64,000 nucleotides of DNA from Octopus vulgaris (lineage: Eukaryota), in assembly GCA_951406725.2 (NCBI GenBank), contig OX597825.1, forward strand, positions 58,590,001 to 58,654,000, given 5' to 3'. How positions within the stretch are numbered: position 1 is the stretch's first letter; each line of letters begins with the position of its first letter. The notes under the pieces are model-generated. The model saw only the letters and a program-made list of their open reading frames with translations, made no database searches and was not told the origin of the DNA. A program made the translations under genes and the position numbers. Shown here piece after piece: positions 1 to 64,000 of this stretch.

Positions 1-317
1 AAGCTTTCTTGCTGATCACTTCTTGGTGAGAGCAGTCACCCTCCTTGTAGTCTAGTCCCACTTCCTTTTCATTTTGAGAGCTAGCCCTGTCCTGATCCCA
101 AGCATTTTAACAGCTCCGTTGATACAGAAACCCATGACACTGATTGGTGGGGTCTTGACTGGGGTAATGTGTGCTTCTATTACCCTTTCACAGTCTTTCA
201 GTGTGGTGCCAACTCCTTGAATTTTGGTGCTGTTTGACAACATCAGGGTGGCCGTGTACACATAGGAAGGCCCTATATAGCTACACTTACCTTTTCCAGT
301 ATACTAATTAGTGTACT

Positions 318-612
318 GGAGGCACATGGCCTAGTCATTAGATCAGCGGATTCACGGTCGAGGGCTCGCAGGTTCGAATCTTAGACCAGGCAATGTGTGT
401 GTTTATGAGTGAAATACCTAAGCTCCATGCGGCTCCAGCAGAAGGTAATGGCAAACTTCTGCTGACTCTTTTGCCACAACTTTCTCTCACTCTTTCCTCC
501 TGCATCTTGCAGCTCACCTATGACAGACCAGCGTCCCATCCAGGTGGGGAACCTATACACCAAAGAAACTGGCCCTTATGAGCCAGGCGTGGCTCGAGAA
601 GGAACAAGCAAC
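318..612 (+). mobile_element. tRNA-derived SINE, family D head with variant tail
   Basis: Pol III-like head (ggcacatggcctagtcattaga...ggttcgaatc) followed by a body resembling the copies at 18443-18685 and 26827-27130. Boundaries approximate. Confidence 0.6.
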
Positions 613-1879
613 AATTAGTGTACTAACTTATTATATATGAGTGGCTGAAGGGTACTCCTTACATCCTACATTCTACTCCATACTTCCCATCTCCTGTAGG
701 CTACTCCTTACTCCTTTTAACAAAACACTTCATTTAGAGTTCTTGTGAATTTCAAGATAATTTCTTAAAATAGTTATTAGTTTTCTTTGTTACATATAGT
801 GTGTATGTATGTATACATGTATGCATCTCTGTATATGTATGTATATGAATATATGTGTATGTGTGTGTGTATGTATGTATATATGTATATATATATATAT
901 GCATATACACACACACATACGTGTGCATGCTTTATGTGAATATAGTTAGTGTTGAAATAGGAGAAGAGACAATACAATATTTCTTTAATTACATCTGATC
1001 TATAATTAGTCAGCAAAAACATAATTATGAAAAAAAATCTCACAAAGACTGACTATCTAGCTGTTTTTAATTGTTTTTATTGATTTTCTTGGTGATAATT
1101 TCATATAAAACTGAAATTCTATATGCACACTTTCACAAATACATATACACACATACACATGCACACACATGCATACACACATATATCCTACACATACATA
1201 TCATACATACATATATGGCATACAAAAGCACTTGCACAAACACACACATGTGATGAAGTAGTTGGTGATACTCAGATTTTCTCATCACGTGCATTCAACC
1301 TCGATGCTGTCTGATTGAATGCACATGACATGAATCTCTTGAGGAGCAATATAATTGAACAGCAATTTCCTCCTTAATTACGATAAACTCTACAGCCGTT
1401 GTTGAGCATTACCACTCATTTGTAAACAAAAACATATATAAATACACACCAGTACACCTATTTGTCTTGCCATCCTTCCATCCATTCATCTATCTACCAG
1501 TCTAATCATGTCTCTCAGTCTATCTTTCTCTCTCTCTCTGGTCATCTCTCTATTTTCCTATCTAGCCATCCATCCATCCATTCATCATCCATCCGCTGTC
1601 TATCTATTTGTCTGTCTGTCTATCCATCCATACATCTGTCTGTCCATCTCTATAGGTATCTGTCTATATACATATATATGTATGCATGTGTTTGTGTGTG
1701 TGTGTCTGTGTGTGAGTGTAAGTGTGTGTGTTTATATATATTTATATACACACACACACACATTCATATATGTAAGTTTGTATACCTATATACATATATA
1801 TATATACAAACTTACATATATGAATATGTGTGTGTGTATATATATGTATATATAATATCTATATATATATATATATAAA

Positions 1880-2260
1880 TTCGATGACTTCCATCCGTGT
1901 TAGTGGAGTGCTAAGAACACCATCCAAGCGTGATCGTTACCAACGTCACCTTACTGGCACGTGAAAAAACATTTGAGTGAGGTTGTTGCCGGTGCCACTT
2001 GACTGGCTCCTGTGCAGGCGGCATGTAAAATCCACCATTTGAGCATGACCATTGCCAGTACCACCTGACTGGCCCTTGTGCCGGTGGCATGTAAAAGCAA
2101 CCACTACACTCTCAGGGTTGTTGGCATTAGGAAGGGTATCCAGCTGTAGAAACTATGCCAAATCAGATAAGACCCTGGTGCAGCCGTCTGGTTCGCCAAC
2201 TCTGTCAAATTGTCCAACCCATGCTAGCATGGAAAGCAGACATTAAACGATGATGATGAT
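1880..2260 (+). mobile_element. SINE family C (ggaagggcatccagctgtagaaac core, (GAT)n tail)
   Basis: Shares its body with 15228-15728 and ends in ttaaacgatgatgatgat. Confidence 0.75.
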
Positions 2261-2933
2261 ATATATACATATACATACATACACATATATGAATGCATGT
2301 GTGTGTGTGCACAATGTACTGTCTTGTTCTGGGTGGGAATCAACAAATAAAAGCAATAAAAAGAGTATTCCAGCCAGTGAGAGATAAATATCATTTAACA
2401 TACATGTTTGTTTAAACTCCATCCACTTCTTGGTTTGATTATCGCTTTTATAAAAACAACAACAACAAAAAAAAAACAATAAAGCTTAGTAGTTCTAACT
2501 GTTTTATTTGTCATAACTGTGAAGAAATCAGTCTATAACAGAATGAAGTGGTAATTGCAGAATTGCCCTGGAAAGAAAGGAAAATATAATCTTATTAATA
2601 TTATTATCTGAGTGGCACTAAATAGGAAGTCTGTTCTACCAAGTTACTAATTGCTTAAATAAGCAAATTTTGTTCTATCTACTCTGATATGATCAACATT
2701 TTCTATCATCAAATTTCATATTGGTGGTTGTGTAAGTGCTGGCGCCTTCTTAATTGATCAAATTCTTCCAGTTCTTCAGCAGCTCATTAGAATTTGTTGC
2801 CATTTTCAATGATATGGAATGATGATAATATTGATTAATTTCTTCTTATGCTGTGTTAGAAAGGCTCACATTTTCCATATGAACTGTATATGTGTGTGTG
2901 TGTATGTGTGTGTGTGTGCGTGCGTGTGTGTGC

Positions 2934-2982
<49 letters not shown>

Positions 2983-3012
2983 CATGTGTGTGTGTGCGCG
3001 CATGTGTGTGTA

Positions 3013-3872
3013 CAGGGTGCAATGGGTAAATTATCACCATTTTATATTTTTCATTTCGTGCATGCACATTGTTTTTGATTTTGTCAACTACACAGTATAG
3101 TAGGGTCAGTTGGGTACCATCTGTGAGAAAAACAGCACAATGATGCAATTCACTCTGCTAGTAATTTAGAAAAAACATGCTGTACTGCTTAGTATTCATG
3201 CTGGAAGCTCCAATACAAACTTTCCGGAATGTTTGGATGTAAATCTGAAGACAGTGCATGTACCAAGAGGGATAAAAATCAAACATCCAATCAACATCAT
3301 GGTCTTTGGAGTGATCACTATTGATAGCAATGTTATGCCTATGTTCATCTTCCCACACGGCCTCAGACTCAACACAGAGGCCTACATCAAGTGCCTGGAG
3401 GTGGTAGTGCTGCCCTGGGTGAAAAGGGTGGCTGCTGAAAGACCCTATGTTTAGCAACAGGACTCTGCACCATGCCACATAAACAGGAGAACCCAGACAT
3501 GACTGTCAGACAATTTCTACAACCACATCACCCCTACAATCTGGCCACCTAACTCCCCAAACTGCTATCCCCTTGATTATTATGTGTGGTGTGCAGTTGT
3601 GTGACAGACCAACAAAACTCCTTGTAACACCCAAAGATGAACTGAAGGCAAGGATTATGGCAGCATTCACAAACTCAAACAAGGAGACTATCCAGAAGAG
3701 TTGCAAAAGAGATTCCAAAGTCATCTGGAAGCTGTGGTTGAAGCCAATGGCAATGTTATTGAATAAATTTACTCTCTCGTATTTCAAGAAATTTTTATGT
3801 AATTTTAGTAAATATATGTCTTAAAATGAGATATCAGTGTTATTTTCATTTTTGTGTAATCACCACACCCTG
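3013..3872 (+). mobile_element. Internally deleted Tc1/mariner element (DD37D/maT-like) with degenerate transposase C-terminus
   Basis: TA-flanked ends CAGGGTG...CACCCTG. Interrupted translation KHPINIMVFGVIT...RPYV*QQDSAPCH...WPPNSPNCYPLDYYVW...KDELKARI matches DDD transposase motifs. Confidence 0.85.
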
Positions 3873-4331
3873 TATAAAGTCGTTTAAATCATCGCTCATG
3901 TCTATATGAGTTTTCATTGAACTTGAAAAAGAGATGAATGGTTAAATCTTATACCATGTTTGATGGTGTTCAGGAAGGATTCCTTCATTGTTTTATTCTT
4001 TTACTTGTTTCAGTCATTTGACTGTGGCCATGCTGGAGCACCACCTTGAAGGGTTTTGGTTGAACAACTCAACCCCAGGAATTATTGGTCTTATTTGCTG
4101 AACCATTAATTTACGAGGATGTAAACACACCAACACTGAGTGTCAAGTGGTGAGGGGGAGACACACAGACACAAAGACTAACACATACACACACACAGAC
4201 ACATATGTGATAAAACAAATGGTTTATACCTGGTAGCTTTACTGGTAGAACACAGTCACTTTCACAGTGTTCATTATGTATATGGTAAATGAAAGACGGA
4301 AGATGGAATATATGAGAATTTTAATTATTAA

Positions 4332-4435
4332 TCACAACAATTGTTTTGACACATCTAGCATCAATCCCTCAAGGGTGGGACATTTAACAACTGGTTCATG
4401 AATATCCAACGGTGCAGATGTGTCTCGTCAGGTGA
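4332..4435 (-). ncRNA. Degenerate Penelope-type type I hammerhead ribozyme motif
   Basis: Minus strand reads tcac-CTGACGA-gacacatct...agatgtgtc-AAAA-caattg-TT-gtga. Helices I, II and III are present but core G12 is changed to A. Confidence 0.6.
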
Positions 4436-6249
4436 AAAATAGATGCAAACTCATTAAAATAACAGTTCCGCAATGTATCTTCTCATTTTGTAAAAAGAAA
4501 AACAGCAAAATGAAGAAAATATATTCATTTATATAGATGATCAAAAATAAAATCATTGATGCCAAAAAAGAAACAAACACACAATACAGCGAGAAAAGTA
4601 TTAAAAACAACTGTTAACAGACACTCTTGTGTCCCTGGCGATGGGCTTGACTCACTTGATGGCTTGGGATAAAAATTGGCCCTTTCTCATCTTGTATGAG
4701 GAAGACCAAATGTATTTATGCACTACCTGCCTGAGAAGAAATTCAGACACTCCTGTGTCTCTGGCGATGGGTTTGATTCACTTGGAGGGATCGTTGTCAA
4801 TCATAGCCTGGATTGGAAGCAAAGGACACCATTTGCATGATGGTGGAATTCGTTTACAAGTATTATGTAAAATCAAGGCCAGGAGACTGTAATACATACA
4901 TATACATATATATATGCATACACACACACACACACATGCACATATACATACAGACACACATACATACATACATACATACATTCATTCATTCATTGGACTA
5001 ATTAGTGTGTTGAGTAAAGCACATTCACAGTTTGTCATCCACAATTGGGATATAGTTTCTCTGGCTCTATGTCAGGAATTCTGAAGTGTTAGTTGAGATA
5101 ATAATATGTATGTGTGTGTGTATGATTTCTTTCAGTTTCCATTTACCAGATCCACTCACATGGCTTTGATTGGCCTGGGGCTTAATTAGAAGATACACTT
5201 GCCCAACGTGGGACTGAATCCAAGACTAAGTGGTCGGGAAGTAAACTTATATTACCACACAGCCACACCTGTACCTGACAAATATTTATGGAGTAACTGT
5301 AGAATATCTTATCAACAAAATGGAAGCAGATGAAATAAATGTACAAGTCACTATAATAGAATATTTGATTCATAAGGTTGGCTTACCAAATAACTGGAAA
5401 TTCACGATTTTGTCAATGTATTGCAGGGAATTTCTTTATAACAATGAAGAACTGGCTGACAATTTGTTTCAGTATCTTCATGGTTGTGAATTCCAGGATT
5501 GGGAGAAAATATCTAATATGGGTATTTGGCGATGATAATGCATCTAGTTTTTGAGGGGTTTTTTTTTTTACTATGGTGTTTTATGTTTAAGTTGGCTGCT
5601 AAAAATGCCATCTTAGATGTGCTTACATTGGCATCAATAGGAATTATATTCTCATCTGTCTTAATTTTCCCAAGAATAATCTGGAAATCTATGAAGCAAA
5701 TGGTCCACAACTTATATGTTCTCTTCAGTAGCCATGTAATTTTATTGAGAACATTAAAATGTTATTATACCTCAGCAAATGTTGAAAACTTTGACACAAC
5801 AAAAGTTTTGACACAACAAAAGGAATATAAAGCTACATATATAATTTTCAGCTTGAAACAGAAATAAAATAATGATAACCTGAATCATTTTCAATTTGAA
5901 AAGCATTCAGGCATAAATGAAGGCAAATATTGTGTGAAAATAAAAACTAAAGAATGAATACTTTAAAAGAATTTTTAAAATTGCTTTTTGAAAACATTAT
6001 TTAAACATTATTGGAATCATTACTGCATCTACAGAGTCAGCTATATGATTTATAGTACCTACCAAAGAATTGGTTAAAGTTTGATATGAAGATAACAAGC
6101 TATATTTTGCCTTGGTACAATGTAGCCCTGAGTAAAGTTGGGCAGGAAAAGCAGCACCAATTCGTTTACGGAGACAAGTCATTACATGATGAACACTGAG
6201 AAAAACAACCAGGAATTTATATTATATCCTACTACAACATCCTTCTCGT

Positions 6250-7385
6250 CGTCATCATCATTTAGCATCCATTTCCATGCTGACATGGGTTGGATGGTTT
6301 GACAGAAGCTGGCCAGACAGAGTGCTACACCAGGCTCCAGTTGTCTGTTCTGGCATGGTTTCTATGGTTGGATGCCTTTCCTAATGCCAACAACTTCACA
6401 CAGTGTAATGGGTGCTACCAGTGGTACCAGCACCAGTGTTATTACATGACACCAACACAGGTGCTTTATATGTGATACTGGCACAGGTGCCTTTTTTGTG
6501 GCACCAACATGGATGCTCTTTGTGTGGCACCGACATGGGTACTCTTTATGTGACACTAGCATGGGTGCTTTTCATGTGGCACTGGCACTAATAATAATCA
6601 TTCTAAATTTTGGCTGAAGACTTGAAATTTTCAAAGGTGATGTGTTAATTAAAACCATTGGTCCCAGTTCTTTCCACCTGGAAAATTAAAAGGCAAAATT
6701 GACCTCAGTGGTGTTTGAACCCAGATCATAAAAAGCTGAAACAAAGACAGCAAGACATTCTTTCTGCACTCTAATGATTCTGTCAGCTCACTACCTAGTG
6801 ATGATGATAATAATGATAGTAATTCTTTATATTATTGGCACATGGACCCAAATTTGAGGGAAGGGGGCTAGTCGATTGCATCAGTCCCAATGATCCCCTG
6901 GTACTTATTTTATCAAGAAGAGGGGTAAAGTTGACCTTGGCAGAATCTGATGGATGAAATGCCACTAAGCATTTTGTCTGGCATGCTAATGATTCTGCCA
7001 ACTCCCAACAACAACAATAATAATAATCCTTTCTTCTATAGGCAGAGGGCCTGAAATTTGGGAGGAGGTGGGATAGTTGATCACATCAACCCCACTACTT
7101 GACTGGTACTTAATTTATCAACCCCGAAAGGATGAAAGGTGAAACCAATCTCAGCAGGATTTGAACTCAGAATGTAAAGGTAGACGAAATGCCTCAAAGC
7201 ATTTTGCCCAGCACAGTAACGATTCTGCTTTCCATACTGGCATAGGTTAGACAGTTTCACTGGAACTGGTAAGCCAGAGAGCTATACCAAGTTCCAGTCT
7301 AATTTAGCTTGGTTTCTACAGCTGAACACCCTTCCTAATGCCAACCACTCCAAAAGTGTAGTGGGTGCCTTTTATGTTCACCAAT
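6250..7385 (-). mobile_element. Cluster of decayed SINEs (families C and B)
   Basis: Reverse-complement matches to the family C core (ggatgcctttcctaatgccaac plus ~24-bp gtgctttttatgtggcacc repeats) and the family B core (gtacttaatttatcaaccccgaaaggatgaaagg). Confidence 0.7.
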
Positions 7386-7937
7386 ATGTAACTTAAAAAT
7401 TTATTTCTATTTTATTGACTGTCACAGTCTACAAGATGTTTTTGCATTATATATATGTAATATATGTATTATATAAAGAGTAAAGGGTAAAAACCTCCTT
7501 CAGTCATGAATGACCATTGGATTGCACTTAGATGGTTCCCCTTGGGTTGTTTATGGAAGACCAGCACTCACCCATGCATACCAGCTTCCCATCTCCACAC
7601 CCCCAATGTGATCGAAGGGAGAGGCAAAGACTGATAGAGCTTGGCACCAGTGATGTTGCAACTCATTTCTACAGATGAATGAACTGGAGCAATGTGAAAT
7701 AAAGTGTCTTGCTCAAGAACACAACACATAACCCAGTCCAGGAATTGAATTTGCTACTTTGTTATTGTGAGCTTGATGCCTTAACCACTGAGCCATACCA
7801 TATATATGTATTATATATGTAATAATTTATATGTTATGCACTTTATTGTGTTTTGTTATGCTCATGATTCCATGGTCTTTGGAAAAATTGTCTTGCATGA
7901 AACTAGTCATGCTGCCAGAAAAGGTTGGGAACCGCTG
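7385..7937 (+). mobile_element. hAT-Charlie-like non-autonomous element interrupted by a family D SINE (7495-7798, minus)
   Basis: 3' end ggaaaaattgtcttgcatgaaactagtcatgctgccagaaaaggttgggaaccgctg. A homologous copy lies at 12755-13372. Left boundary uncertain. Confidence 0.6.
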
Positions 7938-8503
7938 CATTGGGACATTTGGTTTTTCTTTGCCTTTCATCATAGCTGAGAAATTAAGTACAGTAATACT
8001 CTGGAGTGATTCAATGGACAATAACAATTTCCGTAGTGAAATAATAAAGAGTGGATGCATGCAAGATCTGAAGAAATAAATAATTTGCATAACAATGGAG
8101 AACTGAGTTAAGAAGCAAATCAATTACATCGACATGGCAACTGAATTAGAATCGAATCTTTATTGCACGGAAGGAGAAAAGAAAAAAAAAAAAAATTCTA
8201 GTCATTGTGTTTGTAATCGGTGCAGCAACAATGGTATCATAATCACTTCTGTAAAGACAACAACAGCAGCATCAAGATTCTACTAATGAATATAAGCCTA
8301 AGAAATTTCTTGACACATTCGAATAAGATGATTTGTAAATATCTAGTCTAACCTTGAACTTTTATAATACGTTATTCAACATAGAGCTGGAATTTTTTTC
8401 TAGATCTGGTGATATAACAAAGGAAAATATTGATATGTTCCTTATTCTTCATTACAACAATACCACCGCCTTCACCATTTATGATAATAACAACAATAAA
8501 AAT

Positions 8504-8606
8504 TAATAATAATAACAATAATAACAATAATAATAATAATAATAACAATAATAATAATAATAATAATAATAACAATAATAACAACAACAACAACAACAAC
8601 AACAAC

Positions 8607-8656
<50 letters not shown>

Positions 8657-8813
8657 TAATAATAATAATAACAACAACAACAACAACAATAATAATAATA
8701 GTAATGATGATGATAATGATAATAATAATAATTATAATAATAATGATAATGATAATAATAATAATAATGATGATAATGATAATAATAATAGTAATAATGA
8801 TAATGATGATGAT
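8504..8813. repeat. Compound (AAT)n/(AAC)n/(GAT)n microsatellite
   Basis: Directly visible trinucleotide array; source of the poly-N and poly-L ORFs. Confidence 0.95.
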
Positions 8814-9486
8814 TGCAAGAAAATTTGTGTAAGATGATATCTTTTATAAGTTACATATTTTCTTCTTCTTTATGAGAGAGACTAAATATATTTTGCAGTT
8901 TTACATTCTTACATTAAGTAAAAAGTTCTAAAGGATGCCATTTTGATATTTCCTGCTAGTCTTCCAGAAGAGAAACTAGGAAATGGAGATGGAAGCCTTC
9001 AGACTAAGTGTGTTTTATCTTAAATTTCGCAACATCAAACTACTTATTGACTTATTCAAAGAAATTTAACGTGTTCTTTCTTTGAAATGGGTCAGACATC
9101 TTCGAACTATAATGTGCTGCAATTATACACTGATGTTACATTCAAATAATATCAACTCAATGTATACACACACAATGAATATACATTCTCTCTTTCGTTT
9201 TTATTCTGTTTTCTTTCTCTGCACACACATGCACACATACACACACACATACAAAAACATGCACACATATGCACACATAAACACACACACACACATACAC
9301 ATATGCAAACACACATGTATGTAGTGAGTTTCTTGATAAATTTGCTGAAATATGCAAATATGTATACACCATAATGAATTTATTAACCATGCGCTTATAT
9401 GTGTATACATACAGATGAGTACACAAACACAACACACACACATAATTATATATGTATGCACAGATATATACTTACATATCTATCTC

Positions 9487-9520
<34 letters not shown>

Positions 9521-9741
9521 CACACACACACACATATATAAATATATATGTACACATACCATGTATATGAAAAAAGGGACAGGGACAAAGATAGATTTAG
9601 AGTGAGAGTGAGTGTGTGTATGAGAAAGAGAGTGAGAGAGGGAAAGAGTGAGAGAGAGAGAGAAGGTAAAGGGCATGACGGTGTGATTAGACATTTTAAG
9701 TAAGGCATACATATATGTATACACATATAGGTGAAGAATAA

Positions 9742-10006
9742 ATAATAACAGATGGATTGTGGTTCACTACAGCTGTTTCAGGTGTGTTTTTTATTGATGA
9801 ACAGTAGTGTTACATCATACAAATAAAAACATTTTCATTGAGTGAATGCAGGTAAGAATCAGCATATAGAACTTTTCAGGAAGAAGTATATAGTACCAAA
9901 TGACTTCATCGACCCAAATTCGATCTGATGTAATACTTCTGTTCATCAATAAAAAAACACATTCGAACAGCTGTAGTAAATCAGAATCTCCATCTGTTGT
10001 TATTAC
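9742..10006. repeat. Inverted-repeat (palindromic) element, probably Penelope-derived
   Basis: ~75-bp imperfect arms at 9742-9817 and 9927-10006, each carrying a GAAACAGCTGTA-like hammerhead 3' half. Confidence 0.7.
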
Positions 10007-10021
10007 TGAATGATTATAAGT

Positions 10022-10130
10022 GCTGGAGTGGCTGTGTAGTAAGTAGCTTGCTTACCAACCACATGGTTCCGGGTTCAGTCCCACTGAGTGGATTTGGTAG
10101 ACGGAAACTGAAAGAAGCCTGTCATATATA

Positions 10131-10175
<45 letters not shown>

Positions 10176-10359
10176 CTGTGTTTGTCCTCCCAACATTGCT
10201 TGACAACTGATGCTGGTGTATGTACGTCCCCGTAACTTAGCGGTTCGGCAAAAGAGACCGATAGAATAAGTACTAGACTTACAAAGAATAAGTCCTGGCT
10301 AGACTAAAGGCAGTGCTCCAGCATGGCCGCAGTCAAATAACTGTAACAAGTAAAAGAGA
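10022..10359 (+). mobile_element. SINE family A (tRNA-like head, CORE-like caccttgggcaagtgtctt body, internal microsatellite)
   Basis: ggagtggctgtgtagtaagtagcttgc...ggttcagtccc head and gctccagcatggccgcagtc...aagtaaaagag tail, shared with many copies in the window. Confidence 0.85.
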
Positions 10360-10681
10360 TCACCTAATGCAGAACTTTCAATTCACTTGGATCTGGAATC
10401 TATAGATGATGGTGCAGTGACTTTGATGGCACAGGTATTCAGTTAACCACTTGTGAATGTATGTATAACTGGAGGAACAAATCCATGTTTACTTTAGTGA
10501 GTATGTATTTGTCGTTATACATCATTTTTACACAGTTGTACTACCACCAACCCTAACTTGGTGCTTTCACTATTTAAATATCTGGTTCTCTCAAATTCTG
10601 GAAATTTTAGCACGGTAACAGTGTTGGAAAATGAAGTTAGCACTGCCACATATACAACTAAATCTAATAAATGCTCATGTA

Positions 10682-10748
<67 letters not shown>

Positions 10749-11329
10749 ATATATATATATATATATAGCTTTCATTTCTAGCAATGTAAGTGTCTTGATG
10801 CCCTTAGTCATGTTTAGTTGATGACTATAATTCTCATTTACAGTTTAACATTGCAACCAGCTTTTTTTATCAATTTTTGTATAAACAACCAGAACCACAC
10901 AAATAGCCTAGGAGTGAAATTTAGGATTTCTCGATTTTCTATAAATCAAGTTTGATAAAATTTTCCCCAGCTGGTTTGCACACTATGTCATCACCATTGT
11001 TATGTTTTCATTATTCTTATTTCAGATTCTTCAGTTTTTGGGTGAACCATGCTAATAGCTTTTGAATGAAAATAGCCCATCTAGACTTTTTTTTTTCAGA
11101 AAATGAAGGGTAATGATACATATTAAGCATGCATTGAGTATATATTCAACAGAAAACCATAATAATATCATAATATTTATTGATATAATGAATTATTTAG
11201 CCACATGAGTGCCAAGGAAAAAATGATCCAGTTATGGGACCTTGAAGACTGTGACAGCTAAGAATTTAAGGCCACAAGGTACATGGAAAACCTGGACAAA
11301 CAAGCAAAGCCTTTTTGACCACCTCCAGA

Positions 11330-11944
11330 CTTCCTCATGTACCAAAAGCAACCAGAAATTGCATTCGATAGGGTTGAAATCCTGAGATACTAGTGACCAC
11401 ATCATCAACCTTTTACCTTGTACACCATAAGAAATTGTCTGACAGCTCTGATTGGGTTCTCCTGCTTGTGTTGCATGGTGCAGAATCCTGTTGCTGGACA
11501 TAAAGTCTTCCAGCAGCCGCCCTCTTGATCCCGGGCAGTACTACCTCCTCCAGGCACTTGATGTGGCCTCTGTGTTGAGTCTGAGGCCGTGCAGGAAGAT
11601 GAAAGGAGGCATAATGTCACCATCACTGGTGATCACTCCAAACACCATGATGTTGACTGGATGTTTGATTTTTATAACTCTCGATAAATGTTCATATTTG
11701 AGCTTCCAGCTCTTTGTATTGGAGCTTCCAGTGTGAATACCAAGCAGTACACCATGTCACTTCCAAATTTCTGGCAGAGTGTTGTTTTTCTCACAGATGG
11801 TGCCCAACTGACCCTACTATACTGTGTAGTTGACAAAATCAAAAACAAACAATGTGTATGTGTGAAATCAAAAATCAAAACCAAACAATGTGTATGTGTG
11901 AAATTAAAAATATAACATGGAGACAATTTACTCATCGCACCCTG
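11330..11944 (-). mobile_element. Second copy of the DD37D Tc1/mariner deletion derivative
   Basis: Reverse-complement match to 3013-3500, including the terminus caccctgta and the QQDSAPCN motif (tggtgcagaatcctgttgctg). Confidence 0.8.
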
Positions 11945-12010
<66 letters not shown>

Positions 12011-12754
12011 TAGATATATATTGGTTTTTTTGCCAACCTAAAGTATCTCATGATTTAAATTTCCCCTTTTTAGGTGGCAGTGACATAGTTGAATGAATTT
12101 GACTCTGTCAATTCTCAGTATATTACCGGTGCAATTTTATCAGAGTTTCAGAGAGAAGAAAATTTAAGCCAACAGTAGTATTTGGGCCAAGACACAGCAC
12201 ACACTTGCTCATAAATAGGTGATAAAAGAAAATAAACATTAAATTTTAGAACATTAGATGTGGGTTGATGTGAATTGACACAGAGCTTTGAGGTTGACTG
12301 ATATGAATTTAACATGTTTATTCTTTTCTCAAATATTGTTCTGTAAGTGAAATGAAACTGAGCAAACCAGGAATTGAACGTGCGTTACAGGGTTGTTTTG
12401 CTATCACTTTATCGCCTACCTTTCTGCATTACATAATCAAAAACCACTATTTGAATCAATCAATCTTATAAGCCTTCAAAGATATCGTATTGTTAATGTT
12501 TTTCATTTAGCCTCATTTCATGTTTACACTTAATTTTTCGTTTAGTGAAACCTCCATGAAACAGTGATGGAATATTTACATCTTTCCGATATACTTCACA
12601 AATTGCCAAATTTATCAGTTTGGCAATCTGTGAAGACTATCAGAAAATCTAAATGGGTATGAAGCCAAATCATTTAGTTCCTCAAATCGTTCAGCTTACC
12701 TTGCCATATGTAAACAACCATAGTTGTTTGCTTGGAACAATTTTATACTCTAAA

Positions 12755-13372
12755 CCAGGGCTCTCAAATCACTGGGCCACACAAAAAGAATAGAGTTTAA
12801 AATTTTATTTGTTTTATTGACTATCACAGACTGCAGGATGTTTCCACATTATTTAGGTAATATTTATGTAATATATGTAAATTATATATTTAGTAAATTA
12901 TATAGGTGCAGGAGTGGCTGTGTAGTAAGTAGCTTGCTTACCAACCACATGGTTCCGGGTTCATTCCCACTGCATGGCACCTTGGCCAAGTGTCTTCTAC
13001 TATAGCCTCAGGCCAAACAAAGCCTTGTGAATGGATTTGGTTGATGGAAACTGAAAGAAGCCTGTCGTATATATGTACATATATATGTGTGTGTGTGTGT
13101 GTGTTTGTGTGTCTGTGTTTGTCCCCCCAACATCGCTTGACAACCGATGCTGGTGTGTTTACGTTCCCATAACTTAGTACTAGGCTTCCAAAGAATAAGT
13201 CGATTTGTTCGACTAAAAGGTGATGCTCCAGCATAGCAGCAGTCAAATAACTGAAACAAGTAAAAGACTATTATGCACTCTATTGTGATTTGTTATGCAT
13301 GTGATCATGCAGTCCATGGAAAAATTGTCTTGTTAAGAATTGGTCTACGGTGCAAAAAATGTTGGGGACTGT
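12755..13372 (+). mobile_element. hAT-Charlie-like element containing a nested family A SINE (12905-13268)
   Basis: Starts cagggctctcaaatcactgggcc and ends ggaaaaattgtcttg...aatgttggggactg. Body homologous to 7385-7937. Confidence 0.65.
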
Positions 13373-14962
13373 TGCTTTAAGTAACTGAAGATAATACTAT
13401 AAAATGGATAAGTTTTTAGTAAACTTGAAATTCCAAATCCAGCTCTTGTTCTATTTATTCATTAGAGAGAAATGGCCATAGACAAAGTGGATGTTCATCA
13501 TCATCGTTTAGCACATGCTACTGGCATGGGTGCGTTTATGTAGCACCAGCACAGGTGCATTAATGTAGCACCAGCACAGGTACTTCTTAAGTAGCACCGG
13601 CATCTGAAGGACAAGCCTGTATGTGTGAACAATAGCAATTTTACTTAGCTTGGTGCATCTTATCAAGTACAGCAAATAACCACATCTCCCAGTCCCTTGT
13701 CACTTTTCTCAATGAAGCCCATTGTCCAAAGTTCCTTTCTCGCCAATTCTACAATAGTAATTCTTAAAGTTATTGTTATATTTAGGAATGGTCATTTTGC
13801 CAGTTTAGCCAATAAAAACACACGCACTATATATTTGGTGTTACTTTGCTTCAGTGTTATTTATTTTTTACATTAATCTTAATCTTATTTCAGCCAGGTA
13901 TGAATGTGGAAAATATTCTGGCCTTTGTTCTATTATAATTAAGTGTCATTAAAATCTAATTTTTAATTAGATTTTCTGTCAATTCTATCCTTCATATCTG
14001 AGATTAATATAGCCAAGAGGAGAAAACAAAAAAATTCTTCTTCACTTCAGGCATTGATGATTTTACAAGATCAAAAAGGAAGTGTTTGAGCAACAATGGT
14101 TAAAACCTTTCTTCCAGACACACTGTAGACATATAGCTGGGAGCATGGCTGTGTGGTTAAGAAATTAATTTTGCAACCTCAATGCTTTGGGTTCAGTCCC
14201 ATTGTTCAACATCTTGAGAAAGTGTGTTCTACTACAGTTGTGGATCAGTCAATGCCGTGTGAATGAATTTGGTAAACAAAAAAACTGCATGGAAGCCCAT
14301 TGTGTGTATATATGTGTTCATGTGAATGAAGGTACATCTTTGTGTTTGCCCCACACCACCTTACAATGGTGTTGGTTTGTTTACATTCCCATAACTTAAT
14401 AACTCAGCAAAAGATACCGATAGAATAAGTACTAAGGGTGACTTGTTTGATTAAACCTTTCAAGGTGGTGCCCCAGCATGACCACAGTCCAATCAGTGAA
14501 TCACGTAAATGAATAATACTAAAAGAACTCAATGTTTTTATTGCTTGATCCTATGTCAGCCTACATCAGTTAAATCTCTGATCAAAAGTATTCCACTCAT
14601 GACCATCCTGTGTTTTTCTGTTTAGATATTCTGTACCAAGACTACATTATCTAACATACTCTTCTTTTTAAGATGGCAGAATGTGCCTTATGGGAGATTT
14701 AGCTGCTGTTTCCAGCAAGTCGACTGACCACATAGAGGCCTACTCATTGAATAATAGAAGAAGAATTATAGATGCCATCATGTACTCAGCTGCTGCTGTA
14801 TTAATTTCTTATCATATTCTATTCTTTTAAGCATTTCAGCCATGCAGCTGTTGTCATGCTGGAGGGAAAGATGTATATGTATTTTTGAATTTTACCTCAC
14901 ATTTCCAAATCTTGTATATTTCTCTATACATTTAAATCTTCATGTTTTAAATTTGTTTTCAG

Positions 14963-15007
14963 GACGAGAAAAACCAAGTTCTAACCACAGCGGTATGGAT
15001 TTATGAG
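14963..15007 (+). CDS. nAChR-like Cys-loop subunit, 45-nt internal exon (DEKNQVLTTAVWIYE, loop D Trp)
   Basis: ttttcAG acceptor and GTaaat donor, phase 0/0. Matches the conserved nAChR DEKNQxLTTxxW motif and the typical 45-nt exon size. Confidence 0.95.
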
Positions 15008-15227
15008 GTAAATCATTTTTGTTTTTTTTGCTACATAAATTCCAATAGGCAATAGTTAGTTTCTTGAAGTGCTAATAATTTTTAATTTACTTTCTATTGC
15101 ATATTCTATGGGTTTTAGTATGTCAATGTAATCATTATATACATACATACATGTATGTGTGTTTGCGTGTGCGTGCGCGCGTGTATATATATATATATAT
15201 ATATATAATCAAATCAAAATCAAAATC

Positions 15228-15728
15228 ACTTCGATGACTGGCATCCGTGCTAGCGGGGTGCAAAGAGCACCAATACAAGGGTGATCGTTGACAGAACGGC
15301 TATTCGTGTATGATCGTTACCAGCGTCGCCTTACTGGCACTTATGCCTGTGCTAGTAGGGTGCCAAGAACACCATCCGAGCGTGATTGTTGCCAGAGCAG
15401 CCAACTGGCTTCTGTACCTGTGGCACGTAAGAGGCACCATTCGAGCGTGATCATTACTAACGTCGCTTCACTGGCAGCTGTGTCGGTAGCACGTGTAAAA
15501 AGATTCGAGCGAGGTCATTGCAGTACCGCCTGACTGACCCCGTGCAGGTGGCACATAAAAAGCACCCACTACACTCTCGGAGTGGCTGGTGTTAGGAAGG
15601 GCATCCAGCTGTAGAAACTCTGCCAGATCAAGACTGGCGCCTGGTGCAGCCATCTGGTTGCCAGCCCTCAGTCAAAACCGTCCAACCCATGCTAGCATGG
15701 AAAGCGGACGTTAAATGATGATGATGAT
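15228..15728 (+). mobile_element. SINE family C, young near-full-length copy
   Basis: Repeated cgagcgtgatcgttaccag units, core ggaagggcatccagctgtagaaac and (GAT)n tail; CpGs retained. Confidence 0.8.
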
Positions 15729-16387
15729 ATATGTGACATGCTTAATTATGATTTTTCATGCAAAACATTAATGTTCAATATAGTATCCTATAGTATGCTT
15801 TGGTTTCAAGTGCAGTTAGAAGTTTTACAAGAATAACAGGAATGCATTATCTTACAAAGTTTAGGTGCACATCATTGCTTCTGGATAATATTTACTTTCA
15901 GTTATGAATATTTATTTTTAATTATAAATGTTTGATTTGATTTTAATAACATTTGATTTTAATGACACTTAATTATAATAGAACAAAGGCCAGAATATTT
16001 TCCATGTTCATATCTGAGAAATGAAGCCTGTGCTTGCTTGGTACAAAGTCAGCCAGACCCATGATCTAAGGTGTTTCAGTTAGGATTATCTTCTTTTTTT
16101 TTCTGACAATGTAATCTTAGTATCTAGGATTACTTTCTACAATCTGCCCTTCCATAGTTTTCTTTAAATTTGTCCGTGTCATAAAGAGGAAATTTTGTCT
16201 TCTGGCTTAAGACTGACTGATGATTACAGAACAACGCCAACACTAATAACAATATTTCAAATTTTGGCACATAGCCAGCATTTGGGGAGAGAGTAGTTGA
16301 TTGCATTGACCCTCCATATATGACTGGTACTGTATTTCATCTACCCTGAATGGATAAAAAAACAAGCAGAAGTAGGGGAACAGAGAT

Positions 16388-16620
16388 AGCGGTGAGCTGG
16401 CAGAAACTTTAGCATGCCGGGTAAAATGCTTAGCAGTATTTCGTCTGCCGCTACGTTCTGAGTTCAAATTCCGCTGAGGTTGACTTTGCCTTTCATCCTT
16501 TTGGGGTCAATAAATTAAGTACCAGTTATGCACTGGGGTCGATGTAATCAACTTAATCCCTTTGTCCTTGTTAGTCCCCTCTATGTTTAGCCCATTGTGG
16601 GCAATAAAGAAATAAGAAAT
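16388..16620 (+). mobile_element. SINE family B (ggcggcgagctggcagaa head; ctttcatcctttcggggtcgataaattaagtaccag core)
   Basis: Near identical to the copies at 26549, 35797, 37980 and 39955; B-box-like gagttcaaattcc. Confidence 0.85.
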
Positions 16621-17119
16621 AGACTTCTTTCTTTCTTTCATTAAGGAGTCAGTTGTGGGCAGGGATTGGCTCCACCAAGTTTAAAATGCCCAGAACATGT
16701 TGTATGTGGCACCCTTTCTGACTCCATCAAGAGTTAACGGACTATCATAGAGAGATAGGATGGAAGATATTGAATGGGCTGATTGTATTGATAAATGATA
16801 ACAAAGTTGTTCTTATTGCTCAGCTGGGTCAGTCTTGGCTGAAGAAACCCATGATCAAAACTTTTCCATATGTGACCACTCTGCCTTTTATTCAGTCATC
16901 TTGTATTTCAGTAACTACGCTATCTAATGTGTCCCCCACCCTCCTTTTGTAAAATGATTAGGTGTGATTTAAGGGGTATTTGGTTGCAACTTTTAGCAGG
17001 CTAAGTTGCAACAGGAATATTTCCCTCATGCCTGGAAAAAGGAAACTGTGGTACCTTTTGCCATATAGACTATACTTGTAGGATTTGTGGATACTGCTTC
17101 CTTACTTATCTACAGAACA

Positions 17120-17492
17120 ATTTGGACGAAATGTTTAATGCTATTTCATCTGTCTTTATGTTCTGAGTTCAAATTCCGCCGAGGTTGACTTTGCCCTTCA
17201 TCCTTTTGGGGTCAATCAGATAAGTACCAGTCACGCACTGGGGTCGATATAATCGACTTAATCCATTTGTCTGTCCTTGTTTGTCCCTTCTGTGTTTAGC
17301 CCCTTGTGGGTAGTAAAGAAATAAGTATTTCATCTGTCTTTATGTTCTGAGTTCAAATTCCACTGAGGTCGACTTTGCCTATCATTCTTTCAGGATTGAT
17401 AAATTAAGTATCAGCTGTGTACTGGGGTCAATCTAATTGACTGGCCCCTTCCCCCAAAATTTCAGGCATTGTGCCTAGAGTACAAAAGAATA
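17120..17492 (+). mobile_element. Head-to-tail family B SINE dimer (tail A then tail B)
   Basis: Two consecutive cores with different 3' tails. Confidence 0.8.
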
Positions 17493-17516
17493 AAACTATT
17501 TTGACTAAAAATAAAC

Positions 17517-17680
17517 GGTGCTATTTTAGTGTGCAGTCTACTGCAGTATTCATAGTCTGTACTATAAAATGACCTGACCTGGGTTAGGGTTAGGAGTAAA
17601 GCTAGGGTTGGGGTTTAGGGTTAGTGTTAGATTGCATACTTAAGTGTAAATAGCCAAGTAGACTACACACTCAAGGCACC
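17517..17680. mobile_element. Short TIR element with internal TTAGGG-like repeats
   Basis: Ends ggtgct...agtgtgcagtctact and agtagactacacactcaaggcacc; centre gggttagggttagg. Confidence 0.5.
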
Positions 17681-17749
17681 AAATAAATTCAATCTTTCTT
17701 CTTTTTCCTTCCTGATTTTATATTTTTCCTCTTTTATTTTCTTTATCAG

Positions 17750-17859
17750 GAATGGATTGACGAAAATCTGAAATGGGAACCTGAAGTATACCAGGGTTTA
17801 AATATGATTGTAGTTCCTTCGGAACTCTTATGGGTACCGGACATATTTATTTTTAACAC
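17750..17859 (+). CDS. nAChR-like subunit, 110-nt exon (EWIDENLKWEPEVYQGLNMIVVPSELLWVPDIFIFN-T, loop A)
   Basis: Long pyrimidine tract plus tcAG acceptor, GTAAGT donor, phase 0/2. WxDxxLxW and WxPDI motifs; typical 110-nt size. Confidence 0.95.
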
Positions 17860-17990
17860 GTAAGTAACACCTCATCATTGTCAAATTTTGTCCATGAAAA
17901 ATTACTCACTTGAGATTGCATATCATGTTGTTGTTTAGTTTTGGATCAGCAATGATGAAGCAAATCTATAACAAAACTATAACAATACCT

Positions 17991-18443
17991 CGGTTGTTTC
18001 CGTGTCAACTTGACAATTCACTTCGGATATCTTCATGACCTCCGTGACAGTGTGCGTGTTCTGTTTTTATGTATTTGTGTATTGTGGAATATAGATATAA
18101 AGAAATTATGCCACCAAAAAGCCTTGCATATATGTTCTTACCTTCTTCATATGTGTATGTAAAATCCGCAAATTTGCAGAGGTCACGAAGATATCCGCAA
18201 ATAATTGTTGTTGACAAACAACCGCAGAAATTGTATTCACCTCAATAGACGTCATTGATTGGTTGAAATTGCCGAAATGCAAGAAATTAAACAACAAATA
18301 GCTTACAAACTACAGAATTTTCTCAAGAAAGACAAGAGAAAAAGATGTTTTATGTAACACATTCTACCAGTATACAAAGTTTAAAAGTGTTTAGTTACAA
18401 AGAAATTATTTTAAAAATCTGCTGGTCAAAGTGAAAAGATCCC
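17991..18443 (+). mobile_element. Partial foldback/MITE element of the GGATC...GATCC family
   Basis: Internal inverted repeat (17991-18051 vs 18178-18224). Right terminus aaatctgctggtcaaagtgaaaagatcc resembles those at 41550-41578 and 43255-43282. Confidence 0.65.
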
Positions 18444-18685
18444 CAGCAGTCTCCGATGCATACCGGCCTCCCCTCTCCATGCCACCAGTGTTATCCAAGG
18501 GAAAGGCAACAGCAGATACAGCTTGGCACTTGTGACGTCGCAACCCATTTCTACAGCTGAGTGAACTGGAGCAACGTGAAATAAAGTGTCTTGCTCAAGA
18601 ACACAACACACAGTCCTGTCCAGGATTCGAACTCACAACCTCACGATCGTAAGCTTGATGCTCTAACCACTGACCCATGCGCCTT
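18443..18685 (-). mobile_element. tRNA-derived SINE family D
   Basis: Minus strand ggcgcatgggtcagtggttagagc...gagttcgaatcc (A and B boxes), then gttcttgagcaagacactttatttcacgttgctccag. Confidence 0.8.
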
Positions 18686-18844
18686 CACACACGCGCACAC
18701 GTATATACACACATATACATACGCATATACTCATGCATACATATGTGTGTGTGTACATATATATAGGGTTTTAACTGGCCCTTTTTTAGCATGTAAGGAG
18801 TCTTGTCAATGGTTTCTTTTGTGTATAAAAATATTTTATACATT

Positions 18845-18891
<47 letters not shown>

Positions 18892-19506
18892 ATATACATG
18901 CACACACACATATATACATATACACTACACTCATATATATATATATATACACACACACACGCATTTATACGTAAACAGGTAAACAGTGCATCTTACATGT
19001 TTCTTCACAGTTTCCATCGACCCAAAGACGATATAGTGGAAGATATTTGCTCTAGGTGCTGCGCATTGTGACCGAACGTGGAACCACGTGATAGCAAAGC
19101 TACTTTCTTAATCACAAAAAATAGCAGATGATGGAGTGCTAGCAGTGCTTACTACCTTCATTGATATACGAGAATCTTGCCTGAAACTGAAGGGAATCTA
19201 AAGATTATTTAAAACTGCTCTGCTATTTCTTTACTAATTTCAATTATTGATTCAAATGGCCGTGCAGAGAAAATGGAATTGCTTTTGGCCGGGGGCGGCT
19301 CTGTGGAATTTGAGATGATAGAATGACAAAAAGAGAATTTCTTAGAATATATTTTACATAGCACATTCGGGAAATCTCTCTCTTTCGATTTATATAGACA
19401 ATTTACACACGCACTCACTCACATATGATGTGGCTGTGTGTGTATATTTATTATATATAAATGTATAAATAACGTACACAGTTGTAAACATATACATATG
19501 TGGATG

Positions 19507-19548
<42 letters not shown>

Positions 19549-20619
19549 ACACACATATATATATATAGGGATAATACGTAGTGTTGCAAGGTTTATATAA
19601 TTACTTCACACACACAATGAATTTATCAACAATAAAGCGTTTTTTTTTTCCTTGGATTCTCTTTGTCTTGTTTAGAAACGCGGTAGGGAAAAAAAGCACT
19701 ACTGTGATAAAGATGAAAGAACGAGAAAGAGAGTATTAGAAACAGAGGTAGATTAAATAGATAAAAAGATAAGGTCGGGGCGGGGGACAAGAGTAGGAGT
19801 GGGAGAGTGAAAACGTCAGATGATAGGCAATCAAGGGAGCAGAAAGTGAAATATAAGGGAGAGATGAAAGAAAATGTGAAGGGGAAGAAATTCTCTTAAT
19901 CTTTTAATTTAATTCTTCTCTCTTCATCTCCTTTCTCTCTCTCTCCCTTTCCTTGTTGTCTTCCTCCTCTCTCCCTCACGTCTCTGTCTCTCATAGATTT
20001 TCTGGGTGCTTATTCCTTTTTCTTGTTGCATCTATCTACTGTAGAACTAAATCAACTTCCTGTTTGCAGTATTAGAAAAAGTGAAAGCCCGGCCACATAA
20101 CAAAGATTAAATTATGCTCGTGCGTGTGTGTATAAAATAAGAAGATCTGTTGGTGGTAATAGAAGTAGCCACTGTCGAATGGAGATTCTTTGTCAATATT
20201 TGCCTATGTTGTTTGAAAGTTATGCAAGGACAAATTGAAGCAGTTTCCCCAAATTCTCTTATCTTATTTGTTTTAGTCATTGAACTGTGGCCATGCTGGA
20301 GTAGCACCTTAAAAGGGATTTTAGTCGAGCAAATCGACCTCTGTACTTATATTATAGTCTGATACTTATTCTATCGGTCTCATTTGCCAAACCTCTAAGT
20401 TACGAGAATGTAAACAAACTTACACCGGTTGTCAAGCGGCAGAAGTGGAGTATACACAAAGACACAAAGGTTTAGTTTTTAGTCACCAAATTCACTCTCA
20501 CAGCATTAGCCAACCCCTGGCTGTAGTATAAGACACTTGCCCAGAATACTGCGCAGTGGGATTGAACTTGAAACCACATAGATCCAACCACAGCCATGTC
20601 TACACCTATGTGCATAGGA

Positions 20620-21500
20620 AAAGATTGGGAAAGATTTCTCTAGTTAAAGATTGGAAGAGTTTGATGAAGATGAAAGCTTATTCTGGAGTGCACTGCTTGA
20701 GGGTGATGGTAAGAACGCAGAAGGAATCAGCCTGTTGGGTGTAAAGATCGGAAGAAATTCTCATGGTTATGACTATATATACGTAGTGGAGAGATTGGTG
20801 GAATGGAGGACAAAAGTTTGTGAGGAATTTGACTGAACGGTTGTGTGGAGCTGAGAGCAAAACTGGCACCAAATGTCAAGGCTTTCTTCATTGGAAGTGC
20901 TGTTCGTTAAGGAGTGATGTATAGAAAAATTATACAAAGTTGGTTGAACCCTTTTTGGCAAGGGACCAGAAGGCTCTGACTGCATGCAGTTAAATAAAAA
21001 AAAAAACAGGAGATATTTCGGGGTGTGTGATGAGCAAGATGGTGTTTGCTTTTATGATATCAGACTTGCAGGCGATGCGATGGCAGGCAAAAAGCTTCCA
21101 TTTAGAAATAGTGGTGCTACTACAGGCACTAGCATAGCTAGAGTGTGTGCTGCCCCCTGACCCCACAAAAAACATATATTGCCTACAGCAGACCCAAAAA
21201 ATGGTGCCCCTACCACCGCCACCTAGCTACGCTAGTGACTACAGGTCGTGTTCTTTCCTTGTACTGCTGCATCATAGTAGCTTGTAAGATATTTGTACGT
21301 ACCTAGGGTTTGGGGACTTGCTTACTTTTAGCTGAGTAGTAACAGCAGGTGACGTATAGATGAAAAAACTAAGTTACTGTCAGAAGAGAGAAATAGAAAC
21401 AGCAGGTAATCTTAGAGGAATGAGGAAGAGAGAAACAAAAATGGCAAGGCTTCTGTTGCTGAAATCTAAACAAAAGAGGTGGATTCATGAGGTGAATAGA
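20620..21500 (-). mobile_element. Highly degraded LINE-like fragment
   Basis: Broken minus-strand frames loosely resembling the region between endonuclease and RT of CR1/Jockey-type LINEs; no diagnostic catalytic motif seen. Confidence 0.3.
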
Positions 21501-24060
21501 AATTCTACGTAAGTGACACCATCTTTTTGAACGAAGCTATAATATAGTGTAACCTGGACAGCAGAGATATATTAGAGATAAAGAGAGATTTATGTGTTAG
21601 AGATATTGTTTAAGTGGAAGGTTGTTGGAAGGTTCCAGATCAGACCGAAGTTCATGGCCGTTTGTGTAAAGGAGAGGAAATTTTACAGTTGATTGATTGC
21701 GTATCATATAGCAGTTATATAGACGTTTGTAGTTATGTGTAAGACATACATTACACGTTTGTATCTGGTAGTGTGGTATAGGTGTCATATATACATTACA
21801 TATGTGGGCGGGTGTAAACGTATGTGGTTATGTATATGTAGGTGTAATACAGATAGTATTACATGTTCGTGTCTGAGTGTATTTCTGCATATACGATAGT
21901 TGCAGAATGTGTGCGTGCGTGCATCCTCATGTAATTGAATATGTATTTTGTGGGTTGCATGTTTTAATCTATGCGTATGTATATGTGTGTGTATTTAAGC
22001 ATAAGTGTGTCTATGCCTACGTTTGTACCTGTCTGCCCTGTATACACGTGTGTTTGTGTGTAGATTTACATATATCTTTGCCTTATGTTTGATGTTTATA
22101 AGAAAAAATGACATAACTTTTAGGTATATCTTCATGAATTGCCTAGGTAAATATGATTGTATGCTTATATAGATACAAGCGCTATACACGTGAAAGATGA
22201 AGTTTGTATGTGATAATGACATACATTATGGAAACCCATTGCAGAAATAACACTGTGTAAAAAAAAAATATGATTTTCTTTGTATTTGGTTAGTAAATGT
22301 TACTTACTATTTGCGTCAATCTAGAAATCAAAGGAAATGACTACGATTACCTTCAAATTTTGCTTTTGTAACCTGTACAGCAATGTTTCGAAACTGACGT
22401 ATTTTCTATAACATAGATCAGATTCAGCGCTGAGTTACTGAAGTAGAAATATCGTTATAGTTATAGCAAATACCCAGCTCAATACCACAGATTTGCTTGT
22501 CAGTTGCTTGACTTTAACCACTTGAGCATGTCCCTTAGTGACTGACAATTTGTGCAGCTCTGATCACGAGCAGGAATAGTGGGGGGGGGGGGACATCATA
22601 GTTATGGGTTGAGGGGGGGATTCTTTAGGATTTGAATAAATGTAACAAAAGCGAAGTTTGATGGTAATATTAGCCATTTTTCATACTTTCTAGTGGTAAG
22701 CAAATAGAAAATAACAGTTGCTACCCAAGGACAAAAATCTTGTCACACGATGTAATTTTCCCTCTTATTGTAAGTGGGTTGTATTCGTTTTTGACTTTCT
22801 GTTTGGACATGAACTGCAATGGTACGGCTTCTGTCGTTAATCAGTTCTGAATTCACGCTTAATTTTAGCAGCCATTATTCTTCTGAAAAAGATTAGAACA
22901 GTTCTAAAACATTTTAAACTATCACTTCCTTTTCATTCATCAACATTTTCCAACGCGCTTTTGTTACTATCCAAGATTTTTCATTTTTTATATTCATACA
23001 CGTATTATCAGGGTAATTCAGTTCTGGGTACTAAATTACCCTGGCAATTGTTTGCATATTTATTCTTACTATATTCATGTAAATTCGAACGCAAATATGT
23101 TAGGCGTTGTTGTCTGTGTCTCAGGAGAACAACGTTTTATGATGACGTTGTGTTTGTACGAAGAAGAGTCTGACTGCGATTTTTGATAAACAAATTCTAT
23201 TCTTTCCGTGCACAAAAACAAAAGTTTTAAACGTTATTGTTCTTGGAATTGTTGTAACAGCAGATAAAGTGTGGTTAGTTGCTTGCCGTACTACTAACTC
23301 CTCTTTTACGTCCTCTAACTTTTTATTGCCTTTGCGTTGTCGGCTGCTGTCCGCCATCTCCTACAGTGTATATCAATGGTTTCTCTGCGGCATCCTTTTT
23401 TCTAGAAGTCACAGTGTGTCGAATTTATGCTGATTGATAGGCTCAGAAGGAAATGCGCCAAATGACGAAATCGTCGCTGGAACCTATTCCATGCAAAGCT
23501 GTGATTGCTCAGCATTTGTTGATCACATGGGCAATAATCTAGCGAATCGTGACACTGGGTGATTGCTGAATATTCCCGCTATAGTTTCTTAAACACTTGG
23601 CTCATTGATACAAAGAATTCTGAGACACAGGTGTTTCGACATGCTGTGCATTGTTGGCCAAAAGTATCCGGACTTTTGAGCATAAACAAACCGGTGGCTT
23701 TGTTTATAATTTCAAGAACAAACTGATCACTGCCAATATTTGCCAAGTAATGAAAGAAAATCGTTATTTGTACAGCAAGATCTGAAACGATGAAAACTTA
23801 AAAAAAAACAAAACTGTATGGATGCATCTACAGCGCCACCCCTACTAGTCACTTTGTCCCCAATATCCTTAGAAAAAATTTCAATAATATATCTCTAATG
23901 ATCTTCAACATTGATAAGAGGGTTTTCTCCACACACACACTTCCCCCACTCGCTCTTTAACTCTTTAACGTACTAGTAGAACATTATATAGATATATAAA
24001 CTCGCGCGTGCAAACGATAATTAGTTGTATAAATTTTGTTTTGTGTATTATGTATATATA

Positions 24061-24445
24061 TCTTTATATATAAAAGTCAAGTTGTGTGTCTGTCTTCTAC
24101 GATTTAGATTCCTAACTACTCCCACATTTTGCGGTGCAGTTTAACCAAAACTGGGTATCTTATAGTCGTGATTCATATCGAGCCCTTCTGGGTATTAGCG
24201 CGCGTCTACGATTTAAAAAAAAATTTACCATCATTTTTTCCATTTTAATGCATTTTTTTCGCTATTATATAAGGGAAGTAACTCTCTAAAAATGTCTACG
24301 ATGAGTCAACGATTTAAAAAATTTACCATCACTTTTTTCCCATTTTTAATGCATTTTTTTTGCTATCTTTTGGCTATAACTCTCTAAAAATGCTTATATA
24401 GTTATTTCCCTTACAAACCCGAGCAACGCCGGGTGATACTGCTAG
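24061..24445 (+). mobile_element. Non-autonomous Helitron
   Basis: 5' TC start after an A, 3' hairpin cccgagcaacgccggg followed by CTAG and then T (A/T insertion site); internal ~90-bp tandem duplication. Confidence 0.85.
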
Positions 24446-24611
24446 TATATAATACATCTGTTTGTTGTTTACACAACGAGTTGAAATTTGGACAACTACA
24501 AGTATACTATGCATGCATATGGGACGGTTTGTTAACGTCCATGTACGCATTTAATGTAGCTTGCAAGTTTTAATACTTTAGGTAGTAAATAATTATATTT
24601 CTTATATATAC

Positions 24612-24940
24612 TCTTTTACTCTTTTTACTTGTTTCAGTCATGTAACTGTGGCCATGCTGGAGCACCGCCTTTGGTCGAGCAAATCGACCCCAGGACTTAT
24701 TCTTTGGAAGCCTAGAACTTATTCTGTCGGTCTCTTTTGCCGAACTGCTAGGTTACAGGGACAAACACAGACACATAAACACACACACATATATATATAC
24801 GACGGGATTCTTTCAGTTTCCGTCTGCCAAATCCACTCCCAAGGCTTTGGTAGAAGACACTTGCCCAATGTGCCACGCAGTGGGACTGAACCCGGAACCA
24901 TGTGGTTCGTAAGCAAGCTACTTACCACACAACCACTCCT
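24612..24940 (-). mobile_element. SINE family A
   Basis: Reverse complement of the family A consensus with internal deletions. Confidence 0.8.
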
Positions 24941-25274
24941 ATATATATATATATTTGCTAAAAGCTTACTCATAAATTGATAAAAGTAATACGAAGGGGA
25001 AAAGCGCACGCACGCCCTCACACACTCGCGCGCGCGCACACACACAAAAACTATACGTATACAGTTATGTATTTACTGTTAAAGAATGGACAAATAAGGC
25101 ATCATCTCATACCTTTTTGTGGAGTTTAGGTGTAGCTTCGGACGGATGCCCCCTATTTTTATGTATCTCAATTACTCATGTAACGAAGAATTTGGTTATC
25201 GAACAGGTCTCCAGAATGCATTATGTTTGTATATAAAGACTCCACTGTATATAAATACATATGTATGTATGTAT

Positions 25275-25532
25275 GGATGTCATTATTCAGTTTTATTTCA
25301 AGATTTCTTGCCAATAGAGGAAGAGCCCGTTTCTAACCTAGATCCAAGACTCCTCCATTGGAATTCCAACATCAACAGCAGAGTACTTTTGGAAAGTCTT
25401 ACATATTTTTACAGTTCCAGTGATGGGATGGATCTGTAGTCTTCGAATTAGCTTTCTCCTTTCTGGTTTTGAGAAGCCTAATTTCTGAAGACTGGTATTT
25501 AGGCAGTGTGTTACATATCCCAGTGCCCCATA
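25275..25532 (-). mobile_element. 3' end of an RLE-type non-LTR retrotransposon (R4/Dong-like)
   Basis: Minus frame GALGYVTHCLNTSLQKLGF...IRRLQIHPITGTVKICKTF matches the C-terminal GALG...LQ...GT motif. Followed by a short 3' UTR and flanked by (CA)n and (CATA)n repeats. Confidence 0.75.
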
Positions 25533-25566
<34 letters not shown>

Positions 25567-25719
25567 ATCAGGAACTAGTATCAGTGTATCAGCAAAGCAC
25601 TTATTAAACAAGAAAAAATTACATGAAAAAAAAAACTACCGCAAAAAAGTAAATAAAATAATATCAGAAGAAAGCTGTCCTCCATCTCTAACCTCCACTC
25701 CTAGCCCTCTCTCTGTTTC

Positions 25720-25777
<58 letters not shown>

Positions 25778-25896
25778 CTTACCTTTTATCCTCCTACAAA
25801 ATATCATGATAAAATATGCATGATTGTAAACATGTTGACTTACATTACATATGTACTTAGCGTGAACTGAGTTTACAAGTAAAGGTGTGTGTGTAC

Positions 25897-25931
<35 letters not shown>

Positions 25932-26548
25932 TTTAACACGTATGTCAGTCATTTTGACGTTCTTGGAAGACAGCATAACTGACTTTCGGAAGATATTGCG
26001 AAGAGTATATAGAAGGGGAGAAAAATACTCGTGTGCATATACACACACATACATGCATATACGTATATGTGCATGTTTGGGTGTGTATATGTGTGTATGA
26101 CAATAAATGAGACTGAATGAAGTTCTTTTTTCAAAGAGATAAAAATTATAGAGCAGCTTTAGCGACATCAGCTTATATCAAGTACAAAAGCGAGAGAGTA
26201 TAAAAAAGTGAAGGAATGAAAAAAAAAATTACATAATAAAAATTTATCTATTTATTTATAATATATATATATATATATATAATATATATTATATGTAAAT
26301 TACGTGCGTGTGTGCGCTCACATCCGTTTGTATGTATCTATGTTATGTATTTCTCTTTTGAAATTGGATCGCGAAGCTAAATGCTATATAATAAATAAAT
26401 AGCATTTAAATTGGGTTGGAAAATCCTATGTGCTTCGAGATTTCCAATTCCAGAAAATTTACTTTCTCTCGGAAGTTTTATGAATTCGTATGACATCAAC
26501 AATATGTGTGTGTGTGTGTGTTGATATATACCTACCTATCTGCCTGAG

Positions 26549-26765
26549 AGGCGGCGAGCTGGCAGAATCGTTAGCACGCCGGGCAAAATGCTTAGCAGCA
26601 GTATTTCGTCTGCCGCTACGCTCTGAGTTCAAATTCCGCCGAGATCGACTTTGCCTTTCATCCTTTCGGGGTCGATAAATTAAGTACCAGTTGCATACTG
26701 GGGTCGATTTAATCGACTGGACCCTCCCCCAAAATTTCGGGCCTTGTGCCTAGAGGAGAAAATAT
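26549..26765 (+). mobile_element. SINE family B, full-length with tail B
   Basis: Intact head ggcggcgagctggcagaatcgttagcacg and core; similar tacct..tctgcct sequence on both flanks. Confidence 0.85.
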
Positions 26766-27230
26766 CTACCTGCCTCTCTCTCTTTCACTCTCTCTCTCTC
26801 TATATATATATATAAAGAGAAAGAGAAGGTGTGCGGCCTGGCGGTCAGGGCGTTGCATTCATGATTGCCAGATCGTCGTTTCGATTCCCTGACTGGGCGG
26901 TGCGTTGTGTCCCTAAACAAAGCACTTCATTTCACGTTGCCCTAGTCCACTAAACTGTAAACGGGTAAAACTGCGACGGACTATCCTTCCGATCAGGGGA
27001 CTGTTGGTCTACTCGCTTAGCCAGTGGCGGGGTGGGAGGGGGAACATCATTCGAAAGTTAAAACGATGTAAAGTGCATTTTGACCAGCGATGTATAACAA
27101 CATCCGATACTCTGGTCGAACACGATCACATGATATTATTATTGAGTGCGAGATCAGTGTATGCCATTAAAGTGACACCAAGGTAAAATATACAAAGCCG
27201 ATCGTGATTACTCGTCTGATAAAGGTACAC

Positions 27231-27970
27231 CGGATCTTTACCTTTTGACCGGCAGATTTAAAAAATAATTTTTTGTTATTAAACGCTTTCAAACTTCGTA
27301 TACTGGTAGAATGTGTCATATAAAACATCTTTCACTCTTAGCGTTTTTGAGAAAACTTTATATTTACGAAGTTATTTCGTGTTAAAGTTGTCGTATTTCG
27401 GTAATTTCAACCAATCAGTGACGTTTATTCAGCTGAATAACATTACTGCCGTTGTTTATCAACAACAACTATCGGCGGTGTATATTTCGTTTGTCACTGT
27501 TATTTATGACATCGTTCGTGTGTTTGTACTGGTTTTAGCTTTAAGGTTAGGGTTAGGGTTTTAGGGTTAGGATTAGTGTTACGGTTTTAGGGTTAGGGTT
27601 AAGATTTTAGGGTTAGGGTTGGGGTTTTAAGGCTAGGGTTGGGGTTTTAGGGTTAGAGTTACGGAAAAAATGGAAAATGAAGAACTTGGAGGGGTAGGGT
27701 AGGGGGCAAAAAGTATTTCTGAAAATAGTAGCTAAAAAACAGGAAAAAAAAAAACTAAAAGCAGTAAGAAATGCACGAACGATTATGGTGGTACCATGAA
27801 ATAAACATGCTTCAGATACATTCGTTTATTCATACAAACATAACTGAGATGAAATATGTCATGAATAAACAGTGACAAACGAAATATACACCGCCGGAAG
27901 TTCTTGTTGAGAAACAACAGCAGTAATTTCATTCAGCTGAATACACGTCATTGATTGGTTGAAATTGCAC
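27231..27970. mobile_element. Foldback element with long inverted arms and central telomere-like (TTAGGG) array
   Basis: Left terminus ggatctttaccttttgaccggcag. Arm 27400-27512 is inverted at 27856-27968. Central tagggttagggtt repeats at 27540-27660. Confidence 0.7.
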
Positions 27971-27974
27971 ATGA

Positions 27975-28355
27975 ACTTGCAGATGGGGCTCAGTTAGAAT
28001 TTTCATCAGGTCAATTAGCCCATCCCGCTCAGAGGTCCTTGAATAAGGTTTAAGGATATTGAACAAAACACCCATGTTTCTAGGGGTGAATTATTCAAAC
28101 TCCAAAGAATTCCTCTCAGTACATGGCTATGATGCTCCCCCACCACTTCTGCTCGTGATCAAATATGCACATATCGTCAGCCACCAAGGGACATGTTCAA
28201 CTAGTTATGGTAAAGCAACTGTTAAGCAAATCTGTGGTATTGAGCAGAATATTTGCTGTAGCCCATCTTTTATACTAAGACAACACATGTACATGGTAAC
28301 ACTCCGATCAGAAGCCATGAGAGCCACTGCTTGGTACTGCATCAGGGCATTCAAA
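27975..28355 (-). mobile_element. Unclassified interspersed repeat (second partial copy at 22470-22640, plus)
   Basis: Shared sequence ctcaataccacagatttgctt...tgatcacgagcag in opposite orientations. Confidence 0.6.
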
Positions 28356-28513
28356 ATTACTATTAATATTATTATTATTATTATTATCATATTTTTATTT
28401 TTTTTAAGGATTGACGTAACTCTTCGAGCGCGATGCGATTGAAATGAATATTTTATTGGTTGAACCAATAAAATATCTATCTATTGCAATCGCATCGCAC
28501 TCTTCGTCTTGTC

Positions 28514-28546
<33 letters not shown>

Positions 28547-29274
28547 ATATTTGTACATACTTGATATATACATACTGAATAGCATGTATTGTGACTAATT
28601 AGTAATAATTATAGTAATTTAAAAACATTTGACGACATCGGAATTTCGATGGCCTTGGATATATAATGATGAAGTATGATTTAATTAATGTAAGAAGTTT
28701 GCACAATCGTGTCTGCTAAGTTATTGAATTAAGAGACATAGTAATTAAAGACGTCCAAAATGCAAATAAGAAAATAATGATCAAGTATAGTTTAATGTAA
28801 GTGAAGAAGCGTATGGCATTTTAGTTAAGGAACCTAGTAGTCATACGGGTATTAGCTGCGTAGAGTCGATACACAATACTTAGTTATGATAAAATCGGAA
28901 AGTTCTGAAGAATCGGTGAACGCGAGTGATAAAAGCTTCACCTTGGCAGTTCAATAGGTAATAGAGGCTGATGCTTTAAACCTACATTTATGTTCGATTT
29001 TTTCGAAGATAAATTGCACGGGTCATTATTTCTTTGATATTTCTTTGATATCATCCAGTATTGATGATAGATCAAATAATACTACATGGTATGCTATTAT
29101 CTTTTAGGTTATGTATGTGGTTGGTTACCTTCTGAGGTAGGATTATTGCATTTTGTGGAAGTAAATGAGCTAAGGTAAACTCAATATCGACGTTTAATTC
29201 TAACCGTGACACCGATATATATTTTAATGGCGTTCTGTTATTTGTTAAAGATACTGCATTTATAAACCACATAA

Positions 29275-30060
29275 GCGCAGGCGTGCTAACCACATTGTTT
29301 CGGGTTCAGTTCCACTGCGTGTCACCTTCGGTAAGTGTCTTCTACTATAGCCTCGGGCTGACCAAAGCCTTGTGAGTGGATTTGGTAGACAGAATCTGAA
29401 AGAAACCCATCGTGTTTGTGCGTGTGATATATATATATATATATATATATATTAATAATATATCCTTATTATTAATATAAGGAAATTAATATCCAAACTC
29501 ACCATAAAGATATACCCATGTGAAAATACTTATTGTATTAAAATATATATAAATAAATAAATAAATATATATAAAAACATATGTAAATATCTATAAAAAT
29601 ATAATGTATAAATAAATTTGGTAGTTTAAAAGTTTTGAATTAATTAGATAAAGCATCTTACGATCGTTTCACAGAAGAGTTGTCCCGATAATGAAATCCT
29701 ATATTGATAAGCATTTATAGACAACTCTTCTGCTCTTCAGAGATATAAAATATGAATATTCTATAATATATCGAATGATAGTTTTTTTTTAAATTTGAAA
29801 TAAAACTGTAAAATGGTGTTTGTTATATATATATATACACGTGTGTGTGTCTTTATGTCTGTGCTTGTCTCTCCATCACCGTTTGACAACCGGTGTTAGT
29901 GTGTTTACGTTCCCGTAGAATAGCGGTTCGGCAGAAGAGACCGATAGAATACGAAGCTTAAGAAATAAAATCCTGGGGTCTATTTGTTCGACTAACACCC
30001 CTTCAAGGTGGTGCTCCAGCATGACTGCAATCAAATGATTGAAGCAAGTAAAAGAATAAA
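29275..30060 (+). mobile_element. Family A SINE split by an AT-rich Penelope-like insert (~29450-29830)
   Basis: The 5' half (29275-29425) and 3' half (29845-30060) of the SINE are separated at its internal microsatellite. Confidence 0.7.
29655..29744 (-). ncRNA. Minimal type I hammerhead ribozyme (Penelope-like), essentially intact core
   Basis: Minus strand: atct-CTGAAGA-G-cagaagagttgtc-loop-gacaactcttctg-T-GAAA-cgatcg-TA-agat. 13-bp helix II, palindromic helix III (ACGATCGT) and a GUA cleavage triplet. Confidence 0.8.
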
Positions 30061-31659
30061 TGAATATAATTACACGACAATTTACATTTAAGGGGCAATT
30101 AGTAGGTATCCTACAATTGCATTTCTTTCTGATAAAGCTGGAAGACCAAAGAAGTGACAAGTGTGCATGTTTGCATCGTGTCTGAAGTAATTTCAGGTTG
30201 TTGGCATAGTGGCCATCTTGAGTTATTTCCATACTGCTGTCTTATTTGATGCTTTTGCAAATATCGTCAAACTGACGTAGCTTCCATGAATTTATAAAAC
30301 GAATGCCCTCATCTAAAGGTTGCATTTCTTCCTTGTGGTTACATGTGTAATATACGCTTAACCAAGCATGGTCCATCAGAGAACTTTCATACGACTACTG
30401 GAACGGCTAGAGATAGTTAAATCTCCTTTAAATCACACTCGACCGTAATAAGAAACGGACGTACATTTTGGATCAGGCAAACCTAAATATATCGTCTGAA
30501 ATATAAATAAAGAAAAGAAATGATGAGATGGTCGTTGTTGGCAAGCTTTTGATCTTATGATGATTTGGTAGCAACAACTAAAACAGAAACAACATTGACT
30601 GCAACTGTTCATACGAACCTAGGTACAGATGTATATATTGAAGCAGGCATGTGAATAATTGGAGAGACTTAATCAGCCTACCTCTTCAACACACTGTCAC
30701 CTGGTCTTTGGTTGCCTTTAGCAGAATCTAGTCTGCTGGAATCAATAAAACCAGGCTTCTGATTCGGGGATGAGCTTCTTCCGTTCCTCCTGCCAGTATC
30801 GGAAGTCCGGCAACGGTCATCTGCACCGCTTTTCCTTCCTCCTTTTTGGCCATAAAGAAATGAATAGCATCGACGACATCCAATATTATTACCTTGCAGA
30901 GAAAGAGAGAGAGACAGTAAGAGGGGGAGAGAGTGAGATGCAGTGTATTCTTATATTATCTGTGCAAATGATCTTGCCTCCATTTGAACGAGGCTATTAT
31001 ATTGTTGAAAGAAAACACAGAAGATAGAAGCAACGCAACGGCGACGACGACTATAACAGCAACAGAAGATCAAACGTTGTTCAATGACTGAAACCAGTAA
31101 AAGAATAAAATAAAATGATATAGTGATACTTGCTTTCATAATACATACATGCATATATGCATATATAATACATATATTCACGTGGTGTATTCTTTTTCTT
31201 TTCTTCTTAGGGGGAGAGGTGCTTGTATGTTTGTATGCATGAGTGTGTGTATGTATGTATGGGTACATTTATGTATGTGTTTATATTGGAATGTATGTAT
31301 ATATACAAGCGTATGGATGTGCATGTATTTCTGTGTGTGTGTGTGTGTCTGTGTACTTGCGTGTGTCACTCTGTATTTAGGTACATTAGAAAGATACAGA
31401 AAGAAAACGTGTATGTGTGCATGTTTGTGCATGTGTGTGTGTGTTTATGTTTGCGTGTGTGTATTGATTAACAAGTGTTACGACACTCACACACACACAC
31501 ACACACACACCTACAAAATCACCAACAAACTAACCAGACTACCATCCGACATGTACTTCGATTCATATTCAATAATTGAGACAGTGCTTTATATGTGTCT
31601 GCGTGTGTGTGTGTATTTATGTATGTATATAATGTATGCATTTATATGTGTCATATCTA

Positions 31660-31667
31660 TATATCTA

Positions 31668-31712
<45 letters not shown>

Positions 31713-31774
31713 TGTGTGTGCATATATACATATATACATTATATATATATATATGCATCTGTGTGCATATATAC

Positions 31775-31816
<42 letters not shown>

Positions 31817-31834
31817 TCATATATGTGTGCATAT

Positions 31835-31877
<43 letters not shown>

Positions 31878-31966
31878 TCTGTGTGCATATATACATATAT
31901 ACATATATATATATATATGCATATATATACATATATATATATATATGCATGTGTGTGCATATATAC

Positions 31967-32018
<52 letters not shown>

Positions 32019-32020
32019 CA
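31660..32020. repeat. Compound (TA)n array with recurring gcatctgtgtgcatatatac units
   Basis: Directly visible; accounts for the 367-aa low-complexity ORF. Confidence 0.9.
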
Positions 32021-32091
32021 CTTTTGTTTCTTTCACAAAAAGAATGTGTGTTTGTATAAATGTGTCCCTTGTATAAGTGTGTGTGTGTGTG

Positions 32092-32130
<39 letters not shown>

Positions 32131-32469
32131 TGTTTATACACATGAATGTATGTGTGCATGTTTATGCATGCAATATTAGGCGGTTTTGTCCAATCACAAC
32201 TCGTGCGCACGTGCAGCATACGCACGCTGTACACAGGGGAATGTTTACGTAAGTTCATAAACTGCCGGTTCAAGACATCAATAGAGGAACAAGAATCACA
32301 GCAACAACAAAAAAAGTGATAATTGCAACAATAATGTCAGCAACAAATATGTACATTAATAATTGAAACACGTTATCTTCTTCCATATATACATACATAC
32401 ATCATACATGCGTAAATACACACATACACATATATTACATATATGTATATATACTCTTTACTCTTACTC

Positions 32470-32693
32470 TCTCTCTTTTACTCTTTTACTTGTTTCAGTC
32501 ATTTGTCTGCAGCCATGCTGGAGCACTGCCTTTAGTCGAGCAAATCGACCCCAGGACTTATTCTTTGTATTCCTAGTACCTATTCTATCGGTATCTTTAG
32601 CCGAACCACTAAGTTACGGGGACGTAAACACACCAGCATCGGTTGCCAAGCGATGTTAGGGGGACAAACAAAGACACAGAAACATATACAAAC

Positions 32694-32768
<75 letters not shown>

Positions 32769-32932
32769 TACGACGGGCTTCTTTCAGTTTCCGTCTACCA
32801 AATCCATTCGCAAGGCTTTGGTCGGCCCGAGGCTATAGTGAAAGACACTTGCCCTAGGTGCCACGCAGTGGACTGAACCCGGAACCCTGTGGTTCGTAAG
32901 CAAGCTACTTACCACACAGCCACTCCTGCGCC
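32470..32932 (-). mobile_element. SINE family A, full length
   Basis: Complete reverse complement from ggcgcaggagtggctg to aagtaaaagag. Confidence 0.9.
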
Positions 32933-33568
32933 ATATATATATATATACACACACACATATACACATATATATATATACATACACACACACAAACATATAT
33001 ATATATATACATACATACACATTAGTTATTATTTTTACATATATATCTTACCTATCTATTTATTTATCTTATCTATCTCTCCATTATGTTTGTGTGGAGG
33101 GGTGTACTTAATTGCTGTTCAAATATACCCTCTTGTATTGTACACACGTAAATGTCTGTAAAAGTTTGCCGTACCATCTTTAAAACAACAAAAACAAAGC
33201 AAGCAATCAGTGAAAGAAGAGGCCGACAAAGAACAACAACAACAACAACAACAAAGACTTCAGTCATAATAATGACTACAACAACAAAGCCGGTTTCGAC
33301 AAAAAGCCTGATAAAGTTGAAAGAACAAAGAAGTGATAGGTGTCCATGTTTGCATTGTGTCTGATGTAATTTCAGGTTGTTGGCAGTACATTGGCCATCT
33401 TGAATCATTACCGTTCTGCTGCCTCATTTAGCGCTCTTGTAAATACCAAATTGAGCTGGTTTTTTGTTTCATGAATTTATAAAACGAATGCCCTCGTCTA
33501 ATGTTTACAAGAGGCATATACACTAATAATTTAAACACATTCTTTTCTTCCATTAATTCGATCGTAAT

Positions 33569-33625
<57 letters not shown>

Positions 33626-33654
33626 TGCATATATACATACATATATGTACATAC

Positions 33655-33742
<88 letters not shown>

Positions 33743-33974
33743 GCATATATGGGTACAGGACATCGAAAAAACGTTGAACACAATGAGAAACGAAAACGTA
33801 AAAACAAAACATAGAAACGAACTTTTTTCGAACAATAAAAATAAAAAAAAAAAAAGAAATGAAATATACAACATAAAGAATATCCCCCTTCTTCAGTTGT
33901 CCCTGTTTCATCTACTCCGCGTTATGAAGGCAAGGATATACATACATACATACATACATACATACATACATACA

Positions 33975-34006
<32 letters not shown>

Positions 34007-35168
34007 CGAGGGACGTTCAATAAGTAATGCCCCTGACCCACTTGCATTTGTTTGATCTAGCTGAAATGGTGCATGTGCAAAAATTTATATCTCTATAGAT
34101 TAAGTGGCAAATTACAGCTCTGAACAAATTGTGGTTTCTGATTTACAAGTGTTTGAACTGAGTCAAGTGTGAAATGGAGCCTGTTGAGTGTCGAGCAGTG
34201 ATTCGGTTTTTGTATTTGAAAGGACGCACACCACAGAAGACTTTTGATGAAATGAAAGTAACTTATGGTTTTGATGCCCCATCATATGACCTTGTAAAAC
34301 GCTGGAATCGTGAATACAAACATGGTCGGAACTCTGTGGAAACAGCTCCCAAATCTGGTAGCTCCCCCTTCTGCCATTGATGAGGCATCTGTCCTCATCA
34401 AAAGACAAATAGCCCATGAGGTCAAGATTAGTACCGGGTCTGTGGAAACTATCATTCATGACCATTTGCATATGCAAAAGGTGTCTGCCAGATGGATTCC
34501 CAGGTTGCTCACACCTTTCCAGAAGCAAGAACGCGTCGAGTGCTCGAGGATGAATTTGGAGATGTGCAAAGAAGATGAGTCAAATTTTTTCAAAAGACTG
34601 ATTACACGGGATGAAACCTGGGTCCATCACTATGATCCAGAGACCAAAGCCCAGTCAATGCAGTGGAAGCACCGTGACTCACCTCCTCCAAAGAAGGCAA
34701 GGGTGCAGCCCTCCGCTAGCAAGGTCATGCTCACAGTCTTCTGGGACCAGGACGGAGTAGTAATGACAGATTTCCTGGCAAAGGGTACCACAATTACAGG
34801 AGCCTATTATGTTTCACTTTCGAGGAAATTAAGAGAAGCTATCAAAATCAAGAGGCGGGGCAAGATCAGCAAAGGCATCCTCCTCTTGCAGGACAACGCT
34901 CCGGTCCACAACTCAGTTGTCGCCAGATCAGAAGCACAGGCGTGCGGCTATGAAATCCTCTCCTGACCTTACACCCTCTGATTTTCACGTCTTTCCAGCC
35001 ATGAAGTTGTTTTTGAAAGGAAAGCGTTTCCCAGATGATGCAGCCTTGATTTCTGAAGTCACGTCGTGGTTGGAGGACCAAGCTGGGGTCTTCTACAAAA
35101 ACCGGTCTCCAGAGCTGCATCAAACGATGGGAGAAATGCGTAACTCTGGGTGGTTCCTATGTAGAAAA

Positions 35169-35172
<4 letters not shown>
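34007..35172 (+). mobile_element. Mariner (DD34D) transposon, 3'-truncated, with frameshifted transposase
   Basis: TA plus left TIR cgagggacgttcaataagtaatgc. Transposase starts at ATG 34174 and carries WIPRLL, ITRDETWVHHYDPE, QDNAPVH and SPDLTPSDF motifs across three or more frames; it ends YVEKD into (TA)n. No right TIR seen. Confidence 0.93.
34174..35172 (+). pseudogene. Mariner transposase pseudogene
   Basis: ORFs 34174-34380, 34310-34966 and 34917-35234 are pieces of one transposase broken by deletions and frameshifts. Confidence 0.88.
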
Positions 35173-35228
<56 letters not shown>

Positions 35229-35796
35229 ACATAAACTTGATTTGTTCGCGTTTTAGGGTATAGGGTAGTGAGTTTAATTCCCCCTTGTTTTTCAAAAATC
35301 CTCCCTAAATCACAAAATAAGTGGTGTGGGGCTATTTTTCAAATCCTGGCAGCAATATTGAAGTTGGAAGCAGGATAATAATCTAGTTGTACACTTTATC
35401 ACATTCAAGAATATAAATATGTTTTTAAGCACAACACACGCGGAGTCAAAAAGAAACATTACCTTTCACCCAGCACTGTCGTTCTCGCAGTGCTCCCTTT
35501 CACTTGTGTGAAGCTTCCTATCTCAGAAATGTGAGCATGCGCACAACAGCCAAACACCGCATCGCTGGAAATGTGAGGCGCACAGTTTTACACAAGGATT
35601 TTTTTTTTCATAAACTAGGGGATGGCTACTGACATTAAGCTTAAAGATTATATAATGTACAAGTAGAAAGAAAGAATTAAAGAAAAAAAAAGGACTCGTT
35701 ATTTTGAATGTTATCGATAATATCGAGTGGAAACAGGGGGTGCTGCAGTTCCTATACACGAGCTTCCACTATCTATTACACAATATTACATATAGC

Positions 35797-35980
35797 CGTA
35801 TTTCGTCTGTCGTTACGTTCCGAGTTCAAATTCCGCCGAGGTCGACTTTGCCTTTCATCCTCTCGGGGTCGATAAATTAAGTACCAGTTACGCACTGGGG
35901 TCGATATAATCGACTTAATCCCTTTGTCTGTCCTTGTTTGTCCCCTCTGTGTTTAGCCCCTTGTGGGTAGTAAAGAAATA
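35797..35980 (+). mobile_element. 5'-truncated family B SINE with target-site duplication
   Basis: aatattacatata flanks both sides (about 35782 and 35981). Confidence 0.85.
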
Positions 35981-36130
35981 AATATTACATATACCATGCC
36001 TGACGAACAGGAACATGAAGCTTTGAATAACAGTTTTTATGATAATTTTGCAACGTTAATAAAAGCATATTACTCTACCTTTACTATTCAAGTACTATTT
36101 TCCCACCTTGTTTTGCACGTATGTGCTCAC

Positions 36131-36166
<36 letters not shown>

Positions 36167-36890
36167 ATAAAGAAGGAGAGAGTGAGTGAGAGAAATACAA
36201 GTATATCAAATACTATATAATATAAATTCATGATATATCAAAATTATCTCAACCTCGGGAAGATATGTTACAGTTGCTAAACAACGGTTGAAACCAACTC
36301 AGTGTGAGGCGGAAAGACAATCTCAAGAATCCTCAAAAGTTGACATCCTATCAAGGGAGATTACAGGCTTCTTGTCTGAAGATAAGGGAAGAGTCTGGAA
36401 CGTGTTTCTGTTTGCACCCCTCAGTGTCATCTGCGTGATAATTGTCCTAACCTACCTCCAGCAACTAAGGGACATAGACATAAGAAGAAAAAAACCGAAT
36501 AGAACAGCTTTCTGGCCTACATAATTTGCATACATATCATCATCATTTAATGTCTGTTTTCCATGCTGGCATGGATTGGACGGTTTGACAGGAGCTAGCA
36601 ATCTGGAGGGCTGCACAAGGCACCAGTTAGCTATTTTGGCATAATTAGATGTCCTTCCTAATGCCAAACACTTTACAGGGTGAACTGGGTGCTCACCCCG
36701 TGGTGCTGGCACGGGTGTTTTTTTTTTTTCACGTGGTGTCAACACTGGGCTCTTTACGTGACACCGGCACGGGTGCTCTTTATGTGGCGCCGGTAGGTAT
36801 AAGCATAATGTATACCAATGTATATGGTATATGCGTGTATTAGATATTTGCATATACTTATGCATCCATGTATGTATGTATGCATGTATG

Positions 36891-36930
<40 letters not shown>

Positions 36931-37024
36931 CACACACTCTTCAACCTCTATTATATATATATATATATATATTCTTTTATATGTTTCAGCCTTAAAGCTG
37001 CGGCCATGCTGGAGCACCGCCTTA

Positions 37025-37082
<58 letters not shown>

Positions 37083-37410
37083 ACACATATCGGTAATACT
37101 TTGTTCTGCAAAACACATACACACATACACATATATATAAATTTCCTCTATTTACATAATATTGAGGTCTCTTTCTTTCTTTTGTTATCTTACCGTTTTT
37201 ACCAATATATATATATATATATATATATAACAACCTATATATGCATATGTACCAGACGTTTTCTGTCAATGGCCTGCCTGCACATATATACTGCACTAGT
37301 TATGGGTATGCTGTATCGACCATTCTGGATATTAATATCGATTCTTCTGTATTTATTAACACCAGTGTAAACATTTCTACTTACTTCCATTATCACCGCG
37401 CGCTCGCGCA

Positions 37411-37445
<35 letters not shown>

Positions 37446-37979
37446 CATACTTTGCAAACAGATGAATATGTCACGTGGCGTGTTTCACCTGCATTCTTAA
37501 AAAAAAAGCAGCCCGAGCAAATAGTTACGTATTCATGCGGAATAAAGGAATATGAGTTTATGAGAATGTGGCATGTTTATGACATTCTCAAACATCAGCT
37601 TTCAATAAGATGTGTATGGACGTGTATGTGTGTGTGAGCGTGTGTGTATGTATCTGTGTTGTCTCTCTGTGTCCGTGTGTTCGGCTCTATGTGTTTTAAC
37701 AAGAGTGTACGCGCATGCAAGCTTGTGTTTGCATCTGTATTTCAACCAGAAAATGCGTGTATTTTACTGTGTTTGCTTGTGTGTATGTGTTTGTGTGTGT
37801 AAGTCCTTATGATGGAAGAAATAGGTGAGGAAGACCGAGGCTAAAAGTACATGGACAAGCTCACACTAACCCAAAACATTTGAAAACTGCAGGGAATTGC
37901 AACGAATGAGTGTTAATCTTTCTACAAGACCCTAAAAGACCATGGATTTGGATCATCATCAAGAACTGAGAGTAAAGAC

Positions 37980-38395
37980 AGGAAGCTGGCAGAAACATTA
38001 GCACACCGGACGAAATGCTTAGCGGTATTTCGTCTGTCGCTACGTTCTGAGTTCAAATTCCGCCGAGGTCGACTTTGCCTTTCATCCTTTCGGGGTCGAT
38101 AAATTAAGTACCAGTTAGGCACTGGGGTCGATGTAATTGACTTAATCCGTTTGTCTGTCCTTGTTTGTCCCCTCTGTGTTTAGCCCCTTGTGGATAGTAT
38201 AGAAATAGGTATTTCATATGCCGCTACGTTCTGAGTTCAAATTCCGCCGAAGTCGACTTTGCCTTTCATCCTTTCGGAGTCGATTAAATAAGTACCAGTT
38301 ACGCACTGGGGTCGATATAAACGACTTAATCCGTTTGTCTGTCCTTGTTTGTCCCCTCTGTGTGTAGCCCCTTGTGGGCAGTAAAGAAATAAGTA
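37980..38395 (+). mobile_element. Family B SINE dimer
   Basis: Two tandem cores; the second starts at gtatttcatatgccgctacg. Confidence 0.85.
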
Positions 38396-38572
38396 AAGAC
38401 ACAGTCTCGCTCTGACATGCTAGCTACTTTATATAACAATCTTCAGTCCTATCTGTGGACTTCAAAGAAAATCGTCGGCCAGATTTGACTCCTATAAAGT
38501 ACATGAACATCAGAACTGAAAAATAATGTCTGTAGGATCCTCGTATGTTGAAATCGACAAGAGAACCCATTA

Positions 38573-38636
<64 letters not shown>

Positions 38637-38771
38637 CGTGCGTGTGTGTGCGTGCGTGCGTGCGTACGTGCGTGTGTGTAGGCAAAGCAAAAAGAAACAC
38701 AACGGAAGTCAAAAAGTACATGTGAATGTATTATGTTGACGCTCAGTTAAAATGGGAAAAAGAAGTGGGGG

Positions 38772-38808
38772 TAACGTTTCGAGCTTGAGCTTGGCTCTTC
38801 GTCAGAAA
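38772..38808 (-). ncRNA. Minimal hammerhead-like motif with broken helix I
   Basis: Minus strand CTGACGA-a-gagc-caagctcaa-gctc-GAAA-cgt-TA; the flanks do not pair. Confidence 0.45.
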
Positions 38809-38818
38809 GAGGAAGATG

Positions 38819-38857
<39 letters not shown>

Positions 38858-39339
38858 TATATCGTCGCTGGTGTAGGTGTGTTGAGGGCCTCCATAATAC
38901 GAATATAATCCGTCCCGCAACCCAGTCCATTAACCAAATTGTTCGTTGCATAAGGAATAGAAATTGGTAAGAATAGGGATAATTTGTCTCAAACCACACC
39001 CAAATTCCACAAAAAGGCAAGAAATGGTGCTTTATTTGTCCATTCATTAATAGTAAATACATAACTATATACGTACATTGTGCGTTGTATGTATGCATGT
39101 GTGTGAGTGAGTGTGTGGGTGTGTTTTTTTTTCTTTCGTCATGCTTCTGTCGATGTACGAGTAGGCTTTTAGCAAAAAATATAAGAAATATTATTCACTA
39201 ATTAAAATATGAAAACTTGCGAACTACATCAGATGCGTACGTGGGTATTAACGAACCGCTTTCAGCTCGCTGGCTCATTACACGCGTGCGCGCGCGTGCA
39301 CACACACATGTTCAGACATACATACAGATAAACGCACAA

Positions 39340-39341
<2 letters not shown>

Positions 39342-39381
<40 letters not shown>

Positions 39382-39561
39382 GATAGGTAGGTAGATAGAT
39401 AGATAGATAGATAGATAGATGATAGGTAGGTAGGTAGGTAGGTAGGTAGATAGATAGATAGATAGATAGATAGATGGGTAGGTAGATAGATAGGTAGGTA
39501 GGTAGGTAGATAGATAGATAGATAGATAGATAGATGATAGGTAGGTAGGTAGGTAGGTAGG

Positions 39562-39598
<37 letters not shown>

Positions 39599-39625
39599 GG
39601 GTAGGTAGATAGATAGGTAGGTAGG

Positions 39626-39681
<56 letters not shown>

Positions 39682-39700
39682 CAGACAAACATACATACAC
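39342..39700. repeat. (GATA)n/(GGTA)n tetranucleotide array
   Basis: Directly visible. Confidence 0.95.
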
Positions 39701-39954
39701 ACACACGTACATTTATAAAACGCCGTACAAAATGACAGCTTCCATATCCTATTTCCTGACTGGTTGAAAATGATCAAACTTTAAACCTCTGTAACTTTTT
39801 AAAAACATTTTTTTCTGGAAAAAGTGAAATAACTGCTTCATTTCAGCTTGGAAAAGTGTATTAATGTGCCAAATTTTAAAATTTTCGATAAACTTTAAAT
39901 TTTGAAATGCTGGCAGCCAAATTAGATCCTTCTTTTGTTGATATATTTATAAAC

Positions 39955-40282
39955 CTCGTCTGCCGTTACGTTCTGAATTCAAATTCCGTGGAGATCGGCT
40001 TTGCCTTTCATCCTTTCGGGGTCGATGTAATCGACTTAACCCCTTTGTCTGTACTTGTTTGTCCCCTCTATGTTTAGCCTCCTGTGGGCTATAAAGAAAT
40101 AAATATTTTTATAAACCTCATCTGAAGTTACGTTCTGAGATCAAATTCCGCCAAGGTCGATTTTGTCTTTCATCCTTTTTGGGGGTCGATAAATTAAGTA
40201 CCAGTTGCGTACTGGGAGTCGATCTATTCGATTGTTCCCCTCCCTCAAAATTTCGGGACTTGTGTCTTGAGTAGAAAGGAAT
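39955..40282 (+). mobile_element. Family B SINE dimer with triplicated target sequence
   Basis: tttataaacct occurs before, between and after the two units. Confidence 0.8.
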
Positions 40283-40597
40283 ATCTTTATAAACCTATCA
40301 CATTCGATTTACACGATTTCGATTTATAAGTTGACTCGCCGAACTCATCTACCATATGAATCGGGAGACATTTATGTATAGTAATCACCTCTAATTGTAC
40401 ACACATACATAACTACATACACTCGCATTTATTTATTAAAACTATCTCCGCCTCTAGAGGCTAGGTTATTAGATTTAATAAAGGATGAGAACTGTGATGT
40501 TGTGGCATTCATTCATTCATGAATCAAGAAATCTAGTGACATCTGCTGAAGTAAAATTACTTTGTCAAATCACTGATTCAGCTCATGATCCCAAAGT

Positions 40598-41578
40598 CCT
40601 TTTGACCGACAGATTTAAAAAATAATTTTTTGTAGACAAACAACAGCAGTAATTTTATTCAGCTGAATACACGTCATTGGTTGGTTGAAATTATCGAAAT
40701 ACTACAACTTAAACGTGAAATAACTTCCTAAATATAAGCTTTTCTCAAAAACGCTGAGAGTAAAAGATGTGTAACGGCGGAGAATTTGTTGTTGTATAGT
40801 TACCAATTGTAATGGGAGATTTTGTTACGATAAAGATTTATTGTTATAACTGCATGTTGTAAGATGTGTAAGAACAAAGTACATAAAGTTTAAAGAAAGT
40901 ATTTATTTACCGTTACGTTGCAAATACCTTGCCTCGACGAGCAGGTTGTGATAAATCCAAAAGCATGCGAAGTAAAGTTTGTTGCAGTAGAATGTTTCAT
41001 TACATAGTTTGGCGTTAGGTATAGTTAGTAGTAATTACAGAAAGAGATAGAATGATGTTGTAAGAGAACAGAATTAGAGCTTGAGAGAATGGTAGGGTCT
41101 TGTCTCACAGTTTCTTTCTCCCTCTGACCAAGGTTGGTCAGCCAGATCTCGTTGAGTCGTCACCGGTTGGTAACTAACTGATTTTTGCTTGGGATGTGCT
41201 GGCTTATATAAAGATCCAGAAGGAGAGATATATCATTGAGAACAATAAATTTAGTTGGTGATCTTGTTATCTATCCTAGCTTTTGGTAAAGTAGAAGAGG
41301 TTAGAAAGGGTCAAGTGGTGAAGACATTATTTTGGCCTAGCTAAAGGGCATCTGGAAAACGTAAAAACTGCTGTCAGAGAAAAACGATTGTTCCATCGCG
41401 GGAAAAGTTCTGTAGCAGTGTTAGTTTAAATTTGGCTATTGTGGATCGAATCCACTTCATGCATGCAAGATTCGCTACAGATGTTTTATATGACACATTC
41501 TACCAGTGTTCGAAGTTTGAAAGTGTTTAGTTACAAAAAATTATTTTAAAAATCTGTCGGTCAAAAGGTAAAGATCCC
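40598..41578. mobile_element. GGATC-family MITE interrupted by a solo LTR
   Basis: Termini ccttttgaccgacagattt and aaatctgtcggtcaaaagg; the body resumes exactly after the insertion. Confidence 0.75.
40770..41479 (-). mobile_element. Solo LTR, Ty3/gypsy-like (710 bp)
   Basis: TGTAAC...GCTACA termini and 4-bp TSD GATG (40766-40769, 41480-41483). On the minus strand, TATATAAG is followed about 20 nt later by a TCAGTT initiator. Confidence 0.85.
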
Positions 41579-42749
41579 AAAGTGCGAATTTAGCGTGCGG
41601 TCTGCCGCCGTAACTTCAGTTTACGTTTGAAACGGCCTGATTTAGGTTAGGATTAGGGTTAGGGATAGATTAGGCTTAAGGTCTAAGGATGGGCAAGAAC
41701 TTAGGGTAAGATTTAGGATTAAAGTTATAGTTAAGGTTTGAGAGAAACTGAACGCTAAAGTGTAAATGGAAGACAGACCCCACGTTAAAGTGGCACCGAT
41801 CTTTTTTGTTTTAATCATACTCTGCAGAATATAGACATTCATCATCATTAACACCACCGCCAGTACTCAGCATTATCATCATCATCATCATCATCGTCAC
41901 CGTCGTCGTCGTTGTCACCAGTTACCACCATATCATCATCCTCAGCATTTGCAGCAGCAATAGGTCGACGGCGACGACGACTACGAAGACCACCACCAAA
42001 AATAAACATCTCCGAGACCACCTCCGCTTTCGACAATACCACCACTAATAACATCGCTAACAACAACACCGCCGTAAAAACCGTCACCACCATCACCAAT
42101 ACCAACATCACTATCACCGCCAACACCAACACCATTTACCGCCACTACCACCACCACCACCAACAACAACAACAGCAACTATCACCACCACCCTTTATCA
42201 TTAATATCACCACTACCACAACCTCCAGCAACGCCGTTAACACAACCATGTCCACCCTCTACCTCCACCTCCATCATTTCACTATTTCCCAATCATTCTC
42301 TTTCTAACATTAACATAGTAATTTTCAAAAGAACGTGATTTGGAAGAATAAAACGAAAGTGTCATTGAAACCAGATACTAAACTCTCGACGTGTGTTCAG
42401 TTTTATTGTAGCTGAGTAGAAACAACCTAATGACCTTCCCGAGCTCAACGATTTCGATTCTCAGTTTAAACTTTTTCCCTCTGATGTTGCTGTGTTTTCC
42501 CCCTTTTTTGTTATATATATTAAGTTTGTTGTGTTAATTATTGCTGATGTTTAGCCCGGTTCTCAAACACACGCTTTTATACTCGCAAAGATACAGTGCA
42601 CGCACGAATAATCGCGCGCGCACTTAAATGTATGTATATGTTTGAGATAACATGCAATTTAGCGTCGTAAAATTGTGAAATTATATTGTCCTCAATATGT
42701 GAAAGTATTTTGCGATAGAAACCGGAAGTGACATCTCGTAATTTCATGT

Positions 42750-42840
42750 ACAGTAATCCCTCGGCTGTCGCAGATGTTACGTTCCAAAACCTACCGCGAT
42801 AGGTGAAAATCCGCGAAGTAGAAACAGTACTGTACTGTAT
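42750..42840 (+). mobile_element. Tigger/pogo-like terminal fragment
   Basis: TA plus cagtaatccctcggctgtcgcag...ccgcgataggtgaaaatccgcgaag, resembling pogo/Tigger MITE ends. Confidence 0.5.
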
Positions 42841-42856
42841 ATTTTTTTATTACTAT

Positions 42857-43282
42857 GGATCTTTTCTGTTTGAACGGCAGATTTTTCTAGCGGTGTCATG
42901 TGAAATTGTCACCCATAATTATAACCCTAGTATCGATCTATTTCATTTCAATCTGTTTTAGGGTTAGGGTTAGTTAGGATTAGAGGTGGGGGGAAGGGTA
43001 TCTTTTTTTCTTCACAAATGTAAATAAAACCAATCTGTTTCTTAAACGAGGGACATATTCATACGGTACAGAATGTTTTCAACTCAAAAGACGTCATTGA
43101 TTGGTTGAAATTGCAGAAATTGAAGAAAAAAACAACAAATATCTTACAAACTATAGAATTTTCTCAATAAAGCCAAGAGAAAAAGATGTTTTATAAACAC
43201 ATTCTACCAGTATACGAAGTTTAAAAGTGTTTAGTTACGTGGAAATTATTTTTAAAAACTGCAGTTCAAACCGAAAAGATCC
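42857..43282. mobile_element. GGATC-family MITE with ~24-bp TIRs and internal TTAGGG-like repeats
   Basis: ggatcttttctgtttgaacggcag versus ctgcagttcaaaccgaaaagatcc. Confidence 0.8.
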
Positions 43283-43713
43283 GGATTCGGCTCCTTTCCA
43301 TACTTCCAGAAAGAGTAAGAAATGGTTGTCTGAGAATTTCTACGATTTCACCCAGCCCCAGTTTCTGGCCTTCTAACTCTCTCGACTGTAATTCCATGAA
43401 TTACTATGTGTGAGGCACGGTTGATAAAGACACCAACTGCGCTGCCTGCAACACCAAGACCGAGCTGGTAGCCAAGATCATAGAGATGTTCGAAGATCTT
43501 CCCAAGAACACAGTGAATAATGCATACACCAGATTCTGGAGCTGTCTTGAGGCCGCGATGGAAGCTAAGGGTGGCTACTTTGAGTAAACTGTTATCTCCC
43601 AGCCATAATCAGTTTATTTTTAGATTTTAAAAGCAAAACAAGAAAAATTTTTGGATGGAATATTGTTTTCTTTTATTTTTACATAAACTGTCAGATTTGG
43701 TCCAAACACCCTG
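43283..43713 (+). mobile_element. DD37D Tc1/mariner 3' fragment
   Basis: DSAPFHTSRKSKKWLSENFYDFT...FWPSNSLDCNSMNYYV motif; terminus caccctgta. Confidence 0.75.
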
Positions 43714-43790
43714 TATTTAATATCACATGAAAACCGTACGTATATTTTATATAGGATGAAGACAATTACATTTATGTGATAACATAACAA

Positions 43791-44066
43791 TCATTGATGC
43801 ATGAAACAAAAATTAGTGAATAGTTTTTCACGATCTCTAAATTTGTTTCGCCACACATGCTCATGAAAACATGATATAAATAAATCATCACTATTCCCAC
43901 ACTGTTGGCTAATTTTCTTCGTGGCGTGCATCCATTACCTTCCTATGGTCTGTGTATGGATGTTGTCATCGTTCGGACCAACACAATTGAGTGAATGGTT
44001 GACAACTTCATGACTAGAGAAGTTGCCCAGACCCACATAGGAATCCCACCCATCAAAGTGTGTTAT
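43791..44066 (-). mobile_element. Merlin (IS1595/ISXO2-like) DDE transposase remnant
   Basis: Minus frame ITHFDGWDSYVGLGNFSSHEVVNHSLNCVGPNDDNIHTQTIGR*WMHATKK...FHEHVWRNKF matches the DxWxxY...VNHS...HTQxIExxW...EFxWR signature. Confidence 0.8.
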
Positions 44067-46204
44067 GAAATTTTGATATATCACCGTCTTCATTTCCAGT
44101 TTCTATAGCAATTTACTTTCATTTTTTAAAGACCCCTAATTTACTTTCCCTATTTTATGACGGTAAACTAAACATTAATCGTATGTATGTGGTGTGTGTG
44201 TGTCTAAACCATGATGGAATGGAAGCATGTGTCAACGTGGATGGTTACTCTCTGAACACCGGCTGCAAGAGGCGCCCATCGTTGTAAAATTAGTGATACT
44301 TGAAGATGACAGTATCAATCAATGATTTTGCTCGAAATTGAGTTGCGGATCTATTCCTGAGTTGCATCTATTATCATCATTGCGATCACAGAATTATATT
44401 CCTGGCAAAGTATTTCCACAATTCACGAAATTCCATGCAAAACCTGCTGGTCAGACTCGAGGTGTCAAAAGGTAGGAGCGAACATGAAACCATATTGCTG
44501 CGAAATGAACGGTTTAACCAACCACAGGGACAGCTTAACAATATAACCGTTTACTGTGCTTATATTATTGAATTTCCTTGCAGAAAATGCTCTCCAATAA
44601 GTGGTTATTTTATTGTTCTCCATTTCCACTAATCGTTAATTTTGCTCTCAATTATTCAATTTTCTCAACTAAAACAACCATGTCTAACTCCCTTGCTCTT
44701 AATCTCTTTAGTTTTACATCCTTATATATATTCACGTTAGCATGAAAAATGCTTCCATGCTTTCGTAGTATAATAATAGCAAAATGGGTTGTTCATGACA
44801 GCTTCCTGCGATTGTCGATATTAAATATTATTTCGAACAAAAGGGAATATTCCTCTTCTAATTAATTAAAAAAAAATCATTATTATCTATACAGAACTCA
44901 TTATTCCATATAAACTTTTTTTTTCTTTTTGGTCTGGGTCCTGTTTAATAAATATTCCTATTCCGATTTTTGCTAATCATTGAGCAGACAGACGACATCG
45001 CTTATTTTTCATGTGTACTTAGAGAAAAATCGATTAAATTCATTAATGCTAAAACTCCTAGAAATGTCAATGGTTTAATCTTTCAAATAATTCGATATAA
45101 TAGATAGGTTTTGAGAGCTGTAGTTTGGTCAGATCGATCTGTAGTCTCTTCAACAGTTATTAAACTACATCGCCGATATTGCGCTGTAACCCTAACAAAT
45201 CTACCCGACTCATTAATGGCTCGGTTTACTTAGCCATAAATGAGAAACAATAAACGAAAAGTGGTGCTGTTTATCGATGTAAACAGGAGTATACTGTATC
45301 TTGACGACTGCTTCTTTATCTTGCAACGTTGAGATTAAAATCTTTCACCGTAGGAACACAACAATATTTCTGATTTTATCGGAAGCAGATTAATTGAAAT
45401 CGTTCTGTATGGAGGATACGATAGATATCCTTAACTTTCTCTCTCTCGTTATGTATATATGAGTGCGTGTGTGTGTGTATTACACACACACAATCATTTC
45501 GTTCGGATGTTGACCCCCAAGTTTACTCTTTTAGGCTCATGGACGGGTCGAGGCGACCAGACTTTGAATCGGACGTTGACTTTTTACAGATTATATTTCC
45601 GAAAATCTATAAATATCCGTAGAGTTTACATAATTATCAAACAAGTAGAGTGAAATGAGCAACTTTCTTTAAATTTCCCTTTAAAATTCCACCTAGATAG
45701 TTAACCACCACTTTCCCTCCTTTCTGGCATCACAGCCGCCTCGTTGAAATTTTTGTTTTATCCCTCCAATTCCTTTCTCTCCACCTGTATACATATAAAC
45801 AATATAACTAACACCCTCTTGACCTGCTAGAGTCAGTGGCACTCGCTAATTTCAATTACATCAAATCAAAGAAACTGATATGTCCCGTATCTTCATTATT
45901 TTATTTATATGTGTATATATATATATATATTTATGCATCTATGTTGTTTTATATGTGTCTACGTGTGTATTCAGGTCTTTCTGTATGTATTCATATACTT
46001 CTATACGTATGGACGGATATATATCTTCATGTATGTATTTATGCGTATTTGTCTATTATATACGTGCGAGGTGAGTGTCTGTGGATCATCATGCTTCAGA
46101 ATACATTTACCTATTTATTTATGAACGTGTGTACATATGTGTATGTATATCTGAGAGTGTCAGTGTGTATTAATCAAAGTGTACGGTATTATACATTTAT
46201 TATG

Positions 46205-46750
46205 GCCGATCTTAATCGGTTTCGTACTAGGGGTTCAATGGGATGTTAGGTTAAAGCCTGATTATGTAACCCAGTGCTCTTCAGAGTTGACATTTATGGA
46301 AGAAAATATGGCAGCCACTATCTGTCGTTGAAAAGACACATCCGGTTTGTAGTTGCTGTGAAAAAAGACAACGAAACGTACTGAACAAGGGTTGAGTTAA
46401 GAGTTATGTCCCTTTGCACCAAACAGCTTCTGGTGTGTTGCAACGTTACAGGAGTTTTCTGGAAATGTATGTATGATTTAGGGGTTGATATTCTTCTAAG
46501 GTTGGAATGTGTGCAGAGGTACTATATGTGTAGCATTTTCTTTAGGGGAGTGAGGTTGGTGGGCAGATGCCCAAAGGTCACATAAGTGCCTGTATGTTTG
46601 ATTGTGTCTTTTGTTTATATTTTGGTTAAATTCTTTGACGTATTTGTGTAGGTATGGAATATGTGTAGGGATACACCCATTACCTACTTTTTGTATCTTT
46701 GATCATATTGTTTACATAGACATATTTGTTTACAAAACATTCTAACTTAC
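46205..46750 (-). mobile_element. Penelope-like pLTR remnant ending in a degenerate hammerhead (46207-46290)
   Basis: Minus strand CTGAAGA-gcactggg...cctagtac-GAAA-ccgatta. The upstream extent is inferred, with only weak coding similarity. Confidence 0.45.
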
Positions 46751-46827
46751 AGTGATGGCTCTGAATCCTATAGAGTATTTATAGAGCTAACCTTAAAAAT
46801 TATATATATGTGTGTGTGTGTGTGTGT

Positions 46828-47074
46828 ACTTTATAAAGTGAACAATTGTTTCTATTAACATATAACATATATAGATATAGAAAATATCATTAAAATTAAT
46901 ATTTCTGAAAATAAATGTTAACACAATGTTTTCAAGGCGATCCGAAATTAGTGAAATTCAAGGATCACCTTGGAAATGTTCTGTTCACATTTATTTTCAG
47001 AAATATCAATTTCAATGATATTTTCTATTTCTAAATATGTTAATACAATAGAAACAATTGTCAGCTTTATAAGG
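46828..47074. repeat. Long imperfect palindrome (~115-bp arms)
   Basis: ctttataaagtgaacaattgtttctatt...caaggcgatcc versus ggatcaccttg...aatagaaacaattgtcagctttataag. Confidence 0.8.
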
Positions 47075-49828
47075 TGAATTTTACAATAACAGTGTGATTT
47101 TATGTATATGTATGTTTGTTGTCAAATTGCTTGAAATTCTTCTAAATGATATTCAGATCTACTTATCATACTTGAAGAATTACCTTTGTTGAGTATTCTA
47201 CTTACATTTACTAGTGTCTGATTGTTGGATACAGGTAACAAAATTTGTTTAAAACTGAGTGCTTTATTGATATCTGCCTGGATGTTTTAATCCCATTTTT
47301 GTTTCTAAAGATATCATCATCATCATCATCATTACTGTTTAACATCCATTTTCCATGTTGGCATGGGTTGGGTGGTTTGACTGAAAACTGGCAAGCTGGA
47401 GAGCTGCACCAGATTCCAATTTGATTTTGCTTGGTTTCTATGGCTGGAATGCCCTTCCTAATGCCAACCACTCCAATAGTGTAGAGGGTGCTTTTTACAT
47501 CCCACTAAGTCTTAATAAAACAAAAAGACATACAATGATGGTCACAGATGGAACACCCTAAATCATGACCCTGTTCAATCAGGGATGACCTGGACAAACA
47601 ACAACAATCACAGCATCATAGGTATAGTAATATTTGAGTTTTATTACTCATGTGACTCATGTTCTGATTCTTTAATAATACACATTGAGTTTAATAATAA
47701 TTGGATTATGGTCAAAGATTATGCCAGATGCTGGGTGTGTTTTTACTGATCTCAAGCAGTTTTTAAATCTTTGGTGACCACGATATAATCAATTTGGTTT
47801 CTGAATACATTAATAGGACTCTTTTATAATTTTATAGCTGGTTGCTGGAATGAGGCATTTGCAATTATTAAGATATGTCTTTCATAAAATCCCAATACTC
47901 ATTCACCTCTTTCATTCTTTTGATTTTTCTCTTTGCCTACCTTTGCATTTAGGTCTCCCACTACACATGTTATGTCTCCAGACATGACATACTTTAATCA
48001 TTTCTCTACTTCCTTGTGAAATTTTTCAAAGTCTTCATCATGATCTTGGGTTGGTGCATATATTTGAAGTACTTTGATGATAAATGGTAAGAACACAAGT
48101 TATAGAATGACTATCACTATAAGAAAAAATAAATGGCAAAAGCTCAAAGAAGTAGACCTAGCACCAAACTGGTTTGATAACCAGTTTGTTGATGAGTACC
48201 AAAGAGGTTTCTGTAGACTGACAGGTAATAACTATTAGCTCAGTATTGCAAACTAACAAAGGAATTTTTGATTTTAGAGTATTACCACTGTTTAGAACAA
48301 CGAGCTATTTCCACTTTGTGATATCTAACTGGACAACTAAGATTTTTGAGAGTTAAGCATTTTGCTCATAGATACAAAGCATTTTTGTTAACATGTTATG
48401 CACTGCTGATCACTTATATGGTTGTCTTGTAGCCTATTCACCCAGCCATTTGTAATCCCCTGCTACATTTATAACATTTGATATAAAGCAGATGAAAATA
48501 AGTAATATTTAAAGACAATCTCACTGGCCAGTTCAAAATATCTTTGTCCCATTCAAAAGGAGCTTGTAATGCTGGTTTATTGTAATATTTTGGATCACAT
48601 ACATATAATGTGTGTGTGTGTAAATCTATCTACATATATCAATACATATAATATATATACTTATATATATAGATAGCTAGATAGATAGATATGTGTGTGT
48701 GTGTGTGTGTGTGTACTTAAAGGCTTCTTATTTGTGTGTAAAGTCTACCAGTAGGTATGTAAGATTGCTAAGGGAACAAGATTGGATGTCAACTTTGCAC
48801 TATATTGGACTGACCAAAGCACTATATGGTCAGTACATATGTGATTGTATTGGCGCAACTTTCCTCTCTGGTGAACAAGTGAATAATTTCATCTTTTTTG
48901 TCACCACTTTCCAGACCCTGCATGATTTACTGCTCCATAGCTCACATCTCTCCCCAAATCCTACATACTCCAGATTTTCATCTTTGCTCCTGGCCCTGTT
49001 GCAATAACCTGTCCATTTTTCCCCAACTCCACCTACTATTACAAGTCCCAACCACTGTACAGTATGCATCTCTGACATCTTCATTTGCACCTCCAATATC
49101 GTCATTCAGTGCTTAAAAGGATCTCTCAACAGGGCCTTGTATACTGTTGCTCCTTGGCAGACTCAGCACCTACTAGGCATCCATTTCTGGAATCAAACCC
49201 CTATTTCTGCTCAGTCAACCACTCTAACACCTTACAGTATTTATCTTGGTCTTAAACAACGGACTACAAATTCTAGACTTTGGAAAGAATAGTGATTCAT
49301 CTTTTCTCCCCAAACTCACATCCCCTTCAGCCTCAACTCACCACTCATACACTAACTACACACTTGCACACATACATACACACATGCATACATATATTTA
49401 TAAATATGATAATACACATGTTCTCTCAATGTTGAACGCAAATTTTTGCAAAGTCCAGAACCATTCTAAGGGAAATAACAAGTAAGAAATCCCTAAAATG
49501 TTACTTTTTTTTGCCAGTGTTTTCATCTTGAAGTCTCATGTAGTCTTGTGCAACTTTGTATATTCTCATTCAAGATGGAGGCAATTACCAGCACTTTGAA
49601 GTGAATCACATGGATATTGCAGAAATTTTTTCTACTTGTTTTCACTGACAGCATTGTTAATCTACAAATAGCGAATATTTAGCCACAAAGTGTGACGTTG
49701 AGCACTCATTCACACTGTTTAATACTGTATGTGTATATGTGAGTATGCACATAAAAAAGTATACACACATATATTGCATTATGTACTCAATAGAAACCAA
49801 CACATATGTATACATGCACACATGCATA

Positions 49829-49877
<49 letters not shown>

Positions 49878-49939
49878 CTCTACCACTGGTATTTGAGTAC
49901 TCTTTTTTCCACCTTGTTTCACATTTATGTGTTTACTCC

Positions 49940-49975
<36 letters not shown>

Positions 49976-50197
49976 CATACACACACACATATATACGTAT
50001 ATGTACATTTATGCATTTATATATTTATTTATAGATATTTATGCATGCATGCACACATACATGTATGTATGATTTTTTTTTATTTATCTAATTTCTTTTT
50101 TTCATTCTTCCTCCACCACAATTATCTTCAAATTTATTACATCTGGTCAATATTTCAAATTCCATTCCATTTCTGTTCATCTCTACTCCTACATATT

Positions 50198-50234
<37 letters not shown>

Positions 50235-52744
50235 GCTTATGTTTCTGTAAAACATTGTCCTTCTATTATTATTTTACTTTTTAGCTACTTTAGTACTGCT
50301 TTATACGTTTCATTTTACAGTTTTATTAAGTGGCTTCATTTTTATTCTTTCTTATCTATTATTATCAGTATTGAATTTACTTTATAATTTCACAGGGCCG
50401 TTGGCTACAGATCGTTTATTACACCCTGTACAACTTTTAACAGCAACTCATAAACCTGTAGAGGCATTGATAATTGTTCTGTTCTCATGCAACTCCAGTT
50501 CACATATTTTCACAACCACACCTCAACTTTCCACCTATCCCTTTCTTAGTTTTACAATAACCCATTTTCTTTTTTGCTTTTCAATTTTATTTTTTTTACC
50601 AATATATGTTATTTTTTATTTAATATTTCTTTATTATTGATTATCAAATTATTATTTTTTTAACAATTGACACTATAAGCTTGTATTCAAATGATATTGG
50701 TGATTTATCTATAAAGCTTTAAATCGAAACAGTTTATGTTTGTCTTATTTTTCTTTGCATATTTGTTGCTTTTATATATATTTTATATTTGTGTCTGCCT
50801 ACTCTTTTGTTTCTTTTACAATGTGTGTACATAGAAGCCAGTTTTCTTTTGTTTTGTGTTATTTTTTGTGATTTTTAATGTTTGTCCTTTCTAAAGTCAA
50901 TAATGTTATTTCTCATTTTTAACATTTAATATCATAAATACTTCTACATATGCATATGTGTATGCATAGGTGCATTTATACAGACATGCATTTATATATA
51001 TATTTATACACACAAACACACATAAAGTCTCATAAAGACTTACATACACATTTATGCAGGTATATGTATGTATATATGCACATACACTTACACATGTGTA
51101 ATCATGCATGTTTATTTACATCAATATATGTGTCTGCATGCACACACACACACTTCACATATGAAGCTAAGTATATATACTTACATGTGTGTGTGTGTGT
51201 GTATCTGAAAAATTCTTTCTATTAACAACTTTTCTAAACTTCTTGAATTCTATAAATGAGCTTGTTTCGAAATGTTGTCACCAAAATGAGTTCATTCTGT
51301 GAAACTTCATTGTAGCTACACTATATCTAAATTTACTGTAATACTTCAAGCGAAATTTCCTTGAAATTATTCAATCATTTTTGGATAATTCTAGAATAAT
51401 TGTAAATATTCTATAAATATCTAGATTTTTTATTGCAAAGTTACATTATTGTGTCAAATAGTTGCTAATAAATAAGTGTTATTGAAATGTATTTGCATGA
51501 AAATTGCATATTTTTGATTCACTATCTCCACTTTTTCTCATAATTTGCAAAAGAACTAGAATATATTTTCTATGAAATAGAGACTATATCATACTTCCTA
51601 GACTGTCATTATATATAGATGGAATTTATAAAAAAACAAAAGATGAAGATAGGTGTGTAAACAACAAAACAGGTGTATTAGTTTAACGTTCGGGAAGGTG
51701 AGAAAGTCTTTTACATTTCAATATATATATATGCATATGTATGTATAAAAGCTGGACAAACAATTATAGATGACAGGAACTCATTTCTTTAGGAAATGAC
51801 CTATACATACTCTTATTAAATGATATTTTTTTCATCTTTACAGCTGTTTCAAAGACTCAACAACTTCTTGATATTTTAATACATATGAAAGCAGGTCTTA
51901 TAATGCATAATATCAAAACAGGTGTACAGGCAATAATTATAAATAACATCGTCTCACATGAAGTATGGATATATTAATATCTTTAACCTGGAACAGCCAA
52001 ATATTTTCATTGAAAGGATGAGTGGCAAATGTAGTTGTAGCATTTTCTTGATAATACACAATAATAAATAACTACTAATGAAGATGTGAATATGGGGGAA
52101 AGGCAGAAAAAGAACATGAAATTTAGAGCAAATATATATTATTGTTATTTAATGTCACTTTTCCATGCTTGAATGGGTTAGATGGAATTTGTTGAGGCAA
52201 CTTTTCTGGCTGGATACTCTTCCTATCATCAACCCTCACCTGTTTCCTAGCTAGGTGATATTTTCCCATGGCTAGACATGTTTTTCAAGACAGACTGGAA
52301 ATTAACAACCTTGCTTGTATACAGCCTTCACATGATGTCTTGACAAGGGTACACACAAATGCATTTACACAAACACACAAACAACACACACATGACAGGC
52401 TTCTTTCAACTTTCATCTAACAAATCCTCTCAGAAATCTTTGGTTTGTCCATAGCTATAGAGGAAGAGGTGCTAGGCAGTGGAACTGAACCCAAGAACAC
52501 TTGGCTGCAAATCAATCTTCCCAACCACTCCTGTGCCTATACACACACACAGATATACATACATATACATGTAAAAGCCTCCAACACACACTGTAAAGTG
52601 ATTGGTGTTAGGAAGGGCATCCAACTGTAAAAACCAAGCCGAATCAGATTGGAACCTGGTGCAGCTTCCCAGCTTGCCAGCTCTGATCAAAACATCCAAC
52701 CCATGCCAGTATAGAAAATGGATGTTGAAGGATGATGATGATGA

Positions 52745-52794
<50 letters not shown>

Positions 52795-53809
52795 ATATAT
52801 ATTCCCAGTTCACTTTTCGTTCCCCTTCTTTATCTTATAGTGACTTTTATCTATCTTCTTTCCTTCCTTATTTAGTCCTCTTTTACTCTGTTTACATATA
52901 AACAGCTCACTTTCACTACACTTACTAACTTTAATGCATTTACATCAAACTCTCTCATTTCCTCACTTCTTTCCATCCTTTTTTTCACCCCTCTGCCTCA
53001 TAAATGTAAACTTTCCTCATCATCACAGCATTGTATAAATTTATTTTGGTCTGCAAAACCTTTGAGCACTATCACTTTCTATAGATGTAAAAAAAAAAAA
53101 AAAGGTTATCTTATCAGCAAAACTTTAAAATAATGTGACTGTTATATATTTTTTACTATGTATTCCACTTCTAATTTTTTCTCTTATACTACTCTACTTA
53201 GCATCTGTTTAACCCTCTTGATATTTATTTACTCATTCCATTCTTCTTTCTTGAAAATTTCTCCCTGTTTTCTCCTCCACATTTTATATATACCACCTTT
53301 TGTATTGCAGTTTTGTTATAAACACTTACACTTATATTTCTAACCTTAATGCCCTGTCAGCCATACCATTTGTATTATTTCAGTTTTATGTTATAAGAAT
53401 CGTAGATATGTACTGGGATGAATTCATCTTAACAACAATGTGGTTCTTGTAATGTCATTATTTTAAAAATCATGCACAGCTTGGCCAAGTTTCATGTTGA
53501 GTATTTGGTTATTGTTGTGTGACTGTCTATTTTTATTATATGCACCTCAGAATAAATCTTATGGTTTATTGTCTATGTTTATGATGCTCTTATCTCTGAC
53601 ATTTCCTAGGGTTTGGCTATTCATTTATATTGGCCTTATCTATTATAAAGATCTATCAACACATACCATCATCACTTCATTCTGGAGATGAGACTTTAAA
53701 AGTCTAGAAACATTGGTAACTGTTTTAGGAAATTTTGCTGTTTCAAACAACCTACAAGGAGTCCATGTGAAAATATGTATGGAACTTGAGAGAGAAGATA
53801 AAACATACT

Positions 53810-54215
53810 GTTACTCTTTACTCTTTTACTTGTTTCAATCATTTGACTGCAGCCATGCTGGAGCACTGCCTTTTAGTCGAGCAAATCGACCCCAGGACTT
53901 AATCTTTGGAAGCCTAGTACTTATTGTATCGATCACTTTTGACAAACTGCTAAATTACGGGGATGTAAACACACCACCAGCGGTTGTCAAGTGACATTGG
54001 GGGGACAAACACAGACACACAAACATATACACAGACACACACACACATATATACGATGGGCTTCTTTAAATTTCCATCTACCAAATCCACTCACAAAGCT
54101 TTGGTTGACCCGAGGCTATAGTAGAAGACACTTGCCCAAGATGCCACACAGTGGGAATGAACCCAGAACAATGAGGTTGGTAAGCAAGCTACTTACCACA
54201 CAGCCACTCCTGTGC
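53810..54215 (-). mobile_element. SINE family A (CpG-decayed)
   Basis: Full-length reverse complement with many CG-to-TG/CA changes relative to the 32470 copy. Confidence 0.85.
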
Positions 54216-54876
54216 CTACATACATACATACGCATGTATGTATGTATATATACATACATAAACAAATCACAAAATCGTAGTTTTGATTCTTGAGCAAAAT
54301 GCTTAATCTCACATTGCTCTGTAATCACTTCAATGTTTGACATGTGGCACTTGTGCACCTGTACAGGCAATGTCAATTTGATGGAGAGAATGAGCTTATG
54401 TGAACACAAACATTTGATCACCATAACAAAGCATCAGTGTGGTTGTCCAGCAAGAAATTGTGAAACCCTCTTCCATCATCTAACAATGGGGCAATAAGCC
54501 TGCACCTTTCTTTAATAGTGTGACATATTAGGAGAACACTTGATTCCTTAGATTCCCTTTTCTTTTTATATGAAGCTGTTTCCAATTACCATTTAGTGAT
54601 TGAGACAATCCTACAGCAGTGAAGATAATTTAAATAAACCAAGAATTTATGTTGTATGGTGTTTGATATACCTGCATTTGTCTTTGTTTTACATGATGTG
54701 TATATGTGCCTCTGTGTGTTTGTATGTTTGTGTGTGCTTGTGTGTGTGTGAATTAAATCAATGTCTGAAACAGTACAAAATAAGTCTTGCTTATGACTTT
54801 GTAATATTTATAATATTGCAATGTATATTTTCAAATGCTTATAGTACCACCGTATTATTCCATTTGTGTTTTGCAG

Positions 54877-55424
54877 GGCGTCAGAAAACAATGCTGGTTA
54901 TGTGAATGTGACTGGAAGTAAGATTATGATCAAGCCGTCAGGAAGAGTACGTTGGATGGTGCCACTAATGATAAAATCTTCATGCTCTGTAGATGTTACC
55001 TATTTTCCGTACGATAGTCAACAATGTACAGTGCGCTTCGGGTCATGGGTTTATGATGGAGAGCAACTAAACCTCTTCAATGAACCCAGTAAGCCGGATC
55101 TATCAAAATACGTTGAGAACAGTGAATTTGTACTGCTGAACGTCAGTCTTTCTCGCGTTGCAGCCGACAGTGATTGTTGTCCTGGAGACGGATGGCACCC
55201 CATGATTCATTTCACAATTGAGATCGACCGGAAGTCTTTGTACTATGATTATATTGTAATCGCACCAACTCTGATGTTGTGTGTGATGACTTTAGCTTCA
55301 TTCCTGCTTCCCTGTCATTGTGGAGAAAAAATTGCCATAGGACTTACTGTTTTTCTTACGCTTTATGTACTCGAATTACTTGTCGCTGAGAACACACCTG
55401 ATTCTAATGCTACACCTATCCTAG
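54877..55424 (+). CDS. nAChR alpha-like subunit, 548-nt exon: loop E, Cys-loop, loop B, loop C (CC), M1, M2, M2-M3 linker
   Basis: ttttgcAG acceptor (phase 2, completes the ACG Thr codon from the previous exon) and GTAAGT donor (phase 1). Motifs CSVDVTYFPYDSQQC, FGSWVY, CC and GEKIAIGLTVFLTL...VAENTP...PILG. Confidence 0.97.
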
Positions 55425-55605
55425 GTAAGTGAAATCATTTAAAAAAAAAATTTTTTTTTTCAAAAAAAAAATTTTTTAATTTAAAAAATTTTAAAAACTT
55501 TATATAAAAATTTTTTAAAAATAAAAAAAAATTTTTTTAAATTAAAAAAAAATTTTTTAATTGAAAAAAAATTTTTTTTTTAATTTAAAAAAATTTAAAC
55601 AAAAA

Positions 55606-55710
55606 TTCTTACGATTTATGTACTCGAATTACTTGTCGCTGAGAACACACCTGATTCTAATGCAACACCTATCCTAGGTAAGAGAAATCATTAAAAAAAA
55701 ATTTTTTTTC
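55606..55710 (+). repeat. Duplicate of the exon 3' end and splice donor (copy of 55353-55461)
   Basis: Near-identical sequence ttcttacg...cctatcctaggtaag, separated from the original by A/T runs. Confidence 0.9.
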
Positions 55711-56689
55711 CTTATAAATCTTGACTCTGTCTTTGAAATGTCAGAAAGCATTCTTATTGAAATGGTTTCATTTCACTGCAGTATTTGATGTAAAATTAAA
55801 CAGGTTTTTTTTTTTAATTACTCTTAAACTCATGGTTTTGACCAGTACAACTAACCAAGCAAGCAACCAACCAACCAACAAACTAACTAGTTTGTCACTC
55901 AACATGTTTCAACATCATCATCATTTAGCATCTGCCTTCCATGCTGCCATGGGTTAGACATTTTGAAACTGGTAAACTGGTGAGATGCACCCTAATTTGG
56001 TATGGTTTCTACGGCTGGATGCCCTTTTTAATTTCAACCACTCCAAGAATGTAATGGGTGCTTTTTACGTGCCACCAGCATGGGTGTGTGTATATATACA
56101 TACACACACACACACATATATATATCATTATCATCATCATCATCATTGTTTAACGTCCGTTTTCCATGCTAGCATGGGTTGGATGGTTCGACCGGAGTCT
56201 GGTAAGCCATGGAGGCTGCACCAGGCACCAGTCTGATCTAGCAGTGTTTCTACAGCTAGATGCCTTTCATAACATCAACCACTCTGTGAGTGTAGTGGAT
56301 GCTTTTTACGTGCCACCGGCACAGGGGCCAGAGGAGGTTGGCAAATGGCCACGATCGGTTGGTGCTTTTATGTGTTACCAACATGGATGCCAGTCAGGCG
56401 GCGCTGGCATCTGCCACGTTATATATATATATGTATGTATAGTGGCCACTATTGCAGTTATAACTTAAAATATTCCCATTGGACATCTGTGATTGCTGAA
56501 TGTGGCTAGCTTCTGTTGGTGATAAAGTGAATTCACTAGGCTGAGCTTAGAATCGATACTGACACAAGCACAATTAAGTACTTGAAATAGTTGCCAAAAA
56601 GTAGACTTCAAAATCACGCCCTACTGTTGTTGTTTTTTATAGTGCTTTAAACTATTTTTATTAGTATACAATTAAAGATATGTTCTCTT

Positions 56690-57235
56690 CTATATCAAAT
56701 TATTTGAAGTCTTCCTGCAAGGAAGGAGTTGGTTTCTAACAAAGATTTGTATCTTCATCATTGGAATGTAGATAAACAAAACTAATTTCATATTTTGAAC
56801 TTGAGAAAAGTTTTACATACTTTTACTGTTCCATTTACTGATAATACTTGTAAAGTACATGTTAGCTGGTTGATTTCTTTTTCTGAAAGTTCCAGCTTTT
56901 CCAGATTGTCACTCAGGCATTTACTCACAAAGCGAAGTTCACCAATTATTATTAGTATAAATGTAAATTTGTAATCTGGATATAGAAGCAGGAAGTTTTG
57001 AAACCATTGTCCATAACTATCCTCTTCCTTTTTGATTTTCTAAGAGATATTCATATCAGCAAGAGGGCTGACCTATATGATAGCACATCCTTCTTCTTGT
57101 GAGTCCCAAACAATAACTTACAGCTTGTTATGTTTGCAGTTGATAGAAGTTTTGATGGGAATGTTCCACCGATATTCTTTGTGTTGATGTTTACGTATGT
57201 ATTTAATAATGAGAAAATTTTCTATTCCAGGATGG
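56690..57235 (-). mobile_element. Degraded R4/Dong-like RLE domain and 3' end
   Basis: Minus frames KEYRWNIPIKTSINCKHNKL and VSPLADMNI..K resemble RLE motifs; the distal part aligns with 25275-25532. Confidence 0.65.
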
Positions 57236-57717
57236 GGTTTTTTGTGTGTCTGTATGTATGTGATTATATATATATATGTATTTGTATATGTATTTGTATA
57301 TATATATTCACACATATAAAATGAACTCTCTTGTCGTTAGATGATATTTAAGGGTTCTGCAATTTCTTGCTGAACAACCACACACATGATGTGTTTATTG
57401 TGATCAAATGTTTGTGTTCACATAAGCCCACTCTCTTCCTCAAATTGAGAGGTGCATGACATGACACATGACAGATGATGAAATGATTGCAGAGCATCGT
57501 GAAATGTGGTGCTTTACTCAAGAACAACAAATACAATTCTTTGTCAGGGAATCAATACCATGATTTTGCAGTTGTGAGTGTATCATCCTGACCACTAAGT
57601 GATGCCCCTTCACATATGTGTGTGTGCATGCATGTATGTGTATGTATGTGTATATGTGTGTGTGTAGATATATGTATGTATGTATGAATGTATATATGTG
57701 TATGAATGTATGTTATA

Positions 57718-57763
<46 letters not shown>

Positions 57764-57812
57764 AACAAACTAGCATTTATGTTTTTGTAAGCATCAAAAT
57801 GTGTATAGTACA

Positions 57813-57986
57813 ATACAATTAGATGATGATTTTTTTTTCCAAATGCAGAAACGTCATTAGAAAAGCAGAAATATTTGGTAAACTACTTTTACAAAGAAGA
57901 AAAATTTGTAAAAGTAATTTACCCAATATTTCTGCTGTTCTAACGGTGTTTCTGCATTTGGAAAAAAAATTGTCATCTAATTGTAT
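57813..57986. repeat. Hairpin element (~80-bp arms, ~9-nt loop)
   Basis: atacaattagatga...ctacttttacaaa versus tttgtaaaagtaa...tcatctaattgtat. Confidence 0.85.
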
Positions 57987-58086
57987 CATGCAATATATAT
58001 ATATAAAGTAATCTTTATGTCCAACTTAATATGAATGTATTGTTAGAACACTGAATTCTTCATTATTAGCCTTGAGAGATTCTATC

Positions 58087-58508
58087 ATATAAGCACTAGG
58101 TGCATAAAAGCATCAACATAGATTGTAGCAGAAGCAACTTGTTTGTCAGGAGTGCCAGAATTCCCATATTACATGATTCCCTTTCACTGAAAATCCTCAG
58201 TGAGAGATTTCCAGTCACCACATGGTGGTGAGCTGGCAGAATCGTTAGCACACCGGGTGAAATGCTTAGCAATATTTCGTCTGTCTGGAATTTGAACTCA
58301 GAACATAAAGACAGACGAAATATTGCCAAGCATTTCACCCGGTGTGCTAACGATTCTGCCAGCTCACCACCATGTGGTGACTGGACATCTCTCACTGAGG
58401 ATTTTCAGTGAAAGGGAATCATGTAATGTGGGAATTCTGGCACTCCTGACAAACAAGTTGCTTCTGCTACAATCTATGTGGGTAGTTTTATGCACCTAGT
58501 GCTTATAT
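58087..58508. repeat. Fold-back inverted duplication, ~200-bp arms, 22-nt loop
   Basis: 58087-58286 is the near-perfect reverse complement of 58309-58508. Confidence 0.95.
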
Positions 58509-59039
58509 TAATCCATTTGTCTGTCCTCTCTGTGTTTATCCCCTTGTGGGTAGTAAAGAAATAGGTATTTCGTCTGTCTTTATGTTCTGAGTTCAAATTC
58601 TGCTGCGGTCGACTTTGCCTTTCATTCTTTCGGGGTCGATAAATTAAGTACCAGTTGCATACTGGAGTCGATCTAATTCACTGGCCCCCTCCCCAAAAAT
58701 TTCGGGCCTTGTATAGAAAAGAATATACAGAATAGCAGCATCTTTTCAGATGCTGATTTCACAAATAGCCAAGCAGACTTATTAAATATTAATTGTTATT
58801 GACAAAAGCGGTATACCAAAAGGTAATCTTTATATCTACCTTAACATGGATGTTTTGTTAGAATACTGAATACCACATTATTTGTCTTGAAGGATCCTTG
58901 AGAGGCACTTGGAGCATAAAAGCACTTATAGATCATAGCAGATGAGAATTGCCTGTCATAGATACTGGAACTCCCATTTATGAGATTTCCTTTTACTAGA
59001 AATAATCAGTAGACTGGAGGTGGAAATGTATCACCAGTA

Positions 59040-59990
59040 TCAAAGCATAAAAAGCATTCTAAATGCCCTCAAATCATCAGAACCCCTGAATTTATCCAGC
59101 AAGTTCAACAGACCATTGAATACAATCCCAGAAAATCTATGAGATCAATTGCAAAAGATCTCCATGTGTCAGAAGGAACAGTCAGAAATGTAATCCACAA
59201 AGACATCAGATATGTCTTATATGATGAGGAAAGGTCAGTTTGTCACAAAATGCAAAAGAAAATCACTACATCAGATCTAAAAGGCTCTTAAACAAACTGA
59301 AAAATCCAGCAGAGAAAGATTTGATTTGGTTTTTCTCAAACAAGAAAAACTTTGACCAAGATCAAAAGTTAACAGAAATGACAGGTGGTTATATGCAGAC
59401 CCTTCTGAAGTTCCAAGTGTTATGCATACAAAATTTCCTACAACTGTCATGGTTTTAGGGGTTGCCTCCTTACATCTTTCCACAAGGCCTTAGAGTTAAC
59501 TTTGCTGCCTACATTGAGGTCCTGGAAATAATTGTTACGCCCTGGGTAGACAGTGTATGCAATGGAATGTCATATATGTTTCAGTAAGATTCTGTACTAT
59601 TACACATGGCTCTAGTTACACAAGAATGGATGGCTGAAAATTTTCATGATCACATAACCCCTAACATTTGGCCTCCTAATTCCCCAGATCTCAATCCATT
59701 GGACTATTCCATGTGGTGTGTTGCTGAGAGAGAGATCGATGAACATGCCCATAACACCAAAGATTCCTTGAAAGCTGCCATAGTCAGAGTAATGTCCAAA
59801 ATGAACCAGGACCACTTGTAACATGTAGATCATTTAGATCTCATATAGAAGCAATTGTTGAGGCTGAAGGTGGTTTTATTGAATAACATTATCGAAAAGA
59901 AGGTTTATTTTTATCCTCATAGCATTTTATGATAAATAAAGTTATTATCTGTTATTATATATCTGTTTTTTATAAACATAAATGTGTCCT
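59040..59990 (+). mobile_element. Degenerate DD37D Tc1/mariner transposase
   Basis: PRKSMRSIAKDLHVSEGTVRNVI helix-turn-helix region, WFFSNKKNFDQD and WPPNSPDLNPLDYSMW motifs, with many frameshifts. Confidence 0.85.
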
Positions 59991-60007
59991 CAAATATCTT
60001 ATGCAAC

Positions 60008-60162
60008 CTGGAGTGGCTGTGTGATAAGTAGCTTGCTTATGAACCACATTGTTCCAGATTCAGTCCCACTGCGTGGCACCTTGGGCAAGTGTCTTCTACT
60101 AAAGCCTTGGGTCGACCAAAGCCTTGTGAGTGGATTTGGTAGATGGAAAACTGAAAGAAGCC

Positions 60163-60234
<72 letters not shown>

Positions 60235-60441
60235 ATATGTTTCTGTGTCTGTGTTTGTCCCCTCCAACATCGCTTGACAATTCATGCTGGTGTGTTTATG
60301 TCCCTGTAACTTATTGGTTTGGCAAAAGAGACCAATAGAATAAGTACTAGGCTTCCAAAGAATAAGTCCTGGGGTCGATTTTCTCAGCTAAAGGCGGTGC
60401 TCCAGCATGGCCAAAGTCAAATGACTGAAACAAGTAAAAGA
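60008..60441 (+). mobile_element. SINE family A, full length
   Basis: Matches the family consensus from head to tail. Confidence 0.88.
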
Positions 60442-62309
60442 CTATATATATATTTAGAATGCAAGAATTATACAAGCATATGCACAGATTTATATATATA
60501 TAATACATACATATGTATATATGATTGTCATCAACACTTCATCACTCAGTATCCATTCTCCATGCTGGCATGGAGAATATATGAAACATTTGTTTAGATA
60601 AAAAGACAAATAGATAGATAGGTGGATATACACACATCCTTACACATGCTCACTCACCCATGAACATGTACACATATATGTATAGTAATTAATTAATTTA
60701 TACTTATTACATTATATTCTTAATAAGCTTGTAACAAGAAATTATTACCTTAAAGACTTAATTAAATTAATCTTTATTTTTGTTTTTATCTATATAAATA
60801 CTTTTCCTCTCGGTATTTTAATATCATAATTTTAATATCTATCTCTTTGTATTTATATAGTAACCGATATCTGCAATAATATTTCCAATATGTACATGTT
60901 ATATATATATACGTACATGCAAACATAGATACATTGTATACATCATGAGAATTTAGAAACTTTAAGTGAAGTGTGCTCAAAATATATAAATCCACATGTG
61001 TAGGTTTGTAATATATCTGCTAATAAGCACACACACTCTCTCTCTCTCACACACACATACAAGCACACACATGTAGAATTAATGATGGAACTGCTGGCTT
61101 GTGTGACTGATTTCAATTACATGTTTTCTGCTGTAAGCAACTGGTGTACTACTGCAAGGTGAATATGTTTGTCTTATTCACTTGTGCTAGAGAAACCAAA
61201 ATTAGGTACTCTTCTTATGTTGACGTGAAGCTCTGTCAGACAAAACAACAAAACTGTAGCAACAACAACAGCAATGATAATAATGATGATGATGGTGAGG
61301 ATGATGATGATGATGGTTGTAGATTTTAATTCAAGCTTAGAGCCACATATTTGGGGAGAAAGATTAATAGATTAACCTGATTGGTTATATATTTTTATCC
61401 ACTCTATATGTATTCTTCAATAACATCCTATCATTTGCCTGCCTCTCTAAATCTGGCTCTAAAATCTCATCTTCCTTATCCATCATTACCATGTTTACAT
61501 TTCAGGATCCCCTCCATCTTCAATCTCGGGGCCACAATACTTAATCCTATGACTGTGGGCCTCATTGTCATCTCAATATTTTACCACTTTTTCATCACCA
61601 CAAGATGATGGGTTTGAACTGCGGCTCGAAGCCTCTGGCTACCCATGCTCTGGAAGGAATGAAGTCCTTGGGTTTCTCAGTTCTATTCCTCATCATCCTC
61701 TGGTGATGATGGTGCTGAGGCAACTGTGTTTGTAGTTCAGTTCAAACTATCCTCAAAACATCAAGTGGTGAGATGATTGTAGCAACAAATGGAACAGAAA
61801 CTGTGGTCTTCTTCCTTGGTTGCAGTTCTTGCTGCTGCCTGTTGCTATCCTCCTCTCTTTTCTTCACTTTTCATTTTCTAGGCAGGAAGATCTCAAGTGG
61901 ATTTTCACTCCTCGTACAACTGGGTTTTCTACTCTTTACCTTCAGCCTGATTATTCTCAATTTTGTTCTGTCCTCCTGCAATGGGACATATAAGTAGGAT
62001 GATGATTTCCAGGGGTTATTATTACATGGAGGTCTAAGGCAGTGAGCTAGCAGAATCGTTAGTGTGCCAGGCAAGATACTTAGCAGCATTTACTTTCCGA
62101 GTTCAAATTCCACCAAGATCGACTTTGCCTTTCATCCTTTTGTGGGGTCAATAAAATAAGTACCTGTTGAGTATTGGGGTCAATGTAATTAACTTAATCA
62201 CTTCCCCCAAATTCCTGGCCTTGTGCCAAAATTTGGAAGCATTACTACTTGAAGGTTCATGTAGACCCCCTTCTGACCATATTATGTTGCAGGGTCATTT
62301 CTACATTAA

Positions 62310-62529
62310 CCCTTTCGTTACCAACCCGGCTGAAGTCGGCTCTGGCTCTGAGTACAAATGTCTTGTTTTCATAAGTTTTGAATTAAAATCTTCCGCCAAA
62401 GCTTACTCACAATTAATGTTCCTAACACTAGCTGAATGATGACTAAGTTATTTTACTAAATTCTTTGTTATATTTAAAGTAATTGAAAGAAACACAGAGC
62501 ATCTCAAAATAAATACGGTAACGAAAGGG
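62310..62529. mobile_element. piggyBac-like MITE (220 bp)
   Basis: 13-bp perfect TIR CCCTTTCGTTACC / GGTAACGAAAGGG with TTAA on both sides. Confidence 0.9.
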
Positions 62530-62585
62530 TTAACCCCCTGCTTTTATTGGACTGCAAAGGTGACAATATGCCTGTTTACCTCAAA

Positions 62586-62626
<41 letters not shown>

Positions 62627-62636
62627 TAACAAACAC

Positions 62637-62705
<69 letters not shown>
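62586..62705. repeat. (AAT)n microsatellite
   Basis: Directly visible. Confidence 0.95.
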
Positions 62706-62706
<1 letters not shown>

Positions 62707-62997
62707 GTTTCAGAGTTTGGTACATGTTTGAATTCTAATTATCGAATGATGGAGATCTACCACCACCACCACCACCATTTCTGATTTGTCCATGGTATCA
62801 ATATCAGTGTAGTGGGTTTTGATTTCAATACCTTCAAAATGTATACACATTTCACCAGGCAGACACACATACATACCGCGCACACACGGTGAGTGCATCC
62901 ATGTCTGTCTTTGATTAGCCATTTTGTTTATCAATCTGCCTATCTAAGAGTTGATCATTCTATGTCTGTCTATTTTGTTAGCCTGCCTGTCAGTCTA

Positions 62998-63069
<72 letters not shown>

Positions 63070-63664
63070 CCTACTTCTCACTCTATCTTTTCGTCTGTCT
63101 GTCTTTTGGCCTACCTGCCTGCCCATCTATCTGTCTGCTTCCCTGTCTGTCCTTTCATCTTTCTACATGCATATCTCTCTGGCTGTCTGTCTGTTTGGTC
63201 CTGCCTGCTCTGCTGTTTAGTTTAAAACTGCATTATAATTCTTCAAGACATATGTCTGGAGAATTAATATCAAAACCCCGCTACCTTATCTCCAATCCCA
63301 ACTCCAACCCCAACCAAAACCCTCACCATATCACCACAACTACCACCAACACCATCACTATATCTCTCTTATCATTCATAACTGATCAATAATCTTTTCA
63401 ATCAATAATAACCTTTGGCTTCTCGATAATCACAGTCGATAGACAGTTCTGACTAATGGTAGACGGATTATGATAATGGTGTTTGTTTACCAAGTCAGTA
63501 GGTAGAGTGACCAACACAAATATGGGGCTGACTGTAAGGCTGTAAACATCATACCTATCATAACAGACAACTTCAATTATCCTCTAAATGTTTATTACTT
63601 AATATTACTTTATATCTATCTGTCTATAAGCATGCACACACGCACAAACATACACCTATATACA

Positions 63665-63703
<39 letters not shown>

Positions 63704-63745
63704 CTATATACACATAAATGTATATTATATGTATAATAAATACAT

Positions 63746-64000
63746 AGTGGCTGTGTAGTAAGTAGCTTGCTTACCAACTACATGGTCCTGGGTTCAGTCC
63801 CACTGCGTGGCACCTTGGGCTAGTGTTTTCTACTATAGCCTCAGGCCGACCAAAGCCTGGTGAGTGGATTTGGTAGACAGAAAGTGGAAGAAGCCCGTCG
63901 TATATATATGTGTGTGTGTGTGTGTGTATGCTTGTATGTCTGTGTTTGTCCCCCCTCCCCCCAACATTGCTTGAAAACCAATGCTGGTGTGTTTACGTAC
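63746..64000 (+). mobile_element. SINE family A, running off the window end
   Basis: agtggctgtgtagtaagtagcttgc head and body. Confidence 0.85.

Follow-up and report, generated by a model that had tools for sequence, protein, structure and literature searches.

Tyr93, Tyr190, Tyr198 and Asp200 of nicotinic receptors are important for the binding of acetylcholine (ACh). In a stretch of 64,000 nt of the Octopus vulgaris genome (contig OX597825.1, positions 58,590,001 to 58,654,000; referred to as the window), an earlier note had recognized an alpha-type nicotinic subunit in which all four residues are replaced and the vicinal cysteines of loop C are kept. The subunit might respond to a different ligand or act as a modulatory subunit, and we judged these two options to be the real ones. 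Here we ask which of them the gene and its relatives favour, and how the gene is related to the chemotactile receptors of cephalopods. The comparative pattern leans towards an accessory role rather than a new ligand.

Gene structure and binding-site residues

Only exons 3-5 of a six-exon nicotinic subunit gene fall inside the window (Table 1). They are flanked by AG/GT ends and share a single reading frame, and the spliced product of 234 residues occurs unaltered within both O. sinensis XP_029643592.1 and O. vulgaris CAI9731213.1. The matching Octopus proteins are already annotated 'alpha-10-like'. The whole gene covers ~267 kb and is single-copy; the next-best octopus paralogue is 41-46% identical. 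A pseudogene or artefact was ruled out: none of the six exons is interrupted, and each matches XP_029643592.1, with zero differences in exons 2-6. Contigs from four of four sequencing runs span most or all of exon 4, including the TTT codon, with no differing letter. Exon 5 was present in 14 of 24 sequencing-run rows, and we guess that these 14 are RNA; the joints displayed by the runs were mostly repeats, and the exon 3-4 joint was not among them. We conclude that the gene encodes an intact nicotinic-family subunit. The partial second copy downstream of exon 5 may reflect either a small duplication in tandem or an error of the assembly.

Table 1. Features of the subunit gene within the window
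Feature	Position	Strand	Content
Exon 3	14963..15007	+	45 nt, residues 91-105; loop D, Trp55 kept
Exon 4	17750..17859	+	110 nt, residues 106-142; loop A, Tyr93 site = Phe (TTT at 17852)
Exon 5	54877..55424	+	548 nt, residues 142-325; loop E, Cys-loop, loop B (Gly-Ser-Trp149), NSEF, loop C (Ser190, AGT at 55169; Cys-Cys; Trp, TGG at 55193; His198, CAC at 55196; Met200, ATG at 55202), M1, M2 with GEK, M2-M3 linker
Partial second copy of exon 5 end and donor site	55606..55709	+	95% over 106 nt

The protein is a Cys-loop receptor by the presence of both PF02931 and PF02932, and formally a nicotinic alpha subunit by its Cys-Cys. In HMMER alignments with the human alpha7 and alpha4 chains, the sites of Tyr93, Tyr190, Tyr198 and Asp200 are occupied by Phe, Ser, His and Met, respectively, two residues are inserted behind Cys-Cys, and NSEF pairs with NGEW/SGEW. 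Trp55 of loop D and Trp149 of loop B are retained. In the numbering of the octopus protein, Trp55 is Trp102, the Cys pair is Cys242-Cys243 and His198 is His249. Trp149 is thus all that remains of the aromatic box (Tyr93, Trp149, Tyr190 and Tyr198), and the subunit is not a canonical ACh-binding alpha. The alignment and the codons confirm these residue assignments as first read, and with them the loss of the principal-face ACh box. A-to-I editing is excluded as a rescue, because TTT, AGT and CAC cannot yield Tyr. The Trp noted one residue before His198 is present, but in only two of 36 mollusc rows, both cephalopod, and is therefore not a conserved replacement aromatic. Structure prediction, suggested as a check of the pocket, recovered the fold (mean pLDDT 66), with a beta-sandwich, four membrane helices in the C-terminal part, and human alpha4 and alpha7 as the best structural matches, but the model of the monomer (pTM 0.43) is not accurate enough for judging pocket geometry.

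An old lophotrochozoan orthologue

Orthologues from molluscs, nemerteans, polychaetes and flatworms (including flukes) formed one clade across four phyla (100/100). This clade nested with ACR-26-like subunits (98/98) on a long stem of its own, separate from the octopus ACR-26-like gene (L002), and the gene is not an ACR-26 orthologue as defined by a YxCC site and membership of the ACR-26 clade. Its sister group was weakly supported and includes an octopus paralogue (L003) that also has His at 198. The phylogeny called for by the earlier note thus gave the subunit a clade of its own and rejected a grouping with DopC-like receptors, but that clade lies inside the ACR-26-like group. The gene, single-copy and rich in introns, is old and has orthologues across lophotrochozoans. 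It is no octopus novelty, and the implied cephalopod innovation is not supported.

The gene is probably the published family 41A ('Alpo3-like'), to judge from its distribution and loop C. In the available sections of the description by De Gieter et al. (2023, PMC10338036), 41A occurs in every lophotrochozoan genome sampled, its loop C Cys pair is lost in polychaetes only, and its tree was extended by a sequence from Octopus sinensis. Our rows have the same pattern: Cys-Cys was absent from three of three polychaete rows and present in 34 of 36 from molluscs. Identity between the Paralvinella and Capitella members is 61.5% (275 residues), compared with near 65% reported for the closest homologue of Alpo3. 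Alpo3 itself was described by Wijckmans et al. (2016, PMC4801368) and, according to the same sections of PMC10338036, was omitted from functional tests because it was truncated. Those sections do not mention the Tyr losses, His198, the flatworm members without Cys-Cys or the linkage to an ACR-26-like gene. Alpha-type subunits that have Cys-Cys but no conserved principal site are a frequent find in molluscs. In the oyster they make up 20 of 33 alpha-type subunits, and the orthologue of the octopus gene is among the 33 aligned (PMC6896357, 2019). We found no publication linked to six accessions of clade members, no match in supplementary data to octopus, oyster or Aplysia accessions (some files were unreadable), and no functional data for the subunit in the literature looked through. 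The Aplysia orthologue was reportedly cloned by White et al. in 2014, probably for the first time.

The octopus gene had also been compared with the cephalopod chemotactile receptors (CRT1, PDB 8EIS), which are nicotinic-derived, lack the ACh aromatic box and belong to the same wider group. On these grounds, the subunit could itself be a sensory receptor of the chemotactile type, or represent the lineage from which such receptors directly descend, and AU tests did not reject a sister relation (p 0.415 and 0.477). However, this relation was absent from the mixture-model tree, which joined the chemotactile receptors, a separate 100/100 clade, to ACR-26 proper (83/96, long branch). Chemotactile receptor genes are single-exon, arranged in tandem (in octopus the C15 cluster, whose locus L027 matches CRT1 with E 2e-102) and without Cys-Cys, whereas the present gene has six exons and one copy and is found in four phyla. 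In addition, a profile of eight chemotactile receptor loci scored its clade lowest of ten groups (mean bits: 140 for 32 mollusc rows and 133 for nine others; 181 for 53 ACR-26-like rows). A chemotactile identity or parentage is therefore very improbable. Exon structure, copy number and the separate clade uphold the suggestion that the gene is distinct from the described chemotactile receptors; the analogy with them gives way to an old pan-lophotrochozoan orthologue.

DopC receptors, which are dopamine-gated cation channels (10.1101/2025.04.02.646353; 10.1101/2025.10.31.685654), share with the octopus protein an alpha9/10-like annotation, Cys-Cys, the cephalopod Asp-Gly after the loop B Trp and the status of not being a standard ACh receptor. 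Their marks are YSCC and a second Tyr, an Ala or Ser two positions ahead of the Trp of loop B, a loop E Leu/Phe-Ser and a loop D WxD, none of which occurs in the octopus protein. The motifs and an AU test on 47 rows (p 0.0056; DopC-like rows being assigned by motif rather than by accession) exclude identity with DopC1 or DopC2. No second DopC-like exon turned up in the octopus genome. In the DopC preprint work, 41 O. vulgaris channels were screened in oocytes.

Conservation of the pore and of loop C

The cation channel predicted for the octopus subunit derives from its Gly-Glu-Lys (GEK) motif, which is not fixed in the clade. The -1' position is Glu in 25, Trp in seven and Asp in three of 36 mollusc rows (one unscored), and Lys, Arg, Gln, Asp or Glu in 15 non-mollusc rows; position 17' is Arg in 14 gastropod rows. 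ACR-26-like rows retain GEK. The Pro-Ala-Lys before M2 that marks AChRB anion channels is not present in the octopus subunit, and a grouping with rows bearing this motif was not found in the tree (AU p 0.107).

Changes to the principal face differ from one lineage to the next. Position 190 is Ser in 20, Glu in eight, Gly in two, Ala in two and Asn, Pro or Asp in one each of the mollusc rows, and is never aromatic among the 35 scored. Cys-Cys is absent from seven of seven flatworm-branch rows and kept in two of two nemerteans, of which Tubulanus also keeps Tyr190 and Tyr198; a dead principal face is thus not found in every member. Molluscs have retained His198 (34 of 36), Trp149 (35 of 36) and Cys-Cys, as well as the alpha-type Gly two positions ahead of Trp149, which points to selection on the molluscan loop C. 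Trp55 persists in 33 of 36 mollusc rows (three unscored) and in the polychaete and Lineus rows, and is missing from trematode members.

Some of these residues would fit a principal face that still binds ACh or choline weakly, with low affinity and at an unusual interface. Trp149, the preceding Gly and Cys-Cys are retained, the Tubulanus orthologue has both tyrosines, and Phe at 198 in many ACR-26-like rows indicates that this site tolerates change. However, the replacement of Tyr93, Tyr190, Tyr198 and Asp200 in octopus and the non-aromatic 190 of all scored mollusc rows make such a site improbable.

The conservation of His198 makes a new ligand the main rival to an accessory role. The molluscan CCPGxGxH loop C, together with Phe93 and Trp149, would then form a new principal face for a non-cholinergic ligand, in a homomer or heteromer; an amine, a small metabolite, or protons or Zn2+ acting through His are candidates. 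His198 and Cys-Cys recur across bivalves, gastropods and cephalopods, and His198 also occurs in the paralogue of the weakly supported sister group. Mean column conservation over 33 mollusc rows is higher in loops A (0.87) and B (0.91) than in the whole extracellular domain (0.68), but both loops are conserved in non-binding subunits too. Loop C varies among phyla, so that the clade as a whole has no one new pocket in common, and the variation at -1' and 17' is hard to square with one conserved homomeric pore. Ligand switching is known in related nicotinic-like clades (DopC; 10.1101/2025.04.02.646353), although DopC changed its ligand with the aromatic box intact (10.1101/2025.10.31.685654). 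We regard a new principal face as possible but not probable. In its fullest form, this reading would have molluscs remodel the loop C of an ACR-26-derived subunit to a fixed CCPGxGxH, common to cephalopods, gastropods and bivalves, to yield a fast cation channel for a non-cholinergic signal, the ACh box having been lost independently of the chemotactile receptors although both belong to one ACR-26-like group; this we hold to be rather unlikely.

A possible accessory subunit

Our preferred reading, to which we give an even chance, is that the gene encodes an alpha5-like accessory subunit, in the complementary-face or fifth position of an ACh-gated mixed cation channel, probably with an ACR-26-like alpha. 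Vertebrate alpha5 keeps Cys-Cys, is missing Tyr93 and Tyr190, and has an accessory role. The lineage-specific alteration of the principal face, the widely kept Trp55 and the variable -1' site (E, D, W, K, R, Q) count for such a role; Trp or Lys at -1' would be borne more easily if a minority of the subunits carried it than if all five of a homomer did. So do the nesting of the clade with ACR-26-like subunits and the requirement of nematode ACR-26 for a non-alpha partner, ACR-27, which is without the YxCC site (Courtot et al. 2015, PMC4666645). According to the available part of that paper, an ACR-27 homologue was not found outside nematodes. The likeness to the ACR-26/ACR-27 heteromeric ACh receptor of parasitic nematodes lies in the shared wider group; the present clade, in contrast, is separate on its long stem and keeps Cys-Cys in molluscs. 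On the other side stand the conserved molluscan loop C (His198, Cys-Cys and Trp149), the tyrosines of Tubulanus and the loss of Trp55 in trematodes.

Linkage to the ACR-26-like gene also counts for the accessory role. The two genes apparently share a scaffold in ten of 11 species with both listed, as judged from matching scaffold sizes, not coordinates; in Aplysia, the ACR-26-like protein AGM37744 and the orthologue show such a match. Five of the shared scaffolds are short (0.28-3.5 Mb), but all five are from heterobranch gastropods and hence not independent. In the octopus genome, both genes lie on one contig (C12), 25.6 Mb apart.

Expression in the oyster counts against the accessory role and is consistent with a separate ligand. 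The gill expresses the orthologue (9.8) without the ACR-26-like gene (0.08). Their correlation (rho 0.58 over 38 stages, 0.39 over eight organs) was unspecific: among four other nicotinic receptors, two reached 0.56 and 0.59 over stages and three 0.74-0.79 over organs. Specific co-expression with the ACR-26-like gene was not found in the oyster beyond a common peak in male gonad and pediveliger.

If the accessory reading is right, the subunit would have arisen by an old tandem duplication within the ACR-26-like group. The partner would contribute loops A-C and bind ACh, and the accessory subunit would supply loops D-F or structure only, tuning assembly, kinetics and permeation as alpha5/beta3 and ACR-27 do. 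The beta3-like row in our tree (P0137) falls in another clade; alpha5/beta3 are thus not orthologous and any resemblance would be convergent.

As the gene already has an annotation and divergent alphas form a known class, a specialist would be moderately surprised. Many lophotrochozoan orphan nicotinic-like subunits give no current when expressed alone. Should this one be the partner that the molluscan ACR-26-like subunit lacks, co-expressing the two in a single experiment would de-orphanize both genes and demonstrate a convergent alpha5-like solution. Should it have a ligand of its own, mollusc physiology would gain a new fast signal, as it did with DopC.

Gene structure and binding residues

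The window corresponds to C12:58590001-58654000. The 'alpha-10-like' gene spans ~267 kb of the 2.8-Gb genome and is intact (Table). Its three window exons encode a 234-residue product that is contained in Octopus sinensis XP_029643592.1 ('alpha-10-like') and O. vulgaris CAI9731213.1. It is single-copy, and the closest octopus paralogue is 41–46% identical. In four runs, available as contigs and guessed to be RNA, exon 4 was matched each time (4/4) by a contig of 854–1772 nt that covered most or all of the exon with no differing letter. Only 94–113 letters of each contig lay on the window stretch, the pattern expected of a spliced transcript. The predicted structure showed the expected fold (mean pLDDT 66, pTM 0.43), with human alpha4 and alpha7 as best fold matches. 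The end of exon 5 is partially repeated downstream. In the same part, isoform X2 of O. sinensis carries Lys where X1 has Glu (Glu313Lys, M2 20' site), which may be a sign of a duplicated exon end in that species too.

Positions of exons, repeats and related octopus loci (C, chromosome)
Feature	Location	Observation
Exon 1	C12:58416132	outside the window
Exon 2	C12, near 58540941	outside the window
Exon 3	window 14963-15007	AG/GT ends, frame shared with exons 4 and 5
Exon 4	window 17750-17859	AG/GT ends, same frame
Exon 5	window 54877-55424	AG/GT ends, same frame
Exon 6	C12, from 58683061	outside the window
Partial copy of exon 5 end	window 55606-55709	95% over 106 nt; own GT donor; downstream of A/T-rich stretch
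Open frames, intron 4	window 34162-34963	transposase-like, presumably mariner-type
Short transposase-like pieces	window near 3170-3451, 11452-11756, 59688-59788	
Very abundant short interspersed repeat	window 16390-16620, 17150-17490, 38024-38395	last copy: two 184-bp units, head-to-tail
Interstitial repeats	window 17580-17630, 27547-27664	degenerate, TTAGGG-like
L002	C12:84242234-84242719	octopus ACR-26-like gene
L003	C17:45190999-45191508	loop C HSCCPDPHPD
L008	C1:209997249-209997752	published DopC loop B and loop E marks
Chemotactile receptors L027, L030, L048, L054-L059	C15, 56.9-57.4 Mb	single-exon cluster

Alignment to human alpha7 and alpha4 bore out the remodelled box described in the earlier note (Tyr93 to Phe, Tyr190 to Ser, Tyr198 to His, Asp200 to Met), together with the retained Cys-Cys, Trp149 (loop B) and Trp55 (loop D) and with NSEF in place of NGEW. 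That A-to-I editing could not yield Tyr, as had also been proposed, follows from the octopus codons at 93, 190 and 198. Weak binding of ACh or choline by such a box is a rival reading that we consider improbable.

Distribution and variation of the clade

Word-based and profile-library searches placed orthologues, among the matches listed, in cephalopods, bivalves, gastropods, two nemerteans, three polychaetes and trematodes. The Aplysia orthologue was probably cloned first by White et al. in 2014. A FastTree was built from 287 rows (five of the 292 offered were too short and were dropped; several unnamed rows were assigned by tree position). In it, 48 rows grouped together with support 100, and 36 of these made up a mollusc branch. 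An 86-row IQ-TREE run and a 47-row mixture-model run (100/100) both recovered the clade. Among the matches listed and the FastTree rows, it contained nothing from arthropods, nematodes or vertebrates. The cephalopod novelty implied earlier is not supported: one clade spans molluscs, nemerteans, polychaetes and trematodes.

The clade sits within a group (98/98) containing ACR-26-like subunits, a label anchored by Ascaris ACR-26 (cluster of P0086) and Aplysia AGM37744 (P0090), the latter among the ACR-26-like entries in the part of Courtot et al. covered here (PMC4666645). Its nearest sister is the L003 group, with weak support (87/61). Judged by its loop C, with His at both 190 and 198, L003 is another orphan paralogue with an altered box.

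Among the 36 mollusc rows, position 93 was Phe in 31 and Tyr in two (three unscored), position 149 Trp in 35, and position 198 His in 34 and Arg in one; position 190 varied (S20, E8, G2, A2, N, P, D). Cys-Cys was present in 34/36 and Trp55 in 33 (three unscored). The Trp preceding His198, noted earlier, stands in octopus and is limited to two cephalopod rows. The nemertean Tubulanus kept Tyr190, Cys-Cys and Tyr198, and Lineus Cys-Cys and Tyr198. Cys-Cys was absent from all three polychaete rows and all seven of the flatworm branch; trematodes retained Tyr93 and lost Trp55. Since the principal face differs among phyla, the ancestor probably resembled a normal alpha subunit, with independent alteration in several phyla.

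In the pore, 10' Thr and 13' Val were invariant (35/35 scored rows). The -1' site was Glu in 25, Trp in seven and Asp in three mollusc rows, and K, R, Q, D or E in other rows; 17' was Arg in 14 gastropod rows. Trp at this selectivity site (bivalve-branch rows P0023, P0025, P0027, P0028, P0029, P0032 and P0203) and Arg at 17' are unusual in a pore-lining helix.

De Gieter et al. (PMC10338036) describe, in the portion covered, an Alpo3-like family 41A that occurs in every lophotrochozoan sampled and has lost Cys-Cys in polychaetes only. Our Paralvinella and Capitella members share 61.5% identity, near the 65% reported for the closest homologue of Alpo3. The pattern fits, and the clade would, on this circumstantial match, be family 41A. 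Searches of the supplements of that paper and of PMC9712504 gave no match.

Relation to other nicotinic-type receptors

The suggested distinction from chemotactile receptors (CRs) holds: the gene is multi-exon and the CRs form a single-exon cluster, whose member L027 matched CRT1 at E 2e-102. With a profile built from eight CR loci and scored against ten groups, the clade was lowest (means 140 bits for mollusc rows and 133 for others) and ACR-26-like proteins, at 181, were highest. The mixture-model tree placed the CRs, on a very long branch, beside ACR-26 proper (83/96); scores and placement hint at an ACR-26-like parent of the cluster. A sister relation of the CRs and the clade was nevertheless not rejected by AU tests (p 0.415 and 0.477). 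We regard a chemotactile-like role as very improbable.

According to the sections covered of 10.1101/2025.04.02.646353 and 10.1101/2025.10.31.685654, dopamine-gated (DopC) subunits are marked by YSCC, a retained second Tyr and distinct features in loops B, D and E; the study protein has none of these. L008 is, by motifs and not accession, probably a DopC gene. Grouping the clade with L008-like rows, labelled in the same way, was rejected (AU p 0.0056), and grouping with alpha7-like rows was ruled out (p 0.0027). A grouping with AChRB-like rows that bear PAK, also labelled by motif, was absent from the tree, but the AU test did not reject it (p 0.107).

Possible partner and function

L002 lies 25.6 Mb from the gene on the same chromosome and is a candidate partner subunit. 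Linkage was read from matching scaffold sizes of named records rather than coordinates, leaving out genera whose two records came from different species; 10 of the 11 species with records of both genes gave identical sizes for the pair, Mizuhopecten being the exception. The shared scaffolds were short in Physella (0.28 Mb) and in Plakobranchus, Bulinus, Aplysia and Lymnaea (2.1–3.5 Mb), and long (25–87 Mb) in Tubulanus, Saccostrea echinata, Argonauta, Pecten and Mercenaria. As a control, one DopC-like Bulinus gene was on a different contig. Because all five short-scaffold species are heterobranchs and C12 bears many other nAChR genes, tandem origin is supported more than co-assembly.

Oyster expression was taken from file 7 of PMC6896357. 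The orthologue OYG10021702 peaked in male gonad (16.6), pediveliger (15.9) and gill (9.8); OYG10020157, which we assigned as ACR-26-like from the file 4 alignment, peaked in male gonad (4.8) and pediveliger (3.8), with just 0.08 in gill. Their correlation was no higher than with other nAChRs (five compared), which counts against exclusive pairing.

Going beyond sequence, tree and contig sharing, our best reading, to which we give about an even chance, is that the protein has an accessory role. ACh would be bound by loops A–C of another alpha subunit, probably an ACR-26-like one, acting as partner; the study subunit would supply Trp55 and loops E–F, or occupy the fifth place, and would tune the channel. 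Vertebrate alpha5 and beta3 are comparable accessory subunits. The accessory role is favoured by the lineage-by-lineage change of the principal face, by the variable selectivity filter and by the relative ACR-26, which in nematodes requires a partner with no homologue found outside nematodes, as far as the covered part of PMC4666645 goes. It is weakened by the near-intact nemertean face, by the unspecific co-expression and by the CCPGxGxH motif fixed in molluscs. This motif speaks for the main rival, a new ligand at the His-containing pocket, which we hold plausible but less likely.

In the portions covered of earlier work, Alpo3 was left out of functional tests (PMC4801368), Jiao et al. (PMC6896357) found that of 33 oyster alpha subunits just 13 retain the principal site, in an alignment that includes the oyster orthologue, MolluscaGenes (PMC13174522) contains unnamed clades with binding-site substitutions, and Courtney et al. 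(10.1101/2025.04.02.646353) tried 18 ligands on 41 O. vulgaris channels. The literature searched, with subscription papers mostly outside its scope, yielded no functional study of this subunit, which is apparently functionally uncharacterised. The gene is annotated and its family has probably been delimited already; it is a real, intact and ancient orphan subunit.
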